NCBI GenBank assembly: GCA_041661165.1
Contig: JBAZVA010000001.1
Location: 9,101 to 73,100, forward strand
Length of the DNA: 64,000 nucleotides
Origin: Candidatus Woesearchaeota archaeon
GTDB lineage: Archaea > Nanobdellota > Nanobdellia > Woesearchaeales > JBAZVA01
Reading direction: 5' to 3'
In this document: positions 1-64,000 of the stretch, in pieces
Position numbering within the stretch: the first letter of the stretch is position 1
Layout of the letters: every line of letters starts with the position of its first letter
Made by a program: the position numbers and the translations under genes
The notes under the pieces: generated by a model
Database searches by the model: none
What the model saw: the letters and a program-made list of their open reading frames with translations, nothing else
What the model was told of the DNA's origin: nothing

Positions 1-1047
1 TGGTTTTTCTGGTTGAAATACAGTACAGCAATCAGCAAACGGTTGTATAGAAGTTTTATATGTTCCTATCTTTTCTGCAACTGTAATTATTTCTTGTTTA
101 TCAAAAGTCAAAAGTGGTCTTAGTATCATTAATTTTGACGCGTCATCAATTTTACTCATATTAATTAATGTTTGCGATGCAACTTGTCCTAAACTTTCTC
201 CGGTAACAATTGCTTCTGCACCAATTTTTGTAGCAAGTTCATTTGCAATTCTTACCATGATTCTTCTATAAAGTATTGTTCTATTTTTTTCAGAGCATTT
301 TGCTTTTATTTCTTTTTGGACTTCTGTAAATGGTACGATATACAAAGTTGTACTCTTTTGATATTTTGATATTATTCTTACGAGCTCTTTTACTTTTTCT
401 GTAGCTTGCTTTGATGTAAAAGGAAATGATTCAAATGTTAAATAAGTATTGTAACACCCTCTTTTGTTTGACATATATGACGAAACAGGAGAATCAATTC
501 CACCAGATATCATTACAACAACGTGTCCGGTGCATCCGACAGGCAATCCTTGTCCAGAAAAAAGTTTTTCTGAATATACAAAAATACTTTGATCACAAAC
601 ATCTACATATATAGTACATTTCGGTGACTGCATTTTTGCTTTTACTTTAGTTTCGTTGATTACATATTCACCAACTAAATTATTTATTTGCATAGAAGAA
701 AATTCGAATTTTTTATATTGACGTTTTGTTTCCACTTTAAAATTTTCTGGTTTTAATTCGTTTATGATTTTGATTGCTGCAATTTTTACTTCTTCAATAT
801 CGTGTTTTACCATAAATGCGGGGCACACTAAACTTAGTCCAAATACTTCTTGCATTGCACATTTTACTTTTTCAAAATCTGTAATTTCTGTTAGAATAAA
901 TCCGCCGTATATTTTTTTTACTTTTGTTTCTTTGTCAGTTATACGAAGTGTGTGTCTTATATTTTCTAAAAGTGTCCGCTCAAAAGTATCTCTATTCTCT
1001 CCTTTTAGCGTAAGTTCTCCTGGTCTAAGTAGTATGCAGTTATACAT
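1..1047 (-). CDS. thiI: tRNA 4-thiouridine synthase ThiI (THUMP + PP-loop ATPase); C-terminus runs off the window start
   Basis: Own translation of the minus strand from ATG at 1047: MYNCILLRPGELTLKGENR...VVMISGGIDSPV (SGGIDS PP-loop)...TGESLGQVASQT. Absent from the ORF track because it is truncated. Confidence 0.85.
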   Translation of the reverse strand, partial: MYNCILLRPGELTLKGENRDTFERTLLENIRHTLRITDKETKVKKIYGGFILTEITDFEKVKCAMQEVFGLSLVCPAFMVKHDIEEVKIAAIKIINELKPENFKVETKRQYKKFEFSSMQINNLVGEYVINETKVKAKMQSPKCTIYVDVCDQSIFVYSEKLFSGQGLPVGCTGHVVVMISGGIDSPVSSYMSNKRGCYNTYLTFESFPFTSKQATEKVKELVRIISKYQKSTTLYIVPFTEVQKEIKAKCSEKNRTILYRRIMVRIANELATKIGAEAIVTGESLGQVASQTLINMSKIDDASKLMILRPLLTFDKQEIITVAEKIGTYKTSIQPFADCCTVFQPEKP

Positions 1048-1070
1048 GATAGTGTTAAATATTAAGCAGC

Positions 1071-1086
1071 GGTTTAAAAACGTTAC
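1071..1086 (-). promoter_or_regulatory. TATA/BRE-like promoter module GGTTTAAAAACGTTA upstream of thiI
   Basis: Centred about 30 nt upstream of ATG 1047. Near-identical to the 4456 and 17322 copies. Confidence 0.5.
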
Positions 1087-1103
1087 TTGTTTAAAAGCAC
1101 TTT

Positions 1104-1262
1104 AAGTTCGTTACTGGCACGCAAAACAGTATAGAAAACTTAGAGTTTTCTATTAGAAGTTCTTTTGAACTTCTTTATTCAGCAATTAAATTAGTTCTTT
1201 AGAATAAGTAATCGTATTAGTACAATTATTTACTCAATATATACAAGGCCGGTAACGAACTT
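1104..1262 (+). repeat. intergenic palindromic-arm element, subfamily B, carrying the 48-nt double-hairpin module II (1131-1178)
   Basis: Arms AAGTTCGTTACTGGC / GCCGGTAACGAACTT. Boxes GCAAAACAGTAT...TTCTTTAGAATAAGTAAT...ACAATTATT. Confidence 0.85.
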
Positions 1263-1315
1263 TCAATACATTTTTTCAGTTAAATTTTTAAATTCATGAT
1301 TATCTTTTACACAAT

Positions 1316-1831
1316 ATGGAAAAAACATTTTATTTAGAGACGGATATGGTTTTTGAAAGCGGTTTCTTAAATTTTATGTTAGATATGTTTCACTTAGACG
1401 AATACGTTTATTGCAGATACATTGATGGAGACCATCATCCAGGTCAATACTTTGATGAAGAATTAATGTTAGAAGTTGATGATTTTGAATTTGATGGCTC
1501 TCGTTGGAAGGTTAAACAAATTGATACTTCTCCTAACGTTATGGTTGTTTATGATACTATAAAAAAAGAAGAAAAATTCACAGGTGCGAACTTAGGTGCA
1601 GACGTAAGTGGTGTTGGACTAGTTGTAACAAAATATTTTGTTTTTGAAGAATCTATTAGAGACGGTCCTATGGATTTTAGATATAATTTAATTCTTTTAG
1701 ACAATTGTGATGTTGAGAAAATAAAAGCAAAATTAAAAGAGTTAAAAATTGCTTTTACAGAACTTCCAAAATATGAACCTAATTCTGAATGGTCTGGATT
1801 TGAACAAATATTAAAATTCGATTTAGTTTAG
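1316..1831 (+). CDS. hypothetical protein (171 aa, acidic)
   Basis: Intact ORF with an AT-rich TATA-like stretch about 25 nt upstream. No recognisable motif. Confidence 0.5.
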   Translation: MEKTFYLETDMVFESGFLNFMLDMFHLDEYVYCRYIDGDHHPGQYFDEELMLEVDDFEFDGSRWKVKQIDTSPNVMVVYDTIKKEEKFTGANLGADVSGVGLVVTKYFVFEESIRDGPMDFRYNLILLDNCDVEKIKAKLKELKIAFTELPKYEPNSEWSGFEQILKFDLV

Positions 1832-1864
1832 TTTCTTATTTTTTTTGTATTTTGTTCTATTTTA

Positions 1865-2006
1865 AAAGTCTTCACCAGCACGCAGACTCCTCGCAGAGGT
1901 AGCCAAGCAACGCAGCTATGTATGCAGTATTATTAATCCAGTTCCAATAGGAGTTTCTATTTAGTACTATTATTAGCACTACATGTGAAGGCTGGTAAGA
2001 AGACTT
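1865..2006 (+). repeat. intergenic element, subfamily A, carrying hairpin module I (1889-1920)
   Basis: AAAGTCTTCACCAGCACGCAGACT[module]TATGCAGT..CCAGTTCCAATAGGA..ATTATTAGCACTACATGTGAAGGCTGGTAAGAAGACTT. Confidence 0.9.
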
Positions 2007-2062
2007 AAGACGATGTCTTAATATTCGTTACATATATAAATTAACAATTGGTTTACTTTAAT

Positions 2063-2860
2063 ATGTCATATCAATCAGAAGTAAGAACGAGAATAATAAG
2101 GCTTTTAGCAAAGCATGATAATTTGAAAGCTAAGCAAATGTATAGAATGCTAAATTTACCAGTAACGTATCAAGCTGTTTTTAAAATGATAAAAACGATG
2201 GTTGATGAAAAGACACTTGACCAAAACAAATTATCATATTCATTAAATGACGATTTCGTAAAAGATACAGTTTCGTTTGTGGAAGAATTAAAAGTAAATG
2301 AAAAAGAAAAATATTCTTCTGTATTATCAAAAGTAAGTGATGGAAAAGAAAAAGTTGTATTAAATTTCAAAAGACAAATTGATTTGTTAGAATTTTTACT
2401 GGGGTTTGTAGAATATCAAACTAGTGCAGCACCAAATGATTATTGCTTGTTTCATGTAAATTGTTTGTTTGGAATATTTTCATTTTCTCCAAAATTAACT
2501 GAGAAACTTCAAAACATTCTTTCAAAATCAAGAGTGTATATTATAGTAAAGCAAGATACAAGATGGAATGATGCGATAATACAACTTTGGAAAAGACTTA
2601 CAGTAAACATAAAATCAGGAGTAAATTTTGGTGGAAAAGATGTTTTAGTGTATAAGAATATTGTTTGTAAAGTAATTTACGATGAAACTAACGCACAAGA
2701 ATTGTGCGAAGTAGCAAGAAAAGTTCAGCAACTTTCAAATATTAATATAATGGAAATGATTTACAATTTGTATGAGAATAATATTAATATCTCATTGGAA
2801 ATTTCAAGCGACCCTAAATTTGCAAGCACATTAAAGGATAGGTTTATGGGAGAGTTTTAG
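2063..2860 (+). CDS. putative winged-helix transcriptional regulator
   Basis: N-terminal RTRIIRLLAKHDNLKAKQMYRMLNLPVTYQAVFKMIKTMVDEKTL resembles a wHTH. The ORF track starts at TTG 2048; the first ATG is at 2063. Confidence 0.5.
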   Translation: MSYQSEVRTRIIRLLAKHDNLKAKQMYRMLNLPVTYQAVFKMIKTMVDEKTLDQNKLSYSLNDDFVKDTVSFVEELKVNEKEKYSSVLSKVSDGKEKVVLNFKRQIDLLEFLLGFVEYQTSAAPNDYCLFHVNCLFGIFSFSPKLTEKLQNILSKSRVYIIVKQDTRWNDAIIQLWKRLTVNIKSGVNFGGKDVLVYKNIVCKVIYDETNAQELCEVARKVQQLSNINIMEMIYNLYENNINISLEISSDPKFASTLKDRFMGEF

Positions 2861-2882
2861 TTCTGATAAAATTATCAACTTT

Positions 2883-3005
2883 AAGTTCTTTACTGGCACA
2901 CAGATTTGTATAGATAATGATATTTCTAACCTAAAATAATTGTTTTTATAAAAGGATTTTTTATATTACAATAATTAATTTTATAATGTCCAAGTATTAG
3001 AAGAT
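2883..3005 (+). repeat. decayed copy of the intergenic element (5' half recognisable)
   Basis: AAGTTCTTTACTGGCACACAGATTTGTATAG at the 5' end. The 3' arm is reduced to ATGTCCAAGTATTAGAAG. Confidence 0.45.
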
Positions 3006-3247
3006 TAAAATGGAAAATATTGTTTAACTATTATTTTAATTTCGTTATAAAATTCTTCTCCGTCTCCTGTAGGTCCACCTAGAAAACTACTATTAGTTGC
3101 AGCATATAAACATCTTTGATCTAAAAGCAAATTGTATATTTTTTCAGAAATGTTGTGTCCGTTTAAACTAAAAATATTTTGAGTAGTTATTCCTTTATTT
3201 GTTTTAGATGTGCTGATAATTCTTTCTAATACCCTCTTAATTTCCAT
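3005..3247 (-). CDS. hypothetical small protein (80 aa)
   Basis: ORF with TATATAAAA-like box about 25 nt upstream on the gene strand. Sits next to the cysteine desulfurase gene. Confidence 0.4.
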   Translation of the reverse strand: MEIKRVLERIISTSKTNKGITTQNIFSLNGHNISEKIYNLLLDQRCLYAATNSSFLGGPTGDGEEFYNEIKIIVKQYFPF

Positions 3248-3316
3248 AGTGTATAAAATAAAAAATCCTTTTATATAGTTTTCGCTCTACTATGAAATAC
3301 TTCTATTTTTGCATCA

Positions 3317-4435
3317 TTACAATAAGTCTTTATAATATTTCTTAAACTTTTCCAAGAAGAAATCAACTTCTTTTTTCGTATTGTATTTAGAAAGCGAGAT
3401 TCTCATACTGCATCTTGCATCTTTATCAGATAATCCTAAAGCAGTTAAAACGTGAGATGGTTTTTTGTTTGACGCAGAACATGCAGAACCGACAGAAACG
3501 AATATGTTGTCTTGCTCTAGATGATGTAACATTACTTCTCCTTCAACGTTCTTCATTAATACATTTAGTATGTTGCAAGCACTCGTTTTGTCATCGACAA
3601 AACCATTTATAGAAATTCCATTTATTTTAATTAATTCAGACATCAAATATTTCTTCAATTTCAGAATATTATCATTTTCAAAATTTTGTTTTATTGCAGT
3701 TCCAAATCCGACAATACCTATCACATTTTGTGTTCCGCTTCTAAGATTTTGCTGTTGATGTCCGCCAAAGAATATTGGTTTTAACTCAATATTTTTTTTA
3801 ATAATAAGTGCGCCAATTCCTTTTGGTCCGTGAATTTTATGTGCAGAAATTGTTATTAAATCCATATTTTGGAATATTTTAGAATCTATTTTCATAAAAG
3901 ATTGTACTGCATCCGTATGAAATATTATTTTAGAATTCTTCAATTTCACAATTTTGCACAATTTTTCAATATCTTGAATCGTCCCAATTTCGTTATTTAC
4001 GTGCATTATAGTTACTAAGAACGTATCTTTTGTAATTGCTTTATCTAATTCATTTTCATCGACAAATCCGTTTTTATCAACATCTAAATATGTAACAGAG
4101 TATCCTTTGCTTTCAAGCTCTTTTATTGGCTCCAAAACAGATGGATGCTCTATTTTCGTAGTGATTATGTGTTTTCCTAAGTGTTTCAAACCGAAAATTA
4201 CTTGATTGTTGCTTTCAGTTCCGCAACTTGTAAAAATTATCTTTTTATCTTCTCCAAAAATCTTTTTAAAATCAGAAACGATTGACTCAATACTTTTTTG
4301 TACAAAAAGTCCAAGCGAATGAAGCGATGATGGATTTCCGTATTCAGTAAAACAATATTTTTCAATCTCCTTTACAACTTCGTCATCAACTTTCGTGGTT
4401 GCAGCATTGTCAAGATATATTATCTCCCTATTCAT
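3317..4435 (-). CDS. cysteine desulfurase (NifS/IscS-type, class V aminotransferase)
   Basis: PLP-lysine context ISAHKIHGPKGIGAL and active-site cysteine loop VSVGSACSA. Length is 372 aa. Confidence 0.9.
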   Translation of the reverse strand: MNREIIYLDNAATTKVDDEVVKEIEKYCFTEYGNPSSLHSLGLFVQKSIESIVSDFKKIFGEDKKIIFTSCGTESNNQVIFGLKHLGKHIITTKIEHPSVLEPIKELESKGYSVTYLDVDKNGFVDENELDKAITKDTFLVTIMHVNNEIGTIQDIEKLCKIVKLKNSKIIFHTDAVQSFMKIDSKIFQNMDLITISAHKIHGPKGIGALIIKKNIELKPIFFGGHQQQNLRSGTQNVIGIVGFGTAIKQNFENDNILKLKKYLMSELIKINGISINGFVDDKTSACNILNVLMKNVEGEVMLHHLEQDNIFVSVGSACSASNKKPSHVLTALGLSDKDARCSMRISLSKYNTKKEVDFFLEKFKKYYKDLL

Positions 4436-4455
4436 GTGTTTAATAGTCCTATATT

Positions 4456-4470
4456 CGTTTAAAAACGTTG
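4456..4470 (-). promoter_or_regulatory. TATA/BRE-like promoter module CGTTTAAAAACGTTG upstream of the cysteine desulfurase gene
   Basis: Centred about 26 nt upstream of ATG 4435. Identical 15-mer to 17322-17336. Confidence 0.5.
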
Positions 4471-4485
4471 TTGTGGCGTTTCAAG

Positions 4486-4593
4486 AAGTCTCAACCAGCA
4501 AACAGACTCGTATGCATTTGTTTTATCCAGTTCCAATCGGAACGTCTAATTTACACAATTATTAGCACTATATGTAAAGGCTGGTGGAGACTT
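4486..4593 (+). repeat. intergenic element, subfamily A
   Basis: AAGTCTCAACCAGCAAACAGACTCGTATGCA..CCAGTTCCAATCGGAAC..ACACAATTATTAGCACTATATGTAAAGGCTGGTGGAGACTT. Confidence 0.9.
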
Positions 4594-4668
4594 TTTACTT
4601 TTTATTAGTATTGGAAGATATAACACACTCTAAAAAGCTTTAAAAATCAGTACTACTTAAGTCCTTAC

Positions 4669-5079
4669 ATGATCAAGCAGTTCATAAGAATTACTTTAAT
4701 AAAAGAAGTAAAGCCGGGTATAGATAACATAAATTCTGATTTGCAGTGGTTTTGTAATACACTAGGTATGTTTAACCTTCGTGACAAGGAAAAAAGTTGT
4801 TATAGATTGTTTGTAGAACTTCTAAAAGCTGCAAGACTTGAAAAAGAAATGTCGAGTGACGATTTGGCAGACAGACTAAATCTTACAAGAGCGACAGTAA
4901 TTCATCATTTAAATTCTTTAATTGCGTCAGGGCTTGTAATTGCAAAAGAGGACAGATATTATTTAAGAGTAAATAATCTAAAAGAGCTTGTAGATTTCGT
5001 AGAAAAAGATGTGATCTCTGTTTTTAAGGATTTAAAAGATGTTGCAGAGAATATTGATGATAAATTAGAGTTGGACTAG
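4669..5079 (+). CDS. ArsR-like winged-helix transcriptional regulator
   Basis: LADRLNLTRATVIHHLNSLIASGLV is a typical ArsR/SmtB recognition helix. Confidence 0.6.
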   Translation: MIKQFIRITLIKEVKPGIDNINSDLQWFCNTLGMFNLRDKEKSCYRLFVELLKAARLEKEMSSDDLADRLNLTRATVIHHLNSLIASGLVIAKEDRYYLRVNNLKELVDFVEKDVISVFKDLKDVAENIDDKLELD

Positions 5080-5134
5080 ACTTTTTTCTTGACAAATTGT
5101 TAATAGAAATTTATCAATTTTTTATAATGATTTT

Positions 5135-5395
5135 TTATTGTTTATACAGCGTAAAAGTAAAACCAATTTTATTTACAACTTCTGCATCCACTAATTTTGC
5201 AACTTCGTATGGGAATTGTTTTTTATCAATATTGTGTTCGTCAATTGCCCCGCCAAGAATTTTCACTTTGATAAGTTTTTTCGCTTTTAATTGTTTTTTA
5301 ATTTCTTCAATTATAAGAGGATCCATTCCTTTCTTCCCAATCCACACTGTTGGTTTTGTTACATGCGACATTGCAACTAAATTTTCTTCTGTCAT
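5135..5395 (-). CDS. YhbY/CRM-domain RNA-binding protein
   Basis: VWIGKKGMDPLIIEEIKKQLKAKKLIKVKIL...VVNKIGFTFTLYK matches the CRS1/YhbY pattern. Length is 86 aa. Confidence 0.7.
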   Translation of the reverse strand: MTEENLVAMSHVTKPTVWIGKKGMDPLIIEEIKKQLKAKKLIKVKILGGAIDEHNIDKKQFPYEVAKLVDAEVVNKIGFTFTLYKQ

Positions 5396-5454
5396 AACAT
5401 ATAGAAATAAACTTTCCTTTTTAAATCTTTAGATGAGTTGAATTTCCTACTTTT

Positions 5455-5573
5455 ACTTATGTCCTGCCAGCACGCAAAACAGTATTCAGTGTCTATATTA
5501 CCTCTTTAGAACGAACAAATTTGATTGGTACTATTATTAGCAATGTAAGCAAGGCTGGCAAGGACATTAAAGT
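5455..5573 (+). repeat. intergenic element, subfamily B
   Basis: Arms ATGTCCTGCCAGC / GCTGGCAAGGACAT. Core GGTACTATTATTAGCAATGTAAGCAAGG. Confidence 0.9.
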
Positions 5574-5625
5574 CCTAACGACATCTTTTTAAACATTCAT
5601 TTGACATAAGAATATAGGGGTATCA

Positions 5626-6573
5626 ATGAATATAGGTCAATTTAAACTAAAAAATAGGATTTCTTTAGCACCCATGGCAGAAGTTACAGATATTGCGTTT
5701 AGAGAACTTTGCATAAAAGAAGGCTGCGGTTTTACAATAACAGAAATGGTGAATGCGCACGCAATAATTCATGCAGACGAAAACACGTTACGAATGACTA
5801 AGACTTCTAAATTAGAATCTCCTAGATGTATTCAAATTTTCGGTGGCGATCATGATGCAGTAATTCAAGCCGCAAAAATAGTTGAAAAAGATTGTGATAT
5901 TCTAAATTTCAATATGGGTTGCCCCGTAGATAAAGTCACATCAATAAATGCGGGAAGCGCACTTCTAAAAGATTTAGTATCAACAAAAAAACTTTTAACA
6001 GACTTAAAGAGCGAGATAAAAATTCCGCTCACAATTAAAACAAGAATAGGTTACGATGACGAGATTAATATTCCACAAGTTGCAAAAATGTGTGAAGAAG
6101 TTGGTATTGATTGTTTAATGATTCATGGCAGAACAAAAGCACAAGGATATTTTGGAAATGCTGATTGGAAAAGTATAGAAACTGCAAAACAAAATTATTC
6201 AGGGCCAGTTATTGGAAACGGAGATGTAATTGATGAAGTTTCTGCAAAAAACATGTTATCTTTTTGTGATGGTGCAATGATTGGTAGAGCAGCAATAGGA
6301 AATCCATTTATTTTTTCAAGAGTAACTCACTTTTTAGAAACTGGGAATTTTTTACCAAAAGAATCTGTTCACGACAGAATTTCTATGTACTACAAATATG
6401 TAAAATTGGCAGAGAAATATAGAATTGGAACTTTAGTAAGACTACGTCAGCAAGCAGTCTGGTTTTGCAAAGGTTTTGTCGGCTCAAAAGATATGCGAAT
6501 GAAAATTTCTTCTGCAAAGACTTATGACGATATTAAAAAAGCGATGGATGATTTCTTATCAGAGAATACTTAG
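5626..6573 (+). CDS. dus: tRNA-dihydrouridine synthase (Dus family)
   Basis: LAPMAEVTDIAFR, NMGCPV (catalytic Cys context) and IHGRT are Dus hallmarks. Confidence 0.9.
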   Translation: MNIGQFKLKNRISLAPMAEVTDIAFRELCIKEGCGFTITEMVNAHAIIHADENTLRMTKTSKLESPRCIQIFGGDHDAVIQAAKIVEKDCDILNFNMGCPVDKVTSINAGSALLKDLVSTKKLLTDLKSEIKIPLTIKTRIGYDDEINIPQVAKMCEEVGIDCLMIHGRTKAQGYFGNADWKSIETAKQNYSGPVIGNGDVIDEVSAKNMLSFCDGAMIGRAAIGNPFIFSRVTHFLETGNFLPKESVHDRISMYYKYVKLAEKYRIGTLVRLRQQAVWFCKGFVGSKDMRMKISSAKTYDDIKKAMDDFLSENT

Positions 6574-6589
6574 GTCAAAACTAAACTAT

Positions 6590-6701
6590 ATGTTTTTTAC
6601 CGGCAAGCAAAACAGTATGCAGTAATATCATTGGTTTTTTAGAAGTAAGTAAATTATTTTGGTACTATTATTGGCAATGTAAGCAAGGCCGGTAAAAACA
6701 T
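6590..6701 (+). repeat. intergenic element, subfamily B
   Basis: ATGTTTTTTACCGGCAAGCAAAACAGTATGCAGT...GGTACTATTATTGGCAATGTAAGCAAGGCCGGTAAAAACAT. Confidence 0.9.
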
Positions 6702-6711
6702 CGTACTAGAA

Positions 6712-7002
6712 TTATTCTTTTTTCTTTTTCATTTCTTGAACGGTCTTAACAAAACATTCTATTTGTTTTTCAGACAATCCTTCGTATTTTATATAATTTA
6801 TTTTTATAGAACGTAAAAACATATTTTGCATGTAGAATTCTTCAGGAATATCAAACATTGCTTTCATTGCAGGGTCTTTAATTTCAGTAGAAAGTTGTGC
6901 TTTTTGACAATCGTAGCATATAGGATATTGACTTCGTCCGGAAATTAAAACCATGTTTTTCTTACATTGGTTACATCTTTGCTTGTATGATACTTTTACC
7001 AT
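6712..7002 (-). CDS. zinc-ribbon protein, function unknown
   Basis: CNQC...x15...CYDC four-cysteine ribbon at the N-terminus. Length is 96 aa. Confidence 0.5.
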   Translation of the reverse strand: MVKVSYKQRCNQCKKNMVLISGRSQYPICYDCQKAQLSTEIKDPAMKAMFDIPEEFYMQNMFLRSIKINYIKYEGLSEKQIECFVKTVQEMKKKKE

Positions 7003-7037
7003 GTATTAGAAGACGAGTTGTTAGTTTATAAAATTTC

Positions 7038-8060
7038 CTACGTAGTTTTCTGACTATCTGATGCATATTTTTCGTGTATGGGATTAATGAGTTCAAAAGT
7101 TTCAAATATCCTTTTTGTATATTCTGTATTGATATATATGACTTGGCCTTTATTTTTTAAATTAATATTCATTTCAAATTCAGAAAATAAGTCTTTTATT
7201 GTGGTATTGTAACTATCTCCTTTTTTTCTTAATTCCAGATATTTTTTTGATGCATTGTAAGTAGCATGACCTATAATTCCTTCTAAAAAATTCTTTTTTG
7301 CGGCAAGAGTTATTATTGACTTTGGTAATTTTCTTTGATTTTTGTCTATTTCAATTCCTATGTCGTAAGAAATCCAAGTTGTAATTGCTTTTGAATTTAT
7401 TTCAACCATGGGTAATGAATAGGTGTGAAAATTTCCTGATTTTCCAACAATGTTTTTAAAATTTTTAATAGGTATTTTGCCTTCGTCATCAAGAATATTG
7501 TAATTAAATAATTTTAAAACTATTTTTGAAAGATATTTTTCAAAAATAGATAAATCATTATTGTTTCCAACAAGTCTTATTTTTCTTGGGATTTTCTCGC
7601 CTGATAACATTTTTACTGTTTTTATTTCTGCATCTGCAAAAAGATATCCGAGCAATCTTAATTCATCACCATTTACATGAATTGGAAGAGTTATGTCATG
7701 AAGCCAGTCAAAATCACTTGGTACAAATTTACTCCATATCTTTCTTGCTGCAAAAAGATTTCCGCGATAGTTGTCTGTATCTCTTCTTAGAAGCGCCATG
7801 TAATTTGCATCTAAATTCTCATTATTTTTGTACATTAGTGCTTCTTGTTTGTATTGACGTTTTAGAATTTTGTCTATGTCTGCACCTTTGTTTAAATTAA
7901 AAATTAAGTTTTCTAAATCTTTTTTTGTAAATTGAGTGTGTTTGTATTGCTTGAAAAGTTTTGCACCTTCTAATATTTTTTCATTATTATCAAAAATTCT
8001 TCTTATCCAAGATAAATATGATTCTTTAATTTGCAAACGTTTGGTAACAATAGTATTCAT
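7038..8060 (-). CDS. hypothetical protein with two degenerate LAGLIDADG-like motifs
   Basis: LLGYLFADAEI and FLEGIIGHATY lie about 100 aa apart and weakly resemble a double LAGLIDADG fold. The canonical acidic residues are not clearly kept. Confidence 0.45.
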   Translation of the reverse strand: MNTIVTKRLQIKESYLSWIRRIFDNNEKILEGAKLFKQYKHTQFTKKDLENLIFNLNKGADIDKILKRQYKQEALMYKNNENLDANYMALLRRDTDNYRGNLFAARKIWSKFVPSDFDWLHDITLPIHVNGDELRLLGYLFADAEIKTVKMLSGEKIPRKIRLVGNNNDLSIFEKYLSKIVLKLFNYNILDDEGKIPIKNFKNIVGKSGNFHTYSLPMVEINSKAITTWISYDIGIEIDKNQRKLPKSIITLAAKKNFLEGIIGHATYNASKKYLELRKKGDSYNTTIKDLFSEFEMNINLKNKGQVIYINTEYTKRIFETFELINPIHEKYASDSQKTT

Positions 8061-8131
8061 TATAGAAACATATTAGAAGATATAATATATAAAAGTTACT
8101 ATTATTTAGTAGTTCTTAAATAAATTATAAT

Positions 8132-8267
8132 CTGCTCTGTACAAAGTCTTTTTACCGGCCTTGCTTGTGTTGCTAATAATTGTACTAATTTAATTACATA
8201 TTCTAAAGAGCTCTTTAATTACTGCATACTGTTTTGCTTGCCGGTAGAGACATTTTGGACAGAGCTG
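8132..8267 (-). repeat. intergenic element, subfamily B, full-length arms
   Basis: Plus strand reads CTGCTCTGTACAAAGTCTTTTTACCGGCC...GCCGGTAGAGACATTTTGGACAGAGCTG, about 27-bp imperfect arms. Confidence 0.9.
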
Positions 8268-8311
8268 ATATAATCCAAGAATTTATATACAATTGATTAT
8301 TGATATTTTTT

Positions 8312-9268
8312 ATGAAGAAAATAAAAACTATGATAATAGTTTTGCTTTTACTAATGTTTGTATGTGGTTCTTTTATTGCAGTTATTGCACTTTTGGAAAA
8401 TATGAAAAATAATCCTTTTGCAAAGAAAACAAGTGATTATTCTATTAAATCCATTCAAGATTATAATATAAATTTATGTGCTGGCGTTAGTTCTGTTCAT
8501 GAAGGATACGATGGTATTGGAATTAAATTGCAACCTTATGATTCAGAGTCAAACGAATTGATAAACGCAGAAAATTTTGATGGGTTTGTTAATTTTCCAA
8601 AGCAAGGTGCAGGTTCTAGTGTTTCTTCAAAAGATTTTACTTGTTATATTAGCGATCCAACTTTTTATTTTTCCGTAAATATTAATGCAAAAGATTACAT
8701 TTCTGTAAAAGATTTGGCGATAAATCCTGTCGCGGTTGGAAAAATGTATTTGATTAAAGTGCCTATGCATAAAAAACCTGCATGTTATTATGATAAAGAA
8801 AATTTACAAACTTTTTCTGAATATATAAATAACAATTTTGGATTAGATAGTACCAAATACTCACTTACGTGTATGGATTCTAGCATAAGCAGAGGCGGAT
8901 TTGTAAAATCAAGTGGAAAATATAATGATGGTGGAAGTTTTGAAGTATTTTATCGTTGGGGTTCCTGCAGTTCAGGTGGTGCAGATTGTGGTCATAGCAG
9001 TTGTTTTGCAGTAGAAGGTAATGATAATTTGTTTCAAACTGTAAAGACAAAATTATGCAATGATTTGTATTCTTATAATCATGTTTATCCAGTACGTTGC
9101 ACAGAAGGTGTTGATTATGATAACACTGAAGAAATAAGAAAAAAATGTATGGCTGGTGAATATGACTATGTTAGTGGAAATAAACAAGTTATTTCTATAA
9201 TTCAAGATGGGAATGCATGTTCTGCTTCAGTTAAAAAAGGTAATTTAGATTGTTTAGGTATTAACTAG
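8312..9268 (+). CDS. secreted or membrane-anchored cysteine-rich protein
   Basis: N-terminal hydrophobic anchor IIVLLLLMFVCGSFIAVIALL with many Cys in the C-terminal half. ATG at 8312; the track starts at TTG 8300. Confidence 0.55.
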   Translation: MKKIKTMIIVLLLLMFVCGSFIAVIALLENMKNNPFAKKTSDYSIKSIQDYNINLCAGVSSVHEGYDGIGIKLQPYDSESNELINAENFDGFVNFPKQGAGSSVSSKDFTCYISDPTFYFSVNINAKDYISVKDLAINPVAVGKMYLIKVPMHKKPACYYDKENLQTFSEYINNNFGLDSTKYSLTCMDSSISRGGFVKSSGKYNDGGSFEVFYRWGSCSSGGADCGHSSCFAVEGNDNLFQTVKTKLCNDLYSYNHVYPVRCTEGVDYDNTEEIRKKCMAGEYDYVSGNKQVISIIQDGNACSASVKKGNLDCLGIN

Positions 9269-9291
9269 AATTCTTTGCTAAATTTATTATA

Positions 9292-9407
9292 AGAAATGTT
9301 TTTACCAGCAAGCAGATTTGTATGCAGATTTATGATGTGGTTCCAATCGGCACTTCTTATTAACACAATTATTAGCACCATATGTAAAGGCTGGTTGAAA
9401 CATTTCT
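9292..9407 (+). repeat. intergenic element, subfamily A
   Basis: Arms AGAAATGTTTTTACCAGC / GCTGGTTGAAACATTTCT. Core ACACAATTATTAGCACCATATGTAAAGG. Confidence 0.9.
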
Positions 9408-9431
9408 AATAGTGTCGTTTAGAATTTATAA

Positions 9432-10529
9432 TTATCTAATATGTACTTCAACAACATCCTTATCAACTAAAACATGCGGTAAAGACAATTTCTGTCCTGG
9501 AAATTTAGCAGATTTTCCCCATACACGAGCGTATTTGAATTTTGCAATAAAATCTTTGTGTACTTTTCTACAGAACTCTTCAATAGTCGAGCCACCAAAC
9601 ATAATTAATGGTTCACCTAAATCTGCAACTTTTCCTTGTTCTTTAGTGTATACTCTCATGAAATTTAACTTTTTGTAAACAACTTTTTTTAATTCTTCAA
9701 GATTCCATTTTGTAAATGTGGAAATAAATATGTCAACAGGATATTTTTTCTTTAGATTTTCCATTTCTTGTTCTGTAAGTAAATCAGATTTATTTACAAT
9801 TACAACACCTGAAATATATTTTTTGTTTGATTCAATTACATCAATAAGTTGATCTGCAGTGATATCTTCACGAACAACTATTTGACAATTGTTTAATCTG
9901 AATTCTCGCAAAATTTCTTCAATTGTTTTCTGATCAAGTTTTGTTAATTTTACTGTGGTTGCAAAATCAATTCCGCCTTTAGCCATTTTTTTAATTTTAA
10001 CATCTGGTTTTCTTTCATTAATTCTTATTTTTGCATCTTTTACTTCTTGCATTATACTATTGTAGCATTCAGGATGTCTTGCATCTAAAACTATTAATGC
10101 AAGTTCTGCTGAGTGCATTGCAGACAAAACTTCTCTACCACGACCTCTACCTGATGCTGCGCCGGAAACAATACCTGGTACATCTAAAATTTGAATTGAT
10201 GCGTCCATGAATTTTAAAACTCCGGGAACAACAGAAAGAGTTGTGAATGCGTATGCAGCAACTTCAGAATGTGCATCAGTTAATGCGTTTAAGATTGAAG
10301 ATTTTCCTACAGATGGATAACCAAGTAAAATTACAGTTGCGTCACCAGATTTTGAAACTACAAATCCAGTTCCTGCGCCACCACTTGCTGCTGCTCTTGA
10401 TTCTTCTTTATCTTTTAATTTTGCGATTTTTGCTTTTACAAGTCCAAGTGCAAGCTGAGTACTTTTATTGTATTTTGTTTCAGATATTTGTTTTTCAAGC
10501 TCTTTTATCTGTGAATTATAATCTACCAT
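9432..10529 (-). CDS. DRG/Obg-like GTPase with C-terminal TGS domain
   Basis: G1 GYPSVGKSS, G3 DVPGIV and G4 NKSD, plus a C-terminal TGS-like segment. Confidence 0.9.
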   Translation of the reverse strand: MVDYNSQIKELEKQISETKYNKSTQLALGLVKAKIAKLKDKEESRAAASGGAGTGFVVSKSGDATVILLGYPSVGKSSILNALTDAHSEVAAYAFTTLSVVPGVLKFMDASIQILDVPGIVSGAASGRGRGREVLSAMHSAELALIVLDARHPECYNSIMQEVKDAKIRINERKPDVKIKKMAKGGIDFATTVKLTKLDQKTIEEILREFRLNNCQIVVREDITADQLIDVIESNKKYISGVVIVNKSDLLTEQEMENLKKKYPVDIFISTFTKWNLEELKKVVYKKLNFMRVYTKEQGKVADLGEPLIMFGGSTIEEFCRKVHKDFIAKFKYARVWGKSAKFPGQKLSLPHVLVDKDVVEVHIR

Positions 10530-10582
10530 AATAGTAAATACAAAATAGTGATTTATAAATGTGGTTATTATATTATTGAGGG

Positions 10583-10750
10583 TGTGTCAAAGTCTTCATA
10601 TCAGCACGCAGAACAGTATAGAAAACATCAGTTTTCTATTAGAAGTTCCTTAGAACTTCTTTATGCAGTATATTAGTCCAGTTTCTACAGTACTTCTAAT
10701 TTACACAATTATTAGTACTATATGTGAAGGCTGGTGAGAAGACTTTGAAA
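10583..10750 (+). repeat. intergenic element, subfamily A, carrying module II (10619-10665)
   Basis: GTGTGTCAAAGTCTTCATATCAGCACGCAGAACAGTAT[module]GCAGT...ATTATTAGTACTATATGTGAAGGCTGGTGAGAAGACTTTGA. Confidence 0.9.
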
Positions 10751-10783
10751 AGAACTTATGGTGATGTAATGTCAAACGTTTTT

Positions 10784-11542
10784 CTAATCGTCATTTGGTA
10801 ATCCGTAATGTCGAACTTTAGGAATTTGAGATGCTTTTTCAATAATTTCTTTTGGATTTTTTATTATTTCTTTAAGTCTATATTGTGTTGCAGGTATAAG
10901 TTTGTCAACAAATTCTGAAATAAATTCTTCTAATTTTAATTCTCTTTTTGTTAGTTCGTTAGCAGAAGAAGCTACAAGTATACCTGAATATGTTGGTGCA
11001 ATATTTTGCAGTGTTTTAGGATATTCTTCATTTTCGTTTCCCTTATCATTACAAGAACCAACATAAACGAAAAAAGGATTTCCTTTGTCTTTTGAATAAT
11101 CGTATATTAATCTATTTTCTGTTATTGTTTTTAATCCGTTTATTAGATATGCACAAGTTCTAATAACTACCATTTCTTTTAGTGGGGTAAACATATGTTC
11201 GATTCCTTTAATTGTTATTCTTTTTTGCTTATCAAAATATTTTGAAGGTATATCTGCTAATCTCATTGTTTGTTTATCGCATCTTTCAGAATCATAATCG
11301 ACACAGCATTCAATACGTATTTTATCAGAAATTTTTTCATCAAATAAGTCAAAACGATTTCTAACTCCCAAACTTACAGTTTCATCATCTAAGTTTCCAA
11401 TCAGTGTTGGGCCGTTGTTTGTTTTCCCCAAAACAGATTCTAATTTCTCCAATGTTGGTAATTCTAAAAAAAATCCACTATTTGCAAGACCTGATACTTT
11501 TGCTGCTGATGTTATATGATTGCTACGAATTTTGACTACCAT
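10784..11542 (-). CDS. hypothetical protein (252 aa)
   Basis: Long intact ORF with no recognisable motif. Confidence 0.5.
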   Translation of the reverse strand: MVVKIRSNHITSAAKVSGLANSGFFLELPTLEKLESVLGKTNNGPTLIGNLDDETVSLGVRNRFDLFDEKISDKIRIECCVDYDSERCDKQTMRLADIPSKYFDKQKRITIKGIEHMFTPLKEMVVIRTCAYLINGLKTITENRLIYDYSKDKGNPFFVYVGSCNDKGNENEEYPKTLQNIAPTYSGILVASSANELTKRELKLEEFISEFVDKLIPATQYRLKEIIKNPKEIIEKASQIPKVRHYGLPNDD

Positions 11543-11618
11543 TGTGTTTTTTGAGAATTAATATTTATTTTTTAAATCTTTCGCTATTCTTAAGTGATGT
11601 CAAAATTTACTTTGTTTT

Positions 11619-11733
11619 AAAAGTCTTCATACCAGCAAGCAGATTTGTATGCAGATTAATAATCCAGTTTCTACCAGTACTTCTAATTTACACAATTATT
11701 AGTACTATATGTGAAGGCTGGTAAGAAGACTTT
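11619..11733 (+). repeat. intergenic element, subfamily A
   Basis: AAAAGTCTTCATACCAGCAAGCAGATTTGTATGCAG...ATTATTAGTACTATATGTGAAGGCTGGTAAGAAGACTTT. Confidence 0.9.
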
Positions 11734-11815
11734 GATTGTGTTTTGGAGATATTTATGACAGTGAAATTTATAAACAAGATAATCTTAGAAAACATGTGAA
11801 TAAAGGGGGTAAAAT

Positions 11816-12115
11816 ATGAAAAAAATACTAACAATAATTCTTTTGGTGCTAGTCAGTGCATTATTATTTGGTTGTGCGGTAACAAAAGTCGCAGACATAA
11901 AAAAAGAAGATATGATTGGAAAAACAGTTTCGATTCATGGAACGGTTAAGTCAACATTCAAACTAGGGTCATTGTCCGGTTATACAATGACTATGGAGGA
12001 TGGAGAATTATTAGTGTCCTCAAAATCTTTGCCTGCTGAAGGAAAAGAAATGTCTGTCAAAGGTGTTGTAATGAAAGATAGTATAATTCAATATTACATT
12101 AAAGCAAACGAATAA
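11816..12115 (+). CDS. small lipoprotein-like secreted protein
   Basis: Signal peptide with lipobox-like LLFGC. GGGGGT Shine-Dalgarno-like sequence 6 nt upstream of the ATG. Confidence 0.55.
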   Translation: MKKILTIILLVLVSALLFGCAVTKVADIKKEDMIGKTVSIHGTVKSTFKLGSLSGYTMTMEDGELLVSSKSLPAEGKEMSVKGVVMKDSIIQYYIKANE

Positions 12116-12116
12116 G

Positions 12117-12274
12117 GTGTGTATCAAACGTCATACCAGCACGCAGAACCTCGCAGAGGTAGCCAAGCAACGCGGCTATAGTAGCAGATTACAAGTCCGG
12201 TTCCAATAGGAACTTCTATTTAATACAATTATTAGTACTACATGTCAAGGCTGGTATGAAAAATTGAAACACAC
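12117..12274 (+). repeat. intergenic element, subfamily A, carrying module I (12149-12180)
   Basis: Starts 2 nt after the stop at 12115. GTGTGTATCAAACGTCATACCAGCACGCAGAA[module]GTAGCAG...GGCTGGTATGAAAAATTGAAACACAC. Confidence 0.85.
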
Positions 12275-12298
12275 AAAATAAATAATAACGTTGATAGC

Positions 12299-13144
12299 AT
12301 GATAAAGCAAGATAAATTACGATTCGGAACTGCAGGAATTCCTATTTCTACACAAAACAGAACAACTTTAAACGGAATTGCAGAAGTCAGAAATCTAAAT
12401 TTAGATAATATGGAATTAGAATTTGTTCAATCAGTAAATATCTCAGAAGCAAAAGCACCAGACGTAAAATCAGCATCAACAAAGAATGATGTGATGCTAA
12501 CTTGTCATGGACAATATTTTATTAATTTAAATTCTAAAGAACAGGAAAAAATGGATGCATCTATTCAAAGGATATACAAAGCAGCAAAAATAGCATCATT
12601 GTGTGGTGCGTATTCGTTGACGTTTCACGCTGCATTTTATCAAGAAACAAATCCGTTGAAAGTAACTGAGAATGTAATCACAAATTTTAAAAAAATCATT
12701 TTGAAGTTAAAAGATGATGGTTTTGATAATATTTGGATTAGACCAGAAACGACAGGAAAGGCAAGTCAATGGGGGACATTAAAAGAAATTTTAGAAGTCT
12801 CATCCAATTTTGACTGCGTTCTTCCATGCATTGATTTCTCACATATTCATGCAAGAAGTGGTGGAAAAGAAAATTCGTACGATGAATTCGCTAAGTCTCT
12901 TTCAATGGTTGAAGATAAGTTTGGAAGATTAGGTCTTGACAATATGCACATTCATGTAGCAGGAATTGCGTATTCTGATAAAGGGGAGAAAAATCATTTA
13001 AATTTATCTGATAGTGATTTGAATTACAAAGAGCTAATTAGAACGTTTCATGATTTTAAGATTAAGGGTTGCGTGATTTCTGAATCTCCTAATATTGAAG
13101 GAGATGCTTTATTACTTCAGAAAACATTTGAGACGATAAAATAA
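12299..13144 (+). CDS. nfo: endonuclease IV-like (AP endonuclease family 2, TIM barrel)
   Basis: CHGQYFINLNS, TFHAAFY, IRPETTGK, CIDFSHIHA and HIHVAGI...NHLNL match the Endo IV metal-ligand motif order. Confidence 0.7.
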   Translation: MIKQDKLRFGTAGIPISTQNRTTLNGIAEVRNLNLDNMELEFVQSVNISEAKAPDVKSASTKNDVMLTCHGQYFINLNSKEQEKMDASIQRIYKAAKIASLCGAYSLTFHAAFYQETNPLKVTENVITNFKKIILKLKDDGFDNIWIRPETTGKASQWGTLKEILEVSSNFDCVLPCIDFSHIHARSGGKENSYDEFAKSLSMVEDKFGRLGLDNMHIHVAGIAYSDKGEKNHLNLSDSDLNYKELIRTFHDFKIKGCVISESPNIEGDALLLQKTFETIK

Positions 13145-13189
13145 TTTTTATATAAAATATAATAACAAAAATATGACCTATAAAATAAA

Positions 13190-13873
13190 TTAAGCAGCCA
13201 TTCTTATTTGTTTTCTTCCATAGGATTCATTATGTTTTTTTAGAATACTTTTATTTATACTAAAAAGTATGTTAAGAAGATTTTTATTTTTTTGTTCTTC
13301 TATTTTATTTTTCTTTTTAGGATCTTGAGAATGTCTTAATTTATCTGTGATGTCCATTCTTTTAATTTTACTTGGTTTAGAACTTATTTTTAATCTTGGC
13401 ATTTTCGGAGTATCTTCATCATCAGAATTTTCTTCTGTTCCTTGTGAATATGCTAACGCGTGAGGTTGTTTTGCATACATATCTTCTAAATGCGAAGTAT
13501 ACGGAACAATTTGTGTATCTCCATTATCGTCAACAACAATTTTATAAAAATTGCAAGCGTTATCCATCATTATTTGAAAATCTTCCATTAATGTGTCGCT
13601 ATCCATTCCACCATATTCATCATCAAATCTATCTTCAAGATCTTGTAAATAATTTTTTATTTCTGGTTCACTATGACCTGAAAATTCATTTTCTTCAAGA
13701 TCGAATATTGGTTCAAAATTATTAGAATTATTTTCATATAATGATGTAAAAAATATTTTATTAAATGCTTTTTCTATTGATGTATCATACTTCACAGTAG
13801 GAAAATCATCATCACCAGAATCTTCTTCCCCACTCTCTTTAGTATTTGTGTTCTCAAAATATAATGTGTTCAA
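13190..13873 (-). CDS. hypothetical acidic protein with basic C-terminus
   Basis: Intact 227-aa ORF. D/E-rich body and K-rich tail. Confidence 0.45.
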   Translation of the reverse strand: MNTLYFENTNTKESGEEDSGDDDFPTVKYDTSIEKAFNKIFFTSLYENNSNNFEPIFDLEENEFSGHSEPEIKNYLQDLEDRFDDEYGGMDSDTLMEDFQIMMDNACNFYKIVVDDNGDTQIVPYTSHLEDMYAKQPHALAYSQGTEENSDDEDTPKMPRLKISSKPSKIKRMDITDKLRHSQDPKKKNKIEEQKNKNLLNILFSINKSILKKHNESYGRKQIRMAA

Positions 13874-14148
13874 ATTTTTCGTAATCCTCGCGTAACGTAT
13901 TCGTTACACATAATCAGCCGTTTCTTATTTTTCTTTATTTTTTATTTTCTTCTGGGCCAATTGCAGTTAAATGTAGTATTACTTATAAATAGTTAATATA
14001 TAAATCTTTCGATTCCTTTATAAGTACTTTATAAGAAAATTCATTTTTTCGAGATTTATGACTACTTATTGGTGGTATTAAAGAGAAAACTTAAATCTTG
14101 ATTATAGTTTTCATAAATTTAATAAATAGTTTACAGGTTGTGTTTAAA

Positions 14149-15507
14149 ATGAATATAATAAATTGCGAAGAAAATCCGGAAAATTTTACATTGAATCAAG
14201 TAGGTGGAAAAGGACTTAATTTGCTTAAGCTATACAATGCATCAAAAAAATCTGACTTATACACAGTTCCAGAATTTTTCATAATCCCCTCATACTCACT
14301 AAATCTTGTTTCGTCCGAAAGTGTTACGTTTGAAGAAGATGAGAAAGTTATACAAAAATTTAATGAGATAAAAAAACCAGTTATAGTTCGTTCTTCATAT
14401 TCATTAGAAGATGGAGTTAATGCAACTTTTGCAGGTATGTTCTTGAGTGTTCCAAACATATCAAATGTTGACAAATTTAGAAAAGCAGTGTGTGATATTA
14501 ATTTCTCAACAGCGTATGAAAGAGTCCATGACTATGCAGAAAAAATGGGTCTGTCTATGAATGATGAAATGGCATTTATTGTACAACAGCAGATTGTTGA
14601 ACCCTGGTTAAAGGGAATAATTCAATTGGGTAATAATGATGCAACAATTGAAGCTGTACATTTCAGCGGTAGAGAGATGAACGCTCAAGATTTGCATGAC
14701 AATTCTCAAGGGTACATTGTTAATAAACTTTACAGAGCTGCTTCTAAAGCTAGAGATGATTTGAAATTAGATGGAATTGTACAAGTTGAATTTTGTGATG
14801 TGATTGGCGATGAAGACGGAAAAGTTGATTTTGTACAAATAAGAAGATTGCCAAAAATAATAAGTCACGCTGAACAAATTAATTTATCAGTTCCTAAAGG
14901 AGCAATATATATTGAAAGTGATGTGTGCAATGGAATTTCTGGAGAGGTTAGTTTACCTGCGTATGTTACAGCAAGTCAATCTGGATTTAAGACGATGTTG
15001 ATACAAACAGGACAATCAGCTATTGTTTTGCCAGGTGGTAGATTTGATGAAAGAGCAGATGTGTTCAATGATGAAAGTAGATTGGTATGCAATCATGATT
15101 TTGAAGCATTCATAGATCTTTGTCAACAACAAAAATTTTGTAGATTGGACGAACTTTTACGATATTATAATGGAACTTGGGAAGCAGGTAACAAACTTTT
15201 TGATAGTTATTTATTAGTCTGTGATAAATTAGATGAGTCTATATCTGGAATGGCTGAGTTAACATCAAATAAAAAGGCAATAATTACTTGTCTTGAAGCA
15301 AAAACATCTTCACATGCGATGACTGTTGCAAGAGATTTAAAAATAATGGCGATGGGTTGTGGCGAAGAAATAATGAATATGACTTCTTTTTATAATCAAG
15401 TTGAAACAGGAGATATTGTTCATATGAAAAGCAATGGAAAAAAGGCTGTTGCATACATTGAAAAGAAACGTGAATTTGATCCTTATCGTTTGAATGATGA
15501 TATATAA
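14149..15507 (+). CDS. PEP-utilising enzyme family protein (PPDK_N-type ATP-grasp plus swivel phosphohistidine domain, no TIM-barrel domain)
   Basis: QVGGKGLNLLKL (nucleotide-binding domain signature) and KTSSHAMTVARDLKIMAMG (mobile His domain). ATG at 14149; the track starts at TTG 14098. Confidence 0.7.
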   Translation: MNIINCEENPENFTLNQVGGKGLNLLKLYNASKKSDLYTVPEFFIIPSYSLNLVSSESVTFEEDEKVIQKFNEIKKPVIVRSSYSLEDGVNATFAGMFLSVPNISNVDKFRKAVCDINFSTAYERVHDYAEKMGLSMNDEMAFIVQQQIVEPWLKGIIQLGNNDATIEAVHFSGREMNAQDLHDNSQGYIVNKLYRAASKARDDLKLDGIVQVEFCDVIGDEDGKVDFVQIRRLPKIISHAEQINLSVPKGAIYIESDVCNGISGEVSLPAYVTASQSGFKTMLIQTGQSAIVLPGGRFDERADVFNDESRLVCNHDFEAFIDLCQQQKFCRLDELLRYYNGTWEAGNKLFDSYLLVCDKLDESISGMAELTSNKKAIITCLEAKTSSHAMTVARDLKIMAMGCGEEIMNMTSFYNQVETGDIVHMKSNGKKAVAYIEKKREFDPYRLNDDI

Positions 15508-15527
15508 ATAATTACATTTTTTAGAAA

Positions 15528-17300
15528 TTAAATCTTCTTAATCATATAAGTATCATCTAATTTGTAACCAAGTTTTCTGTAATATCCTCTTACACCAACG
15601 CCAGAGATTACAATAATTTTTTGTTTTTTATTTTTCTTAGAAATGTTTTCAGCAACTTTCATTAATTCTTTTCCGATTCCTTTGTGCTGTGAAGAATCGT
15701 CATCACATTCTCCCATTGTTTGTGCACGGCCATAAACGTGTAGTTCACGAACAAAAGCTATCTTACTATCATCTGATGGAAATCTTAATCTGCAAAATCC
15801 AAACACCGAATTGTCATCACACGATGAAATAAAAAACTCTTTCCCGTTAGATGCATCATATTCAACAATCTCTATTTTTTGCTTTCCAGAAGATTCTGTT
15901 CTTGAACTTTCGTGTGACCTGATTTCAGAAGACAAAATTCCTTTTCTTTTCATTTCTAAATCAACCATTTGTCTAAGATTAGTTTTATCTACTCCTGCAA
16001 CAATTTTGTCAGACGGAATATCTCTTTGAACTCTCATAATTTTACAATACGAAGGAACATATTTCATAAATTCGCTAATTAACAAAACCGCATCACTTGT
16101 GTTGATTGGCTTGAATTTACTTTTGTCATACAAATCTGCTAATTTCGTGCCAGGCAAAACCATACATGGATAAATCTTTAGCATATCAGGCCTGAAATTA
16201 GAATCAGAAAATAATTCTTTCATTCCTTCTAAATCTTTTTTTGCATCACAAAGTCCAGGCATATAATGAAAGTTTAGTTTGAATCCCAAATCTTTTAGTT
16301 CACGAATGGAATCTGTCGAAGTTTTTACATCATGCCCTCTTTCAACAAATTTCAAAACATCGTCATATACACTTTGTACACCTAATTCAATTCGTGTGCA
16401 TCCTAACTTCAATAAGTCTAATCCGTTTATCTTCCGTCCGTAGTCTGGTCTTGTTTCAACAGTTAATCCAACGCATTTTACTTTTGATGTTTTGTCGTTG
16501 AAATTTATCTCTGTCGAAAGTACAGGATTAAATTTTTTCAATTTCAATCCGTTAATTATCTTCTTTTCATTCAACAAATTCGCAACTTGCTTTTTTGACA
16601 GTTTAGAAACGTCAATTCGTCTAAGAATATTCATTTTTTGTGTAATTCTCTTTTCTCTTTTTTTGTCTTTCAAATCACAAGGCAATTCAAAGAATTCTTT
16701 AAACAATTCAAAATCCACATTTTTACTTGTAAAAAATAATCGTGAGAAATCATTTAATGCTTTAAACACATAAGTAATTAATTCCGTTTGATACTTTTTT
16801 GGAAACGCACAGAACGTTCCTGACTGAATTATTACTTCTGTTTTCTCAACATCGTGTCCGAGTAACAAATATTGTTCTAATCTATTTATCACAATAAGAT
16901 ACGGATCATATTTTGCTCTTATAGAACGCATAGTTGATGGTTCAAACCCTGTATAACTTTGTGGAACATTTCCAAAATGTGATTTAACTCCACCAGGGCA
17001 AAATATGCATTTTCCGTGTGGACAAGGTAATGGTTTTGCCATTACTGCAATAGGTGCAACACCGGATAGCGTACGGGTAGGTTTTAACGTAATTACTTTT
17101 CTAAGCTTTCTATATTGCTCTTTTGTTGCATAACAAAGTAAGTCAATATTTGTCGGAAACTTTTTTGGTGTGTAAATTCTAGTAATTTTGCTTTTGATAC
17201 TTTGTAAGTCTTGATGATTTCTAATTGTAGTTTTCTCTACTTCAGTTAGAATCAGTTTAGCAATTTCCTTATCAGAAAGTGTTTTCTCTTTGGATGACAT
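15528..17300 (-). CDS. elp3: Elp3-like tRNA uridine(34) modification enzyme (radical SAM + GNAT)
   Basis: CPHGKCIFCPGG radical-SAM cluster motif and C-terminal GNAT segment QHKGIGKELM. Length is 590 aa. Confidence 0.9.
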   Translation of the reverse strand: MSSKEKTLSDKEIAKLILTEVEKTTIRNHQDLQSIKSKITRIYTPKKFPTNIDLLCYATKEQYRKLRKVITLKPTRTLSGVAPIAVMAKPLPCPHGKCIFCPGGVKSHFGNVPQSYTGFEPSTMRSIRAKYDPYLIVINRLEQYLLLGHDVEKTEVIIQSGTFCAFPKKYQTELITYVFKALNDFSRLFFTSKNVDFELFKEFFELPCDLKDKKREKRITQKMNILRRIDVSKLSKKQVANLLNEKKIINGLKLKKFNPVLSTEINFNDKTSKVKCVGLTVETRPDYGRKINGLDLLKLGCTRIELGVQSVYDDVLKFVERGHDVKTSTDSIRELKDLGFKLNFHYMPGLCDAKKDLEGMKELFSDSNFRPDMLKIYPCMVLPGTKLADLYDKSKFKPINTSDAVLLISEFMKYVPSYCKIMRVQRDIPSDKIVAGVDKTNLRQMVDLEMKRKGILSSEIRSHESSRTESSGKQKIEIVEYDASNGKEFFISSCDDNSVFGFCRLRFPSDDSKIAFVRELHVYGRAQTMGECDDDSSQHKGIGKELMKVAENISKKNKKQKIIVISGVGVRGYYRKLGYKLDDTYMIKKI

Positions 17301-17321
17301 ATTATATTGATTATCTATTTC

Positions 17322-17336
17322 GTTTAAAAACGTTGC
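17322..17336 (-). promoter_or_regulatory. TATA/BRE-like promoter module CGTTTAAAAACGTTG upstream of elp3
   Basis: Centred about 27 nt upstream of ATG 17300. Confidence 0.5.
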
Positions 17337-17436
17337 TTATAACCCAATAGGGATTGTAGTTCAAATGATCTTTTGGTTCAGTGTTTATCTGCAAAATGCA
17401 ATTCATTTTTATTCTTCAAACTCTCTAGAAAACATC

Positions 17437-18243
17437 TCAAGGATTTCCAATTGTATATTTTCTGGATTGATTTTCAAGCAAGTCACAGTGTTTCATGGAG
17501 AGGCTCATCAATTCTGTCGTTACTTTATAGTCTCTCTTAAGCATTGCTCTAATTTCTTCTTTCTTAAAATCGTTTTCTAAAGCCATAATTAAATCTTCTT
17601 CTGACGTCCAAATACTGCTATTCCCTAAAAAATCAAACGGATCGGCATTTCTATATCCAATATGTTTTTCACAATTGCAATGAATAGTAGCCACTGTTTC
17701 GTTAAATTTAATTTTGTTTTCATATTCTCTCTTCATTAATGACAATACTTCTTTTTTGTTTTCATCAATTCCTGAAATAAATGCAGAATCTATTTTAGCA
17801 ATTTCTTTCATAAATTCAGTTTTTGCTAATTGTTCGGTTCTAAAAATTTGCACCATACCTTCAAGATTGGGTTTAATATATGCCCCATACATTACGTTTT
17901 CTGGAAACGGTTCATCTTTAAATGTGTAGAGACTATCTTTCAATTTGTAAAGTCTGTTGCTTGCGGGGATACTTAATGCATCAGTTCTTACATAAAACTG
18001 TTCACTTCCATTATTCTTATTCGCTCTGATAATAATTTGATTTTTCGGATTATCATATGTTTCCAGAATAACCGGCTCATAACCTTTTAATTTAGATATT
18101 CCAGAACCAATAAAATGCTCATCGTCTCTAAAAGTAGAAATTTTTTGTTTTGTTCTGCCATCCTCTGTTTTTAATGTTTGAAGATTAGAACTGCATCCAA
18201 CCAAAACCAAAAGTGCAGCCAATAACGGTTTTTTAAAATTCAT
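17437..18243 (-). CDS. lipoprotein-like secreted protein
   Basis: Signal peptide ending in LVGCSS. Confidence 0.55.
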   Translation of the reverse strand: MNFKKPLLAALLVLVGCSSNLQTLKTEDGRTKQKISTFRDDEHFIGSGISKLKGYEPVILETYDNPKNQIIIRANKNNGSEQFYVRTDALSIPASNRLYKLKDSLYTFKDEPFPENVMYGAYIKPNLEGMVQIFRTEQLAKTEFMKEIAKIDSAFISGIDENKKEVLSLMKREYENKIKFNETVATIHCNCEKHIGYRNADPFDFLGNSSIWTSEEDLIMALENDFKKEEIRAMLKRDYKVTTELMSLSMKHCDLLENQSRKYTIGNP

Positions 18244-18403
18244 GAATTCGCCCTTGTGTTTCTTAACTCAAATCAAAACATTGCTCTTTATAATCTTTTC
18301 TAATATTACTACTGTTTAATAGTATGTAAATCTAAAACTAATTCTTCAAATTATTTTGCTTTTTAGAAAATAATGGGCAATTATTATTTTTATAAAAAAA
18401 CTT

Positions 18404-19320
18404 TTGAACTAAACCGTATTAATGTTACTTTTGTATTTTTCTAGTGGTATTTTGTATCCTATTCCTTGATGTAATCTTTCTTCATTATAAAACTTTAGGA
18501 ACGTATCTAAAGTATCTTCACCGTCTTTAAATTCAAGTTTATACGTTCCAAACCAACGTTCAATTTTTCCATTGGTTTGAGGATGATGAATTCGTCCTAA
18601 AATATGTTGTATTTCATTATCATTACAAAATTTTGTAAATGAACCAATTTCGCCTCTTGTAGGCGTAAATTGTGTTCCTTGATCAGTCAAAATACGTTCT
18701 GGTTTTCCATGTTTTAAAATTGCTATTTTGAATGCCAAAATAGTGTTTTCTGCAGTCATATTTTCAAAATATTCTGCGTGAACAATAAATCTGCTATTAT
18801 CATCTATAAATGCAATAAGATATTTTCCTGTGAATGGACATTCTGTCCAATCAGTGTGCCAAAGCATATTTGGCTTTGGCCATTCATATCTAACAAATTT
18901 AATTTGCGAAGGACGAGTTCTTTTATTCATTTTTAAACCATGTTTTCTGTATATTTTTTGGATTTGTCTTTCAGACACATCAAAACCTTCTGTTTTGAGT
19001 TTTCTCCACATTTTATTTACAGCACTATTTCTTAGTTTCCACGTTAGTAAAATTTTATTTTCAAACGTAACAATAATTTGTATTTGTTTTGCACCGGGTT
19101 TTTTATTTTCTAATGCAAAATTACCGTATTTTTTCTTTAATTTAATCCATCTATAAATAGTTTGCTTTGGAATTTTTCTAATTTGTGCAATGTGTTCTAT
19201 TGGTGTAATACCTAAATTTACGTGTTTTAAGACTCGTTCTTTGAATTTTTTTGTGTATCCCATTGTATCCTCCGGATACAAAATATAACACAACTAGAAT
19301 AAATTAGTCACCGTAACATA
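18404..19320 (-). mobile_element. insertion sequence carrying the transposase; ends only tentatively placed
   Basis: Possible imperfect terminal inverted repeat AACCGTATTAATGTTAC (about 18412-18428) versus GTAACATAATTATG (about 19310-19323), matching about 10 of 12. No clear target-site duplication seen. Confidence 0.4.
18409..19293 (-). CDS. DDE transposase (rve integrase core, IS481-like single-ORF layout)
   Basis: N-terminal HTH, then the D..D..E context HTDWT, LTDQGTQF and TNGKIERWF, followed by LHQGIGYKIP. Confidence 0.85.
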   Translation of the reverse strand: MCYILYPEDTMGYTKKFKERVLKHVNLGITPIEHIAQIRKIPKQTIYRWIKLKKKYGNFALENKKPGAKQIQIIVTFENKILLTWKLRNSAVNKMWRKLKTEGFDVSERQIQKIYRKHGLKMNKRTRPSQIKFVRYEWPKPNMLWHTDWTECPFTGKYLIAFIDDNSRFIVHAEYFENMTAENTILAFKIAILKHGKPERILTDQGTQFTPTRGEIGSFTKFCNDNEIQHILGRIHHPQTNGKIERWFGTYKLEFKDGEDTLDTFLKFYNEERLHQGIGYKIPLEKYKSNINTV

Positions 19321-19503
19321 ATTATGATTCAGAACAATACCCTCTCACCTTATACTATTTTCAAGTAGTTTCCTTTTAGTTACAAAAATTTGCATTTTTT
19401 ACTGAATTTTATCCCTATATTGCTTAAACTTATCCATAATTTCTCGTCAGATATAAGAATGTGTAATTATTATATCAAATAAGTGTACTCACATCGTGAA
19501 AAT

Positions 19504-19821
19504 ATGGTTTCGTTAGTAGATATTTGGATAAAAGCGGCGGTAGAAAGAAGGATTCTAATAGTTGACTACTTTGACAAGGAAACAAAAACTGCGTTTTTTC
19601 AGGAAGAAATTGAACCACATTACATTGGATTTTCTCAAAATGGTGGTAAAAGGAGTCTTTTTGGTGCATTAAGAAATAAAGGATTAATTGTATTGGAAAC
19701 TAACTCTATACTTCGTTATACTTTGTCTAATAATACTTTTACTCCTGTTGAACATGTGAAGATGAGACGAACAGAAATGATTTATGATAAAAAAGTCTTA
19801 AAATACAAGAAAATCGCATAA
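19504..19821 (+). CDS. small WYL-domain-like protein
   Basis: RRILIVDYFDKE...EIEPHYIGF...LFGAL...NSILRYTL follows the WYL-domain beta pattern weakly. ATG at 19504. Confidence 0.4.
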   Translation: MVSLVDIWIKAAVERRILIVDYFDKETKTAFFQEEIEPHYIGFSQNGGKRSLFGALRNKGLIVLETNSILRYTLSNNTFTPVEHVKMRRTEMIYDKKVLKYKKIA

Positions 19822-19829
19822 TTTTCAAG

Positions 19830-19885
19830 GAACGTACTCTTCTTAGATTGTTAGTGTTGTTTTTCGTTGTTGAAAGAGTACGTTC
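19830..19885 (+). terminator. perfect 12-bp stem (GAACGTACTCTT / AAGAGTACGTTC) with a 32-nt loop, followed by a T-run
   Basis: Seen directly, 9 nt after the stop at 19821. TTTTATT follows the 3' arm. Confidence 0.35.
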
Positions 19886-19922
19886 TTTTATTCATACTTT
19901 TTTTGCTATTTTTTCACAAAGT

Positions 19923-19949
19923 GGGATAAATTAATGTATTTTTTTATCC
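19923..19949. promoter_or_regulatory. palindromic operator candidate GGGATAA-N14-TTATCC
   Basis: Inverted half-sites at 19923-19929 and 19944-19949, about 50 nt upstream of the 19998 start. Same architecture as 23080-23107. Confidence 0.4.
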
Positions 19950-19997
19950 TATATAATCCAAAGTTTAATAAGAACGCTTATTTTAAGTATATTAATA

Positions 19998-20300
19998 ATG
20001 GGGACTATCTTAAGCTCAAAAACAACAAAAGAAGGAAAAGTTATCCATGAAGTCATGGTTGATTACGAGGAATCTTTGCAATTAAGGGGTAATATTCAAA
20101 ATGTTCACATTTTTTCTGAAGATGTTGCTGATATAAAAACAAATTTATCAGGTAGGGGAAAAAACGAAGCGACAAAATATTTTTTAATTCCGAGAGAATT
20201 AAGAAAAGATGTTCAATTAAAAGATAAAGTTACTTGTCAAAAAATTCAGACCGATTCTAAAGTTGTTTTCATTTACGTAGTAGATAAATTGAGGTTTTAG
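19998..20300 (+). CDS. small protein with possible AbrB/SpoVT-like C-terminal segment
   Basis: KYFLIPRELRKDVQLKDKVTCQKI resembles the looped-hinge-helix pattern. First gene of a tightly coupled trio. Confidence 0.4.
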   Translation: MGTILSSKTTKEGKVIHEVMVDYEESLQLRGNIQNVHIFSEDVADIKTNLSGRGKNEATKYFLIPRELRKDVQLKDKVTCQKIQTDSKVVFIYVVDKLRF

Positions 20301-20301
20301 T

Positions 20302-20973
20302 GTGAAAAGAGAGTCAACAGGAATACCAAAGGTTGATGAGATGTTAGAGGGTGGTTTTCCAGCTTCAAGCATAATTGGAATTTCAGGTCCTCCTGGTGTC
20401 GGTAAATCAATTTTTGCATTACACTTTTTACTTGAAGGTGCAAGAAATAATCAAAAGTGCGTATATGTTAATCTTGAAGAACCATTATCGAATATTAATA
20501 ATTTGATTAATGAATTTAAGTTTGGCAAAGAATTTACTAAATTTGTAAAAAGCGGAAAAATTGTGATAAAATGTTATAATTATTCAGAATTCGAAAATAT
20601 TTATTCCGATTTCTTTTTAAAAGTTAATGAAGAGAAAGTTCAAAGACTTGTAATTGATAGTTTTAATGTTTTTTTTACTTCTACTTTTTCTTCAAAAGAA
20701 ATTCCGACAGAGATAAATATAAATAAAATGATAAATAAAGCAATCTCAATATTGAGAAAAGATGATTTAACTACGGTATTAATACTTGAAAAACATAAAG
20801 ATAATTACAATGTTCCGTATCTGGTTGACGGTATGATTGAATTTGATTTTTTAGATCTAGGAATGATTGAAAGAAGACTATTTGTTTCTAAAATGCGTTG
20901 GACTAATCAATATAAGGAAAGTGTGCCTTTCGAGATAACTGAAAAAGGAATTGTTCTTAATGATGAAAAATGA
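20302..20973 (+). CDS. KaiC-like / RecA-superfamily ATPase (single domain)
   Basis: GIPKVDEMLEGGFPASSIIGISGPPGVGKS (Walker A) and RLVIDSF (Walker B). GTG start 1 nt after the upstream stop. Confidence 0.8.
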   Translation: MKRESTGIPKVDEMLEGGFPASSIIGISGPPGVGKSIFALHFLLEGARNNQKCVYVNLEEPLSNINNLINEFKFGKEFTKFVKSGKIVIKCYNYSEFENIYSDFFLKVNEEKVQRLVIDSFNVFFTSTFSSKEIPTEININKMINKAISILRKDDLTTVLILEKHKDNYNVPYLVDGMIEFDFLDLGMIERRLFVSKMRWTNQYKESVPFEITEKGIVLNDEK

Positions 20974-22085
20974 GTACTATTGAAGATATTTCTAGTTTTG
21001 TATTTACTAGACTATTTTTTCCTAAAAAAATAATTATTGATACCCCTGGAATAATAATAAATAAGCTTATGCAAAAATATGGTACTTCTCAAAGTCAGCA
21101 CAGGGCACTGTTTTTTTTTGAAGATATTATGTCAAATCTCCAAAAGAAAAGTATACAAAAATTGGGCGAAAGGGAAGCGTCTGAACTTTGGTATGAAGTC
21201 GGAAAAGATGTTGCATATCGTTATTTTTTCTTAAGTAATACGAAAAAATTACCTTCTTTTTTACAAAAGACGACAATTGAATACGCTTTAGGGGGATTTT
21301 CTGCAGCAGGACAAACTTTTGCTAAAAATGTTGTTTTTGATTCTTCTAAAAAAAGTTTGATCGCGAAGGGCGATAATAATATTGTTTGCAGGAAAACAAA
21401 ACTTGGTGATTTTTCTTCTGGGCTTGTAAGTGGAGTTGTTTCTTTTTTTACTGGTGAAAATATTGAAGCAAAAAATATGTGTCGTTGTCCAAATTGCTTA
21501 ATTGTTGCAAACGCAGAAATTCCAACAAGATACCTTCCAAATTTGGACAAAATAAAAGTAGATTTACAAAATTATAATTTGAATTTCCCCTATGTGTTGA
21601 TTAATAAAAAAGAGGGACATTCTTTTAAGGATTTGATAAAGTTTAGAAAGATTATTGTAGATAAAAATTCAAAACTTTCCTATGGTAATCATGCTTTAAT
21701 AATAGGAGAAGTAGGGTTATTTTATATTATTGCAGACAAATTCATAGAAAAAACATCAGTAAGAGAGTTCGAATTTGTTGTTATTTCCTCATCTGAAAAA
21801 ATTGCAAAAGGTATTTTAAAAAAACACCATTCTGAGCAAGAAAAAATAAATGAAACATTTAAAGTACTTTCGGCGCTGGGGTTTGGTACTTTTAGTTACA
21901 AAAAAGAAAAAAAATTATTTAAAGTGACGAGTACGTGGACTCCTTACTGTAATAATAAATTTTATTTTCAATATCTCATATTATGTGGATTTATGAACAC
22001 TATTTACAATACTAAATTTTGTGTTCAATCAATGCGTTTTGAAAAGAAAGAATCAAAGTTACACCTTTCATTTTTTCCACATTAA
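20970..22085 (+). CDS. hypothetical protein with V4R-like (4-vinyl reductase type) small-molecule-binding segment
   Basis: CRKTKLGDFSSGLVSGVVSFFTGENIEAKNMCRCPNCLIV resembles the V4R C..G...G....E..C...C pattern. Overlaps the upstream stop by 4 nt (ATGA). Confidence 0.5.
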   Translation: MSTIEDISSFVFTRLFFPKKIIIDTPGIIINKLMQKYGTSQSQHRALFFFEDIMSNLQKKSIQKLGEREASELWYEVGKDVAYRYFFLSNTKKLPSFLQKTTIEYALGGFSAAGQTFAKNVVFDSSKKSLIAKGDNNIVCRKTKLGDFSSGLVSGVVSFFTGENIEAKNMCRCPNCLIVANAEIPTRYLPNLDKIKVDLQNYNLNFPYVLINKKEGHSFKDLIKFRKIIVDKNSKLSYGNHALIIGEVGLFYIIADKFIEKTSVREFEFVVISSSEKIAKGILKKHHSEQEKINETFKVLSALGFGTFSYKKEKKLFKVTSTWTPYCNNKFYFQYLILCGFMNTIYNTKFCVQSMRFEKKESKLHLSFFPH

Positions 22086-22101
22086 TTGCTCTATTTCATA
22101 A

Positions 22102-22992
22102 TCAGTTTTCAAGGCCTTCAATAGTATCTTTTTCAAAAGCATTGTCTTTAATTAACAAAGCTAAATCTGGCAACCATGAAAAACAATGAATCAAAAAAAA
22201 CAAGAATGCCGGGAACGCAAAGTCTACGGATTTTCCTATGAGAAAACTTACAGTGATAAAGAGCATAATTGTTCTTGTTGTTCTAAGTCCCAGTTTCCAC
22301 TCTTTCATGTCTATGCATATGAAGACAAAATAAGTTAAAACAAGGAATATTATGCCACAAAAAAAGTAGGAATTGTGCATATTAAATATAAAGCTCGATA
22401 AAACTATTAGAACAAAGGAAGAAATATAAAATATTTTAAGTAATCCTGATGTGTTGTCATATTTTGTACCTATTGTTTTATATCCTCTTAATTTGTCTTC
22501 TTCCCATCCTACCATATTCTTTATGTTTAAAATAAACCAATAAATTATATACATAAATCCGGATAACAATAGTGCAAAGCTAATGTCCAATCCTAATAAT
22601 AACCCGGATGACAATATTGGAATTCCAAAATTTGTTGCACAAAGAACAGATATGTCTGCAAATAAATATTTTCTAGATACTGTGTTATATATATATCCCA
22701 AAACTATCCATGCAACAACTGTAAAAAAAATTATTTTATTATAAAACGATAATAATATTGAAAGCAAAACCATTCCAATAAATACAAGTTTTGCATATTT
22801 TGGAAGAATATAATCGTTATCTTGTATTGCATTGTGAATGCTAAATCCACTGTATAATAAAATACAACAAATTGCAAGAAATAATAAATTCAAATTTAAA
22901 GTATTGATAAAAGCAACAGGAATTAGCATAGTTGCCACAATATGTATCGTTCTTTCTACTCTAGTAGCTTTGACTAAATTCAACAGACTCAT
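22102..22992 (-). CDS. UbiA-family prenyltransferase (possible archaeal lipid DGGGP synthase type)
   Basis: About 8 predicted TM helices, Asp-rich NAIQDNDY and a second acidic loop WEEDKLRGYKT. Divergent from the GGPP synthase gene. Confidence 0.65.
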   Translation of the reverse strand: MSLLNLVKATRVERTIHIVATMLIPVAFINTLNLNLLFLAICCILLYSGFSIHNAIQDNDYILPKYAKLVFIGMVLLSILLSFYNKIIFFTVVAWIVLGYIYNTVSRKYLFADISVLCATNFGIPILSSGLLLGLDISFALLLSGFMYIIYWFILNIKNMVGWEEDKLRGYKTIGTKYDNTSGLLKIFYISSFVLIVLSSFIFNMHNSYFFCGIIFLVLTYFVFICIDMKEWKLGLRTTRTIMLFITVSFLIGKSVDFAFPAFLFFLIHCFSWLPDLALLIKDNAFEKDTIEGLEN

Positions 22993-23079
22993 TCCATGTT
23001 CCCCCCTTTATCTTAAAATGATAAAAATCTTCTAGTATTTACATCTTTATCTTAATTTAGTAGTAATACTATCTAAAAT

Positions 23080-23107
23080 GGGATAAATTTAATATAAAAA
23101 TTATCCC
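23080..23107. promoter_or_regulatory. palindromic operator candidate GGGATAA-N14-TTATCCC
   Basis: Lies in the divergent spacer between the UbiA (22992) and GGPP synthase (23197) starts. Same half-sites and 14-nt spacing as 19923-19949. Confidence 0.4.
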
Positions 23108-23196
23108 GAAATGTAAATAAAACGTCATTTAGTCCGATTTTGAACAGAAACCAATATTAATAAGTAAATTTAGAACAAGTAATATAAGGGGAATAA

Positions 23197-24231
23197 ATGG
23201 AAGCAAAATTTCTTGAAGAAAAAAAAGAACAAATAGAAAAATCACTTAACACTTTTCTACCAAAACAAATTGATAACAATTGGTTAATAAAAAATATAGA
23301 ACAAAATAATTTTAATATTGAATTATTTCAAAAAATTCTTAATCCTATTTGGAATTTATTAGAACGAGGAGGAAAACGCATGCGACCCGCACTTATGCTT
23401 TTGTGTTACGAAGCATGTGGTGGAACAAAAAATATTGATGAATTTATTCCACTTGTAGAAATTATTCACAACGGAAGTCTGATGGTGGATGATGTTGAAG
23501 ATTCCTCTGAGAAAAGAAGAGGTTTGCCATGCACACATCTGTTATACGGAGTTGATGTTGCAATTAATTGTGGAAATTTAATGTATTATCTTCCAACAAA
23601 CATAATAAAAAATTCAAATATTTCAAAAGATAAAAAGTTAAAAATTTACGAACTTGTATCTGAAGAACTTAACAAGCTTCATTTTGGACAGGGTATGGAT
23701 ATTTTGTGGCACAAGGGAGAAGTAAAAAAAGTAAGTGAGAAAGAATATCTTTTAATGTGTGCATATAAAACAGGAACACTTGCAAGAATGTCTGCAAAAC
23801 TTGGCGCGATTTTGGCAGATGCGGATGACCAAACAATTGATGCTCTTGGAAAATTTGCAGAATCAATTGGAATTGCATTTCAGATAAAAGACGATATTCT
23901 GAACATTTCAAATACTGAGTGGGGGAAAGCTTTCGGCGATGATATTACAGAAGGAAAAAGAACTCTTATGGTTATACGTGCTTTAGAAATTGGTGCAAAA
24001 AAAGACAATGATAGATTGATAGAAATTCTTTCATTAAAGACAAGAGACCAAAAGTTCATAACAGAGGCCGTTGACATATTAAAAAAATACGATACTATTT
24101 CATATTCCAAAAAGATAGCAGAAGAGATTGTTTTAACGTCATTAAACAAACTAGATAAATTATTAGAAGAGTCAAAGGAAAAAGAGGAGTTGAGACAATT
24201 TGCTCATTTTGTTATTGATAGAAAGATATGA
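23197..24231 (+). CDS. polyprenyl (geranylgeranyl) diphosphate synthase
   Basis: First Asp-rich motif LMVDDVEDSSEKRRG and second Asp-rich motif FQIKDDILN. Confidence 0.9.
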   Translation: MEAKFLEEKKEQIEKSLNTFLPKQIDNNWLIKNIEQNNFNIELFQKILNPIWNLLERGGKRMRPALMLLCYEACGGTKNIDEFIPLVEIIHNGSLMVDDVEDSSEKRRGLPCTHLLYGVDVAINCGNLMYYLPTNIIKNSNISKDKKLKIYELVSEELNKLHFGQGMDILWHKGEVKKVSEKEYLLMCAYKTGTLARMSAKLGAILADADDQTIDALGKFAESIGIAFQIKDDILNISNTEWGKAFGDDITEGKRTLMVIRALEIGAKKDNDRLIEILSLKTRDQKFITEAVDILKKYDTISYSKKIAEEIVLTSLNKLDKLLEESKEKEELRQFAHFVIDRKI

Positions 24232-24271
24232 TTTCTTTCAATGAATTTTTATTTAAAATTTTAAAATTTAG

Positions 24272-24841
24272 TTATGTGTTCACAACTTTTTTAAACAAAT
24301 TATTTAATTCTTGATTTTCATATATGAATTGTCTTGCTAATTTTTTTGACTTTTCTGACATTCTATCAAACATATATTTAATTTTGAAATAAGTCATATT
24401 TGATTCACTTTCGTGTTTTTCAAAATAATATTCTAAATTTGATTGAAAAAAAGAAAGACTATCGGCATCCATTAATATGTTAGTTTCTTCATCTCCTCCA
24501 ACTTCATGATTTAAAACAAGATGTTTCACTTTTTTAATGAACTTTTCATCAAATTCATACTTAAATAGTAATTCTGATATTATTTTAGAACTTCTTTTTG
24601 AGTGTTCTTCTTTAATTTTGTCATAATCTTTTATTTTTTCAGCTTCAGTTTTGTTACTTTTTTCTCTTCTACCCCTTTCAATATCGTGAGAAAGTGCAGC
24701 AATTTGTAGTGCCTCATCAGCATATGGTTTTAATTTTAATAGCCATTCAAGTGTGGTTTTTGAATGTGAAATATCAGTTTTTGAAAATGAGTTAGCAATA
24801 ATTTCTTCAATTTCTTTTTTTAGTAATTCTATTTTCTCCAT
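24272..24841 (-). CDS. HD-domain phosphohydrolase
   Basis: AALSHDIERG (HD dyad) and LNHEVGGD. Confidence 0.7.
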   Translation of the reverse strand: MEKIELLKKEIEEIIANSFSKTDISHSKTTLEWLLKLKPYADEALQIAALSHDIERGRREKSNKTEAEKIKDYDKIKEEHSKRSSKIISELLFKYEFDEKFIKKVKHLVLNHEVGGDEETNILMDADSLSFFQSNLEYYFEKHESESNMTYFKIKYMFDRMSEKSKKLARQFIYENQELNNLFKKVVNT

Positions 24842-24926
24842 GAATTTACTGATTTAATGGAATTTAATAATATTCTGTTTATGTATGTTAGACCTGCTTT
24901 TTTATAAAAAATTGACGTTATTTAAT

Positions 24927-25068
24927 AAGTCTTCACCAGCTTTGCTTACATTGCTAATAATAGTGCCAATTTAATCATATATTCTAAAGAACAAACTTAA
25001 TTACTGCATACTGTTACCTCGTAAGAGGTAGCCAAGTGCAACGCGGCTATGCGTGCTGGTAAAGACTT
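24927..25068 (-). repeat. intergenic element, subfamily B, carrying module I in inverted orientation relative to the host (25017-25050)
   Basis: Plus strand reads AAGTCTTCACCAGCTTTGCTTACATTGCTAATAATAGTGCC...ACTGCATACTGTTA[CCTCGTAAGAGGTAGCCAAGTGCAACGCGGCTAT]GCGTGCTGGTAAAGACTT. Confidence 0.9.
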
Positions 25069-25090
25069 CAAAAACAGGGTAAAAATGTCT

Positions 25091-25218
25091 GCTCTGTAGA
25101 AAACATACACGGCCTTGCATATGTTGCAATAATAGTTACTAATTTTACTTGCTGTATCTAAAGAACAAATTTTAATTGCTTATTACTTATGCTTGCCGGT
25201 TGAACGTTTCTACAGAGC
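25091..25218 (-). repeat. intergenic element, subfamily B (diverged), 22 nt from the previous copy
   Basis: GCTCTGTAGAAAACATACACGGCCTTGCATATGTTGCAATAATAG...GCTTGCCGGTTGAACGTTTCTACAGAGC. Confidence 0.8.
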
Positions 25219-25350
25219 TAAAATGTCGTTAAATTTATAAACCACTACGCGCCCGTAATTACTACAATACTGGGGGTTTTGGGTAATAAACAAATACACA
25301 CTCTAAGCCACTAAAAACTTATACTAATATTTAGAAAACGGTGATGAAAT

Positions 25351-26970
25351 ATGTCAAACAAGATGAAACAATCAATAATGCCAGATGAGGCTCAAAGAAC
25401 AATGGGAAAAGATGCACAACGAAATAATATTCTAGCCGGGAAATTGGTTGCAGAAACAGTAAGAACAACTCTTGGTCCAAAAGGAATGGACAAAATGCTT
25501 GTTGATAGTTTAGGTGACGTTGTTGTAACAAATGATGGTGTAACAATTCTTAGAGAAATGCAAATTGAACATCCTGCTGCAAAAATGATTGTAGAAATTG
25601 CAAAAACACAGGAAGCAGAAGTAGGAGACGGAACAACTACTGCAGTAATAATTGCTGGTGAACTTCTAAAAAACGCAGAAGCACTTTTAGATTCAAATAT
25701 TCATCCTTCTGTAATCACAAAAGGTTACAAAATTGCAACAGACAAAGCATTAGAAATTGTAAGAAGCTTTGCAACAAAAATTAATATTAATGATAGAATT
25801 GTTTTAAAAAATATTGTTGAAACAGCAATTACTGGTAAAGGTCCTGAAGATAAAAAAAATCAACTTGCTGAATTAATCGTAACAGCAGTAAAAGCAATTG
25901 AACAAAACGGAAAAGTTGACAAAGAAGATATCAAAATCCAAAAAGTAATTGGTGGCGGAGTAGACGATTCTTATCTTGTTGAAGGAATAGTTATTGACAA
26001 AGATAAAGTGCATGAATCAATGCCGACAGTTATTGCAAATCCAAAAATTGCACTGCTGAATTCTCCGCTTGAAATAAGAGAAACAGAAATAGATGCGAAA
26101 ATATCCATTACTGATCCAATGCAAATGCAGGCATTTATTGACCAAGAAGATATGATGATAAAAAGAATTGTTGACAAGGTAAAAAAGAGCGGAGCAAATG
26201 TAGTTTTCTGTCAGAAAGGTGTTGATGACTTAGCAGCACACTATCTTGCAAATGAATGTATTTTAGTTTCAAGAAGAATTAAGAAAAGCGATATGGAAAG
26301 TTTATCAAGAGCAACAGGTGCAAAAATTATTAATTCACTTGATGATTTAAAACCAGATTGTTTAGGTTTCGCAGGAAAAGTTGAAGAAAGAAAAGTTGGC
26401 GAAGAAAAAATGATTTTTGTAGAAAAATGTAAAAATCCAAAAACTGTTACACTTGTATTAAAAGGCGGAACAGAACATATTGTTGATGAAGTTAAACGTG
26501 CTTGTGAAGATGCAATTGGTGATTTGAAAGCGTCCCTTGAAACAGGTTTTATTGTTGCAGGCGGAGGAAGTGCAGAATGTGAAATTTCAAGAAAACTAAG
26601 AGCATTTGCAGAATCCCTTGGCGGACGAGAGCAATTAGCAGTTAAAGCATACGCGGATGCACTTGAAGTGATTCCAAAAACGTTAGCGGAGAATGCAGGG
26701 TTTGATCCAATTGATATTTTAACGGAATTAAAAAGCGCTCACAATGCAGGAAAAATTCACGCAGGTGTCAATGCATATACAGGAAAAATTGTTGACATGA
26801 TGCAAGAGGGAGTAATAGAACCTTTAAAGGTAAAAACTCAGGCAATTCAATCCGCTGGAGAAGTATCTGTTATGATTCTAAGAATCGATGACGTAATTTT
26901 GGCATCAGGACTTAGTAGAAATGCGCACGGACCAGGAATGCCTAGTCCCGATGATATGGGCGGAATGTAA
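25351..26970 (+). CDS. ths: thermosome subunit (group II chaperonin)
   Basis: [18 protein letters not shown] and [11 protein letters not shown], plus a C-terminal GGM tail. GGTGAT Shine-Dalgarno-like sequence upstream. Confidence 0.95.
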
Positions 26971-27037
26971 TTATTTTATTATTTTTTTGGTTTAATACTC
27001 ATCAGCTTGCTATGAGAATATGATTTTTCAGACATTT

Positions 27038-27538
27038 TTATTTTATTTGCTGTCCTAATTTCTTTTGAAAAGTTTTAGAAAAAGGTAAGTAAAAAAATTT
27101 AGGTAATTTATTTTTATGTCTAGATGTAAATGTTAGAAATTGCAATCTATGTTCCCAGATATTGATCATACAACCAAAATCCCATAAAGGAGGGACTAAA
27201 ATAGTTACATTTTTACTTACTCTTCTAAGTTCATCAAAAAATTTTTTAGGATTATCAATGTGTTCTAATGTATGAGAACAAATTGTGTTTTTAAATTGTT
27301 TATCTTTGAATGGCAATTTATATATATTTTTTACCAATACAAATTTCGAAACATCTCTTTTAACAATATCTGCATTGACTCCTTCACACGAAGTATTACC
27401 ACAACAAATATTTAAATCGAATTTTTCAGATTCTAAATATCTCTTTTTCATAAACTTATAATCAAGCCAATTAAGGAAGAATCCTAAAATAACAATACCT
27501 GTCAAAACTAATATTACTTTTATAACCATATTAAACAA
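27038..27538 (-). CDS. class I SAM-dependent methyltransferase with N-terminal TM anchor
   Basis: ICSHTLEHIDNPKKFFDELRRVSK matches the Methyltransf_11-type post-II region. Confidence 0.6.
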   Translation of the reverse strand: MFNMVIKVILVLTGIVILGFFLNWLDYKFMKKRYLESEKFDLNICCGNTSCEGVNADIVKRDVSKFVLVKNIYKLPFKDKQFKNTICSHTLEHIDNPKKFFDELRRVSKNVTILVPPLWDFGCMINIWEHRLQFLTFTSRHKNKLPKFFYLPFSKTFQKKLGQQIK

Positions 27539-27578
27539 TCAATCTGAACATATTAATAAGTCTTTCTACATATGGTGA

Positions 27579-27627
27579 GTAATAAGTATTCACACATATC
27601 GGTTTGATTTATTACTTATATGGAGTG
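27579..27627. repeat. short fragment related to the outer arms of the 37696-37968 composite
   Basis: GTAATAAGTATTCACACATATCGG...TTATTAC..GGAGTG versus GTAATAAGTGTTCACACGTACCGG...GGAGTGAACACTTATTAC. Confidence 0.5.
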
Positions 27628-27635
27628 TTGTTATC

Positions 27636-28814
27636 TTAAAATTGTTTTCTATTAATTAATTCAGAATATATTTCTTCCCACTCATTTATTATATATTTAA
27701 TGTCGTGTTTTTTAATTGTTTCTAGAGTGTTTTTTCTTAGTAATTCATATGTTTTTTTATTTCTGAGTAATTTTAATACAGAATTTGAAAATTCTTTTTT
27801 GTCTTTGTCTTTTACCAGAAATCCATTTACGCCGTTTTCAATAAGTTCAACTGTGGCCTTTTCTGCAACGCACACACATACTATTCCGTTTGCTTGTGCC
27901 TCAAGCATTGTTATTCCTTGAGTTTCAGTTTTTGAAGCAGTAACAAATATATCGCATGCGCCAAAAATTCCTGATTTTACCAAATCACTATGATCTATTT
28001 TTCCAAGAAGAATAACGTTATTTGTTATATTTAATTTTTTAATTTTTTCTTTTACCTCTTTAAACTGAGGTCCTCCTCCAACAATTAAAAGTTTAGCAGA
28101 ATTTTCTTCTTGAAAGACTTTTTTCATACATTCAAGAAGATAAACGATGTTTTTTTCGTGTGCTATTCTTCCTACGTACAATAGTAATTTTCCTTTTTTA
28201 TTATATTTTGCTTTAATTGTTTTAGATTTAGAATTATCAAATATTGAAGCATCAATTCCGTTTGATACTACTCTTATTTCTGGTTTTACATTTTGTGCTT
28301 CTATTTCTTTTTTTGTCACTTCTGATGGGCACGTTATTATGTCGCATTTGTTATAAAAAAAGTTAGAATATTTCCATGCTAATTTTTGAACGAAACTATT
28401 TGTTATTTTTATGTGCTTTAGATATTCAGGATCTGCGAAAAAAGTGTGAAAAGTTCCGACTATAGGTAGATTAAGGTACTTTGATAAAATTATTGCATGC
28501 ATTCCTACAGTCATTGGTACTTGAAAATGAATTAATTCTATTTTATTTTTTTTTAAATATGCCACCAATTCAAAATTAATAGGAGATGCAATTTTAAAAT
28601 CTTCATAAAAGAATGCAGGTATGGAGGATATTCTTTTTACTTTTATATTTTTATAAGAAAATTCTTTATCAATTTCGTATGATGGTGCAACAATGTATAC
28701 TTTATGTCCTTTATCTGCAAGACCTTTTGCAAGACTTAAAGTGGCAGTCACAACTCCATTTATTTGAGGTAAGAAGACATCAGTAAAAATTGCAATTCTC
28801 ATTTTTTTGGTCAT
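27636..28814 (-). CDS. GT4-family (GT-B fold) glycosyltransferase
   Basis: MRIAIFTDVFLPQINGV N-terminus, GRIAHEKN and an E-x7-E region (TETQGITMLEAQ). Start chosen at ATG 28814, downstream of a TATA-like box. Confidence 0.85.
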   Translation of the reverse strand: MTKKMRIAIFTDVFLPQINGVVTATLSLAKGLADKGHKVYIVAPSYEIDKEFSYKNIKVKRISSIPAFFYEDFKIASPINFELVAYLKKNKIELIHFQVPMTVGMHAIILSKYLNLPIVGTFHTFFADPEYLKHIKITNSFVQKLAWKYSNFFYNKCDIITCPSEVTKKEIEAQNVKPEIRVVSNGIDASIFDNSKSKTIKAKYNKKGKLLLYVGRIAHEKNIVYLLECMKKVFQEENSAKLLIVGGGPQFKEVKEKIKKLNITNNVILLGKIDHSDLVKSGIFGACDIFVTASKTETQGITMLEAQANGIVCVCVAEKATVELIENGVNGFLVKDKDKKEFSNSVLKLLRNKKTYELLRKNTLETIKKHDIKYIINEWEEIYSELINRKQF

Positions 28815-28902
28815 TATAAAAATATAACAATACACGTATATAAAAATATATTGTCATCTAATCATTAAGAAAGTAGAAAAGAAATAACACGTAATATTAA
28901 AC

Positions 28903-29061
28903 TCACTTGCTAGACTTTTCCGTTCTCTGCACTTTTTCTCTGATTCCTTTCATTATGTCATCCATTTTTTTAACGTCGACATTATCTGTAAGGTTTTGTG
29001 CTTTTGGCTTTGCCTTAACTTGTGCGCTTTTCAGCATTTCTTCTGTAAATTTATTGCTCAT
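28903..29061 (-). CDS. small basic protein (52 aa), not in the ORF track
   Basis: Own translation: MSNKFTEEMLKSAQVKAKPKAQNLTDNVDVKKMDDIMKGIREKVQRTEKSSK. TTTAAATA box about 25 nt upstream. Confidence 0.35.
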   Translation of the reverse strand: MSNKFTEEMLKSAQVKAKPKAQNLTDNVDVKKMDDIMKGIREKVQRTEKSSK

Positions 29062-29165
29062 AACATTAATGATGTAGTATTAGTATTTAAAGATTTCTAC
29101 ACAGTATCACATATTACTATACTAATATTTTCTACTGCCCCGTTGTACTATTATTTTTAGCAAAG

Positions 29166-29356
29166 GCTCTGTCAAAAAAGTTATCACCAGCACGCAAAAC
29201 CTCACAGAGGTAAATAAGCGTAGCGCATTTATCTCAAAGAGGTAGCCAAGTGCAACGCGACTATAGTAAATCGGTATTATAGTTCCAATAGTCGCTCTTA
29301 ATTGGCACAATTATTAGCACTACATGTCAGGCTTGTGGATAAATTTTTGACAGAGC
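29166..29356 (+). repeat. intergenic element, subfamily A, with two tandem module I units (29200-29232, 29233-29266)
   Basis: GCTCTGTCAAAAAAGTTATCACCAGCACGCAAAA[2 modules]TAAATCGG..AGTTCCAATAG..ACAATTATTAGCACTACATGTCAGGCTTGTGGATAAATTTTTGACAGAGC. Confidence 0.85.
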
Positions 29357-29402
29357 TCTGAAAAAGCAGCCTTTTTAAAGAAGTTTTCTTTACCTATAAA
29401 AT

Positions 29403-29945
29403 ATGAATCAAAAAAACATTGGAATCATAATAATAATAGTAGGACTTCTTCTAAGTTTATTTGTTTATGCTGTTAAATTAAAAGAAGACAAATATATAGA
29501 AGAATACACGAAAAAAAATAATACTTGTTATCTTGATGATGGGACTTGTCTTCATTCAGACAGAAGCTACACATTATACATATTTGGCTTCGTAATTTCA
29601 ATGTCATTAATAGTTCTTGGTGTATATTTAGTTTTCTTTGACAAAGTTCAAAGGAAAATACTTGAAAATCAAGACGAAATATCTCACAGATTAAAAGAAG
29701 TAAAAGAGCTTGAGAATAAAAAAGATGAATTTAGTGCATTTGTTTCTGCATTTTCTGAAGATGAGCAAAATATTTTAAAAGCAATTCATGCGCAGGAAGG
29801 AATTAAGCAATCGACAATAAGATTTAAGACTGGACTTTCGAAAACGACAGTTTCTCTTATACTTTCATCGCTTGAAAAAAGAAAAATAGTTTCAAGAAAA
29901 GTGTCGGGAAAAACTAATGAAGTATATTTGATTAAAAAATTCTAG
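29403..29945 (+). CDS. membrane-anchored winged-helix protein
   Basis: Two TM helices, then ILKAIHAQEGIKQSTIRFKTGLSKTTVSLILSSLEKRKIV (MarR/TrmB-like wHTH). Confidence 0.55.
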   Translation: MNQKNIGIIIIIVGLLLSLFVYAVKLKEDKYIEEYTKKNNTCYLDDGTCLHSDRSYTLYIFGFVISMSLIVLGVYLVFFDKVQRKILENQDEISHRLKEVKELENKKDEFSAFVSAFSEDEQNILKAIHAQEGIKQSTIRFKTGLSKTTVSLILSSLEKRKIVSRKVSGKTNEVYLIKKF

Positions 29946-29970
29946 AAGAATTTAAGATAGTTGTTAATTG

Positions 29971-30429
29971 TTATAGTTTTATTTCTTCTACTTTGATGAT
30001 GACATCTTCATATCGGTCAGATAGTCTTATTTTTTTCTTAAAAATTATTTCTATCTTTCCATTATATACTTTAATATCTTTTAGATATTCTCCTCCCAAT
30101 ACTTCTTTGCATATTTGAATGTTTTTTTTTCTTAATTCATTTATTATATGTGCAGATTTCTCGTGATTTTCTAGTTCTCCAATCAAATATGCCTTCATGT
30201 TTTTTTCATTACAATTTTGGTTTTGGGTCATATCACGAATCATGATATCTAATGCAGATTCCGCATTAAAGTCAAGTTTATTATACTGATAAATGTGCCC
30301 TAAAGAAAGAGTGTTTCTATTTACATCGTATAGTATTAGTCCAAGACAGTTCTCAAAATCCTCTGAAATTGCAATGTCGCTTACTCCAAATGTTTTGAAG
30401 TTATTTTGTAATATGTTATAGGTGCTCAT
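29971..30429 (-). CDS. hypothetical protein (152 aa); weak CheD-like resemblance
   Basis: CLGLILYDVNRNTLSLGHIY and LGGEY loosely recall CheD deamidase motifs. Not secure. Confidence 0.4.
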   Translation of the reverse strand: MSTYNILQNNFKTFGVSDIAISEDFENCLGLILYDVNRNTLSLGHIYQYNKLDFNAESALDIMIRDMTQNQNCNEKNMKAYLIGELENHEKSAHIINELRKKNIQICKEVLGGEYLKDIKVYNGKIEIIFKKKIRLSDRYEDVIIKVEEIKL

Positions 30430-30637
30430 AATCTATCAAATACTCTTTTTATTTATATTTTGTCCGTTTTTACGGATATCTTTTTGGTCAAAAAATTACC
30501 GCCAAAAAACACGTCATAAACGTTCTACTATTAATATTCTTCAATCCTAAACGATAAAGCCTATGATTTGTGACCGAATGGTATTAATAAAGGCTTGACC
30601 TATGTATGTGTAGAACAAACTAATTTGGGATTAGGAT

Positions 30638-30770
30638 GTGTCCCAAAAAGTCCATTACCGGCAAACAAAACAGTATGCAGTCATTAAGTATGCTCTTTAG
30701 AATAGGCAACTAAAATGGGCACAATTATTAGCTATGTATGCAAGGCCGGTAATGTTGACTTTGAAGACAC
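30638..30770 (+). repeat. intergenic element, subfamily B, full-length arms
   Basis: GTGTCCCAAAAAGTCCATTACCGGCAAACAAAACAGTATGCAGT...ACAATTATTAGCTATGTATGCAAGGCCGGTAATGTTGACTTTGAAGACAC. Confidence 0.9.
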
Positions 30771-30816
30771 CTTAAGACTTAAAAAATAATTAAACGGCAA
30801 AACGGAGGCTAAAACC

Positions 30817-31023
30817 ATGAAAATAAGTAAACTTAACGTTAAAGGGATGCATTGCAAAAGTTGCGAGGAAATTATTAAAGACTCACTATTAGATATTAAA
30901 GGAGTAGATTCAGTCAAGCCAGACTCAAAAAATAATGTTGTGGTGGTCTCTTATGATGAAAAGCTTATAGAATTAACCAAAATAAAAGAGATAATCAAAA
31001 ATGAAGGATACGAGGTACTGTAA
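30817..31023 (+). CDS. copZ: HMA-domain copper chaperone
   Basis: GMHCKSCEE metal-binding motif. Length is 68 aa. Confidence 0.85.
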   Translation: MKISKLNVKGMHCKSCEEIIKDSLLDIKGVDSVKPDSKNNVVVVSYDEKLIELTKIKEIIKNEGYEVL

Positions 31024-31026
31024 ATC

Positions 31027-32565
31027 ATGAAACATCAAAATAAAATTGAAAAAAGCAAAATGAAAACAATTCAATTTACTGCAAAAGGAACAGTTTGCAC
31101 TAGTTGTGAGAAAATAATTGTAAGACAAGCAAAAAAATTACCAGGTGTAATTGATGCTAAATTTGATTACAAAACAGAAACAGGAGAAGTTACGTTTGAC
31201 GAAAATAAAACTTCTATTAAAGAAATATACAAAACAATAAAAGAGAAAGGTTACCAGTGTTCTAATTGCGATTGTGATAATAATGAAAATAATAATTCAA
31301 AAAGAGATCCAGTAACAACTGTCCTATACATTATATATGGTATAGTTGGAATTATGTTACTCTTTTATTTTGCACCATCATTTATTGATAAAATTCCAGT
31401 TCCTGATATTTCACAAAATATGAGTCTTGGACTATTATTCATAGTAGGACTTCTGACAGGATTTCATTGTGTTGCAATGTGTGGTGGATTTGTTATTAGC
31501 TATACAACAAAAGCCGTTGCAGAAAAAACAAGTGTCGTCAAAGCACATTTATCTTATGCATTTGGAAAGACATTATCATACACAGTTATCGGAGCAATTT
31601 TCGGATTCATCGGGTCAGTAATCGCATTCACACCTTTTATGAGAGGCCTTGCAGGAATACTTGCAGGGCTTTTTCTCCTCCTATTTGGACTTAAAATGTT
31701 AAACATATTTCCGTCTCTTAGAAGGGTTGGTTTTTCATCAATACCAGGTATTTCAAAGATTATGCCAAAACACAATTCAAACTCAAGCCCTCTTGTTATC
31801 GGTCTATTAAACGGACTAATGATTGCATGCGGACCACTTCAGGCTATATATATACTTGCGGCAGGAAGTGCGAGTGCAATAACTGGTGCAAAGATGCTCT
31901 TTGTATTTGCATTAGGAACGCTTCCGGTGATGATTGGGTTTGGTTTTTTTACAAGTTTTTTGTCAAGCAAATTCACATCAAAATTGCTCAAAGCATCAGG
32001 AATATTAATTATCATAATGGGAATTTTAATGCTTAATACAGGACTTGCATTAAGTGGTAGCGGTTATGATTTCAAATCATTAAGTTCTCGTATCGCTCAA
32101 AATTCTATTAACGATAACTCTAATGCTGCAAACAATATTGCAAATAAATATACAAGTGATCAAATGGCAGTACAAAAAGATGGTTATCAAGAGATTCACA
32201 TGGATGTAACATATAGTGGATATAGTCCAGATTCATTTGTATTAAAAAAAGGAATTCCTGTGCATTGGATAATTAACGGTAAACAAATAACGGGTTGTAA
32301 TAAAGGAATATTAGTTCCATCATACAATTTACAGTTTGATGTAAAACTCGGCGAGCAAACTATTGAATTTACTCCGACAAAAACAGGAACAATTCCATGG
32401 AGCTGTTGGATGGGAATGATTCAGGCAAATTTTATCGTTGTAGATGATTTATCAGACACAAAAGCAGTTCAGACTGCAATTACAACACAGCCTGCAAAAA
32501 AAGCAAGTGGTTCGTGTGGCATGGGTGGTTCAGGGGGTGGATGTGGTTGTGGTATGATGAGTTAA
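31027..32565 (+). CDS. HMA domain + polytopic permease (TauE/SafE- or DsbD-like) + C-terminal cupredoxin-like domain fusion
   Basis: GTVCTSCEK HMA motif, at least 6 TM helices with FHCVAMCGG, and a C-terminal ...TIPWSCWMGMIQANFIVV cupredoxin_1-like end. Tail is GSCGMGGSGGGCGCGMMS. Confidence 0.7.
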   Translation: MKHQNKIEKSKMKTIQFTAKGTVCTSCEKIIVRQAKKLPGVIDAKFDYKTETGEVTFDENKTSIKEIYKTIKEKGYQCSNCDCDNNENNNSKRDPVTTVLYIIYGIVGIMLLFYFAPSFIDKIPVPDISQNMSLGLLFIVGLLTGFHCVAMCGGFVISYTTKAVAEKTSVVKAHLSYAFGKTLSYTVIGAIFGFIGSVIAFTPFMRGLAGILAGLFLLLFGLKMLNIFPSLRRVGFSSIPGISKIMPKHNSNSSPLVIGLLNGLMIACGPLQAIYILAAGSASAITGAKMLFVFALGTLPVMIGFGFFTSFLSSKFTSKLLKASGILIIIMGILMLNTGLALSGSGYDFKSLSSRIAQNSINDNSNAANNIANKYTSDQMAVQKDGYQEIHMDVTYSGYSPDSFVLKKGIPVHWIINGKQITGCNKGILVPSYNLQFDVKLGEQTIEFTPTKTGTIPWSCWMGMIQANFIVVDDLSDTKAVQTAITTQPAKKASGSCGMGGSGGGCGCGMMS

Positions 32566-32585
32566 TTTTTTTTAAAACAACGAAA

Positions 32586-32715
32586 GTGTGTCCAACGTTT
32601 GTCTTGCCGGTAAGCAGACACGTTTGCAATTATAATTTTTCATACTTTGAAGCAATCATTGATGAGAAACAGAATTGCAAAACAAGCAAGATTGGCAAAG
32701 ACAATTTGGACACAC
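32586..32715 (+). repeat. intergenic element, subfamily C
   Basis: GTGTGTCCAACGTTTGTCTTGCCGGTAAGCAGACACGTTTGCAATTAT...AAGCAAGATTGGCAAAGACAATTTGGACACAC. The interior resembles 37765-37884. Confidence 0.8.
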
Positions 32716-32752
32716 ATAACAACACAAAACAATTAAATATAGAAATGAGGTA

Positions 32753-34990
32753 ATGATTAAGATGAATAAAGAACTAAATTTACAAATTAGTGGAATGCAC
32801 TGTGCAAGTTGTTCAACATTAATAGACAGAGCTCTAAAGAAAAAAGAAGGAGTTGTTTCTTCAAATGTAAATCTTACAACAGAAAAAGCAAATATTATTT
32901 ACGATGATTCAAAAGTTGATACACAAACCCTGATTCAGGTTGTGAAAGACAAAGGTTATGGTGCACAAATATTCGAAAATAATAAAAGCGAAGCAAAAGC
33001 GCAAGAAGTAAGAAAGAAAAAAGAATTATTTGAGTTGAAAAGATTATTTTTAACGTCACTGATTTTTACTATTCCTGCATTTATGATAGGGATGGTGTTT
33101 GAATGGATTTCACTTGACATCCCGTACAAAGGATACATTTTATTTGCACTTGCAACTCCTGTACAATTTTTTGTTGGATGGACTTTCTATAAAGGTGCGT
33201 GGTATGCATTAAAAAACAAAAGTGCGAATATGGATACGTTAATTGTAGTCGGTACTAGTTCTGCATATTTTTTAAGTGTATATAATGTATTGTTTGGTTC
33301 AAGTATGGTGACATATTTCGAAGTTTCAGCAACACTAATCACGTTAGTTTTATTTGGCAAACTTCTAGAAGCGATTGCAAAAGGAAAAACGAGTGACGCA
33401 ATAAAAAAATTAATAACATTATCTCCAAAAATTGCAACAATAATAAAAGACGGAAAAGAGATAGAAGTAAATATTGATGATGTAAAAGTTGATGATATCA
33501 TTTTAATTAGACCCGGAGAAAAAATTCCGGTTGACGGAATTGTAATTTCAGGATCTTCTTCAATTGATGAAAGTATGATTACCGGAGAAAGTATGCCGGT
33601 TGAAAAAAATATTAAAGACAAAGTTTTCTGTGCGACAATAAATAAACACGGAAGTTTAAAGATAAAAGCAACAAAAGTTGGTGCCGATACTACTTTATCT
33701 CACATAATAAAACTAATTGAAGATGCACAAACAAAAAAAGCGCCAATTCAGAGATTTGCTGATATGATATCAGGAATTTTTGTTCCTGTTGTAATTTCGA
33801 TTGCGATAATTTCAGGTCTTATTTGGTATTTTGTATTAGGGCAATCTATTTCATTTTCAATTTTAATTGGTGTGTCTGTACTTGTAATTGCATGTCCCTG
33901 CGCTTTAGGTCTTGCAACACCAACAGCAATAATGGTTGGAACTGGAATTGGTGCACAAAACGGAATTTTAATCAAAGGTGGCGATGCACTTGAAAGCGCT
34001 CACAAATTAAAATATGTTATTTTTGATAAAACAGGAACAATTACCATAGGAAAACCAAGTGTCACGAATATTTTTATTTCTGATTATGTTGATGAAAATG
34101 ATTTTCTGACAATTGTTTCAAGCTTGGAAAAAGAATCAGAACATCCTTTGGCCCAAGCAATACTTGAACATTCAAAAGAGAAAAATATAGATATTAAAGA
34201 ACCAAAAGACTTCAAAGCAATTCCTGGATTTGGTATTACTGCAAAAATAAATAATAAAGACTATTACTTCGGAAATACTAAATTAATTGAAAAGCAGAAT
34301 TTGTCAGTAGAAGAATTTTTGGAAACTATAGAAGAATTAGAACATTCCGGGAAAACGGTTATGGTTTTATCTAGCAAAACAAAAGTTCTTGGAATAATTG
34401 CGGTTGCAGATACAATTAAAAGAACATCAATTGACGCAGTAAAAAAATTAAAAGAATTAAAAATAACTCCTTATATGATTACAGGAGACAATAAAAGAAC
34501 AGCAAAAGCAATTGCAAAACAAGTTGGCATTGACGAGAATTGTGTATTTGCAGAAGTTTTGCCGGAAGATAAAGCAAGACATGTTAAAGAATTGCAACGA
34601 AAAGGAATTGATAAGTTTGGAAAACAAGGAAAGGTTTGCATGGTTGGTGACGGAATTAATGACGCTCCAGCATTGGCACAGGCAGACATAGGAATTGCTA
34701 TGGGTTCAGGAACGGATGTTGCAATGGAGACTGGAAATATTGTGCTTATGAAAAATGATTTGTTAGATGTTCCTAAAGCAATAAAATTAAGTAAAATGAC
34801 TATGACTAAAATAAAACAAAACATGTTTTGGGCATTAGTTTACAACGTTCTTGGAATACCAATTGCTGCAGGTGTGTTATACTTATCAACCGGATGGTTA
34901 CTTAGTCCAATGATTGCAGGTGGTGCAATGGCTTTATCAAGTGTTAGCGTTGTGTCTAATTCGCTTCTATTAAGGGCAAAGAAACTGTAA
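32753..34990 (+). CDS. copA: P1B-type copper-translocating ATPase
   Basis: GMHCASC HMA motif, TGES, CPC, DKTGT and GDGINDAP. Confidence 0.95.
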
Positions 34991-34995
34991 TGTAA

Positions 34996-35589
34996 TTATA
35001 AATCAATATTGCCTTTTGTACTTGGAATATAATCTTTTAATCTTTTATCTTTAGAACACGCCATTTTTAATGCTTTTCCAAATGCCTTAAATATCGATTC
35101 TATCTTATGGTGATCGTCTCTTCCATACGGCACATATATTGATATGTTTGCAGAAAGTCCTTTAGATAAACCAGAGAAAAACTCCTCTAAAATATCGGAG
35201 TCAAAATCACCGCAATATCTTCTTCTAAATTTAGCTTTAAAATTAATTGCAGGTCTTCCTCCTATATCAATTGCTACAATTCCAAGGGAATCATCCATAG
35301 GAAATGCAAAGAATCCTGCACGATTTATACCTTTTTTATCTCCCAGGGCATTTTTGAACGCTTGACCAATTACAATTCCAATATCTTCTACTGTATGATG
35401 TTGATCAATGTGAATATCTCCTTTAGCATTCAAAATCAAATCAAATGCACCATGTTTTGAGAAATTTTCAAGCATATGATTCAAAAAGTTCATAGGGGTA
35501 GAAATAACATATTTTCCTTTTCCATCTATATTTAACTTCAAAGAAATCTGAGTTTCCTTAGTATTTCTTGTTATTTTGCTGTTTCTCAT
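34996..35589 (-). CDS. hisB: imidazoleglycerol-phosphate dehydratase
   Basis: TKETQISLKLNIDG, HHTVEDIGI and GRDDHHKIES are IGPD His-rich motifs. Confidence 0.9.
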   Translation of the reverse strand: MRNSKITRNTKETQISLKLNIDGKGKYVISTPMNFLNHMLENFSKHGAFDLILNAKGDIHIDQHHTVEDIGIVIGQAFKNALGDKKGINRAGFFAFPMDDSLGIVAIDIGGRPAINFKAKFRRRYCGDFDSDILEEFFSGLSKGLSANISIYVPYGRDDHHKIESIFKAFGKALKMACSKDKRLKDYIPSTKGNIDL

Positions 35590-35629
35590 AGAGATAATGA
35601 TATGTGTACTTCTTTATAAATATTCTTGA

Positions 35630-36450
35630 TTAATATTCTAATTCGAAATATAATGGTTTTGTGTTTTTATGAAAATGCATTGGTTTTTCTATCCTTTTGA
35701 GTTCTAATTCCAAATCTTTTAATTCAAAGAAGAAATTATTTACAGGGTCACACAGAAAATCTTTTCTATTGATGTGTACATGTAAAAAACTATGAATTTC
35801 ATCTAAATCTGGATTTTTTAAAATATCAGTAGCAACTATTTCACAATCAATATCCAAGAGTATAAATGTTGCAAACTCAAGAGCAGATATGTGTCTGCAG
35901 CATTGTTTTTTAGTTTTATGACTTGACCAACGGACAAAGTTTCATCATAATAATCTTTATATGGATCAATTTTCATGCACGGAACCAACAAATGTATTGC
36001 TTGATTTATTCCTTGTGCTACTTCTTTTGTATTAGTATATTGTTTAGGAATTACTTTTTGAATTAATTTCTTTAGATTAATATCTTCTATCGTATAACAG
36101 AATTCGAGGGTTTTATTGTTGTATGTTTTTATTTTTTTCGGAAATTTTGTGTATACTTTGTATGCATCTACATTGAATTCATTTTCTTTCTTAAATGAGT
36201 AATGTGTTTGATTTAAAGAGTAATCTATGATTTCTAATTCTCCTTCTTTCTCAAAAAAACCCGTTTGTTCTTGAAATGGATGGATTATTGTTTGAAAATA
36301 AATTATATTCTTGTTTATACTGATTACTTTTGCCAAAACATCACTTTTTCCGGTCATATTGAAAGCGATATTTTTTCCTGCCAAAAAATTAATGTCTTTA
36401 TTTTGAAGTTTTTTACAAAGCTTTTCGTAGAATATGCCGTATTCGTCCAT
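35630..36450 (-). CDS. transglutaminase-like cysteine protease-fold protein, split into two frames at an A-AAA-AAC heptamer (frameshift, pseudogene or homopolymer error)
   Basis: ORFs 35836-36450 and 35630-35857 overlap. The -1 frame downstream of 35905 reads QCCRHISALEFATFILLDIDCEIVATD...HSFLHVHINRKDFLCDPVNN, a Cys..His..Asp core. A fused product would be about 273 aa. Confidence 0.6.
35905..35911 (-). promoter_or_regulatory. candidate -1 ribosomal frameshift heptamer A AAA AAC, in phase with the upstream frame
   Basis: The plus strand reads GTTTTTT. Zero-frame codons are CTA AAA AAC. A -1 slip gives CAA TGC TGC and continues the downstream ORF. A 5-bp hairpin GCAGA-cacata-TCTGC starts 6 nt downstream. 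Confidence 0.35.
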
Positions 36451-36557
36451 ATATAATCATATTTGTTAATCTGTTTATAAAAAATTTGAATCACTTAATT
36501 GTGACAATTACGAAGGATTTTTATACTCAATAGTGTCTTATATTTCAATTGAGTATT

Positions 36558-36794
36558 ATGGCAAAAGTAAAACCCGGAATCTACAAACATTTCAAGGGAA
36601 ATTTGTATGAAGTAATTGGAACTGCACATCATAGTGAAACTTTAGAAGAACTGGTTGTTTACAAAGCGTTGTATGAAAATAAAGATTTTGGAACAAATGC
36701 TTTGTGGGTAAGACCTTTAAAAATGTTTTTAGAAAAAGTAGAATTTAATGGGAAAAAAGTTAATAGATTTATTTTCATTCAATCTGTAAATTAA
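36558..36794 (+). CDS. DUF1653-like small protein
   Basis: [30 protein letters not shown]....LWVRPLKMF matches the DUF1653 pattern as I recall it. Confidence 0.65.
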
Positions 36795-36891
36795 TATTAC
36801 TCAATAATTGATGTATCTGAGATGTTCTGTTTTTTGTTAATAATTTCACAAGTTAGATATCCTTATAAATTATTTTTCTCAAACTATTATT

Positions 36892-37680
36892 ATGAAATTG
36901 ACAAATCTATATGTAATTATATTGTGTTTAATAATTTCAATTTCTATTGTGTATGCTGTAGATTGTCCTTATGGAATTGAAAACGATACTGCTCCTGGTA
37001 TTTGTGTTAGATATGTCGATGACAACGGTGATGAGTATTGTGATTTATCAGAAGATAATATAATTCAACCTATCTTATCAGAAACAACTCTTGAAATTCC
37101 TGAAATCACGGGAAAATATCTTAAAGTAAAAACAATAGAAGAAGTCGCATCATTTTACAGTATTGATAAAACCGAATTATTGAAACACATAAGCGAACAT
37201 TATAAAATTCCTGCGAAATATTCCGATACTATACAATTATTACACGATAATTACGGAGTTGAACCGGATGTTGTAAAAAACATTGTAACCGAAATTATAA
37301 CTAAAACAACTCATGATGTTGAACCAATTACAACAAATTCGTCTAAATCTTCAATTGTTGATGGAAAATATATTTTTATTCCTATTTTAATTATCAGTAT
37401 TTTGCTTTATGTATTCACATATATATTATCTAAAGCTAATGTTTTTTCAACAGTTACTCATAGAAAAATATGGAATATTTTGTTGTCAATTAGTTTCTTA
37501 TTTAGTGTTATTTTAGGATTATTTCTTGTAATAAGAATCAATTATGGTATTTTGTTTTATTTACCTTTTAATATATTATATTGGCATGTTGAATTTGGAA
37601 TTGTAATGGCAATAATTTCTACATTTCATGTACTTTGGCATTTACAATATTACAAATCATTATTTAAGAAAAGAAATTAA
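36892..37680 (+). CDS. membrane protein with Cys-rich N-terminal ectodomain and His-containing TM bundle
   Basis: Signal/anchor sequence, DCPYG...C..Y.......YC, then 3-4 TM helices containing HVEFG...FHVLWH. Confidence 0.5.
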   Translation: MKLTNLYVIILCLIISISIVYAVDCPYGIENDTAPGICVRYVDDNGDEYCDLSEDNIIQPILSETTLEIPEITGKYLKVKTIEEVASFYSIDKTELLKHISEHYKIPAKYSDTIQLLHDNYGVEPDVVKNIVTEIITKTTHDVEPITTNSSKSSIVDGKYIFIPILIISILLYVFTYILSKANVFSTVTHRKIWNILLSISFLFSVILGLFLVIRINYGILFYLPFNILYWHVEFGIVMAIISTFHVLWHLQYYKSLFKKRN

Positions 37681-37695
37681 TATTTATATCTATAA

Positions 37696-37968
37696 TAAGT
37701 AATAAGTGTTCACACGTACCGGCTCTCTAACGTTTGCAAGTAAGTTTCATTCATTTTCACGTACGTCCTTGTGTTTTCACAAGCAAGCAGACACCTCTGC
37801 AATTATGTTTATTCATGCTATAAAGCAATTATTCTTACTAATATAATAGTGATACAATGAAGGCCGGTGAAAACACTATAGGACATAACTAGTTCTCACA
37901 AACGATGTATGAAGAAATATTTAGCGTTAATAATTGTATTTGCCGGTGGAGTGAACACTTATTACTTA
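37696..37968. repeat. composite: outer palindromic-arm element interrupted by an inner subfamily C element
   Basis: Outer arms TAAGTAATAAGTGTTCAC (37696-37713) and GTGAACACTTATTACTTA (37951-37968), with inner ACCGGC...GCCGGT. Confidence 0.7.
37765..37884 (+). repeat. intergenic element, subfamily C, nested inside the outer element
   Basis: GTCCTTGTGTTTTCACAAGCAAGCAGACACCTCTGCAATTAT...GAAGGCCGGTGAAAACACTATAGGAC. Confidence 0.8.
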
Positions 37969-37978
37969 CAAACTAAGT

Positions 37979-38428
37979 TTAGTTTTCTTTATTCCAATAA
38001 AATAGTCTGACAATATATTCTTCATTTATTTTTCCGTCTGTTGCAATATATGTGTTCTCATTTATCACATCAGAAGATGGAATTCCTGTAGGGATAGAAT
38101 TAATATTTTTTGTAACGATAAATGTATATGACGATTGATACTCTTGTGGAAGAAATGTTTTTATGTAATTATCAACACACGTCACATTATATAACACAAC
38201 ACAGTGTCTGAAGTTTTCGTTTTGTCCTAATTTGTTTAATACTCCAACTGAATCTTTACCAATGTTATTAGCACCAGACGGAATTAAGAATGCTGTAAAA
38301 ACTACGATGATTAGTGATGCAATTACGGCTTCTAAAGTTTTCATTGCTCCTTTCTTATTCTGTATTTGAAATTTGTGTTTTCTTAATACTTTCTTTTTTT
38401 TCACAATATTAAAAATATTTATTGCCAT
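37979..38428 (-). CDS. archaeal type IV pilin-like protein (class III signal peptide)
   Basis: KKGAMKTLEAVIASLIIVVFTAFLI is a prepilin-type N-terminus. Confidence 0.55.
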   Translation of the reverse strand: MAINIFNIVKKKKVLRKHKFQIQNKKGAMKTLEAVIASLIIVVFTAFLIPSGANNIGKDSVGVLNKLGQNENFRHCVVLYNVTCVDNYIKTFLPQEYQSSYTFIVTKNINSIPTGIPSSDVINENTYIATDGKINEEYIVRLFYWNKEN

Positions 38429-39675
38429 ACTTTTACTCCCATCGTTACTATTTCTGTTGTACCATTATTTTGAATTAAATATTCATTCCATCTTTTGATA
38501 AATACATTTGACGTTTTTTGAGGTTCTGCAAACGAATATTTGTACTTTTCAGAATAATTAATATCAGTCATTAAAAGTTGAAAATTCATACCATTTGGTA
38601 TACTATACTCTGCTCTTATTTGGTTTGGTGTTTTCTTGGTAATATTTGAAAGCCTATCTATTGAAACTCCACTTTTCGTTGTAATTATTCCTGTATAAGC
38701 ATCAATTCTGTCTTTTTTAACATATTGCGAACCAAGTGGATTGTTTGAAAATATCATTTCTAAATGTTTCGGGTTATGTATTGTCATTTCTAAATCAAAT
38801 GTGTTCATACATAATGATATTGGAGAACTTTCCATTACAAAAGTAAGTATGGTACTAGAATCAGAAACTTCGAAAACATCTGCCGTGAAATTCATACATG
38901 AAGTTGTGTTATATGAAAAAGTTCCATTTGATGCGGGATATATAAAAAATTCGTTGTAATTTTTTAAATTAAATTTTAAATAATATGGAGTTTGTGAATT
39001 TGTATATAGATACATTCTTGAAGTGTCTGCAAACATATATTCTTTGTGTGTCATAAAATTATTTTTTTGAGTTGAAACTACTGCTACAGATTGGTTTATC
39101 AATTTCGTGTCAAGCATAAGTGATTTTTGTCCATCTGATGTGTAAATACTAAAATTAGCAACTCTTTGTTTGTTTAGATAAGTTATAGTATCAAGATTAC
39201 CATTCTTGTAGTTTGCTAAAAACTGTTTCGTATCAACATATACATTTGAATTTTGAACTCTAAGTTGTTTGCTATTTATTTCATCTCTATGGCTGGTTTG
39301 ATTTAAATCACTTGATATTATTTTTATTTTTGTTTGATTTTTTGAAATATCTTCCATAAAAATAAGCTCGTTATCATAATAGTAAAAATTTCTGTTGTCA
39401 TCTAGTCTTAAATTTGAAAAAGGATAATCGAGCGAAACAATAATTGGTTCAAGTCCTGTTCTTTTTGAATCAATAAATATTGGTAAAGAATCAACATTTT
39501 GAGTATAATCATTCATAAAACTGTATTTGATATTTGTAAGTGCTGCTTTTTCATCAACAAAAACTTTCTGATGCGGAGATACAACAACAAAAGTGAATAC
39601 TAAGAATAATAAGAATAGTGCTAGACTTACAATCCAGTCAACTTGTGACGACCCTCTTTTTTCAAAAAAACTCAT
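38419..39675 (-). CDS. large archaeal pilin-like / cell-surface protein (class III signal peptide)
   Basis: EKRGSSQVDWIVSLALFLLFLVFTFVV at the N-terminus. Overlaps the downstream pilin-like gene by 10 nt. Confidence 0.5.
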   Translation of the reverse strand: MSFFEKRGSSQVDWIVSLALFLLFLVFTFVVVSPHQKVFVDEKAALTNIKYSFMNDYTQNVDSLPIFIDSKRTGLEPIIVSLDYPFSNLRLDDNRNFYYYDNELIFMEDISKNQTKIKIISSDLNQTSHRDEINSKQLRVQNSNVYVDTKQFLANYKNGNLDTITYLNKQRVANFSIYTSDGQKSLMLDTKLINQSVAVVSTQKNNFMTHKEYMFADTSRMYLYTNSQTPYYLKFNLKNYNEFFIYPASNGTFSYNTTSCMNFTADVFEVSDSSTILTFVMESSPISLCMNTFDLEMTIHNPKHLEMIFSNNPLGSQYVKKDRIDAYTGIITTKSGVSIDRLSNITKKTPNQIRAEYSIPNGMNFQLLMTDINYSEKYKYSFAEPQKTSNVFIKRWNEYLIQNNGTTEIVTMGVKVWQ

Positions 39676-39723
39676 AAGAATTGATAATGAATATCTGTTT
39701 ATATATGTTATTTACTTACTTGA

Positions 39724-39855
39724 GTGTGTCCTAAAAGTCAGTTACCTGCAAGCAAAACAGTATTCAACATTTAAATTGGTCCTTTAGAATAAGTAATATT
39801 ATTGGTACAATTATTAGCAACATAAACAAGGCCGGTAACTTAGACTTTGGACACA
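39724..39855 (+). repeat. intergenic element, subfamily B; the 3' arm overlaps the last codons and stop of the RIO kinase gene
   Basis: GTGTGTCCTAAAAGTCAGTTACCTGCAAGCAAAACAGTATTCA...ACAATTATTAGCAACATAAACAAGGCCGGTAACTTAGACTTTGGACACA. Confidence 0.9.
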
Positions 39856-40691
39856 TCTTTACGTTTTCTTTTACTTTTTAATTCATCTTTTTTCTTTCTT
39901 TTTTCTTTATATCTGTCTGTAGGCTCTTTCTTTATTTTCAAATCTCTTGGTTCCATTAAAGGATTTTGCTCTTTTTTTGAATCCATAAATGCAATTTCTC
40001 TATACAATTCATCTTCCTTATTACTAACACCTAGTTTTTTGAAAAATCTACTTACATTTTTAACATCTCTGTGCAAATATTCGTAAAATGTTAAATTTTT
40101 GACACTAGTCATTTGGCTTACATCTATAATTACAGGTTTATCATTATGATTCAGAATATTGTATTCAGACAAATCACCATGTACAACATCAACCTCTCTC
40201 ATTTTTTTCATGAACAAAATAATTTCATCAAAGAATGCTTTTGGATTCGTAGGATATTCTTTTAAAAGAGGTTTTGCAGGCACTCCATTTGCGTCACCGA
40301 TAAATTCCATGACAAGAACATGATTAACACACGCAATTGGTTTAGGAACTCTTATTTTATTTTCATACAAAGTAATTAAATTTCTGTATTCTTTTTTTGA
40401 CCACATAAACACAACTTCACGTCTTCTTTTTGTAACGCCAACATAGTTTGGATCCATTTTAAGATAGTCGTACATTCTGTTAAAATCACAAGTTTGAAGC
40501 CTGTAAATTTTTACGCACACAAAATCGTCATCTTTTTTTGCAAGGAAAACATTTCCTTCTTTACCTAATGCAATTAAGTGTAACAATTCATCAAAGTATC
40601 CTTGACCTTTTAGTTTTCTTAAAACTCCTTCTGTAAAATTGTCAAAAACGTTATTATATACGTCCCATTCTTCATGAGTTTTCTTTGCCAT
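39840..40691 (-). CDS. rio1: RIO-type serine protein kinase
   Basis: GKEGNVF, VKIYR, LVMEFIG, VHGDLSEYNIL and IIDVSQ, followed by a basic C-terminal tail. Confidence 0.9.
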   Translation of the reverse strand: MAKKTHEEWDVYNNVFDNFTEGVLRKLKGQGYFDELLHLIALGKEGNVFLAKKDDDFVCVKIYRLQTCDFNRMYDYLKMDPNYVGVTKRRREVVFMWSKKEYRNLITLYENKIRVPKPIACVNHVLVMEFIGDANGVPAKPLLKEYPTNPKAFFDEIILFMKKMREVDVVHGDLSEYNILNHNDKPVIIDVSQMTSVKNLTFYEYLHRDVKNVSRFFKKLGVSNKEDELYREIAFMDSKKEQNPLMEPRDLKIKKEPTDRYKEKRKKKDELKSKRKRKDVSKV

Positions 40692-40736
40692 AATTGTAAT
40701 TAGAATTGTTCAGTATAAAAACTTTGCTTCTGTGTT

Positions 40737-40861
40737 CTGCTACTTGTCTTTACCGGCAAGCAGGCTTGTATGCAGTAATTAAATTAGTTCTTTAGAATAG
40801 GTAATTATATCGGCACTATTATTAGCAATACGAGCAAGGCCGGTAAAGACCTTTTAGACAG
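40737..40861 (+). repeat. intergenic element, subfamily B
   Basis: CTGCTACTTGTCTTTACCGGCAAGCAGGCTTGTATGCAGT...ACTATTATTAGCAATACGAGCAAGGCCGGTAAAGACCTTTTAGACAG. Confidence 0.9.
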
Positions 40862-40968
40862 TGTTTTTCGTCCAGAAAGTTTTATATATTGACTAAGAAC
40901 CATAAAAATAGAAAGGGGTGTATTGTAATACATTCCAAGGTTTCTTGGATTTTTTGAGGAATATATTA

Positions 40969-41964
40969 ATGGTAGATAAAGACCTTATTCAAAGATTGGC
41001 TGACAAGAACATCATTGACAAAAAACATCTTATTTGGTGGCAACTAGGTTATGAAGGAAGACAGATCTTGACTGAAGAAGAATTTAATAAAGGATTAGAA
41101 ACTGTGAGTTGGAAAGTTGAATTTGATGGAAAAAGAGAAGAAAAGGCTCATGATCCTGTAGAAAAAGAGTTTAAAATTTGGACAAAAGAAACTGTTCCTA
41201 TTTTATTAAAAACTATTAATTTAGGAGGGGAAATAGTTAATTGTTTTGTATCTGTAAAACCCATTTCTCATGATAATGGAATACGAAATTTAGAAATTGA
41301 TAAAAAATACAATTGCTCTCTTCCTGTATATGAAACACCTCATATAAGAGGATTAGTTGTAGAACAAAAGGATAAATTTCTTTTTTGGTATCCGTTTACA
41401 TATGGTTTTGAAATTGAAACTTATGCTACTCATAGATTGTATCACGAAGAAGAAAAGATGTCTATTATTGTCAATCCAATAAGTCCTGAAAGATTTTATC
41501 ATAATGTTATCAGACGAGGTTGGAGTGACGGAAAAAGAAACCAAACAAAAGCAAAAAAATTTTGTTCAGAAAAAGAAGGATTTGAAATAGTTCCATATTA
41601 TGAATTTGATTCTAGTAAAAAACATGTAACAGTTTATCCTGTTAAACTTAGAAATGCTCGATTAGATTTTCCTGTTTTTTTTAAAAGTTCAGAAGAACTT
41701 GGAAAAATTGACATTATGGGGATAGGTTATGCTTTTCTTGAATCTAATTATCCAAATAGTATTTTTTTCTGGGAACTTCCTACACATATGAAAAGAAACG
41801 TGAGGGATACATTAAAAAATAGTTTGGGGTTAGATGCTTTGCTTAAAACTTCAAAAGATTTAGAGAAATGTGTGTCAGGAAATAAAAATGAAGATTATGT
41901 GCTTAGTAAAGAAAGAGAAGAAATTCTTAAATCCTATAAACCCGGTGATGATATTCCTTTCTAG
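40969..41964 (+). CDS. hypothetical protein
   Basis: Intact ORF. First ATG at 40969; the track starts at GTG 40918. Confidence 0.5.
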   Translation: MVDKDLIQRLADKNIIDKKHLIWWQLGYEGRQILTEEEFNKGLETVSWKVEFDGKREEKAHDPVEKEFKIWTKETVPILLKTINLGGEIVNCFVSVKPISHDNGIRNLEIDKKYNCSLPVYETPHIRGLVVEQKDKFLFWYPFTYGFEIETYATHRLYHEEEKMSIIVNPISPERFYHNVIRRGWSDGKRNQTKAKKFCSEKEGFEIVPYYEFDSSKKHVTVYPVKLRNARLDFPVFFKSSEELGKIDIMGIGYAFLESNYPNSIFFWELPTHMKRNVRDTLKNSLGLDALLKTSKDLEKCVSGNKNEDYVLSKEREEILKSYKPGDDIPF

Positions 41965-41998
41965 AAAATGTAAAATTAAAAACATTTTTTATTAAAAA

Positions 41999-42283
41999 TT
42001 ATTGTGACATATCATCAATAATAGCATCAGAATCTTTCATGACTTGTTGAATTATTTCTTTATCTGTTCTAAATGTCTTTCTTTCTTTGTATTCCATTGC
42101 TTTAGAAACAGCAGCAATTCCTGCCATTTTTGAAGTTCCGGATTCATTAAAGTTTTCCATTATATGTTTTAGAACAGTATCAGAATCAGCAGTTTTATTT
42201 GCTTCTTTGTAAGAAAGTGCCTGCGAAACTGCGGTCATCATTGTAATTTTTAATTTTTGTTTGTCTATTACTTCGTTTGCCAT
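41999..42283 (-). CDS. small helical protein with internal duplication
   Basis: AVSQALSYKEANKTADSDTVLKHIMENF and AVSKAMEYKERKTFRTDKEIIQQVMKD are two homologous halves. Confidence 0.5.
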   Translation of the reverse strand: MANEVIDKQKLKITMMTAVSQALSYKEANKTADSDTVLKHIMENFNESGTSKMAGIAAVSKAMEYKERKTFRTDKEIIQQVMKDSDAIIDDMSQ

Positions 42284-42338
42284 ATTATATTATACTCTTT
42301 ATGACTTTAAATAACTTTCCGATATAATTTTTGTTATT

Positions 42339-42449
42339 GATGTCTTAACCAGCCTTTACATGTAGTGCAAATAATTGTATTAATTAAAACTTCCTATTGG
42401 AACTGCACTCATAATACTGCATATAAGTTTGCGTGCTGGTAAAGACATC
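42339..42449 (-). repeat. intergenic element, subfamily A
   Basis: Plus strand reads GATGTCTTAACCAGCCTTTACATGTAGTGCAAATAATTGT...TTCCTATTGGAACTG...CTGCATATAAGTTTGCGTGCTGGTAAAGACATC. Confidence 0.9.
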
Positions 42450-42548
42450 TAAGGTGCATCTAAATCAAGAAACATCTCAATCAACAAAAATCATAGAAAA
42501 AGGTGAAAAATAAAAAAAAATAAAAGTAGTAAACGTATAATTAAAGAA

Positions 42549-42782
42549 TTAGTATTTCTTTCTTTTCATATAACATTCTTTACAGAAAACATCCTTTCCT
42601 TCTGTTGGTTTGAAAGGTACTTCACATTCTGCGCCACATGATGAACATGTTGCTTTATGCATTTCTCTTGGGCCGAAATCTCTTTTGAATCCGCCACCGA
42701 ATCCACCGCTGCTTCCGCCGCCTCTATTTCCGCCAAAACTACTTCCGCCTCGTGATGATCCGCCTCTATTAAATTCACTCAT
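42549..42782 (-). CDS. RGG-rich small protein with CxxC-x17-CxxC zinc-ribbon
   Basis: N-terminal GGSSRGGSSFGGNRGGG repeats, then CSSCGAECEVPFKPTEGKDVFCKEC. Confidence 0.7.
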   Translation of the reverse strand: MSEFNRGGSSRGGSSFGGNRGGGSSGGFGGGFKRDFGPREMHKATCSSCGAECEVPFKPTEGKDVFCKECYMKRKKY

Positions 42783-42999
42783 ATATATATCCTCCGATAT
42801 ATCACATAAAAAAACCTTGTCGGTTTTCTCTGCGACTAACTAAGTATAATTGATTTTTTTCAATTTATAAACGTTCTTATTTGAAAATTTTATGCCATTT
42901 GCCGTTATAAGCCAAAATAACTGCATTCAAAGATAACCTTTATAAATAATAATGGTTTTAGTAGTGATATAGTTATTGGGTAAAAAAGAGGCGTGTGAT

Positions 43000-43641
43000 A
43001 TGTCAATTAATGATGAATTTGAACTCGTTCCAAGAGGAGCACTAAAAGATTTAAAGAGAGAAATAGACCTTCTAAAACAAAATCAATCACAGTCAAAGAC
43101 TGGTGAAGCTGAAGACCTTTCAAAATCAATCGCGTTGATGCGAAAAAGTATTGATGCTATGTATGATTTATTCAAAAAAGCAGCAGAAGAAATTAAACTA
43201 GAAGACAGAGATCAGAATTTAATTGAAAAGAAATTGGAACCTCTAACTTCTAAGATTGAAGTTTTGTCTGAGCAAAATCAAAAAATTGCAAAAGCATTAG
43301 TTACTATTTCTAATATGGTTCAGGAAAATATGAAGAAAGTTGAAGAAGTGCAAAAAAAAGCTGAAGAAGAAAATAAACAATCAATGCCGGAACTTCCAAG
43401 ATTTTCTGCATCACAACCAACACCGCCAAGTATGTCTAGTTCACAGATGCCTTCGCAATTATCACAACCACCACAAATGCAGTCTTCACCAATGTCACAA
43501 TCACAAAATTCTGGTCTTAGTGCAGAACCATTACCAAGATTAGGTTCAATGGGTGGAATGGGTTCGCCTAGTATGGGTTCATCAATGCAAGGTGGAATGT
43601 CAATGCCTCCACCACCACCAAAGAAAAAAGGATTTTTCTAA
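43000..43641 (+). CDS. coiled-coil protein with S/Q/P/M-rich C-terminal low-complexity tail
   Basis: Heptad-like N-terminal two thirds. Tail is PSMSSSQMPSQLSQPPQMQSSPMSQ...GGMSMPPPPPKKKGFF. Confidence 0.5.
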   Translation: MSINDEFELVPRGALKDLKREIDLLKQNQSQSKTGEAEDLSKSIALMRKSIDAMYDLFKKAAEEIKLEDRDQNLIEKKLEPLTSKIEVLSEQNQKIAKALVTISNMVQENMKKVEEVQKKAEEENKQSMPELPRFSASQPTPPSMSSSQMPSQLSQPPQMQSSPMSQSQNSGLSAEPLPRLGSMGGMGSPSMGSSMQGGMSMPPPPPKKKGFF

Positions 43642-43647
43642 TTTTAG

Positions 43648-44370
43648 GTGATTAAGTTGGACGCAGAAGTTGAGATAAAGCCGTCATCTAGTATGAAATA
43701 TTTCTTTATGTCGATTTGTAGAATGCACAGAGAAAATAATTTTAACAGATATGAGTCTTCTAACGTTCATAGTATTATGGATAACATGATTAAGAAAGAT
43801 CATTTGGAAATTTATAAACCAAATCAAACACAGAATGTACAATCACAGAATAATCAATCGCATAATAATTTTTCACAAAATAATTCAATACCAAAACAAA
43901 ACGTTGCAACGCAATCTAGTCAGTCAGTCAAAGTATTTGCACAACCTTCTCAATCTCAAATACATTCAACTGAAAACTTTACACGAGCTATTAACAAAGA
44001 CCATACAAACGATATTAATAATATTTCTGAGCAAATTAAAAGTATTTCTAACACAAATCAAAAATTAATGGAAGAATTAAACAAAATGAAATTAGAAAAC
44101 GATAAATTAAGAAACAAATTCGGAGAAATGGAAAACGTTCGTTTAGTTAAATTGGTTCCAAAAAAAGAAGGAAAACAACCACTCATTATTTCTGAGGAAG
44201 AATTTCAGAATATTCAAAAGTTAAAAAACACAATTGATGCATTAGAGCAAAAGTATGTCGAACTTGAAAAAAACGAAAAGTTCGATGAGAAACTTCTTAT
44301 GAATCATAAAGAACGAATCGAGCTTCTAAAAGATAAGTTGAGAACTTCTTTACACGATAAAAAGAATTGA
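43648..44370 (+). CDS. Q/N-rich plus coiled-coil protein
   Basis: GTG start 6 nt after the upstream stop. QN-rich middle and coiled-coil C-terminus. Confidence 0.45.
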   Translation: MIKLDAEVEIKPSSSMKYFFMSICRMHRENNFNRYESSNVHSIMDNMIKKDHLEIYKPNQTQNVQSQNNQSHNNFSQNNSIPKQNVATQSSQSVKVFAQPSQSQIHSTENFTRAINKDHTNDINNISEQIKSISNTNQKLMEELNKMKLENDKLRNKFGEMENVRLVKLVPKKEGKQPLIISEEEFQNIQKLKNTIDALEQKYVELEKNEKFDEKLLMNHKERIELLKDKLRTSLHDKKN

Positions 44371-44460
44371 TTAATTTTATATTGATATTCTCTACTGACA
44401 CAGACAAATAAGTTTTATATACATAACATCTCCAATGATTGCGGGATAAATAGATAAGAT

Positions 44461-44589
44461 ATTGTCCGATGTCTTTTTTACCGGCCTTTACATATAGTGC
44501 AAATAGTTGTACTAATTTTTGTAATGGTAGAATGCGTGAATATTATACTGCATACTAGTCTGCTTGCCGGTAAAGACTAATCGGACAAT
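44461..44589 (-). repeat. intergenic element, subfamily A-like with CCGG arms
   Basis: ATTGTCCGATGTCTTTTTTACCGGCCTTTACATATAGTGCAAATAG...CTGCATACTAGTCTGCTTGCCGGTAAAGACTAATCGGACAAT. Confidence 0.9.
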
Positions 44590-44622
44590 GTTGATAAGGT
44601 AATAACAAAATGGAGATATAAA

Positions 44623-45696
44623 ATGAGAATAGAATACGATACAAAACTTGATTTTTCTGATGTGTTAATAAGACCAAAAAGAAGTACATTAAAATCTAGA
44701 AAAGATGTGGTGCTAGAAAGAACATTTTATTTTATTCACAGTCAAAGAGAATGGACTGGAGTTCCAATTATGACTGCAAATATGGATACTACTGGAACTT
44801 TCGAAATGGCAAAAGTTTTGTCAAAGAATAAAATGATAACAGTGCTTCACAAACATTATTCAATAAAAGAATTAGCAAATTTTTTCAAAGATTTTAATGA
44901 ACCTGATTATATTTCATATTCTTTAGGAATACGAGATGAAGATTTTGAAAAGTTAGGTCAAATTATTAAACTTGGTTTAGATTCAAAATTTAATTTTGTT
45001 TGCCTTGATGTACCTAATGCGTATTTAGAATGCATAATCGAACATTTAAGAAAATTAAGAGAATTGTGTCCTAGACACACAATAATTATTGGAAACGTTG
45101 TAACAAACGAAATGACTGAAGAACTTTTAATTGAAGGAGCGGATATTGTAAAAATTGGAATTGGTTCTGGCTCTGCTTGTACTACAAGAAAACAAACAGG
45201 TGTTGGATATCCACAACTTAGTGCAGTAATTGAATGTGCAGATGCTGCTCACGGAATTAGTATCGGTGACAAAGGTTGTGGTTTAATTATTTCTGATGGT
45301 GGTGCTGTGCATCCATCTTGTGTTACAAAAGCATTTTGCGGTGGAGCAGATTTTGTAATGATGGGCTCTATGTTTGCAGGATTTTTTGAATCTGGTGGGA
45401 AATTAATTTCAAGAAATGGAAAAAAGTATAAACAATATTATGGTATGAGTTCAACACTTGCGATGGAAAAACATTATGGTGGTGTTGCAAAACATAGAGC
45501 AAGTGAAGGAAGAATTTTAGAAATACCTTACAAAGGAAAAGTTCAGGATTTTGTTTTAGAAGTATTAGGTTCACTAAGGAGTACAGGTACATATATTGGT
45601 GCAAGAAAATTAAAAGAGTTTTCAAGAAGAGCAACGTTTATCATGGTAAATAGACAGTTGAATACTTCGCTAGAAAGATTCGATGTGAATAATTAA
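44623..45696 (+). CDS. guaC: GMP reductase (IMPDH/GuaC family without CBS insert)
   Basis: MRIEYDTKLDFSDVLIRPKRSTLKSRKDV N-terminus and GIGSGSACTTR catalytic Cys loop. Confidence 0.9.
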   Translation: MRIEYDTKLDFSDVLIRPKRSTLKSRKDVVLERTFYFIHSQREWTGVPIMTANMDTTGTFEMAKVLSKNKMITVLHKHYSIKELANFFKDFNEPDYISYSLGIRDEDFEKLGQIIKLGLDSKFNFVCLDVPNAYLECIIEHLRKLRELCPRHTIIIGNVVTNEMTEELLIEGADIVKIGIGSGSACTTRKQTGVGYPQLSAVIECADAAHGISIGDKGCGLIISDGGAVHPSCVTKAFCGGADFVMMGSMFAGFFESGGKLISRNGKKYKQYYGMSSTLAMEKHYGGVAKHRASEGRILEIPYKGKVQDFVLEVLGSLRSTGTYIGARKLKEFSRRATFIMVNRQLNTSLERFDVNN

Positions 45697-45788
45697 GATT
45701 AAAATTCAAAATTATTTATGTTACTTATGAGTAGTAAAAAGTAGAAAGATTTATAAACGCTTACTCGTCATTCTATATTAAGATATCT

Positions 45789-46841
45789 ATGTCATTTATG
45801 TCTAAATTTAGGAAAAAGACCCTTTTAGCGCTTATGTTAGGTTTAAGTGTATTGCCTGCAAAAAGTAATGCTTTAGATGTTTCTTACATTTGCAATTCAA
45901 CCTCTTCAAATAATGGTGAATTTAAAGTACAACAAAATATTGGTCCAATTACACTTGATGAAAAATTCACACCAAATTTATTAAATACTTCTGAAAATAA
46001 CTGGATTAATTCATATTATGTTAAACAAGTAAATGCGACACAAGTTGCAAAATCAGCAATACCCATACTTGCAAATCACACATTGAGTGCAACATGTAAT
46101 ATTAAAAATATATATTTTTCATTAACAATTCCAAATACTCGTTTATTGTTAAAAAATCTAGACATTATGAATGGTTGTACTTCACTTGAACAAAAAAAAT
46201 CAATTCTTGGAATATTTGATAAATTAGGATTGACTGTTACAGGAACAAATAAACATTGTTTATTTTTAGATAATTTTTCTTCATATTACACGACAGAGAA
46301 AGACACTTTAACTCGTTTAAATGGAGATAATACTATTTCTAAAATAGTATATAAATATGATGTTCCTAATCAATCTAAACTTACTTCGAAAGAAATGTTA
46401 AGAGATTTGAGAATTTCAACAGGGCAAATTTTTGATTACGATTTTTCTATTATTTTTTCAAAAGACAAGAAAAAGATAGCTCAAATATATAAAAGTAAAT
46501 TATTATCTGAAGATTATTTTCTAGATAAAGGTGAATGGATATTCTCATACGGGCTTGATGTAAATGATGCTAAAAATATAACAAAAAATAATTCGGATTT
46601 TGCACACATATATTTTAAACGATTTTCATTAGAAAAAGGAATTACAAATAATTTATCTGTGAAATTATCTAAGCCAGATTATAGTTCATTTCTTTCGGAA
46701 TTAACTTATCATAAAAAAATAAATAACAATACTTTATTATTTCTAAAAATATATGATGATACTAATATAAACAATTTTGAACCTATTTCATTAGGTTGGG
46801 AACTAGGATTAAAACGCGATTTTAATTTAAGAAAACTTTAA
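45789..46841 (+). CDS. secreted hypothetical protein
   Basis: Signal peptide KKTLLALMLGLSVLPAKSNA. Confidence 0.5.
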   Translation: MSFMSKFRKKTLLALMLGLSVLPAKSNALDVSYICNSTSSNNGEFKVQQNIGPITLDEKFTPNLLNTSENNWINSYYVKQVNATQVAKSAIPILANHTLSATCNIKNIYFSLTIPNTRLLLKNLDIMNGCTSLEQKKSILGIFDKLGLTVTGTNKHCLFLDNFSSYYTTEKDTLTRLNGDNTISKIVYKYDVPNQSKLTSKEMLRDLRISTGQIFDYDFSIIFSKDKKKIAQIYKSKLLSEDYFLDKGEWIFSYGLDVNDAKNITKNNSDFAHIYFKRFSLEKGITNNLSVKLSKPDYSSFLSELTYHKKINNNTLLFLKIYDDTNINNFEPISLGWELGLKRDFNLRKL

Positions 46842-46844
46842 AAT

Positions 46845-48128
46845 TTATTTTCTAGAATTAATTACTGTAAGTCCACCCATGTAAGGTACAAGAACTTTTG
46901 GTACAGTAACAGAACCATCTTTATTTTGATTGTTTTCTAAAATTGCTACAAGAGCACGCGATGTTGCAATAACAGTATTGTTTAAAGTGTGAGCAAAATA
47001 TTTTTCTTTTCCGTCAGTATATTTAATGTTTAATCTTCGTGCTTGCGCTTCTTCCATATTCGTGCAAGAACAAATTTCAAAATATTCTTTTTTTCTTGGA
47101 CTCCAAGCTTCAAGGTCACAAGATTTTGCTTTAAGATCTGCTAAATCTCCTGAACAACATTCAAGAATTCTAGTTGGTAATTCTAATCTTTTAAAAATTT
47201 CAACAGAGTGTCCTATCATTTCATCATAGAATTTGTAAGAATCTTCTGGTTTACAGATTACAACCATTTCTTGTTTATTGAATTGATGAGTTCTATACAA
47301 TCCTTTTTGGTCAATTCCGTGGCTTCCGATTTCTTTTCTAAAACACATCGAGTATGAAGTCCATTTGAACGGCAAATCTTTTTCTTCTAAAACTTTGTCA
47401 ATGAAATATCCAATTAAAGAATGCTCACTAGTACCAATTAAAAATAAATCTTCTCCTTCTTGTTTGTACATCATGTTATCCATTTCTTTAAACGACATAA
47501 CTCCTTGCACAACGTGTTTTTTAATCATTAAAGGTGGTTCGACATATGTATATTTTGCAATATCTACCATATAATCTCGTGCAAAAGAAATTAATGCTTG
47601 ATTTAATCTTGCTAAATCTCCAATTAAATAATAAAATCCAGTTCCAGTGGTTTTTGCGGATGTTTCAAAGTCAGCAATTCCTAATTTTTCTGCAAGTTCA
47701 GCATGATTTATTACTTCAAAATCAAATTCTTTTGGTTCTCCAAACTTTTCAACTTCTACATTTTCAGTAGAATCTCGCCCGATTGGAACTGATTTATGAA
47801 TTATATTTGGAATCGTCATTAAAATTTGATTAATTCTAGAATCAATTTCTTCAACTCTTTTTGTAAGTTCATCAATTTGTGAAGGTATATTTTTAACCTG
47901 TGCTAAAACTTCGGTTGCATCTTGTTTTTGTTTTTTTAATTCAGAAACTTGAATTGATAATTTGTTTCTTAGTGCTCTTAATTCTTCATCCTTTTGTTTA
48001 GATTGTTTCCATTCTTCATCTAGTCTTAGAAATTCATCAACTAGTGCAAGTTTGTCATCTTGATATTTCTTTCTGATGTTTTCTCTTACAATTTCAGGGT
48101 TTTCTCGTACGAATTTTCGTGATAGCAT
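46845..48128 (-). CDS. serS: seryl-tRNA synthetase
   Basis: N-terminal coiled-coil arm plus the class II core (FRKEIGSHG, TSEHSL, GTSRALVAILENNQ). Confidence 0.95.
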   Translation of the reverse strand: MLSRKFVRENPEIVRENIRKKYQDDKLALVDEFLRLDEEWKQSKQKDEELRALRNKLSIQVSELKKQKQDATEVLAQVKNIPSQIDELTKRVEEIDSRINQILMTIPNIIHKSVPIGRDSTENVEVEKFGEPKEFDFEVINHAELAEKLGIADFETSAKTTGTGFYYLIGDLARLNQALISFARDYMVDIAKYTYVEPPLMIKKHVVQGVMSFKEMDNMMYKQEGEDLFLIGTSEHSLIGYFIDKVLEEKDLPFKWTSYSMCFRKEIGSHGIDQKGLYRTHQFNKQEMVVICKPEDSYKFYDEMIGHSVEIFKRLELPTRILECCSGDLADLKAKSCDLEAWSPRKKEYFEICSCTNMEEAQARRLNIKYTDGKEKYFAHTLNNTVIATSRALVAILENNQNKDGSVTVPKVLVPYMGGLTVINSRK

Positions 48129-48173
48129 ACTATTAGAAGATTGTAATTTATTTATAAAGTTAATTGTGCCATT

Positions 48174-48304
48174 GGCTTTGTCCGAAAAGTCTAGCAGCCT
48201 TGTAAGGTATTGCGTGACTGTTGGTACCTAATAGTTAGTGTATTATGTAATGTCTAGTTAATAATTATACAATCTGCTTGCTGCTGACGATTTCGGACAA
48301 AGCC
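48174..48304 (-). repeat. divergent copy (subfamily D) of the intergenic element
   Basis: GGCTTTGTCCGAAAAGTCTAGCAGCCTTG...AATCTGCTTGCTGCTGACGATTTCGGACAAAGCC. The arms are conserved and the interior is diverged. Confidence 0.7.
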
Positions 48305-48365
48305 TGTCTATTTATATGTAGTTTATTTATTATTTTAGAACTATTTTAAAAGAAAAAAGTAATTA

Positions 48366-49796
48366 TTAAAATCCACCGCTACTTGAATGTCCGCCGCCAC
48401 CAAAAGAACCAAAACTGCTGCTGTGACTTGATGAACCGTATGAACTTGATCCGCCGTATGAACTATAATTACTTGAATGATATGATTCTGCAGGTCTTCT
48501 GTGATGTTCATTATCTATTTTTGACCAAATTGAACTTTCATTCATTTTTCCAAGTAAATATCCAGTAACTAAACTATTTACATTAAAAGATGAATCAAAA
48601 TATGATCTTGATGATTCGTAATCATTGCTGCTAAATCTATTTGCAATATTACTTAATCCTTTTACTTTTTCACTTACTTCTTCACGTTTTGATATTATTG
48701 ATTTTGCTAAATCTTTTAATTGTCTTATTTCTCCGTCTATTTCTCCCATTCTTTCAACAATAATATCATCTTCATTTCCATCTGTGCTTCTTGCAAGTTC
48801 TCTTAATCGTGAAAGGTCGTCTCCCTTTAGATATTTCTTTAATTCTGCAATCGCTTGAGCGTGGAATGGATCTTTTTTACCATCTAACTCTTTTCTTTGA
48901 GCGGAATATTGTTCATAGTTTGAAGTATGCTCTTGAATATGGGATTGATATTTTTTTCTTTCTTCGAGTAATGCTTCTATTTTTTGAAGAACAGGTGTAA
49001 GTTTATATCTATCTTCCGCTTCTTTTTCAGTAGCTGTTAGTTTTTCAATTAAATTGTCAATTTCTTGTTGTCTTTTTCCATTTCTTTGCTTTAGAAGTTC
49101 TGGCATTTGAGTTAACATATCATATGTTTGTTTTTGAGCTGAAAAATCAATAACTTTTGCGACTTTTGCATCTTTTGCAAGTCTTTTGTTATTATTTCCA
49201 AATTTTGCAGTGTATTCGCTATTTTGATCTAAAGAATAATCACAATCTAGCAAATATTTGAATAATGCATTACTTTTATAAGAATCAATGTCTTTTCTTG
49301 CAATTCCTTCAAAAGCTTCTTGACGTTTTTTATATCCATCAAGTTTTTCTTTCATTATTCTTGTTTCTTCAAGTAATTTAGTGTAAGTATCATTTTTTGA
49401 AAGGTCACAAGAAACATCTTTTTTTAGTCTTTCACGTTCTTCGACAAGTACATTTAATTTAGAAGTAACTTCAGAAAGACTTTTTTCATCGTCATTATTT
49501 TCTTTTTTTGATTTTTCTATTAATGAATCTAAGTCAGTTCTTTTTTGTTGTTTTTCAACGAATATTTCTTGAACTCTGCTTTGTAATCCTGTGATAGTTT
49601 TTTTAACTGTTGAAGCATCAAGTGATGGTAAATATATTTCTGCTAATTTGACATATGCTAATTCTCTTTCAGATGTTAAATTACTTATTTTATTTTCGAC
49701 ATCAGATAGTGAGCTTTCAAGTTTTCTTTCTTCACTTCTAACTTTACTTACTGCATTCTTTAATTCATCATATACGTCGCTTCCTGAATTTGTCAT
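48366..49796 (-). CDS. long coiled-coil protein with G/S/Y-rich C-terminal tail
   Basis: 476 aa, mostly heptad-like. Tail is SSNYSSYGGSSSYGSSSHSSSFGSFGGGGHSSSGGF. Confidence 0.55.
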   Translation of the reverse strand: MTNSGSDVYDELKNAVSKVRSEERKLESSLSDVENKISNLTSERELAYVKLAEIYLPSLDASTVKKTITGLQSRVQEIFVEKQQKRTDLDSLIEKSKKENNDDEKSLSEVTSKLNVLVEERERLKKDVSCDLSKNDTYTKLLEETRIMKEKLDGYKKRQEAFEGIARKDIDSYKSNALFKYLLDCDYSLDQNSEYTAKFGNNNKRLAKDAKVAKVIDFSAQKQTYDMLTQMPELLKQRNGKRQQEIDNLIEKLTATEKEAEDRYKLTPVLQKIEALLEERKKYQSHIQEHTSNYEQYSAQRKELDGKKDPFHAQAIAELKKYLKGDDLSRLRELARSTDGNEDDIIVERMGEIDGEIRQLKDLAKSIISKREEVSEKVKGLSNIANRFSSNDYESSRSYFDSSFNVNSLVTGYLLGKMNESSIWSKIDNEHHRRPAESYHSSNYSSYGGSSSYGSSSHSSSFGSFGGGGHSSSGGF

Positions 49797-49811
49797 TTTT
49801 TAACACCAAAA

Positions 49812-51269
49812 TTAATTACTATACACTACTTCCCATTTTGTAATTTGTGATTTTCTTGTTACGCCTGGAAAAGTTATGTTTAATGAAAGGTATCCTCTTT
49901 CTTTTTTACCAAAAATATTATCATTTACAACACTGTCGTCTCTTTTGTCGTCTTTAACTCTTTCAAATACTTCGTCAGAGACCTCTTCTCCCCAAATATC
50001 AACTCTGTCTATTTTTCCAGAATTTTCTATGTTTGAAATATCTTGCGGGATAATTTTTCCAGTGTTTTTATCAATAGCTCTAACAATGATGTATTTTCTT
50101 GAATCGTCTCTTATGTTACCAGTATTTTGTCCTTCTTCATCAACAATTCTTATTACAATATCTTGATTTAGTATTTCTTCAATATTTTTTAATCTTGAAT
50201 ATGCTGTTTGCAAATCAGAAGCTCTATCTGCTTGTATATACATTTGAGCATCTCTATATATTGATTTTAATAGATCAATCGCATTATCTTCTACTGCAAT
50301 TTTCATAGCTCCATTGTATTCTCTGTCAATATCTTTTGGAAGTGATATCAATATTTTAATTCCGTCTTTTATATTAATAAGATTGTATTGATGAGTTTCT
50401 GCATCTGTTAAATTTCTTGTTTTAATGTCAGAGAGTCCCTCAGTATATTCTGTTTCTGCTTTTGCAAGCATAGATGAAGGTGCTTTTCTTTCAGAATGAA
50501 TTTGACGTATTGTTTCTTCGAGATTTTCTTTCGTAGCTTTTAGTGCTCTTTCTGTTTTAATAATTCCACTTGCTCTTTCTATATTTGAATTCGCCTCATC
50601 AAGTAAACTATTTGCATTAATAAATTTACTTTCTGCCTGTCTGTAATTATTTGAAGTTACTGCTTCGTTTGCAGTTCCTTTTGGACAATATTGTACAAAA
50701 AAATTATTAGTATTTTCAAGCAAGAATGTTGCTTTATTCAAAGCAGCATTAAAATCAGAAGCGTCTTGAAGTTCTCCTTTGTTCTTCATAAGATTACCAA
50801 TTACAATATCTAATTTTTCTTTTGTTTGGTATCCTTGTTCTATTTTAGTTTCAACTTTTCCTTCAGCAACTTTTTTTGCACCTGCTGCAATTCCGGTTAC
50901 TGCTAAACATACTGCTAAAACTCCTGCTGCTACTGTTGCAGTCGGAATCAAAACTTTTCTTCTAATTGCATCTCTTTTTACCCATGCTAATGAAGTGTAA
51001 TAAGAAAAATCATGTTTAGGTTCTTTGAATGCATATGAACGTTCATTTATTTTTGTAAGCGCAAGTTCTATATCTTCTCTTGAAGTATTGTTATCTCCTT
51101 TTGATCTTGCGATTTTTAATGCTCTGTCAACAAATTGTCCTTTTGCATCTTCTGAAGCAAGAATTTTTGTTGCATCTTCTCCAAATTCTCTAATTTCTGC
51201 AGCAGTATCTAGTACTTTTAGAAAATCATCGACAGTTGGATTGTTAAACGCATCAAATTCTGTTTTCAT
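49812..51269 (-). CDS. single-pass membrane protein with long helical region and C-terminal beta-rich domain
   Basis: TM helix VLIPTATVAAGVLAVCLAVTGIAAGA at about residue 105. Lies 15 nt upstream of the coiled-coil gene. Confidence 0.55.
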   Translation of the reverse strand: MKTEFDAFNNPTVDDFLKVLDTAAEIREFGEDATKILASEDAKGQFVDRALKIARSKGDNNTSREDIELALTKINERSYAFKEPKHDFSYYTSLAWVKRDAIRRKVLIPTATVAAGVLAVCLAVTGIAAGAKKVAEGKVETKIEQGYQTKEKLDIVIGNLMKNKGELQDASDFNAALNKATFLLENTNNFFVQYCPKGTANEAVTSNNYRQAESKFINANSLLDEANSNIERASGIIKTERALKATKENLEETIRQIHSERKAPSSMLAKAETEYTEGLSDIKTRNLTDAETHQYNLINIKDGIKILISLPKDIDREYNGAMKIAVEDNAIDLLKSIYRDAQMYIQADRASDLQTAYSRLKNIEEILNQDIVIRIVDEEGQNTGNIRDDSRKYIIVRAIDKNTGKIIPQDISNIENSGKIDRVDIWGEEVSDEVFERVKDDKRDDSVVNDNIFGKKERGYLSLNITFPGVTRKSQITKWEVVYSN

Positions 51270-51385
51270 AAATTTATGAGAAATATTACTATTAATAAAT
51301 GTTTTGATTTGGGACTACTTTTAAATGGTCACAAATAGGAAATCTTATAAATAACTATTTATTTCAAGTTCATTGGTGATTTTTC

Positions 51386-52600
51386 ATGGAAAATACAGGA
51401 TTACAAGTTTATTTAGATAAAGCAGTAGAAATCGCAAAAAAATACAATATAGTTCCGACATCGGAAAGTTCAAGATTAGTTGATTTGATAAATGAACTTA
51501 TGCCAACACAGGAAACTCCTGTTGAAGACAGATTAGATGAAACGAAATTAGTTGCTATTGCAGAAGTTGTACGTTATTCAGATAGTTATAATCAATTTGT
51601 CAGAGATAATATTCAGCAGATGAAAGTTAAAAGAGTTTTTGATGATATTAATTCTAAATTTAATTCAATTATAGAAGATGATGAAGAAAGAAAAGAGATG
51701 GCAAAAGATGGATTAAGTTTTGGTGAGAAAATACATATTGCAAAAGATGATCTTATGCATGGTGGAAATTATCACAAGAGATTCGAAACTATAAGAAAAG
51801 ATTATAATGATGTTAGTGATAGAACTAAAAAACAAATTGATATTGAAGATGACGTTCAAGAAGGATTTGCTAATTTTAATAATGCTTCAAAATCTGCAGA
51901 AATAACAGCTGCTGATCTTTTTGAACAGCAGACTAAAATTAGAGATAGAATAAAATCTGAACTTGAAACTACTGCTAACGCTGTAACTGCATATGCGGGA
52001 ACGAGTGCATCTGAAAAAGGAACTCTTGAACTTACAAGAACTTTGGCAGCACAAAAATATAAAAAAGCAGAATCTGCATATGCCTTGACTAAGGATATTT
52101 ATGAATTGTTAAGAACAACTAATAGTCTTAGCGAAGGATTAATGGCTAAAGTTCAACAGTGGACTGATTTGAAAAAAGCAGTTTATACTAGAGGAGTTAC
52201 TTTCTTTGCGTTAGGTAATACTATATTTACTTCTGTTGATTTGCTTCACACACAAAGAGGCGGATTAGAAGAGCAAACAAAAACTATTGAAAGTACTACG
52301 CAAGGTTTGAATAATGCAATTAAATATTTAGCGGATGGGGCAAAAGAAGTTGAAGAAAATGCAATCAAAGCGGCTCATGGTACGACAATAAGTGTTGATG
52401 CAACTCAGAAATTTATTGATGCTGTGGTGCAATATCAAATTGAATCTACTGGATTGATACAAAAATATCAAGATGCTGCAACTTTGGCAACAAATCAGAT
52501 TCATGATATTTGTGAAAAAGGAAAACAAAAAGTAATTAGTGCAATTACAACTTACGATAGTAAAAAACAAGAACAAGTTGCATTACCTAATCCACAATAA
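51386..52600 (+). CDS. all-helical hypothetical protein (404 aa), divergent from the 49812-51269 gene
   Basis: Intact ORF with no secure motif. Confidence 0.55.
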   Translation: MENTGLQVYLDKAVEIAKKYNIVPTSESSRLVDLINELMPTQETPVEDRLDETKLVAIAEVVRYSDSYNQFVRDNIQQMKVKRVFDDINSKFNSIIEDDEERKEMAKDGLSFGEKIHIAKDDLMHGGNYHKRFETIRKDYNDVSDRTKKQIDIEDDVQEGFANFNNASKSAEITAADLFEQQTKIRDRIKSELETTANAVTAYAGTSASEKGTLELTRTLAAQKYKKAESAYALTKDIYELLRTTNSLSEGLMAKVQQWTDLKKAVYTRGVTFFALGNTIFTSVDLLHTQRGGLEEQTKTIESTTQGLNNAIKYLADGAKEVEENAIKAAHGTTISVDATQKFIDAVVQYQIESTGLIQKYQDAATLATNQIHDICEKGKQKVISAITTYDSKKQEQVALPNPQ

Positions 52601-53014
52601 AACCTTTTATTTTTTTATCTTTTATTTTTCTTTTTTGATTTTTTATTTAGTTTACTTAGATCGCGTGTTTCATGTACGGAATGTGATTTATATGCTTTGG
52701 TTGAAAATAAATTAGGTTATGATTATTTTTCAAGAAATCTATTATTTTTTGCAAAAAATGTGGACGAACAAAAAATAGATACTTCTTCGAATGTGAAAAA
52801 TACGATTATAACTACATTAGTTATTGTGGTATCAATTCTTATAATTTTAGGGGTGGCATATAAACTATTTTTCAAAAAAGATTATTATTAATTTTTTATG
52901 TTGTTTTAATCACATTTGATTTGTGTTTATTTGATATTTTATTCTTTATTTTTTAAATTTTTTTATTAAAAATCAAATAAATTCATCAAAAAACCACTTA
53001 AAAATAATAACATA

Positions 53015-53141
53015 CTTTGTCTGAAGTATTCTTACCAGCCTTCACTTATAGTGCTATTAAATGTCTAAATTTGAAACTTCTATTGAAACTACATTCTAAC
53101 ACTGCATACGAGTTTGCTTGCTGGTAGAATACTTCAAACAG
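53015..53141 (-). repeat. intergenic element, subfamily A
   Basis: CTTTGTCTGAAGTATTCTTACCAGCCTTCACTTATAGTGCTATTAAATG...CTGCATACGAGTTTGCTTGCTGGTAGAATACTTCAAACAG. Confidence 0.85.
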
Positions 53142-53191
53142 AATCATAAACAAACAAAAGTTTTTAAAACAAGCAATCTCTCATATACTGT

Positions 53192-54310
53192 ATGGTGAAC
53201 GAGACAGCTCAAGCGATAGGTAATATTGTAACAAATGAGACTTTGGCAGGAGTAATAAATAATATTAATTCTAATCCACTTGTAGAGAATTATCTTACTC
53301 AAGCAGCAGGTATAATTTTAGTAACATTGGTTTTAGCATATATTGGGATGTTTTTATCGAAATATGTTATCAAACATTTAATTAAACGTGAAGATGGAAC
53401 ACACGATGAGTCGATAATTGGACGTTCTGTTTTTCCGGTTTTTCTTTTAATTTCTTCAGTAGGTTTTTTTATTGCTGTAAGAACTTTTCCGCCAATGCAT
53501 CCTTACGTACTTTGGATTAATAGAATATTTTTTACATTATTTGTTATGACTGCGTGTTATGTGGTGTCACAGATTGTTATGGGAATACTTGGTCATTGGC
53601 TTAAGGTTCATAATGATAAAGAACATCAGAAAGCACCTCATTTAATCAGTAAATTAATTTATGTTTTAATATATGTAATCGGTATTATTATGATTATGGC
53701 GTTTTTTGGAATACAAATTACTCCACTTCTTGCAACACTTGGTGTTGGTGGTATCGCAATTGGTCTTGCATTGCAACCTACTCTTATTAATTTCTTTGCT
53801 GGACTTAATTTAATTTCTGACAAACCTGTTCAAGTTGGAGATTTTATTGAAATTGAAAATGGGCAGATTCAAGGATTTGTTTTAGATATCGGATGGAGAT
53901 CTACAAGAATTAAAACGCTTGCAAACGCAGTTGTAATAATTCCAAATACAAAACTGTCTGAGAATATCATAGTTAATAGTACTCAAATTGCAGATAATCA
54001 ATATAATGTTGTTGTTCCTTGTGCAGTTTCATATGGTGCAAATTTGGAAAAAGTTGAAAAAATATTAATTGATGTATCAAAAAAAATTATTAAGAAATAT
54101 GACGATACTGTTAAAGATTTTGAACCAATTGTGAGGTATAATACTTTTGCCGATTCCAATATTAATTTTAATGTTATAATAAAAGTAAATAAATATACTT
54201 CTCAATTTTTATTAAAACACGAATTGATAAAAGCGATTAAAAATGAATTTGATAAAGAGAAAATAGAAATATCGTATCCTGTGCGAAAAATTGTTTATGC
54301 AAAAAAATAA
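53192..54310 (+). CDS. mscS: MscS-family mechanosensitive channel
   Basis: Pore helix and beta domain ATLGVGGIAIGLALQPTLINFFAGLNLISDKPVQVGDFIEI. Confidence 0.85.
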   Translation: MVNETAQAIGNIVTNETLAGVINNINSNPLVENYLTQAAGIILVTLVLAYIGMFLSKYVIKHLIKREDGTHDESIIGRSVFPVFLLISSVGFFIAVRTFPPMHPYVLWINRIFFTLFVMTACYVVSQIVMGILGHWLKVHNDKEHQKAPHLISKLIYVLIYVIGIIMIMAFFGIQITPLLATLGVGGIAIGLALQPTLINFFAGLNLISDKPVQVGDFIEIENGQIQGFVLDIGWRSTRIKTLANAVVIIPNTKLSENIIVNSTQIADNQYNVVVPCAVSYGANLEKVEKILIDVSKKIIKKYDDTVKDFEPIVRYNTFADSNINFNVIIKVNKYTSQFLLKHELIKAIKNEFDKEKIEISYPVRKIVYAKK

Positions 54311-54668
54311 TTTAAACTCATAATAAAAACTCATAGTGTGAAAAATCATAGTACGAACATAGTATAGATTTTAGGTCTGAGACTTATTTATTTTAAAGAT
54401 ATCTTTTTGATTATTTTTATGTTTTTTTATTTTTAAATAAAAATTAAAGGCTCGTCGATAAAATATTGTTGTCATTATAAAATTGTAACTAATATTTAAA
54501 TAGGTAATATATTATAGATTATTTAAAGGTAAAGTTTGTAGCAAAGAAAAATTTATTTCGACGTGCAATTTCGAAAATTGAGTTTTCTTCTAAGCTTTTG
54601 CCTTAAAGTTCGTGTTTAAATTATTTAGAAGTAATTTAAATTTCGTAAAGAGGGTGTGACTTACAAAA

Positions 54669-55931
54669 ATGAAGGTACTAATGTTAGGGTGGGAATTTCC
54701 TCCTTATTTTGCAGGTGGAGTTGGCGTTGTCTGCTACCATTTGTCAAAGGCGCTGTGTCAAGCAGGAGCCGAATTAACATTTGTTATGCCTACCGCTCCA
54801 AAAGAAGCTCGTTCTGATTTTATGAAAATGATTGTAGCTGACAGATATGAATTTGATGAATCTCTTTCTGTCAATATGCGTTTTGTAGATTCTTTAATAA
54901 CTCCATACGGCACTGAGGAAGAATATAAAAGAAATTATGATAAGTACATAACATCAATTATAAAAAATAATAAAGAATCATATTCTCAGCTTTACGGTGC
55001 AAATCTTCTAGAAGAAATTTGGTTATTTGCAATGAGAATGAGATTTTTTGATTTTGCATCAGAAGGGTATGATTTAATTCACGCTCACGACTGGACAACT
55101 TTTCCAGCAGCAATTGAATTAAAAAAAATGTTAAAAAAACCTGTCGCAGTGCATATTCACATTACTGAATATGATAAGAATGGAGGATTTGCGGGAAACC
55201 CAAGAATTCATGAAGTTGAACAATACGGAATGGATAATGCGGATGTTATTGTTGCTATTTCTAATAAAATTAAACAAACTTGTATAGAAAAATATCATCA
55301 AGATCCAAATAAAATTGTAGTAATTCACAATGGTGCAGAAGAATATCCTATTATTTCAATGGTAAAAACTGACATGAAACAAATTGAAGCTGATGACAAA
55401 ATTGTTTTATTTGCAGGAAGAGTAACTTTACAAAAAGGACCGGAATATTTTATTGATGCATGTGCAAAAGTTGCACCACATGTTAAGAATGCTAAATTCA
55501 TATTAGCAGGTACAGGAGACCTTTTACCAATGTGTATGGATAAGGTTTCAAGAATGGGTCTTTCAAATAGATTTATGTTTACAGGTTTTTATACAAAAGA
55601 AACAGCGATAAAATTATTTAACATGGCTGATATTTTTATTATGCCTTCAGTTTCTGAACCGTTTGGTCTTGTTCCATTTGAAGCAATGTGGGCAAATACT
55701 CCAACTATAATTTCAAAACAAAGTGGTGTATCAGAAGTTCTAAATCATTGTGTAAAAGTAGATTTTTGGGACACTGACAAAATGGCAGACGCAATAATAA
55801 ATATCCTTAATGATAAAACTTTAAACAATATGCTAGTAAAACACGGTAAAGTAGAAGTAGAATCAATGACGTGGGATACAGTAGCACAAAAATGTTTAAC
55901 ACTTTACAATCAGATGGTTGTAAGACATTAA
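54669..55931 (+). CDS. glycogen/starch synthase-like GT-B glycosyltransferase (GT4/GT5 type)
   Basis: MKVLMLGWEFPPYFAGGVGVV N-terminus, AHDW, GRVTLQKG and SEPFGLVPFEAM (E-x7-E). Confidence 0.8.
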   Translation: MKVLMLGWEFPPYFAGGVGVVCYHLSKALCQAGAELTFVMPTAPKEARSDFMKMIVADRYEFDESLSVNMRFVDSLITPYGTEEEYKRNYDKYITSIIKNNKESYSQLYGANLLEEIWLFAMRMRFFDFASEGYDLIHAHDWTTFPAAIELKKMLKKPVAVHIHITEYDKNGGFAGNPRIHEVEQYGMDNADVIVAISNKIKQTCIEKYHQDPNKIVVIHNGAEEYPIISMVKTDMKQIEADDKIVLFAGRVTLQKGPEYFIDACAKVAPHVKNAKFILAGTGDLLPMCMDKVSRMGLSNRFMFTGFYTKETAIKLFNMADIFIMPSVSEPFGLVPFEAMWANTPTIISKQSGVSEVLNHCVKVDFWDTDKMADAIINILNDKTLNNMLVKHGKVEVESMTWDTVAQKCLTLYNQMVVRH

Positions 55932-56032
55932 TTAATTAAAAATTATATTCATTCCTTTCCAATATTATGGGAAATTATTGGAAACAAAATAGGGGATTAA
56001 ATTTAGGGAAAAGAAGGGATAAAGGGAAAAAT

Positions 56033-57322
56033 ATGACAGCAAGCGTATGTTTGTATTTCCAGGTTCATCAGCCATTTAGGATGAGACCATATAGGATTTT
56101 TGATGTTGGAAGTAAACATAACTATTTTGATGATGAAAAAAATCACGCAATAATGCATAAGATTGCAAAAAATTGTTATTATCCTACAAATAATTTGATA
56201 CTTGATTTAATAAGCGAAACTGATGGAAAATTAAAAGTTGCTTATTCGCTTTCAGGAACATTTATTGAACAAGCAGAAAAGCATGACCCGAAAATATTAG
56301 AATCATTTAAAGCGTTAGCAGATACTGGTTGTGTTGAATTCCTAAATGAGACATATTATCATTCACTTGCATTTTTGCGTTCAAAGAAAGAGTTTATAGA
56401 ACAAATTAAAATGCATAAAAAGAAAATTAATGAATTATTTAATCAAAACACAAAAGTGTTTAGAAATACAGAACTAATATTCAACAACGAAATTGCACAC
56501 GACGTAAACGAACTAGGGTATGAGGGGCTACTGGCTGAAGGGGCTGATAAGGTACTTGGATGGCAGTCCCCGAATTACCTTTTTTCTTTTTCTAAAAATA
56601 AAGAATCGTCTGTGGAATCAAAGAAATCAAGTACGGATAAAGGAATCAAAGTTTTGCTTAAAAATTACAGATTAAGCGATGATATTGCGTTTAGATTTTC
56701 AAATAAAAATTGGAATGAATATCCATTAACTTCGCAAAAATATGCGTCCTGGCTAAAAAGAAGTGAAGGGGACACAACAAATATTTTTCTAGATTATGAA
56801 ACATTTGGAGAGCATCATTCAAAAGAAACTGGAATATTTGACTTTTTAGAACACATGCCAAAAAATATTATAAAAGAGGGCTTGGAATTCAAAACGCCAT
56901 CAGAGACTATTGATTCATACAAGTCGATTGGACAATTAGATGTAAAAGATTATGTTTCATGGGCAGATATTGAAAGGGATATTTCCGCTTGGATTGGAAA
57001 CCCAATACAAAATGCTGCATTCGACGAGATTTACAAAATTGAAGAAGAAATCAAATTAAAAGGAGATCCTGTTTTGCTTGACGAATGGAGAAAATTAACT
57101 ACAAGCGATCATTTTTATTATATGTGTACAAAATGGAATGCAGACGGAGACGTACATAAATATTTTTCACCATACGAATCACCATACGACGCTTACATGA
57201 ACTTTATGAATATATTAAAAGATGTTGCATTAAGATTAAAAATACATGTTAAAGATGAATCAAAGACAGAGTTAAAAAAAAATGAAAAATTAGAGCAACA
57301 GAAAATCGCAATCAAAGTATAA
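56033..57322 (+). CDS. glycoside hydrolase family 57 enzyme (alpha-amylase / glucanotransferase type)
   Basis: YFQVHQPFR and DYETFGEHH (nucleophile Glu context). ATG at 56033; the track starts at 55967. Confidence 0.8.
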   Translation: MTASVCLYFQVHQPFRMRPYRIFDVGSKHNYFDDEKNHAIMHKIAKNCYYPTNNLILDLISETDGKLKVAYSLSGTFIEQAEKHDPKILESFKALADTGCVEFLNETYYHSLAFLRSKKEFIEQIKMHKKKINELFNQNTKVFRNTELIFNNEIAHDVNELGYEGLLAEGADKVLGWQSPNYLFSFSKNKESSVESKKSSTDKGIKVLLKNYRLSDDIAFRFSNKNWNEYPLTSQKYASWLKRSEGDTTNIFLDYETFGEHHSKETGIFDFLEHMPKNIIKEGLEFKTPSETIDSYKSIGQLDVKDYVSWADIERDISAWIGNPIQNAAFDEIYKIEEEIKLKGDPVLLDEWRKLTTSDHFYYMCTKWNADGDVHKYFSPYESPYDAYMNFMNILKDVALRLKIHVKDESKTELKKNEKLEQQKIAIKV

Positions 57323-57416
57323 TCATTATTAATATTCATCACTGTATTCATCATTAATATATTACTATTTATTAAAAAAATTAAGTATTATTTATTTAAA
57401 AAAAGAGGGAATAAAC

Positions 57417-58097
57417 ATGACACTGGATATTGTGACAGCTAAAAAGTATCTTTCAAATGTAGATAAAAAAAGCGTTTTTAAATTAAAAAGAGGTCACGAA
57501 CTGTATAATCTTTCTGATTTGTATGAAGAATTAAAGATATCTTCAGACGACGATTTTAAACATCATGTAAATGAAAACAAAAATGATTTTGCAAATTGGG
57601 TTGCAGAGTGTATCGGTGATACGCACCTTTCTGAATCTATGAGAGAAACAAAAGACAAAGAAAAAACTTTGGAAAAAATAAAGGCGAGACTTTTTGTTTT
57701 AAAATTAATGACTATTTTAAAAGAAGATTTCGTTGACAATGAAATAACTGAGAAAGATGAAACAAAAGCAGAAAAATTATTTGAAAAAGAATTGGATAAA
57801 ATTGAAAAGGAGTCACATGCTGTAACCTTTAATCATGATACTTCAAGACACGATATAAGTAATTTAAAAAATGATAAGGGAACTTTAAAGGATATCAGAC
57901 AATATATTTCTGAGATGGAACAACACGAGAATGATATTGTAAAAGAATTATCAAACATAGAAAGTGAAAATAAAGGATTGAAAGATTTATTTAAAAAGAA
58001 TTTTTCTCACGGGTTCTTGCTTGGTATGACTGCAGGAATTCTTGTGATGATTATTGGATTAAAAATTCTTTTGATGGTTACTGGTACTGGTGCTTAA
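57417..58097 (+). CDS. hypothetical protein with C-terminal TM helix, embedded in the glycogen cluster
   Basis: Intact ORF with GAGGGA Shine-Dalgarno-like sequence upstream. C-terminal GFLLGMTAGILVMIIGLKILLMV. Confidence 0.5.
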   Translation: MTLDIVTAKKYLSNVDKKSVFKLKRGHELYNLSDLYEELKISSDDDFKHHVNENKNDFANWVAECIGDTHLSESMRETKDKEKTLEKIKARLFVLKLMTILKEDFVDNEITEKDETKAEKLFEKELDKIEKESHAVTFNHDTSRHDISNLKNDKGTLKDIRQYISEMEQHENDIVKELSNIESENKGLKDLFKKNFSHGFLLGMTAGILVMIIGLKILLMVTGTGA

Positions 58098-58241
58098 ATT
58101 AAGTAATTAATTTTATTTTATTATTATCATTTTTGTTATTATTATCGTCATTATTTTGTTTTTTGATTTGAGTGCGATTGATAAATGGGGTAAATGTTAT
58201 AATAGTTCAGACGATTTTAAAAATTTTAATTAAGGTGAATT

Positions 58242-60035
58242 ATGGTCGGGATATCTGGAGCAAAAGCGGACATTTGTTTTGAAGTGTCTTTTGAAGTGTG
58301 TAACAAAGTTGGCGGCATTTATACAGTTGTATCTTCAAAAGCAGAACATATGATGAAAAAATATAAAGAATATTATCTGTTCGGTCCATATTTTGAGAAT
58401 AAAGTTCTTGATGAATTCGAACCTTATCAAATGCCAGAAAAGTTTGTCGCGACATGCAAAAAATTAGCACAAATGGGTATTGAAGTATATTTTGGAAGAT
58501 GGAATATTAAGGGAAAACCCTGTGTGTTTTTGTTTGATTATAAGAATTTCTTTTCAAAAGAAGATGAATTAAAAAAATTCTATTGGGACAATTTTAAGAT
58601 TGATTCATACGGAAGAGGTTATGATTTTTCGGAACCTATGATTTTTGCAACAGCATGTGGAATATTTATTGAACTTTTTAAATCAGAAATTCCTGAGAAA
58701 AAGGCAATAGTGCATTGCCATGAATGGATATCAGGTTTTTGCGGATTATATTTAAAACAAAAAAATGTTCCGGTGGGGACTGTTTTTACAACTCATGCAA
58801 CAATGCTTGGTAGAACTATGTCAGGTTATGATGCTCCGCTTTATGCAAATTTATCTAATATAAACCCTTATGATGAAAGCTATAAAGCAAATATTCAGGA
58901 AAAACATTTAACAGAAGTTGCGTGCGCAAGTAATTTTGATGTATTCACAACAGTAAGTCCAATAACTGCACTTGAATGTGAAAAGTTGCTTTCGAAAAAA
59001 CCTGATGTGGTACTTCTAAACGGACTTAATGTTAGTAAATTTCCAACTTTTGAAGAGGCTTCGATAAAACATAAATTAATAAGAGAAAAAATTAGATTGT
59101 TTAATTCCTATTTTTTTGGTCCGTATCAGAAAGTTGATTATGATAATTCTTTGTTTTTTTATACTTCTGGAAGATATGAATATAAAAATAAAGGAATAGA
59201 TTTACTGATAAAAAGTCTTGGTAAATTAAATGAAGAATTAAAAAAGGATGAAAAATCAAAAACTGTTTATGTGTATTTTTTAATACCAAATGGAACAAGC
59301 GGAGTTAAAAATCAGATTGTATACAATAAAAATAAACTTTCAGAGATTAGAGAATATGTAAATAGATGTGTATATTCTATTGAAGAAAAGTTATTAAGAA
59401 ATATTGTTAATGAAGGAGAAGTTAAGATAGATACTTTTTTTTCTGAGGAAAATAAGAAAGAAATAGAAAAATTAAAACGTGAGTTTCATACAAAAAAACT
59501 TTCTCCTCTTTTGCTTACGCATAATGTTTGGGATGAACAGCATAATGCAATTCTTTCTGCATTTTATGCAAATAATCTTGTAAATAAACAAGATGATAAG
59601 GTTAAAGTTGTTTATTATCCTCTTTACGCTGAGGACAATGATGGTGTTTTTAATCTTCATTATTATGAACTTGTGTCAGGATTTCATTTAGGAGTATTTC
59701 CATCGTATTATGAACCGTTTGGCTACACTCCATTTGAAAGTGTCGCACTTTCTGTTCCTGCAATCACTAGTGACTTAGCTGGATTTGGAAGATTTTTACG
59801 AGAAAATGATTTGGATAATGAAGGAGTTTATGTACTTGATAGAATGAACACGTCATTTGATGACGCTGCAAATAAATTGTGCACTATGATGAATGATTTT
59901 ATTTCTTTGGATGTAAATAGCAGAGTTGATCAGAAAATTAAAGCACGAGATACTGCTACACATCTTGACTGGAATATTCTTATAGAAAAGTACGTTGAAG
60001 CGCATAATTTAGCACTTGAAAAAAGAAATTTGTAG
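58242..60035 (+). CDS. GT3-type (eukaryote-like) glycogen synthase
   Basis: N-terminal FEVSFEVCNKVGGIYTVVSSKA matches the E-V-x-x-E-V-x-NKVGGIYTV signature of GT3 glycogen synthases. HCHEW and TTHATMLGR are also present. Confidence 0.8.
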   Translation: MVGISGAKADICFEVSFEVCNKVGGIYTVVSSKAEHMMKKYKEYYLFGPYFENKVLDEFEPYQMPEKFVATCKKLAQMGIEVYFGRWNIKGKPCVFLFDYKNFFSKEDELKKFYWDNFKIDSYGRGYDFSEPMIFATACGIFIELFKSEIPEKKAIVHCHEWISGFCGLYLKQKNVPVGTVFTTHATMLGRTMSGYDAPLYANLSNINPYDESYKANIQEKHLTEVACASNFDVFTTVSPITALECEKLLSKKPDVVLLNGLNVSKFPTFEEASIKHKLIREKIRLFNSYFFGPYQKVDYDNSLFFYTSGRYEYKNKGIDLLIKSLGKLNEELKKDEKSKTVYVYFLIPNGTSGVKNQIVYNKNKLSEIREYVNRCVYSIEEKLLRNIVNEGEVKIDTFFSEENKKEIEKLKREFHTKKLSPLLLTHNVWDEQHNAILSAFYANNLVNKQDDKVKVVYYPLYAEDNDGVFNLHYYELVSGFHLGVFPSYYEPFGYTPFESVALSVPAITSDLAGFGRFLRENDLDNEGVYVLDRMNTSFDDAANKLCTMMNDFISLDVNSRVDQKIKARDTATHLDWNILIEKYVEAHNLALEKRNL

Positions 60036-60063
60036 TTTTTTAATAACTAGTTGGTTCTATTTG

Positions 60064-60177
60064 AAATGCCTTAACCAGCAAGCAGACTTGTATGCAGAAT
60101 ATGAGTACAGTTCAAATTGTACTTTCTAATTAGCACAATTATTTGCATAATCAATCAAGGCTGGTTGAGATATTTCT
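60064..60177 (+). repeat. intergenic element, subfamily A
   Basis: GAAATGCCTTAACCAGCAAGCAGACTTGTATGCAG...TTCTAATTAGCACAATTATTTGCATAATCAATCAAGGCTGGTTGAGATATTTC. Confidence 0.85.
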
Positions 60178-60192
60178 GACAAAAAAACAAAT

Positions 60193-61176
60193 TTAACTTC
60201 CGATATATTCGTTAAATGTCTTTAATGCGTCTCTTTCGTCTTTTGCCTTAATAATAACTCTTTTATCAGGAAAGATTGTGAAATCTTTGAATTTTATTAC
60301 TTTTCCAATTGTCTTTGATTTTTCTATTTTATCAAATCTTTTTCTAAGTTCTGTATTTTTGATTTTTTGTTTGATATAAAAAATATAAGTATTAGTTCCA
60401 CAAAGTTTTTTTATTTTTTCATTATTTTTGTCGTTATCGTTATCAATATCTAAATGTTTGTATATTTTATTGCAAGGATTACAGTTTTTCCTTCTTTTGA
60501 CTGACAATTTTGTCATTTCTAGAGTATTTAGATTAATGTAAATCATTTTTTCTTCAATTTTTGATAATGTTAAAAAATCAACGGCAATCGAAGTTGCAAT
60601 AGATGCGACATTAGTGGTACAAAAGTTAGTCACTCCTTCAATTCCGCACGTTTCTCCTGATTTTTCATTCATAAAACATTCAATACACGGACCAGTTGGT
60701 GTAACTAAGAAAATACTTCCGATATTTTTTATCGCACCCGTATAAAGCCAAGTCAATTTGTTTTTTTTGCAATAATCATTTAGTAGAAATCTTGTTTTTA
60801 GATTGTCAGTGCAGTCTATGATTAAGTCTGAGTTTTTTAATCTCAATTTAGAATCATTTATATTTTCAGAATTTAAATCGATAAAATGTACATCTATTTT
60901 TTCACAATATTCTTTTAATTTTAATTTTGCAACATCTACTTTTGCTTGTCCTACATTTTTTGTATCGTACAAAATTTGTCTTTCTAAGTTTGTTTTGTCA
61001 ATAATATCTCTATCAATCAAAATAAGTTTTCCAATTTCCATTCTAGCAAATAAATTAGCAACAATATTTCCAGTTCCGCCAACCCCTATAATTGCGACTG
61101 TCTTATTTTTAAGCAATTCATATTTTTGATTTACAAGTCTTGAACGAAGAAATATTTTTTCTTTTCTTTTTTGCAT
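60193..61176 (-). CDS. ThiF/MoeB/UbaA-like E1 adenylyltransferase with C-terminal extension
   Basis: VAIIGVGGTGNIVA (nucleotide loop), IDRDIIDKTNLERQ, CxxC (CIEC) and a second CNPC. Confidence 0.85.
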   Translation of the reverse strand: MQKRKEKIFLRSRLVNQKYELLKNKTVAIIGVGGTGNIVANLFARMEIGKLILIDRDIIDKTNLERQILYDTKNVGQAKVDVAKLKLKEYCEKIDVHFIDLNSENINDSKLRLKNSDLIIDCTDNLKTRFLLNDYCKKNKLTWLYTGAIKNIGSIFLVTPTGPCIECFMNEKSGETCGIEGVTNFCTTNVASIATSIAVDFLTLSKIEEKMIYINLNTLEMTKLSVKRRKNCNPCNKIYKHLDIDNDNDKNNEKIKKLCGTNTYIFYIKQKIKNTELRKRFDKIEKSKTIGKVIKFKDFTIFPDKRVIIKAKDERDALKTFNEYIGS

Positions 61177-61203
61177 AATTTGTCTCCTGTTTTTTTATGA
61201 GTA

Positions 61204-62220
61204 TTAGGTATGTTTGTGTTGTTTACTTTTTTTTGATTCTAATATTTCCTTACTAATGGGTGTGCAATCTAGCTCTTCTATGATTTTGCAGGCATTACAT
61301 ACGTCACCGCTGCAAGGCTCATTACATCTTTCGCAATACTTGAATTTATTATTTGGATTGTCTTTTACACTATTGTCAGGATTGTTGTTAGAACTGTTAT
61401 ACTTTTGCTTTAGTTCCGGCATAATCTCTAAGAAAGATTTTATTATTCCACTTTTTGTCGCCGGATATTTTTCTTCTAATGTATTTATTGCATCTCTTAT
61501 ATCTGCACGATAAGATTGTGTTATGTACGGACATTCCGCAAAGTCAACTTTGAAATTTTTTAATAGGCAAAATACTCGAGATTCTTTTTCTGATACGAAA
61601 TATAATGGTTTTATGCGTCTTACATATTTTTCATTGTCATTAAGGCCTGCCATTGGTCCTAATGCTGCATTTTGTTTTTGGTGTCCTTGTATTACATTCA
61701 TAATAAATGCTTGTGATTCGTCATCTTGATTGTGTCCTGTTACAAGTTTTGTTGCTCCCAATTTTCGTGCATAAACGTTTAACAGCACTCTTCTAAATAC
61801 TCCGCAAATTGTGCACGGTTTTTTACCAAATTTTTCGTATGCTACAGGTGAAAGTTCATCAAGTGTTTTTCCAAATACTTCTTTAAACGAGGCAGTATGA
61901 AGTTCGATATCAAAATTTTTACAAAACAATTCTAAATCTTCTTTTGTCTTGTTACGATATCCCAAAATACCTTCATCAATCATTAATGCAAATATCGGGA
62001 TGTTTCTTTCTTTACAGAATAAATTTGTGAAGTATAATACTGTAAGCGAGTCCTTTCCCCCACTTGTTGCAACACAAACTTTGTCTTCTATATCAATCAA
62101 ATGGTATTTTTTGATGGTTTTTGTGATTTTCTCTTCTAATTGGTAAAAGAAATGCTCTTTACAGTAAGGTCCATTTTGCAATTCTATTACTGCTTTTCTT
62201 TCACATTTGAAACATTTCAT
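61204..62220 (-). CDS. TtuA/NcsA (Ncs6/CTU1)-type tRNA 2-thiolation PP-loop ATPase
   Basis: N-terminal CFKC...C..H zinc finger, SGGKDS PP-loop, central C..C, and C-terminal CERC...CNAC zinc finger. Confidence 0.85.
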   Translation of the reverse strand: MKCFKCERKAVIELQNGPYCKEHFFYQLEEKITKTIKKYHLIDIEDKVCVATSGGKDSLTVLYFTNLFCKERNIPIFALMIDEGILGYRNKTKEDLELFCKNFDIELHTASFKEVFGKTLDELSPVAYEKFGKKPCTICGVFRRVLLNVYARKLGATKLVTGHNQDDESQAFIMNVIQGHQKQNAALGPMAGLNDNEKYVRRIKPLYFVSEKESRVFCLLKNFKVDFAECPYITQSYRADIRDAINTLEEKYPATKSGIIKSFLEIMPELKQKYNSSNNNPDNSVKDNPNNKFKYCERCNEPCSGDVCNACKIIEELDCTPISKEILESKKSKQHKHT

Positions 62221-62235
62221 GATTTTACCCTTTTA

Positions 62236-62370
62236 GTTTTGTTCAACAAAGTCTTTACCGGCAAGCAACACGGTATGCACTATTATCTTTGCACTTTCAA
62301 TCGTAGTAAATATTGGAACAATTATTAACGCAATACTATACAAGGCCGGTAGAAAGACTTTGGACAAAAC
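62236..62370 (+). repeat. intergenic element, subfamily B, between the TtuA-like start and the ThiS-like stop
   Basis: GTTTTGTTCAACAAAGTCTTTACCGGCAAGCAACACGGTATGCAC...ACAATTATTAACGCAATACTATACAAGGCCGGTAGAAAGACTTTGGACAAAAC. Confidence 0.9.
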
Positions 62371-62373
62371 CAT

Positions 62374-62613
62374 TTACCCACCGGATATTACTGATAATAT
62401 TCTTATTTTGTCTTTTTCTTTTACAATTTCATCTTCTGTCACAACTTCATCATTTATTACGACAATAGAAACTGATGATAGAATGGATAATTGCTTTAGA
62501 ATATCTTTTACGCTTGTAGTATTAGATAATTTAACTTTTTTGTATTCGTTATCTTTTTCTACAAACACTTTTAATTCTGCTTCTTTAACTATATTTTTAC
62601 TTGACTTTTTCAT
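62374..62613 (-). CDS. ThiS/MoaD/SAMP-like ubiquitin-fold sulfur carrier ending in Gly-Gly
   Basis: 79 aa ending ...RILSVISGG directly before the stop. Neighbours the E1-like and TtuA-like genes. Confidence 0.7.
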   Translation of the reverse strand: MKKSSKNIVKEAELKVFVEKDNEYKKVKLSNTTSVKDILKQLSILSSVSIVVINDEVVTEDEIVKEKDKIRILSVISGG

Positions 62614-62699
62614 GTTTTCCCTCTAGAGACTAATTCCCTATTAGTATAATATAGATGTAAATATTCTCGTTTATAAAACTATTTAGAAGAGAGTATCGG

Positions 62700-62790
62700 A
62701 AATATTCTTACTGGCTTTTACATGTAGTGCAAATAATAGTGTAAATTAGAAGTATACTTTGGAACCTGACAATAAGTGTGTCACCAGTAG
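62700..62790 (-). repeat. truncated or rearranged subfamily A copy
   Basis: CTTACTGGCTTTTACATGTAGTGCAAATAATAGTGTAAATTAGAAG...TTTGGAAC, then GTGTGTCACCAGTAGG. The GCGTGC..CTGCATAC box is missing. Confidence 0.6.
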
Positions 62791-62840
62791 GTAGCTACAG
62801 ATAGAAAGGTTTATAAATGTGTTTCACTAAAAGAAATTTT

Positions 62841-63131
62841 ATGGCAGTTACTGATATAATTATAGCGCTTGGAATCATTGCGGCACTTGCATTAGTTTTA
62901 TACATGTCAAAAGAAGTATTTCGTTGGGATAGAACACTTTTTTCTGCAAAAGGTATACTTTTCTCAATAATCGGATTTTTTGTATTAGTTATTGTAGTCG
63001 GAAGAATAATTTTAACGACATTAATTCAGGTAATTTTCGATGTTGCATTATTTCCGCTTTGGATATTCTTAGGCGGAATTGTTGGATTAGTTGGCATTTT
63101 CTACTTTGGTAAACTATTTAGACAGTGGTAA
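62841..63131 (+). CDS. small membrane protein (3 TM)
   Basis: Hydrophobic ORF. TTTATAAA box at 62809-62816 favours ATG 62841 over 62817. Confidence 0.45.
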   Translation: MAVTDIIIALGIIAALALVLYMSKEVFRWDRTLFSAKGILFSIIGFFVLVIVVGRIILTTLIQVIFDVALFPLWIFLGGIVGLVGIFYFGKLFRQW

Positions 63132-63148
63132 TTATAATTTTAAGTTAT

Positions 63149-63202
63149 TATTATTAAATAAGTTATATTTCCTAGTATTATTAAATAATATATATTTCTT
63201 AG
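63149..63202 (+). repeat. two tandem 27-nt direct repeats in an AT-rich spacer
   Basis: TATTATTAAATAAGTTATATTTCCTAG followed by TATTATTAAATAATATATATTTCTTAG, 23 of 27 identical. Confidence 0.6.
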
Positions 63203-63293
63203 AATTTATTTAAATTGATAAAAAACTAATTTAAAAGTTAAGAAATAACATAAAATTAAAAAATAATATAAAAGTCAAAAAACAAAAAAATAA

Positions 63294-64000
63294 TTATTTT
63301 CTATTACTTTCATACAAAACAGGTTCTTTTTCCTCAGGAGAAAGTGATCCTACTTGTTTGTCAAGTGTTATAATATATCTAACTCCATTTAGGCTTATAA
63401 TTTCTTTTGCAACTTCTTGATTTGCTGCGATTTTATATCCTCTAAAAAAAGTTCTTGTATTAAGTTGTTCTGATACGATTTCAGACACTTTTGAATCAAG
63501 TCTATCATCAAATGGTGGCACAATTTGAACATTGCCTTCTTTTGCATCACTTAACCATTTTTCGAATTTTGCTTTTTCTGCTAAATCCTTTGTATTTTGT
63601 TTAGAAAGGTTACTTGAGTTAATTCTGCTATTTATATCACTTAAATATAAATTTGCATACTCAATTGTTTTTTGTAATGCTTCTTTCAAATTTACTTTTC
63701 CATTATATAGAGAACCAATTACGATGTATGACTGAAGAACGTTATCGATGTCTCCTGTTTTTGCATATTCTCGTCCAACAGTTGTAAATGCATCTCTAAG
63801 TAAAAGTAATCTTTTCATACCAGTTCTTTTATCTAGTTCTGGAATATTTTTAAAAACGTAAGTTGTATCAAATTTGTCTCTTTCATTGTTTACAATTGTT
63901 TGTGGAACAAAAGAAGGTACATTATGATTTGCTGCATTTTCTTCTTGTTCTGCCATAATTGCATCTAGTGTAGTTAAATCAACTTTAGTTCCATTATCTG
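63294..64000 (-). CDS. hypothetical protein; the frame stays open upstream of Met at 63956 to the window end
   Basis: The track ORF is 63294-63956. The same frame reads ...DNGTKVDLTTLDAIMAEQEE through 64000, so the start may lie outside the window. Confidence 0.45.
   Translation of the reverse strand, partial: DNGTKVDLTTLDAIMAEQEENAANHNVPSFVPQTIVNNERDKFDTTYVFKNIPELDKRTGMKRLLLLRDAFTTVGREYAKTGDIDNVLQSYIVIGSLYNGKVNLKEALQKTIEYANLYLSDINSRINSSNLSKQNTKDLAEKAKFEKWLSDAKEGNVQIVPPFDDRLDSKVSEIVSEQLNTRTFFRGYKIAANQEVAKEIISLNGVRYIITLDKQVGSLSPEEKEPVLYESNRK

Follow-up and report, generated by a model that had tools for sequence, protein, structure and literature searches.

A lineage-specific, probably mobile family of intergenic repeats with covarying terminal arms in a Woesearchaeota chromosome

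In the stretch of a Woesearchaeota (DPANN) chromosome (30% G+C) that we analysed (64 kb in length, hereafter the window), a single repeat family accounts for all 26 loci at which a sequence-only reading had placed related elements; 24 of these loci hold full copies, one a 3' half and one a 5' fragment. We posit that these repeats are probably lineage-specific, non-autonomous mobile DNA of the MITE/REP-like kind which has expanded in this one chromosome, based on their lineage restriction, a nested insertion, flanking repeats, strand-symmetric arms and an orientation independent of the genes. The family is new, stands out by its density and covarying arms, and most likely represents selfish DNA of a known kind rather than an RNA gene. 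Of the three candidates proposed from the sequence, a MITE/REP-like element is the best supported, while a small RNA is disfavoured and a gene-boundary element is without positive evidence.

A profile HMM built from the copies of the sequence-only reading retrieved 25 of the 26 loci (E-values of 1e-10 to 1e-30) in the orientation reported there and with coordinates agreeing to within ~15 nt (Table 1). The copy described as decayed (2883–3005) is indeed so, a 32-nt 5'-box fragment at 2883–2914 being all that is left (E 0.03), and locus 62700–62790 comprises a 3' half only. All copies taken together span 3,651 nt, which is 5.7% of the window and matches the earlier estimate of 5–6%; the accompanying statement that most intergenic spacers are occupied was too strong, as by our own count 25 of 60 (42%) hold a copy, or 25 of 35 among spacers of at least 130 nt, and the stretch from 13 to 24.8 kb holds none. 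With 26 loci in 64 kb, local density is ~400 per Mb. The 3'-box pattern ATTATTAGYAN{8,9}AAGGCYGG occurs 10 times in the window versus 0 in 100 shuffles. Copies are dispersed, non-coding and located between genes, typically 25–55 nt upstream of start codons or ~20–30 nt past stops.

Table 1. Repeat copies and an associated palindromic element in the window (family 1 unless stated)
Feature	Position	Strand	nhmmer E	Other evidence
Subfamily B, two-hairpin insert module Y	1085..1270	+	1.6e-19	alignment
Subfamily A, insert module X (sense)	1849..2020	+	8.9e-30	
Decayed copy, 5'-box fragment only	2883..2914	+	0.034	HMM positions 25-56
Subfamily A	4471..4597	+	1.8e-29	DNA fold z -2.7
Subfamily B	5455..5579	+	5e-23	
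Subfamily B	6587..6705	+	6.7e-26	
Subfamily B, ends GCTCTGTCC/GTACAGAGC, flanking repeat GATTATA	8128..8267	-	1.9e-29	DNA fold z -3.2
Subfamily A	9294..9419	+	1.5e-30	
Subfamily A, module Y	10575..10759	+	2.4e-27	
Subfamily A, closest relative 10575-10759 (core identity 0.91)	11606..11735	+	5.3e-29	
Subfamily A, module X (sense)	12110..12275	+	2.7e-23	
Subfamily B, module X antisense	24911..25083	-	1.3e-24	
Divergent B, 8-nt direct repeat GACATTTT on both flanks	25097..25230	-	8.7e-14	
Subfamily A, module X + extra insert, arms ~30 nt	29157..29359	+	7.3e-21	
Subfamily B, ends GTGTCCC/GAAGACAC	30630..30774	+	1.4e-27	DNA fold z -3.0
Divergent (D) core, ends GTGTGTCC/GGACACAC	32580..32721	+	5.5e-19	DNA fold z -4.4
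D core, nested in family-2 palindromic element	37754..37895	+	3.7e-16	
Family-2 palindromic element, perfect 18-nt inverted repeat TAAGTAATAAGTGTTCAC, split by copy 37754..37895	37696..37968	-		
Subfamily B, ends GTGTGTCC/GGACACA	39712..39862	+	9.4e-28	
Subfamily B	40728..40872	+	4e-30	
Subfamily A	42325..42467	-	3e-29	
Subfamily C	44454..44594	-	2.5e-26	DNA fold z -6.4
Divergent core, ends GGCTTTGTCC/GGACAAAGCC	48166..48305	-	1.2e-10	nhmmer run with --max
Subfamily A	53010..53142	-	5.6e-29	DNA fold z -3.2
Subfamily A	60046..60186	+	9.8e-26	
Divergent core, flanking repeat TTTACCC	62226..62378	+	3.5e-27	
3' half, 5' half missing	62687..62775	-	3.1e-11	HMM positions 60-148

Units measure ~120–145 nt, or up to ~200 nt with hairpin insert modules, and consist of a non-palindromic core enclosed by terminal arms that are inverted repeats of ~24–29 nt. 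The core ends in two boxes, yACCrGCAmGCA...GTATGCAG and ACAATTATTAGCA...AAGGCyGGTAA, which are the most conserved part of the unit; both boxes and the interior subfamilies A, B and C/D described previously were recovered in an alignment of 60 copies (consensus ...TTTACCAGCAAGCAnAnnAGTATGCAG...GTACAATTATTAGCAnTATATGnnAAGGCTGGTAAA). The full arm form is GTGTGTCC-AAAAGTC-TTTA-CCRGC ... GCYGG-TAAA-GACTTTT-GGACACAC, and arm sequences vary from copy to copy, yet are complementary inside each copy. Helix covariation corroborates the inverted arms, the paired fraction of cells being 76.3% (66.9% in shuffles) and the number of double-change cells 157 (75.8 in shuffles); none of 500 shuffles reached either observed value, and slid controls were 31–47% paired. 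Complementarity of a copy's own arms is significant 0–9 and 9–24 nt outside the boxes and is gone beyond 24 nt. Among 50 nearest-neighbour pairs, 48 show stronger pairing within a copy's own arms than across the two copies, and the matched terminal haplotypes GTGTG/CACAC, GCTCTG/CAGAGC, GCTTTG/CAAAGC and GTTCTG/CAGAAC are common to several core subfamilies. Arm mismatches of the G:T/T:G and A:C/C:A types are equally frequent (75 vs 79, p = 0.81), indicating that the arms are strand-symmetric, and z-scores for folding of the copies as single-stranded DNA range from -2.7 to -6.4. A search for 'empty' arm hairpins, lacking a core, found none, so the arms are part of the element. Conservation is lower in the arms than in the core (major-allele frequency 0.53 and 0.73, respectively), a pattern that runs opposite to that of classical DDE-type MITEs and would also fit in-situ selection on the hairpin.

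The family is restricted to one organism or lineage. The same HMM identified 45 further copies on 24 contigs of this same organism in the JGI metagenome Ga0172379, two of which are 99–100% identical to the window, and metagenome matches containing real copies came exclusively from this data set. Across 185,579 species genomes and viral contigs the box pattern gave only single, chance-level matches, and the thermosome loci of the two nearest relatives (thermosome 80% and 76% identical), whose spacers are compact, contain no copies.

Mobility is indicated by the copy at 37754–37895, which interrupts a family-2 palindromic element with an uninterrupted 128-nt paralogue at L097:3977-4104. Direct repeats 6 nt or longer (e.g. 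GACATTTT, ATTTGAAAG, TTTGAATGT) flank 27 of 60 copies, compared with 12.7 expected from the flanks of other loci, 19 with reversed flanks and 13.4 with shuffled flanks of the same locus; this modest excess of 6–9 nt repeats is suggestive of target-site duplications, the signal being weak against the same-locus controls. No near-identical pair of copies was found (nearest-neighbour core identity 0.63–0.91), and recent activity of the family is not visible. A search for a cognate transposase or autonomous partner was negative: the sole transposase in the window belongs to an IS481-like IS (18405–19336) with ends (TGTTCTGAATCATAATTATGTTAC) unlike those of the element, and the ~70 ORFs scanned include no HUH (Y1) or integrase gene. 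In the mechanism we envisage, the conserved subterminal boxes would be bound by a transposase or recombinase whose gene lies elsewhere in the genome; this enzyme would relocate or duplicate the unit into intergenic DNA, perhaps producing a 6–9 nt target duplication. Given the compactness of the genome, copies would persist only in intergenic DNA. The arms may form a DNA-level hairpin or cruciform, or serve as two equivalent ends, with a sequence that could drift while the two sides stay complementary. Such matching might arise if transposition competence is limited to matched-arm copies, as proposed for REPINs, or through intra-palindrome template switching or gene conversion.

As noted from the sequence, copies occur in convergent, divergent and tandem spacers with no link to flanking gene direction (6 same and 5 opposite in tandem spacers), and CRISPR was correctly excluded. 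The elements themselves are split 18:8 by orientation among genes on both strands, and the genes they flank are housekeeping genes (thermosome, SerRS, ELP3, RIO1, DRG GTPase, Dus). An orientation-independent role would suit the strand-symmetric arms, and it is conceivable, if improbable, that the host maintains the repeats in cis, as an archaeal counterpart of REP/BIME in function. Selection would then preserve hairpin and boxes locus by locus; they might, for instance, dock a chromatin or topology protein, or the hairpin might lie at transcript ends and work bidirectionally. Conserved core boxes beside covarying arms, the advantage of own over cross arms even between nearest neighbours, the fairly regular spacing from gene boundaries and the very high density in an otherwise compact genome are all consistent with this. 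However, 35 of the 60 spacers, 10 of them 130 nt or longer, lack a copy, and together with the empty 13–24.8 kb stretch this shows that the element is not required at gene boundaries. The cis-element reading is further opposed by the absence of copies from the relatives with compact spacers, by truncated or decayed copies (2883, 62687) and by the copy nested in another repeat, while a position at gene ends is equally expected if purifying selection removes insertions in genes and promoters.

A mechanistic variant of the mobile element, in which a single-stranded DNA hairpin is moved, as in REPINs, by a single-copy HUH enzyme (Y1, IS200/RAYT-type) recognising arm structure rather than arm sequence, also appears unlikely. 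The variable but complementary arms, the matched haplotypes that cross core subfamilies, the folding of copies as single-stranded DNA and the age and confinement of the family to one lineage would agree with it, and compensatory changes are known in REPINs (PMC3116915). Against it stand the lack of a Y1/HUH gene in the sequence scanned, the absence of a short GTAG-headed REP-like palindrome, a long conserved non-palindromic core in place of a short spacer, and an orientation bias of just 18:8. Moreover, HUH-type insertion (IS200/IS605) is not expected to leave flanking direct repeats, of which there is an excess here.

It is very unlikely that the repeats are structured small RNAs with transcription of their own, or sites of RNA processing in mRNAs, even though a covarying long terminal stem and conserved unpaired boxes, with hairpin 'expansion' modules that vary at a single hot spot, are reminiscent of an RNA family. 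With RNAalifold, the terminal stem was the only conserved structure recovered, whichever strand or subfamily was folded, G:U-type mismatches are no more frequent than A:C-type ones, and inspection of the 60-copy alignment by eye revealed no conserved promoter-like sequence upstream of the core. Conservation is lowest in the arms and flanks, the elements show no preferred orientation with respect to transcription units, and ~400 copies per Mb, as extrapolated from the window, is implausible for sRNA genes. Rfam was likewise without a match, both at the gathering threshold and with E relaxed to 5; the sequence-only reading had not recognised a named RNA or repeat family. An archaeal integron cassette array with attC-like sites, suggested by imperfect palindromes of ~120 nt at gene boundaries and by integrons that reportedly occur in DPANN archaea, is effectively refuted by the mixed orientations and housekeeping gene content. 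The ORFs scanned also contained no integrase, and RYYYAAC/GTTRRRY boxes are absent from the aligned arms.

Known counterparts of a mobile family of this kind include the bacterial MITEs Correia/NEMIS (Neisseria) and ERIC/IRU (enterobacteria), which are likewise non-coding, ~100–170 nt long, equipped with ~25–30 nt terminal inverted repeats folding into one long hairpin, present in hundreds of intergenic copies in either orientation, variable in size through internal indels at fixed positions, and responsible for several percent of a small genome. The Woesearchaeota family shares no sequence similarity with them and differs in its archaeal host, in a target duplication that is only suggestive and in having no known partner IS; its variability is greatest in the covarying arms and its conservation greatest in the internal boxes, whereas Correia elements have conserved TIRs. 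Classical Sulfolobus MITEs (e.g. SM elements) share their ends with identified ISs, unlike the present element and the only IS seen in the window. To our knowledge RAYTs are bacterial so far, and no RAYT/Y1 gene was found in the sequence scanned here.

REPINs are REP doublets that form hairpins and are mobilised by RAYTs, with compensatory arm changes being common (PMC3116915). Our family resembles them as a hairpin-forming inverted doublet with compensatory changes on both hairpin sides, and as an extragenic, vertically inherited, lineage-specific unit without its own transposase, but it lacks the 20–40 nt REP palindrome with a GTAG head and has a conserved non-palindromic core of ~90 nt where REPINs have a loose spacer. 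The family has so far not been described individually. An automated MITE census places a Woesearchaea genome, with 105 MITEs/Mb, among the densest archaeal genomes (PMC11602168). Our repeats are like those census MITEs in their archaeal host, the same phylum-level group and high density in DPANN genomes, and their local density of ~400 per Mb, calculated over the 64-kb window, is well above the quoted census maxima of 146, 105 and 100 per Mb (PMC11602168).

The 26 palindrome-armed intergenic loci listed in the sequence-only reading constitute a single repeat family (family 1), as a MAFFT alignment of all 26 gave one architecture and a profile HMM recovered 25 of the 26 in their original positions and orientations (E 1e-10 to 1e-30), with every claimed locus recovered by nhmmer with --max. 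An ungapped repeat search of the window had already returned families matching the 5' and 3' boxes, the two conserved sequence boxes of the core. The HMM was trained on the claimed copies themselves and independent checks therefore matter: the 3'-box pattern has 10 matches in the window versus 0 in 100 shuffles, and further copies were found in a metagenome (below). Copies are 119-203 nt long; the locus at 62.7 kb is the 3' half of a copy, and the one at 2883, described as decayed, consists of a 32-nt 5'-box fragment only. The HMM identified no copies in the window beyond the claimed loci, and the interval from 13 to 24.8 kb has none. The copies sum to 3,651 nt or 5.7% of the window, consistent with the earlier estimate, at a local density of ~400 per Mb. 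They are touched only by short spurious ORFs and are thus non-coding as proposed, and their spacings of 0.5-30 kb and mixed orientation agree with their not being CRISPR. The suggestion that they occupy most intergenic spacers goes too far: a copy is present in 25 of 60 spacers, or in 25 of the 35 that measure at least 130 nt. Searching JGI metagenome Ga0172379 with the HMM revealed 45 further copies on 24 contigs, two of which are 99.2-99.96% identical to the window and therefore represent the same organism.

The window has a G+C content of 27-33% and is archaeal chromosomal DNA as evidenced by its gene content, which includes thermosome, ELP3, seryl-tRNA synthetase, a DRG-type GTPase, RIO1 kinase, dihydrouridine synthase, a P-type ATPase and a glycogen synthase/GH57 cluster; no tRNA was found in it. 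The thermosome is 100% identical to an NCBI protein from 'MAG: Candidatus Woesearchaeota archaeon', the next relatives having 80% and 76% identity. The glycogen-metabolism cluster of this DPANN host (54669-60035) comprises a GT4/GT5 glycosyltransferase, a GH57 enzyme and a eukaryote/archaeal-type glycogen synthase (PF05693, E 2.6e-132), and a GH15-like gene and a second starch-synthase-like gene occur on other contigs (L085, L106). A 46-nt direct repeat (AAATAyTCkwGATT...CGAAATATAATGGTTTTrTG, 80% identity) without relation to family 1 is present at 35618-35663, in the spacer after the stop (35836) of the minus-strand gene 35836-36450, and at 61570-61615, within gene 61204-62220. An apparent third repeat in the spacers at 52.9 kb and 63.2 kb proved to be low-complexity A+T similarity. 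Cumulative GC skew rises near-monotonically across positions 1-64000, indicating a G-rich plus strand, and the weak orientation bias of family 1 (18 plus, 8 minus; two-sided binomial p ~0.08) could be linked to replication direction.

Alignment of 60 non-redundant copies (alignment A1) resolved a common layout. The 5' side consists of the 5' arm followed by TTTA-CCRGC-AMGCARA-nnn-GTATGCAG, and the 3' side of GTACAATTATTAGCA, 8-9 nt, AAGGCYGG-TAAA and the 3' arm. In agreement with the interior subfamilies recognised previously, the middle is variable, its main types being A (CCAGTTCCAATAGGAAC), B (TTCTTTAGAATAAGTAA) and C (TTCTACCATTACAAT), and some copies have divergent forms. Extra hairpin modules are accommodated at a single hot spot, which lies between the 5' box and GTATGCAG. 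Module X was found only inside family-1 elements and at this same hot spot each time. Six copies carry it in sense and three in antisense, pointing either to inversion or to a tiny module that inserts independently. Module Y, a hairpin pair, occupies the same hot spot.

Features located in the window and on other contigs of the comparison (L numbers), with the matched outermost ends of family-1 arms
Feature	Location	Strand	Sequence or size	Remark
Family 2	window 37696-37968	-	perfect 18-nt inverted repeat TAAGTAATAAGTGTTCAC	interrupted by family-1 copy
Family 2, uninterrupted paralogue	L097:3977-4104		128 nt	
Module X	window 1889-1919, 12149-12179, 25018-25050, 29200-29263; L090, L096, L098, L099, L109		CCTCGCAGAGGTAGCCAAGTGCAACGCGGCTA, 31-33 nt	two-hairpin
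Best flanking repeat	copy 25097-25230		GACATTTT	
Best flanking repeat	L096:480-682		ATTTGAAAG	
Best flanking repeat	L111:2382-2549		TTTGAATGT	
Matched outermost end haplotype			GTGTGTCC/GGACACAC	
Matched outermost end haplotype			GCTCTGTCC/GGACAGAGC	
Matched outermost end haplotype			GCTTTGTCC/GGACAAAGC	
Matched outermost end haplotype			GTTCTGTCC/GGACAGAAC	
Matched outermost end haplotype			GTTTTGTyC/GGACAAAAC	
IS481/IS3-like complete IS	window 18405-19336	-		ends defined by comparison with three homologous ~1-kb contigs

The arms form a terminal helix of 19 pairs that is supported by covariation. Pairing was observed in 76.3% of cells compared to 66.9% in column shuffles (0/500), double-side changes in 157 cells compared to 75.8 (0/500), and the covariation score was 0.339 versus 0.183; sliding the partner by 1-3 columns lowered pairing to 31-47%. 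The 3' arm of a given copy complements its own 5' arm better than the arms of other copies do, both 0-9 and 9-24 nt outside the boxes (permutation p < 0.0002), with no excess further than 24 nt outside (p = 0.64). Family 1 thus ends ~24 nt outside CCRGC/GCYGG, where own-arm complementarity stops. Insertion into larger pre-existing palindromes was rejected, as complementarity does not continue past 24 nt and no arm-type hairpins lacking a core were found in the window. Several of the matched end haplotypes are common to more than one core subfamily, and variability is higher in the arms than in the core (mean major-allele frequency 0.53 versus 0.73). Among nearest-neighbour copies, with core identities of 0.63-0.91, a copy's own arm pair was better than the cross-combined pair in 48 of 50 comparisons (Wilcoxon p = 1e-9). 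Six copies folded as single-stranded DNA gave a long stem with z-scores of -2.7 to -6.4. Over 3.3 kb, contig L125, a strain or assembly variant, is identical to the window except for six substitutions within 39 nt (42444-42482), all to A in L125 and all in the outer arm of copy 42325-42467; the end of this contig also diverges from the window, and the arm substitutions could be an assembly artefact at the repeat or real local variation.

Several lines of evidence lead us to favour a strand-symmetric element acting at the DNA level over an RNA gene, one of the possibilities raised for this repeat. An RNA stem used on one strand should tolerate G:U, and A:C is not expected. The family-1 helix has equal numbers of G:T/T:G and A:C/C:A mismatches (75 versus 79, p = 0.81), as does an anchored per-copy alignment (27 G:T-type versus 28 A:C-type). 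RNAalifold, run on all copies and on each subfamily for both strands, predicted the terminal stem only and no conserved structure inside the core; conservation is lowest upstream of the core, and no shared external promoter was apparent there, judged by eye only in alignment A1. Orientation is unrelated to gene direction, as initially noted, with six co-oriented and five opposed copies in tandem spacers, and all spacer types are used, including five convergent and nine divergent spacers. Searching the whole window against Rfam 15 gave no match at the gathering threshold, and relaxing the cut-off to E up to 5 (1-13 kb) gave chance-level matches only. A bulge-helix-bulge processing motif was dropped as a candidate, since the stems beside the boxes are by eye continuous and lack paired 3-nt bulges. 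For an outward promoter, 16 of the 26 have their 3' side towards a start codon, yet the 6:5 split in tandem spacers indicates no preference. An integron attC site was rejected given the 18:8 orientation, housekeeping genes on both strands and no integrase in the ORFs scanned.

Family 1 is restricted to this lineage. Rfam holds no match to it, and the collections searched gave none beyond this organism. In a scan of genomes from 185,579 species, single matches to the 3'-box pattern numbered 75, in unrelated taxa and at approximately chance level, and no genome was multi-copy. Metagenome matches to the pattern outside Ga0172379 have no similarity to family 1, real copies occurring in Ga0172379 only, and two patterns searched against viral contigs gave nine chance matches, of which none fit the HMM. 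The contigs of the two closest relatives (5.5 and 4.1 kb; thermosome 80% and 76%) have short spacers and no family-1 copy.

Evidence bearing on mobility comes from one nested insertion and from flanking repeats. The family-1 copy 37754-37895 lies within a second palindromic element, family 2, which is ~128 nt long with ends GTAATAAGTGTTC...GAACACTTATTAC and was seen in two copies. The outer repeat was evaluated as a family-1 copy and rejected, as reconstructions minus the inner copy do not match the HMM; it does carry CCGGC/ACAATTATT-like motifs that recall family 1. The right 63 nt of the window copy are 79% identical to the uninterrupted element on L097, a site that is paralogous, not orthologous, to that of the nested insertion. 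By inspection, the inner copy may be bordered by a 7-nt duplication (TTTTCAC/TTCTCAC). More generally, 27 of 60 copies have flanking direct repeats of 6 nt or longer at a distance of 8-36 nt from the boxes, compared to 12.7 expected from other-locus flanks (p = 3e-5); the best repeats are 8-9 nt long. Same-locus controls gave 19 (reversed flanks) and 13.4 (shuffled flanks), and because these exceed the other-locus expectation, the evidence for target duplication is suggestive only. No insertion polymorphism was observed between L125 and the window.

The sole transposase in the window belongs to a complete IS481/IS3-like element with ends TGTTCTRAAYCRTAATTATGTTAC...GTAACATTAATRYGRTTTAGTWCA and ~24-nt terminal inverted repeats (TGTTCTGAATCATAATTATGTTAC / GTAACATTAATACGGTTTAGTTCA), the 3' repeat overlapping the stop codon. 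It is a 294-aa protein (called as 284-aa; 18409-19293) with an rve DDE domain and N-terminal HTH domains. Hundreds of homologues with 62-82% identity were found, mostly on ~1-kb contigs as expected for an assembly-breaking IS, indicating a widespread IS of Woesearchaeota-like archaea. It was rejected as the partner of family 1 since its terminal inverted repeats are unlike the family-1 ends. Neither a Y1/HUH transposase nor a tyrosine/serine recombinase was detected in ~60 window ORFs and 10 locus ORFs (~165 kb of genome). DPANN archaea typically have genomes on the order of 1 Mb, and the same is expected for this host.

The best reading of family 1 is a set of non-autonomous mobile elements with MITE-like anatomy and REPIN-like arm covariation. 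Such elements would be mobilised in trans by an enzyme binding the conserved subterminal boxes. The compensated arms might arise in two non-exclusive ways. Only copies with matched arms may stay transposition-competent, in which case compensations would build up along active lineages. In addition or instead, intra-palindrome template switching or gene conversion, well documented as a source of mutation in bacteria, may perfect imperfect inverted repeats. The main rival to mobile elements is a host-selected function for the hairpin. We consider it rather improbable that family 1 is a long-lived structure-dependent replicator or host-used element, an archaeal counterpart of REPIN-RAYT or REP/BIME in which a single-copy, possibly domesticated enzyme or a chromatin protein recognises the boxes at the hairpin base, and selection, beyond shared descent, keeps ~24-nt arms complementary at hundreds of loci. 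This would account for arms that evolve faster than the core yet remain paired in 48 of 50 comparisons.

On the mobile-element reading, family 1 points to a putative archaeal box-recognising enzyme. If it is a decaying MITE its interest is routine, and greater if the arms are kept by selection at each locus. DPANN genomes are small and streamlined, yet here one repeat family makes up 5.7% of the window, and it accounts for the assembly of this organism into short contigs. The conserved core with fast-changing complementary arms offers a clean natural data set on inverted-repeat co-evolution, setting selection for transposition competence against intra-palindrome conversion, and individual copies might be worth trying as insertion markers in strain typing.

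We rate family 1 as new and its kind as already known (MITE/REPIN-like), the notable features being its density and a conserved core flanked by hypervariable but complementary arms. Consistent with MITEs, it is short (MITEs stay below about 300-500 bp) and without coding capacity, has terminal inverted repeats and occurs in many dispersed copies. It differs from REP/REPIN-RAYT systems in that its arms make one long imperfect inverted repeat enclosing a conserved core of 90 nt, and no self-contained short REP units or 20-40 nt headed palindrome doublets were found in family 1. The likeness to REPINs lies in the hairpin-keeping compensatory changes of the arms, which have likewise been reported for REPINs (PMC3116915). 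The closest known elements by function and anatomy are bacterial MITEs (Correia, ERIC), REPINs, and, more broadly, the MITEs of archaea. An automated census placed 'a Woesearchaea genome' among the MITE-richest archaeal genomes at 105 per Mb (PMC11602168), and the local family-1 density of ~400 per Mb is several times the highest archaeal MITE densities quoted in that 2024 census (PMC11602168).

What the first reader, a model, noticed from the sequence alone, without database searches (positions are those of the whole stretch)
1104..39855. The terminal arms co-vary within each copy
The arm segment between the AAAGTC box and the CCRGC box differs between copies but stays matched within a copy. 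At 1104-1262 the arms are GTTCGTTACTGGC / GCCGGTAACGAAC, and CGTTAC occurs only in this copy, in both arms. At 5455-5573 they are GTCCTGCCAGC / GCTGGCAAGGAC. At 6590-6701 they are GTTTTTTACCGGC / GCCGGTAAAAAC. At 30638-30770 they are GTCCATTACCGGC / GCCGGTAATGTTGAC. At 39724-39855 they are GTCAGTTACCTGC / GCCGGTAACTTAGAC. A transposase-bound inverted repeat would be expected to keep one sequence across copies. Here each copy keeps complementarity instead, which points to selection for, or concerted repair of, a hairpin or cruciform. In the 1104 copy, CTGGC pairs with GCCGG through a T:G position. That works as a U:G wobble only if the + orientation strand is the folded RNA. This is a single observation and therefore weak.
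Basis: partly seen in the sequence, partly recalled or inferred. Interest (0 to 1): 0.75.

Follow-up and report, generated by a model that had tools for sequence, protein, structure and literature searches.

The report
Hairpin repeat family with co-varying arms
A small archaeal (Woesearchaeota) genome carries a ~145-base non-coding repeat in about every second gap between genes, and each copy keeps its two ends complementary while the end sequences differ between copies, so the folded shape rather than the sequence of the arms is what is preserved.

Summary
The five copies belong to a family with 25 copies in the 64 kb window and 90 in 226 kb of the same Woesearchaeota (DPANN) population. Each copy has a conserved, asymmetric ~80-nt core closed by a 20-30 bp stem. 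A copy's 5' arm pairs with its own 3' arm far better than with arms of other copies (z = -16). This holds even against the copy with the most similar core (60 of 77, p = 1.5e-8). In the 11 bp next to the core, 10 of 11 pairs show double compensatory changes, and 0 of 500 shuffles reach the observed values. Arm variants do not track core similarity, so shared subfamily ancestry does not explain the pattern.

The RNA hint is not supported. G:U-type and A:C-type mismatches are equally common (28 v 25). Orientation relative to neighbouring genes is random (15 v 16). No internal helix covaries, and Rfam has no match.

The family is absent from the closest relatives found. No general target-site duplications and no partner transposase were found. 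My best reading is a REPIN/MITE-like DNA hairpin element recognised by shape plus core sequence. Mobility and the protein partner are inferred, not shown.

The parts
1097..1271 (+). Copy with insert module A; arms GTTCGTTACTGGC / GCCGGTAACGAAC
1847..2023 (+). Copy with insert module B (forward)
4467..4612 (+). Compact copy (core subfamily B)
5439..5586 (+). Compact copy; anchor variant GCCAGC/GCTGGC (compensated)
6572..6720 (+). Compact copy; arms ATGTTTTTTACCGGC / GCCGGTAAAAACAT
8127..8272 (-). Compact copy with full-length stem (GCTCTGTCC... / ...GTACAGAGC) and the two offset bulges
9277..9422 (+). Compact copy, 15 nt downstream of the DRG GTPase stop codon
10573..10762 (+). Copy with module A; twin of 11604-11749 (9% core divergence)
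11604..11749 (+). Compact copy; twin of 10573-10762, the pair flanking ORF 10784-11542
12108..12281 (+). Copy with module B (forward)
24908..25087 (-). Copy with module B in reverse orientation
25081..25227 (-). Divergent copy abutting the previous one; arms GCTCTGTAGAAA... / ...TTTCTACAGAGC; flanked by GACATTTT direct repeat
29165..29363 (+). Divergent copy with insert
30630..30777 (+). Compact copy; arms GTCCATTACCGGC / GCCGGTAATGTTGAC
32579..32723 (+). Divergent copy; anchor GCCGGT/ATTGGC with two G:T pairs
37752..37895 (+). Divergent copy; private arms GTGTTTTCAC / GTGAAAACAC
39717..39863 (+). Compact copy; arms GTCAGTTACCTGC / GCCGGTAACTTAGAC
40725..40871 (+). Compact copy
42321..42467 (-). 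Compact copy
44453..44598 (-). Compact copy; arms ATTGTCCGAT... / ...ATCGGACAAT; best DNA fold z-score (-6.2)
48168..48312 (-). Weak, divergent copy; anchor AGCAGC/GCTGCT (compensated)
53007..53152 (-). Compact copy; arm variant GAAGTATTCTACC / GGTAAGAATACTTC
60047..60192 (+). Compact copy
62230..62377 (+). Compact copy with full-length stem
62683..62815 (-). Degenerate copy; anchor ACTGG/CCAGT (compensated)

Best explanation
The arms belong to a lineage-specific, very abundant family of non-coding, hairpin-forming intergenic repeats. Copies are about 145 nt, or up to about 190 nt with optional inserts. The host is a Woesearchaeota (DPANN) genome.

Each copy has a conserved asymmetric core. 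A 5' block reads GCAMGCA..TATGCAG and a 3' block reads ACAATTATTAGCA..AAGG, with a variable middle between them. A 20-30 bp stem closes the core. From the inside out the stem is ACCRGC/GCYGGT, then GTCTTT/AAAGAC, then an outer ..TGTC../..GACA.. helix. Two 2-nt bulges sit on opposite strands.

I think the element works as DNA. It is a selfish, non-autonomous, REPIN/MITE-like element. Its spread or persistence requires the two arms to pair in a single-stranded or cruciform form. A trans-acting protein reads that shape, the bulges and the core sequence blocks. Because only pairing is read in the arms, arm mutations survive when they are compensated, so arms drift between copies but stay matched within a copy. 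Arm-to-arm templated repair may add to this.

Shown here: the covariation, the density, the intergenic location, the neutrality of orientation, the lack of wobble bias and the absence from relatives. Inferred: mobility, the DNA level of action and the protein partner.
For: - Covariation is strong and is not explained by ancestry.
- 25 copies lie in 64 kb, and 90 in 226 kb of the same population. This is about 0.36-0.38 copies per kb, or roughly 5-6% of the sequence.
- 87 of 89 copies are intergenic, in either orientation (15 sense v 16 antisense in tandem intergenic regions).
- G:U-type and A:C-type mismatches are equally frequent.
- No consensus internal helix appears in any core subfamily, so the core is conserved as sequence.
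- Rfam gives no match.
- The terminal stem appears in every minimum-free-energy fold and in the DNA centroid folds, with z-scores from -2 to -6.
- The family is absent from contigs of the closest relatives found, whose DRG GTPase is 67-91% identical in protein. This includes a 15.7 kb contig.
- In those relatives the GTPase gene and a 99-aa ORF are adjacent. In the window they are separated by two copies and an extra ORF.
- Small insert modules occur only inside copies, one of them in both orientations, which is a DNA-level event.
- There is precedent. Compensatory changes on both sides of REPIN hairpins are described as common (PMC3116915), and a Woesearchaea genome ranks among the highest archaeal MITE densities (PMC11602168).
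Against: - No partner enzyme was found. There is no multi-copy ORF family and no IS200-like hit in 226 kb. The only transposase in the window (rve, 18409-19293) has unrelated ends.
- There are no near-identical copies. Core identity has a median of 58% and a maximum of 89%. This differs from REPIN populations with a master sequence and from recent MITE bursts.
- Stem integrity does not fall with the age proxy (rho = -0.23). That fits maintenance in place as well as it fits selection acting through copying.
- No empty site was obtained at nucleotide resolution.
- Only about a fifth of the genome was available, on my assumption of a DPANN genome of about 1-1.5 Mb.
Confidence: 0.45

Rival explanations
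1. Concerted repair without selection. The arms form a quasi-palindrome. During replication or repair one arm templates the other, through template switching or mismatch correction in an extruded hairpin. A mutation is then either erased or copied across, and complementarity persists passively in resident copies.
For: - Stem differences are decoupled from core divergence, and compensated differences are 4-5 times more common than expected.
- Stems do not decay with the age proxy.
- There is no strand or wobble bias.
- An insert module is found in both orientations inside a small hairpin loop, as expected from template switching at inverted repeats.
Against: - Two offset 2-nt bulges (an extra dinucleotide in the 5' arm, AA in the 3' arm) recur in many copies of different subfamilies. 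Frequent arm-to-arm templating should erase them.
- About 11% of inner-stem cells remain unpaired.
- This reading does not explain why the core blocks are conserved or how the family reached its density.
Confidence: 0.2
2. A family of structured non-coding RNAs or cis-regulatory RNA elements, with the stem kept by selection on RNA folding.
For: - The stem covaries strongly.
- Single-stranded core blocks are conserved.
- Copies abut gene ends.
Against: - There is no orientation preference relative to flanking genes (15 v 16).
- G:U-type mismatches are not favoured over A:C-type.
- RNAalifold finds no internal helix, overall or per subfamily.
- Rfam gives no match at the gathering or relaxed threshold.
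- The family is absent from relatives.
Confidence: 0.1
3. An ordinary terminal-inverted-repeat MITE mobilised by a DDE transposase. The matched arm variants are then simply inherited from different master copies.
For: - The elements are small, non-coding, intergenic, abundant and carry terminal inverted repeats.
- A few copies carry flanking direct repeats of 6-9 nt. With loose boundaries this is 11 of 62 against 5% in controls, p = 3e-4. Examples are GACATTTT at 25081-25227 and CTTATC at 44453-44598.
- An rve transposase lies in the window.
Against: - Arm variants do not follow core relatedness.
- At least 36 extra pair types occur in 11 pairs, which implies many independent compensations.
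- With strict boundaries, 20 of 22 well-delimited copies have no flanking direct repeat.
- The ends of the rve element are unrelated.
- No longer element shares these ends in the 226 kb examined.
Confidence: 0.12
4. Host-beneficial DNA elements, such as binding sites for a chromatin, topology or recombination protein, selected in place at each locus.
For: - The family is old and diverse with no master sequence.
- Stems stay intact regardless of divergence.
- Core sequence blocks are conserved.
Against: - The family is absent from the nearest relatives and from the orthologous intergenic regions that could be compared.
- Copies sit in every kind of intergenic region, with no positional rule found.
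Confidence: 0.1

Closest known systems
REPINs (REP doublets forming hairpins) mobilised by RAYT/Y1-HUH transposases in bacteria
   Same: - About 100-150 nt, present in hundreds of copies and extragenic.
- Form a long hairpin in single-stranded DNA.
- Compensatory changes on both sides of the hairpin (PMC3116915).
- No general target-site duplication.
- No transposase inside the element.
   Different: - In REPINs the arm ends (REP 16-mers) are the conserved part and the spacer varies. Here the arms vary and the loop-side core is conserved.
- REPIN populations have a dominant master sequence. Here the maximum core identity is 89%.
- No RAYT was found in the sequence available.
- REPINs are reported as not detected in archaea (bioRxiv 10.1101/2021.07.10.451892).
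Prokaryotic MITEs (e.g. Correia/CREE, ERIC/IRU, archaeal MITEs of Sulfolobus)
   Same: - Short, non-autonomous, intergenic and with inverted-repeat ends.
- High copy number.
- A census lists a Woesearchaea genome among the highest archaeal MITE densities, 105 per Mb (PMC11602168).
   Different: - The ends are not sequence-conserved.
- Target-site duplications are mostly absent.
- No parent insertion sequence was found.
- Density here is about 360 per Mb, roughly three times that census figure.
IS200/IS605-derived PATE elements and their hairpin ends
   Same: Hairpin-dependent recognition with bulged bases in single-stranded DNA, no target-site duplication and no conserved terminal inverted repeats. 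This resemblance rests on my own knowledge of the family, not on a test here.
   Different: - In IS200/IS605 each end carries its own small subterminal hairpin. Here the 5' end pairs with the 3' end.
- No TnpA or TnpB gene was found.
Integron attC sites
   Same: Imperfect inverted repeats whose structure, not sequence, is conserved, with extrahelical bases. They are recombined as folded single strands.
   Different: - Copies here lie in both orientations.
- They flank housekeeping genes (Dus, DRG GTPase, thermosome), not cassettes.
- There is no R''/R' (RYYYAAC/GTTRRRY) arrangement.
- No integrase of that type was seen.

Membership tests
MITE (DDE-type, TIR + TSD) | Terminal inverted repeats whose sequence is shared by the copies and by a parent insertion sequence | tested here: not met
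   The arms are complementary within a copy but differ between copies. Ungapped pairwise arm distance is 0.60. No longer element shares these ends in 226 kb. The ends of the rve insertion sequence are unrelated.
MITE (DDE-type, TIR + TSD) | Target-site duplication of fixed length flanking each copy | tested here: inconclusive
   With strict boundaries, 2 of 22 copies have a 6-9 nt direct repeat. With loose boundaries it is 11 of 62, against 5% in controls. The best-preserved copies have none.
MITE (DDE-type, TIR + TSD) | Short, non-coding, multi-copy and intergenic | tested here: met
   Copies are 145-190 nt. There are 25 in the window and 90 in 226 kb. 87 of 89 are intergenic.
REPIN-RAYT system | Two inverted arms forming a long hairpin, with compensatory changes | tested here: met
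REPIN-RAYT system | Conserved REP sequences (often GTAG/CGTC-tagged) in both arms, and a master sequence dominating the population | tested here: not met
   The arms vary while the core is conserved. No two cores are more than 89% identical.
REPIN-RAYT system | A single-copy RAYT (Y1 HUH) gene in the genome, usually flanked by the repeats | tested here: inconclusive
   phmmer found no hit in 226 kb, but the query was an IS608 TnpA sequence recalled from memory. No Y1_Tnp domain was found among the window ORFs of at least 100 aa that I scanned. Most of the genome was not available.
Structured RNA family (Rfam-type) | Match to a curated covariance model | tested here: not met
   There were 0 hits at the gathering threshold over the whole window. 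A relaxed search of 1-13,000, which holds ten copies, gave only chance-level hits to unrelated families.
Structured RNA family (Rfam-type) | Strand-specific signature: G:U tolerated over A:C, and a fixed orientation relative to transcription | tested here: not met
   G:U-type v A:C-type counts are 31 v 32, 28 v 25 and 36 v 48. Orientation is 15 sense v 16 antisense.
Integron attC | Same-orientation array of cassettes, with R''/L''-L'/R' boxes and AAC...GTT at the outer ends | tested here: not met
   Orientations are mixed, housekeeping genes lie between copies and there are no R boxes.
Archaeal bulge-helix-bulge (splicing endonuclease substrate) | Two 3-nt bulges on opposite strands separated by a 4-bp helix | tested here: not met
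   The topology is similar, with bulges on opposite strands. However, the bulges are 2 nt and the central helix is 3-6 bp. No register gives the 3-4-3 arrangement (read from the sequences).

The most novel reading that the evidence does not exclude
This is the first archaeal counterpart of a REPIN-like system. It would be a long-lived population of DNA hairpin elements recognised by shape plus a conserved loop-side core, rather than by arm sequence. A single-copy, possibly domesticated, structure-specific nuclease or transposase in a reduced DPANN genome would maintain it. Compensatory arm evolution would occur in place.
Probability: 0.2. Interest if true: 0.7.

Novelty: new variant of a known kind. 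Interest (0 to 1): 0.55.

Why it matters
Hairpin-forming interspersed repeats maintained by structure are well studied in bacteria (REP/REPIN, ERIC). They are said not to have been detected in archaea. Here one occupies about 5-6% of the sequence held for a DPANN genome, a group usually described as streamlined.

The architecture is inverted relative to REPINs: the stem is free in sequence and the loop-side core is conserved. That gives a clean natural experiment on what a recognising protein reads.

If a partner enzyme exists, it would be a structure-specific DNA enzyme from a little-explored lineage. If none exists, the family would be a good case of palindrome maintenance by templated repair.

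Tried and rejected
- Rfam at gathering and relaxed thresholds gave nothing relevant. There are no tRNA-like features.
- The genome contigs pattern scan gave only chance hits in unrelated bacteria, so the source species is not in that collection. The viral-contig scan also gave only chance hits.
- Integron attC was rejected on orientation, gene content and boxes.
- Bulge-helix-bulge was rejected on bulge and helix sizes.
- Fold-back copying of one arm from the other at each insertion was rejected because asymmetric bulges are conserved.
- A link to the rve transposase at 18409-19293 was rejected because its ends are unrelated.
- The search for a multi-copy ORF family or an IS200-like transposase in 226 kb was negative, but this is a weak test.
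- ORF 10784-11542, which sits between the twin copies, has no Pfam or NCBIfam hit.
- The empty-site search in the 91%-identical relative L167 failed because gene order differs downstream.
- Internal core helices were not found by RNAalifold, overall or per subfamily.
- The first local arm alignments picked up spurious AT-rich flanks. I replaced them with anchored alignments.

Full report
**What is there.** They are members of a much larger family. A profile HMM built from ten obvious copies finds 20 copies in the window and, after refinement, 23. A covariance model finds 25, two of them weak. The window is archaeal and has about 30% G+C. It encodes a thermosome, ELP3, a DRG-type GTPase and a eukaryote-type glycogen synthase. 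Its proteins are on record as 'MAG: Candidatus Woesearchaeota archaeon', on a 79,220-bp contig.

**More copies from the same organism.** A DNA-pattern scan of one-genome-per-species references returned only chance hits in unrelated bacteria. A scan of metagenome contigs returned about 40 contigs of one sample, Ga0172379. One of these is 99.96% identical to window 10224-12881, so they come from the same population. Together with the window this gives 226 kb holding 90 copies. That is about 0.36-0.38 copies per kb, or roughly 5-6% of the DNA. 87 of 89 copies are intergenic.

**Anatomy.** A compact copy is about 145 nt.
- Its core of about 80 nt is asymmetric and is conserved as sequence.
- The 5' block reads GCAMGCA-N6-TATGCAG and the 3' block reads ACAATTATTAGCA..AAGG.
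- The middle of the core is variable and defines at least three subfamilies.
- A stem closes the core. From the inside out it is ACCRGC/GCYGGT, then GTCTTT/AAAGAC, then an outer helix ending in ..TGTC../..GACA.. plus 3-4 further paired bases.
- In many copies of different subfamilies the 5' arm carries two extra bases outside GTCTTT, and the 3' arm carries AA between GGT and AAAGAC. These form two small bulges on opposite strands.
- Every copy shows the terminal stem in its minimum-free-energy fold. Six copies folded as DNA keep it in the centroid structure, with z-scores from -2 to -6.
- Some copies carry one of two small insert modules in the 5' block. Module B (30 nt) occurs in either orientation, and neither module is found outside copies.

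**Is the covariation real?** Three tests say yes.
1. An alignment-free test on 77 full copies. Own-arm duplexes average -30.3 kcal/mol against -21.9 for arms from different copies. After removing row and column effects the own-pair interaction is -8.3 kcal/mol (z = -16), and none of 10,000 permutations come close.
2. A control for ancestry. I paired each 5' arm with the 3' arm of the copy whose core is most similar (median 19% divergent). The copy's own partner is still better in 60 of 77 cases (p = 1.5e-8).
3. Column counts on alignments anchored at the invariant ACCRGC/GCYGGT boxes.
   - In 49 seed copies the inner 11-bp helix is 92.6% paired, with 61 double-change cells against 18.7 +/- 3.7 in shuffles.
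   - In all 90 copies it is 88.5% paired, and 10 of 11 pairs show double changes.
   - There are 109 double-change cells against 34 +/- 4.5, and 36 additional pair types against 21 +/- 1.7. No shuffle out of 500 reaches either value.
   - Slid registers score 0.07-0.14 against 0.297.
   - The pair and type counts are the measures least inflated by relatedness.

Between pairs of copies, compensated double differences make up 11% of stem cells. Independent change predicts about 2.5%. The per-site stem difference is 0.27 even for pairs whose cores differ by less than 20%, so arm variants do not follow core genealogy.

- Gapped arm alignments give 31 G:U-type mismatches on the element strand against 32 A:C-type.
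- The model alignment gives 28 v 25, or 36 v 48 when two register-ambiguous pairs are included.
- In intergenic regions between co-directional genes, 15 copies are sense and 16 antisense.
- RNAalifold finds no helix inside the core, overall or per subfamily.
- Rfam has no match.

A selected RNA would be expected to favour G:U over A:C and to keep a fixed orientation relative to transcription. Neither is seen. I therefore place the constraint on DNA, either single-stranded on either strand or cruciform. This is an inference.

**Mobile or resident?** In favour of gain by insertion, the closest relatives I could fetch carry no copy.
- These relatives have DRG GTPase orthologues 67-91% identical in protein. 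One of their contigs is 15.7 kb long.
- In three of these relatives the GTPase gene and a 99-aa ORF are neighbours, 65-270 nt apart.
- In the window the same two genes are separated by copy, 252-aa ORF, copy.

Against a simple burst of a classical MITE:
- Cores are only 58% identical at the median and at most 89%.
- With strictly defined ends, 20 of 22 well-delimited copies lack flanking direct repeats. Looser boundaries give a modest excess, 11 of 62 against 5%.
- No ORF family is multi-copy, and no IS200-like protein turned up in 226 kb.
- The one transposase in the window, an rve-type DDE enzyme at 18409-19293, has unrelated ends.
- Stem integrity does not decline with the age proxy (rho = -0.23).

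**Best reading and its rivals.** I favour a REPIN/MITE-like, non-autonomous DNA element. Its propagation or persistence depends on a folded form, read by shape, bulges and core sequence by a protein I could not find (confidence 0.45).

The main rival is passive concerted repair of a quasi-palindrome (0.2). It fits the decoupling and the lack of decay, but it should erase the conserved bulges and it does not explain core conservation.

A structured RNA (0.1), an ordinary DDE-type MITE with inherited arm variants (0.12) and a host-selected DNA site (0.1) are each contradicted by at least one test above. None is excluded.

**Comparison with known families.**
- The closest analogue is the bacterial REPIN-RAYT system. 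Its hairpins also show common compensatory changes (PMC3116915).
- This family differs in three respects. The conserved part is the loop-side core rather than the arm ends, there is no master sequence, and no RAYT was found.
- REPINs are stated not to have been detected in archaea (bioRxiv 10.1101/2021.07.10.451892).
- A large MITE census lists a Woesearchaea genome among the densest archaeal genomes at 105 per Mb, without characterising the elements (PMC11602168). The density here is about 360 per Mb.
- Integron attC sites and archaeal bulge-helix-bulge motifs share single features, but each fails a defining feature.

**Verdict.** The main gaps are the missing partner protein and direct evidence of mobility.

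Noticed in passing
window 18409-19293 (-), candidate ends 18308-18325 / 19352-19369: This is an rve (integrase-core) DDE transposase of 294 aa with an N-terminal HTH-like region (Pfam E = 1.3e-18). It is probably an IS481/IS3-like insertion sequence. Its inverted repeats are unrelated to the hairpin element.
   Followed up: partly
window 10784-11542 (-): This 252-aa ORF has no Pfam or NCBIfam hit. It is flanked by the two most similar copies in the window, both in + orientation with 9% core divergence. In three relatives the genes on either side (DRG GTPase and a 99-aa ORF) are adjacent, so copy-ORF-copy looks like an inserted block.
   Followed up: partly
window 1889-1918, 12149-12178 (forward), 25024-25049 (reverse); also L075, L090 and others: A 30-nt two-hairpin module (CCTCGCAGAGGTAGCCAAGCAACGCGGCTA) is inserted in the 5' core block of about 13 of 90 copies from all core subfamilies. 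It occurs in either orientation and never outside copies.
   Followed up: partly
window 12151: This is the only difference over 2,658 nt between the window and contig Ga0172379_10078820 (T v G). It lies inside module B of copy 12108-12281 and would break a pair of the module's CCTC/GAGG hairpin.
   Followed up: no
window 1132-1174, 10630-10660; L070 9-51, L093 5817-5856, L153 4169-4211: A second optional insert, module A, is 43 nt with two hairpins (TAGAAAAC..GTTTTCTA and AGAAGTTC..GAACTTCT). It sits at the same place in the 5' block of about six copies.
   Followed up: no
window 24908-25227 (-): Two copies of different subfamilies lie back to back upstream of the thermosome gene. The second is flanked by the direct repeat GACATTTT, the clearest candidate target-site duplication in the data.
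   Followed up: partly
window 54669-60035: This cluster encodes a GT4/GT5-like glycosyltransferase, a GH57 enzyme and a eukaryote-type glycogen synthase (PF05693, E = 2.6e-132).
   Followed up: no

Follow-up and report, generated by a model that had tools for sequence, protein, structure and literature searches.

A two-hairpin cassette nested in a MITE-like intergenic repeat of a Woesearchaeota-like archaeon

In a Woesearchaeota-like DPANN archaeon, we observed that a non-coding DNA cassette of 30-34 nt with two hairpins, hereafter module I, is distributed over the copies of an intergenic host repeat without relation to the genealogy of that host. The host repeat is lineage-specific and MITE-like. 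The explanation that we favour, with about even confidence, is that module I is a nested, non-autonomous, REP-like mini-element that was repeatedly inserted into host copies. The analysis covered the window (the whole stretch of DNA analysed, 64 kb) and the JGI Ga0172379 contigs of the same genome, about 147 kb in all and a part of the genome.

The host repeat family

The host is a small, non-coding, palindromic repeat of about 105-135 nt with inverted terminal arms of 12-35 nt, present in about 60 copies in the 147 kb (26 in the window and about 36 more on the JGI contigs). DPANN genomes are very small, yet about 5% of the window consists of this one palindromic family, which itself bears hairpin cassettes. 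All elements were intergenic and were found in every orientation relative to the neighbouring genes. The arms vary among copies yet co-vary within a copy, and compensatory changes were also observed in the closing stem, in which UG-type and CA-type mismatches were about equally frequent. The family is mosaic, combining subfamily A, B or C interiors with CCAGC or CCGGC closing stems and with arm variants. Among 50 copies, no consistent direct repeat was found outside the arms, whose fuzzy limits could hide short target-site duplications. As for an autonomous partner of the repeat, host halves were in no case separated by more than about 170 nt in the approximately 147 kb searched. The sole transposase found, of the rve type (18409-19293), has unrelated ends.

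Four hosts of the window carry module I. Three belong to subfamily A and lie on the + strand, at 1863-2004 (direct module at GCAGACT^TGTATGCAG), 12124-12263 (direct module at GCAGAA^TAGTAGCAG) and 29178-29344 (a tandem pair, with a degenerate 3' half of the small hairpin H1), and the fourth, with a subfamily B interior, lies on the - strand at 24927-25071 (inverted module at GCACGCA^...^(T)AACAGTATGCAG). Module-less hosts of subfamily A were located at 4483-4593 (+), 9293-9403 (+, arms AGAAATGTTT/AAACATTTCT), 11619-11730 (+), 42340-42451 (-, the nearest backbone relative of several module-bearing hosts), 53026-53136 (-) and 60063-60173 (+), and those of subfamily B at 5455-5567 (+), 6588-6701 (+), 8146-8256 (-, arms reaching about 35 nt), 30646-30758 (+), 39733-39843 (+) and 40741-40852 (+, also in JGI contig L136). 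A module-less subfamily C host lies at 44472-44582 (-, interior CATTCTACCATTAC) and another module-less host at 62246-62358 (+). Diverged module-less copies were observed at 25103-25211 (-, adjoining the 24927 host), 32595-32704 (+) and 37769-37876 (+), together with a strongly diverged host at 48175-48305 (-, closing stem of about 24 bp), a degenerate copy at 2881-2990 (+, recognisable by its 5' arm and GCACACAGA motif only) and a partial copy at 62702-62815 (-, 3' half alone conserved).

Module I units and their insertion sites

A covariance model of module I scored across the 147 kb returned exactly nine units, with 35.8-56.8 bits, and the next best match reached 16.7 bits; with such a noise ceiling, module I is not a product of chance. 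All nine units, searched for inside and outside the hosts, lay within a host repeat, and module I was not found beyond this lineage. Four of them are on other contigs of the same genome, and the five in the window are those that a sequence-only reading had already reported, all on the + strand: 1889-1919 (direct relative to its host, GCA loop, loop 2 without TG, C.A mismatch in stem 2; 47.7 bits), 12149-12179 (direct, both stems perfect; 50.8 bits), 25017-25050 (inverted relative to its - strand host, GTAA loop; 56.8 bits), 29200-29231 (variant Ib, first of the tandem pair, inner stem GCG/CGC; 35.8 bits) and 29232-29264 (second of the pair, stem 1 TCTC/GAGG with a U.G pair, C.A mismatch in stem 2; 51.3 bits). 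The sequence GAGGTAGCCAAG is exact at 1896, 12156, 25025 and 29239, and has 3 mismatches at 29207. A recent duplication as the origin of the tandem pair was rejected, the two units being too diverged from one another.

The two hairpins proposed from the sequence, CCTC-loop-GAGG and TAGCC-loop-GGCTA, formed the minimum-free-energy fold of every isolated unit, and these folds are weak as DNA (-4 to -5.5 kcal/mol). Each end has one hairpin, with about 23 nt in the second, and CCTC... and ...GGCTA at the two ends do not form inverted repeats of one another. A GNRA-like GUAA loop was observed in one hairpin, and a conserved U.G pair in the inner stem. The word GTAG (as GGTAGCC) was present in 8 of the 9 units, internal to the unit and with three bases in the stem, and Ib has GTAA. 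Over the nine units, 96.7% of stem cells were paired and 4 pairs were changed on both sides, these two-sided changes stemming from two units only; in a shuffle test, the observed stem-pairing values were attained in 1-2 of 500 trials. The triple compensatory change that had been read in the 29200 unit (stem 2 TAAAT/ATTTA, three positions altered on both sides) was confirmed, and the larger sample added a further compensatory pair, CTTC/GAAG, in L125. When the 12127-12262 segment was folded, both module hairpins formed independently in a multiloop closed by the host arms. Since module I folds independently of the host closing stem, its presence, absence or duplication would leave the host structure undisturbed. 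A relation to known RNAs, also raised at first, found no match in Rfam 15 at gathering thresholds or at E<=1, and ARAGORN detected no tRNA in the window; GCAGAGGTAGCCAAGTG may resemble the 5' part of a class II tRNA.

All nine units lie within one 9-nt host segment, GCA^GACT^CGTA^TGC, which is the loop of H1. The module is optional, as had been noted: 8 of about 60 hosts carry it, in 0, 1 or 2 copies per host, and module-less copies are uninterrupted at the site (4483 GCAAACAGACTCGTATGCA; 11619 GCAGATTTGTATGCAG). Direct and inverted units, which were six in five hosts and three at three separate loci, respectively, each have their own fixed site, 4 nt apart. The inverted module of the - strand 24927-25071 host lies 4 nt nearer the 5' arm than the direct site, much as first described, and inverted copies were also observed at L113 and L115. 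At the direct site, CCTC...GGCTA is added exactly and the target is not duplicated, and the flanks are identical to those in the nearest module-less copies. Clean junctions were observed in L117 (GCAAACAGACT^CGTATGCAG, compared to the uninterrupted GCAAACAGACTCGTATGCAC of L126:2882) and in the 12124-12263 host (GCAGAA^TAGTAGCAG, compared to GCAGAATAGTATGCAG of the module-less L118:2477). In module orientation, direct units were followed on the 3' side by TGTATGC or CGTATGC, and inverted ones by TGCGTGC or TGCGCGC, a likeness (TGTATGC with TGCGTGC) that was spotted post hoc in two site classes only; the 12124-12263 host (TAGTAGC) and the tandem pair deviate from it. The four module I loci of the window are all on the same genomic strand, regardless of host orientation.

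The same 9-nt segment also contains an unrelated insert, module II, which is about 43 nt long, has two hairpins and is flanked by TA/TA; its site lies 4 nt to the 3' side of that used by direct module I units. [quoted passage not shown]

Genealogies and competing explanations

We built a tree of the host backbones with the modules excised. The eight carriers were never sisters on this tree and required 8 parsimony changes for 8 tips, compared to a mean of 7.81 for random labels and 7-8 in 30 bootstraps; the tree is poorly resolved and its sequences of about 100 nt may themselves recombine, so that the number of independent events is an estimate drawn from it. Modules were far more alike than their hosts (identity of 0.875 vs 0.647). 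An identical inverted module occurs in the 24927-25071 host, on a subfamily B backbone, and in L113, on a subfamily A backbone, the two backbones sharing 0.61 identity. In addition, a direct unit in L125 has the GTAA-loop variant otherwise found in the inverted class (0.94 identity). The flank variant GCAcGCA was present in 6 of 8 carriers and in 10 of 43 module-free copies, an enrichment that hints at some linkage, by descent or co-conversion. These comparisons come from a single genome with two site/orientation classes only. The sequence-only reading had argued for independent insertion or local inversion rather than simple inheritance; the non-clade carriers and the greater likeness of the modules speak for the first, and local inversion was rejected, as the inverted junctions retain the full downstream host ACTCGTATGCAG, which an arm-to-arm flip would not leave.

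The main rival to insertion is gene conversion. According to it, two or three ancestral insertions (direct, inverted and tandem) were passed among hosts by homologous recombination or gene conversion, the module itself being immobile and the shared host sequence on its two sides providing the homology. We take it seriously while considering it rather unlikely. The visible mosaicism of the host family, the GCAcGCA variant beside the module in most carriers, the restriction to two site classes and the apparent evolution in concert of the host arms are all consistent with such exchange. Against this, L117 and L125 do not have the GCAcGCA variant, and homology 3' of the module amounts to only about 8-10 nt. 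Moreover, after the identical module the 24927-25071 host runs on with AACAGTATGCAG (subfamily B) and L113 with ACTCGTATGCAT (subfamily A), and since the flanks are backbone-specific on both sides, each tract of conversion would need to stop precisely where the module does. If the spread were by conversion only, the cassette would still be of use for tracing recombination between dispersed repeats in this uncultivated lineage.

A functional role, with the host acting as a structured RNA of untranslated regions or as a DNA cruciform or protein-binding site and module I as an optional expansion segment kept by selection, appears improbable to us. Compensatory changes in the module stems and the host closing stem, the intergenic location of all elements, the GNRA-like GUAA loop with the conserved U.G pair of the inner stem, and a module that folds apart from the host, as BOX boxB does, would agree with it. 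However, there was no Rfam match even at E<=1, the host takes every orientation relative to the neighbouring genes, and the sense strand of the module is antisense to both neighbours in L113. The similar frequency of UG-type and CA-type host-stem mismatches indicates no transcribed strand, and selection leaves an identical module on unrelated backbones and in two orientations unexplained.

It is less probable still that the module repeatedly arose de novo as the host's own hairpin caused replication slippage or template switching. The word CGCAGA does occur in the host just upstream (CACGCAGACT) and within the module (CCTCGCAGAGG), and the segment tolerates or attracts several hairpin inserts (modules I and II), but independent events would not yield 88-100% identical sequences of 30-34 nt across backbones and orientations, and no source could be recognised in the host for the remainder of the module. 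Simple inheritance within one family of carriers, with the inverted case misassembled, can be practically dismissed: nothing was left in its favour after testing (one inverted case was known beforehand), the carriers are not a clade, and the inverted arrangement was present at three separate loci and in two assemblies, the 25017-25050 unit being 100% identical to the inverted unit of L113 and reproduced in ENA contig L080, itself 100% identical over window positions 24481-36970.

Under repeated insertion, our preferred explanation, a trans-acting activity would read the hairpins and a short target and place the cassette, on many occasions, in host copies that already existed. With the module read in its sense orientation (CCTC...GGCTA), its 3' end would abut a TGYRYGC-like word. 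The H1 region, being quasi-palindromic, would offer such a word on each strand, and this would account for there being two classes of site and orientation. By analogy, with no target duplication, hairpins at the ends and a strand-specific target, the mode may be like single-strand transposition (HUH/Y1, REP or IS200/IS605-type). The tandem pair breaks this target rule, and a search of about 147 kb revealed neither a free copy of the module nor a candidate gene for its mobilisation. No phmmer match to an IS200-type TnpA was obtained in 749 six-frame ORFs (147 kb, part of the genome), with an IS608 TnpA query, and no tnpA/tnpB gene with the same ends as module I was found in these sequences. In a stronger form, which we advance tentatively and think unlikely, module I would be an active "hyperparasite" and, with just two hairpins in about 32 nt, the smallest mobile DNA known from archaea, moved as ssDNA by a structure-specific HUH-like or other enzyme to the H1 loop on whichever strand presents TGYRYGC. 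The same-strand facing of the four module loci in the window is what a replication-strand-specific mechanism would give.

Relation to known systems

A high density of MITEs has been noted in a Woesearchaea genome (PMC11602168). The host repeat resembles MITEs in being small, non-coding, intergenic and high-copy (26 in 64 kb) with inverted arms, and differs from them in that its arms differ among copies and co-vary within a copy, and in that no target duplication or matching transposase was found in the sequences searched. This within-copy co-variation makes the repeat a possible system for studying whether selection or arm-to-arm repair keeps palindromes complementary. Among MITEs, cases of one small repeat inserted in another are known (Correia, ERIC with internal inserts, Nezha); unlike these, the nested module I has about 32 nt and no terminal inverted repeats.

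The modular boxA-boxB(n)-boxC organisation of Streptococcus BOX elements (Croucher et al. 2011, PMC3049150) is similar in that a composite intergenic repeat contains an internal module that is absent, single or tandem and folds on its own. There is no sequence relationship to module I, so that the likeness is one of working mode and not of family. In addition, boxB varies in tandem number in one orientation, whereas module I has two fixed sites, one for each orientation, and a genealogy uncoupled from that of its host.

Palindrome-associated elements derived from IS200/IS605 move in single-stranded form through the action of a Y1 HUH transposase. As in module I, each of their ends has a hairpin, terminal inverted repeats are lacking and the target is not duplicated. 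They insert strand-specifically beside a short word, which module I may do as well, and a quasi-palindromic target would then give two classes. All described members are much longer than module I, for which no tnpA/tnpB was found in the 147 kb and a putative target word is read from two site classes.

REP/RAYT systems have been described in bacteria, RAYT being a Y1 HUH transposase gene that is usually flanked by the repeats. Compared to GTAG-REP and REPIN-RAYT systems, module I differs in that its GTAG is internal and in the stem (and is GTAA in variant Ib), in that the unit includes a second mini-hairpin (CCTC/GAGG), and in its low copy number (9 per 147 kb) without dispersal beyond the host repeat; no RAYT was found for it in the 147 kb, which are part of the genome, and it resides in an archaeon, in a host that is itself a high-copy repeat. 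To our knowledge, a tiny element nested in another repeat is known in bacteria and has not been described in archaea. The common features are short (20-40 nt) extragenic hairpin units, occurring as singles or dimers without target duplication, in which stem pairing outweighs sequence and which can sit mid-palindrome in a larger host. Such nesting in larger palindromes is known for GTAG-tagged REP units of bacteria (Di Nocera et al. 2013, PMC3733652). A GTAG may be a further likeness, as 8 of 9 module I units have this word where the 5' side of the main hairpin starts (GGTAGCC...GGCTA). Mobility of the cassette, if real, would extend REP-like or single-strand-type transposition to Archaea and would make these roughly 32 nt a minimal substrate on which to study structure-guided insertion of DNA.

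Source genome and palindromic host repeat

The window has a G+C content of 30% and encodes a thermosome, a CopA-type ATPase and a NifS-like desulfurase. The best named relatives of the thermosome are Woesearchaeota or Nanoarchaeota MAG proteins, ~62-65% identical, and the closest database proteins, from contigs L081 and L082, reach just 80% and 76%. With thermosome relatives this distant, the source is an uncultivated DPANN archaeon without a close sequenced relative. A second ENA contig (L080, 13 kb) showed 100% identity to window 24481-36970. Scanning the JGI metagenomes with the conserved host-repeat pattern gave 38 loci, 19 of which carried the repeat, all from sample Ga0172379; the JGI matches other than Ga0172379 loci had none. 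Since one Ga0172379 contig, L136, was 99.7% identical to window 40481-43823, the contigs of this sample are further parts of the same genome, bringing the sequence analyzed to ~147 kb in total. The sole internal differences between L136 and the window over 3.3 kb were six substitutions (window 42444-42482, L136:1964-2002), with A in L136 every time, clustered in 39 nt beside an arm of the host copy at 42340-42451. This cluster may reflect an error of assembly or sequencing, or else local hypermutation.

The host repeat, in which module I is nested, is an intergenic palindrome of 105-135 nt. The 64-kb window contains 26 copies, making up ~5% of its length, and the JGI contigs add about 36; they occupy intergenic spaces of all kinds and face either way with respect to the neighbouring genes. 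Its layout comprises a closing stem (...TACCrGC / GCyGGTA...), a 5'-side motif GCA[A/C]GCAGAnnnGTATGCAG and a 3'-side block ACAATTATTAGCA...AAGGCyGGT, with at least three alternative interiors: A (GTTCCAATAGGAAC), B (GTTCTTTAGAATA) and C (CATTCTACCATTAC). Outside TACCrGC/GCyGGTA, the arms were widely different among copies and matched within each copy (for example 4483-4593, 9293-9403 and 53026-53136): complementarity averaged 6.6 to the own arm versus 3.7 to foreign arms, and the own partner beat about 92% of foreign partners. In a 53-copy alignment the closing stem co-varied, with many compensatory pair types; one column pair was A-U in 27 copies and G-C in 15, and a second showed five pair types and was paired in 51 of 53. 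Mismatches of UG type and CA type were about equally frequent, so no single transcribed strand is indicated. Arms that vary among copies yet remain complementary within each one are unusual for terminal repeats recognised by a transposase, and the pattern points to selection on structure or to repair of one arm from the other.

Just inside the closing stem, each strand carries a conserved AAG (GC-AAG-CA ... -AAG-GC, e.g., window 11640-11650 and 11708-11716). Together the two AAGs may build a symmetric, purine-rich internal loop (A.G, A.A, G.A), and loops of this kind are often bound by proteins. A strongly diverged member at window 48175-48305 (-), which escaped the first HMM searches, has a closing stem of ~24 bp (GGCTTTGTCCGAAA..TTTTCGGACAAAGCC) and retains only the GCAAGCAGA and CAAGGCTG motifs. 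Truncated or internally deleted copies include L123:1399-1463 (-), whose 5' half is fused directly to the 3' arm, window 2881-2990, reduced to the 5' end, and window 62702-62815, reduced to the 3' half.

Around the host arms we observed no consistent target-site duplication, and neither an autonomous partner nor a host copy with large cargo was found in the ~147 kb. The sole transposase gene in the window, at 18409-19293 (-), encodes 294 aa; HTH domains at the N terminus and an rve integrase core (E=1.3e-18) identify the product as an IS481/IS3-like transposase. It was rejected as a partner of the host repeat, its flanks being without similarity to the host arms. Beside it is a run of ORFs (19483-22085) with no family matches, within which lies a KaiC/RecA-like ATPase ORF at 20302-20973 (+; Pfam PF06745, E=1.7e-36). 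No IS200-type TnpA was detected in the ~147 kb with an IS608 TnpA query sequence. Lacking a consistent target duplication, an autonomous partner and a matching transposase, the host is a MITE-like palindromic repeat and not a proven MITE. An archaeal MITE census places a Woesearchaea genome among those with the highest MITE densities (PMC11602168).

Census, fold and covariation of module I

Module I is a 30-34-nt cassette in which a CCTC-loop-GAGG mini-hairpin is followed by a TAGCC-loop-GGCTA hairpin. From the nine known units we built a covariance model and ran it, alongside a 9-mer scan, over all positions of the window and of 18 JGI loci. Just nine matches were strong (35.8-56.8 bits), and nothing else scored above 16.7 bits. 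Five lie within the window, at 1889, 12149, 25017, 29200 and 29232, where the sequence-only reading had located them, and the model placed the others at L113:490-523 (-), L115:598-631 (+), L117:460-492 (+) and L125:394-427 (-). The location is exclusive: 9/9 matches sit within host copies, and none was found outside the host repeat in the window and the 18 JGI loci.

The two-hairpin fold proposed from the sequence was the minimum-free-energy structure of every isolated unit, with a weak fold of -4 to -5.5 kcal/mol as DNA (z-scores -0.7 to -2.4). The tandem pair 29200/29232 has an alternative fold as one long composite hairpin; divergence between its units is too large for a recent tandem duplication, which was ruled out. 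Using the structure ((((....))))(((((..(((...)))))))), we observed standard pairs in 96.7% of stem cells, with three cells unpaired. Four pairs changed on both sides: three did so in the 29200 unit, turning TAGCC/GGCTA into TAAAT/ATTTA, and one in the L125 unit, turning CCTC/GAGG into CTTC/GAAG. One wobble pair became C-G or U-A in two units. Of 500 shuffles, 1-2 came up to the observed pairing values, and in slid registers pairing was 26-54%. The compensatory behaviour claimed for the stems is thus retained in the larger sample of nine units, and the covariation signal is real, though resting on two units.

Beyond this genome, the module I pattern gave 79 single matches in 185,579 species-representative genomes, all coding-like chance occurrences in unrelated bacteria without CCTC or GGCTA flanks. 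IMG/VR yielded 19 matches to the module, by chance only, and none to the host pattern, and BLAST against phage and plasmid collections returned nothing similar. Comparison with RNA databases, proposed along with the first description of the module, turned up nothing in Rfam with the cutoff relaxed to E<=1, and a tRNA search found none. Both host and module are missing from L081 and L082, the contigs of the nearest relatives.

Insertion sites, orientation and descent

Every insert falls within a 9-nt host segment, GCA^GACT^CGTA^TGC, which is the loop of a small GCA/TGC hairpin (H1) predicted by RNAalifold; as its three pairs are invariant, H1 is without covariation support. Module I falls into two classes of orientation and site. 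Direct units occupy the middle site of five hosts (those starting at window 1863, 12124 and 29178, and those of L117 and L125). Their junctions are clean: CCTC...GGCTA is added exactly, without duplication, and the flanks are the ones found in the closest module-less copies. In L117 the sequence is GCAAACAGACT^CGTATGCAG, against GCAAACAGACTCGTATGCAC in module-less L126:2882, and in the host at 12124 it is GCAGAA^TAGTAGCAG, against GCAGAATAGTATGCAG in module-less L118:2477. Inverted units, in three hosts (window 24927, L113 and L115), lie 4 nt upstream of the direct site, directly after GCAcGCA, with a T replacing one host base. These carriers keep the complete downstream host sequence, which is ACTCGTATGCA where the backbone belongs to subfamily A and AACAGTATGCAG where it belongs to subfamily B.

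The sequence-only reading had explained the inverted unit by independent insertion or local inversion. An arm-to-arm flip of a direct insert between GCA and TGC predicts GCA-TAC-ATAGCC...GAGG-AGTC-TGCAG, whereas GCA-TAGCC...GAGG-TACTCGTATGCAG was observed; local inversion is rejected on these junctions, and repeated insertion is the best-supported reading. Read in module orientation, direct units have TGTATGC or CGTATGC next to their 3' end, and inverted units have TGCGTGC or TGCGCGC. Since these similar words lie on opposite strands of the quasi-palindromic H1 region, a single strand-specific target rule could yield both classes; the word was spotted post hoc, and the host at 12124 and the tandem pair fit it poorly.

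At the window loci 1889, 12149, 25017 and 29200/29232, the module sense strand was + in 4/4, whatever the host orientation (chance ~1 in 8), as would be expected of a replication-strand-specific mechanism. Local GC skew, taken as a guide to the replication strand, mainly reflects gene orientation on the short JGI contigs, where it was -0.07 to -0.27 versus +0.05 in the window. A tie between module sense and neighbouring gene direction, consistent at the four window loci, was rejected because L113 and L117 do not fit.

A second, unrelated two-hairpin insert, module II (~43 nt; hairpins TAGAAAAC..GTTTTCTA and AGAAGTTC..GAACTTCT), occurs in the hosts at window 1102-1262, window 10589-10743 and L131:4090-4250 (-). 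Its site is always CAGTA^TATGCAG, a third one, displaced by 4 nt in the 3' direction from that of direct module I units, and the TA on both sides could be a target duplication. Because module II shares it with module I, the 9-nt segment is one that attracts or tolerates insertions.

With modules excised, the backbones of the eight carriers had a mean pairwise identity of 0.647, compared to 0.875 for the modules. The inverted module of the subfamily B host at 24927 is 100% identical to that of L113, a subfamily A host, and their backbones are at 0.61. By backbone, most carriers are closest to module-less copies, and the direct L125 unit has the GTAA-loop variant otherwise seen in the inverted class. 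On a neighbour-joining tree of 53 backbones, which rests on ~100 nt per copy from a mosaic family, Fitch parsimony required 8 changes for 8 carriers (7-8 in 30 column bootstraps), and random labelling a mean of 7.81. Taken together, the tree, the identity contrast, the module-less relatives and the mixed loop variants indicate that the carriers are not a clade, that neither orientation class is a simple lineage and that the module genealogy is uncoupled from the host. The earlier view that simple inheritance does not account for the module, based on the five window units, is borne out, the carriers being distributed as with random labels.

Readings of module I and known nested repeats

We give an even chance to module I being a nested, non-autonomous, REP-like mini-element, precisely and repeatedly inserted into one host loop, with its hairpins maintained. 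Insertion would be performed by a trans-acting activity that reads the module structure and the target, perhaps one of the single-strand HUH type. That gene conversion has spread two or three ancestral insertion alleles is distinctly less probable, while deserving attention: given how mosaic the host family is, recombination among its copies is a serious alternative. However, host sequence is backbone-specific right up to the module on both sides, so that each conversion tract would need to stop precisely where module and host meet. That the module has been selected for a structural or RNA role, which would be compatible with the other readings, seems to us rather improbable, and a recurrent de novo origin of the module highly improbable. 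Single-clade descent or an assembly artefact is refuted, the carriers being scattered and the inverted arrangement recurring at three separate loci in two assemblies.

Among known systems, module I comes closest to the GTAG-tagged REP units or dimers that sit within larger palindromes in Anabaena, Thermomicrobium and Halothiobacillus (PMC3733652). Module I resembles these units in size, hairpin and nesting, and 8/9 of its units carry GTAG at the base of the main stem, but it lacks their high copy number, includes an additional mini-hairpin and is not known to have a RAYT. In function it resembles boxB of the pneumococcal BOX elements, which is optional, sometimes tandem and folds independently of the outer stem (PMC3049150), properties that module I shares. 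Overall, module I is a variation on a known nested-repeat theme, here in a DPANN archaeon.
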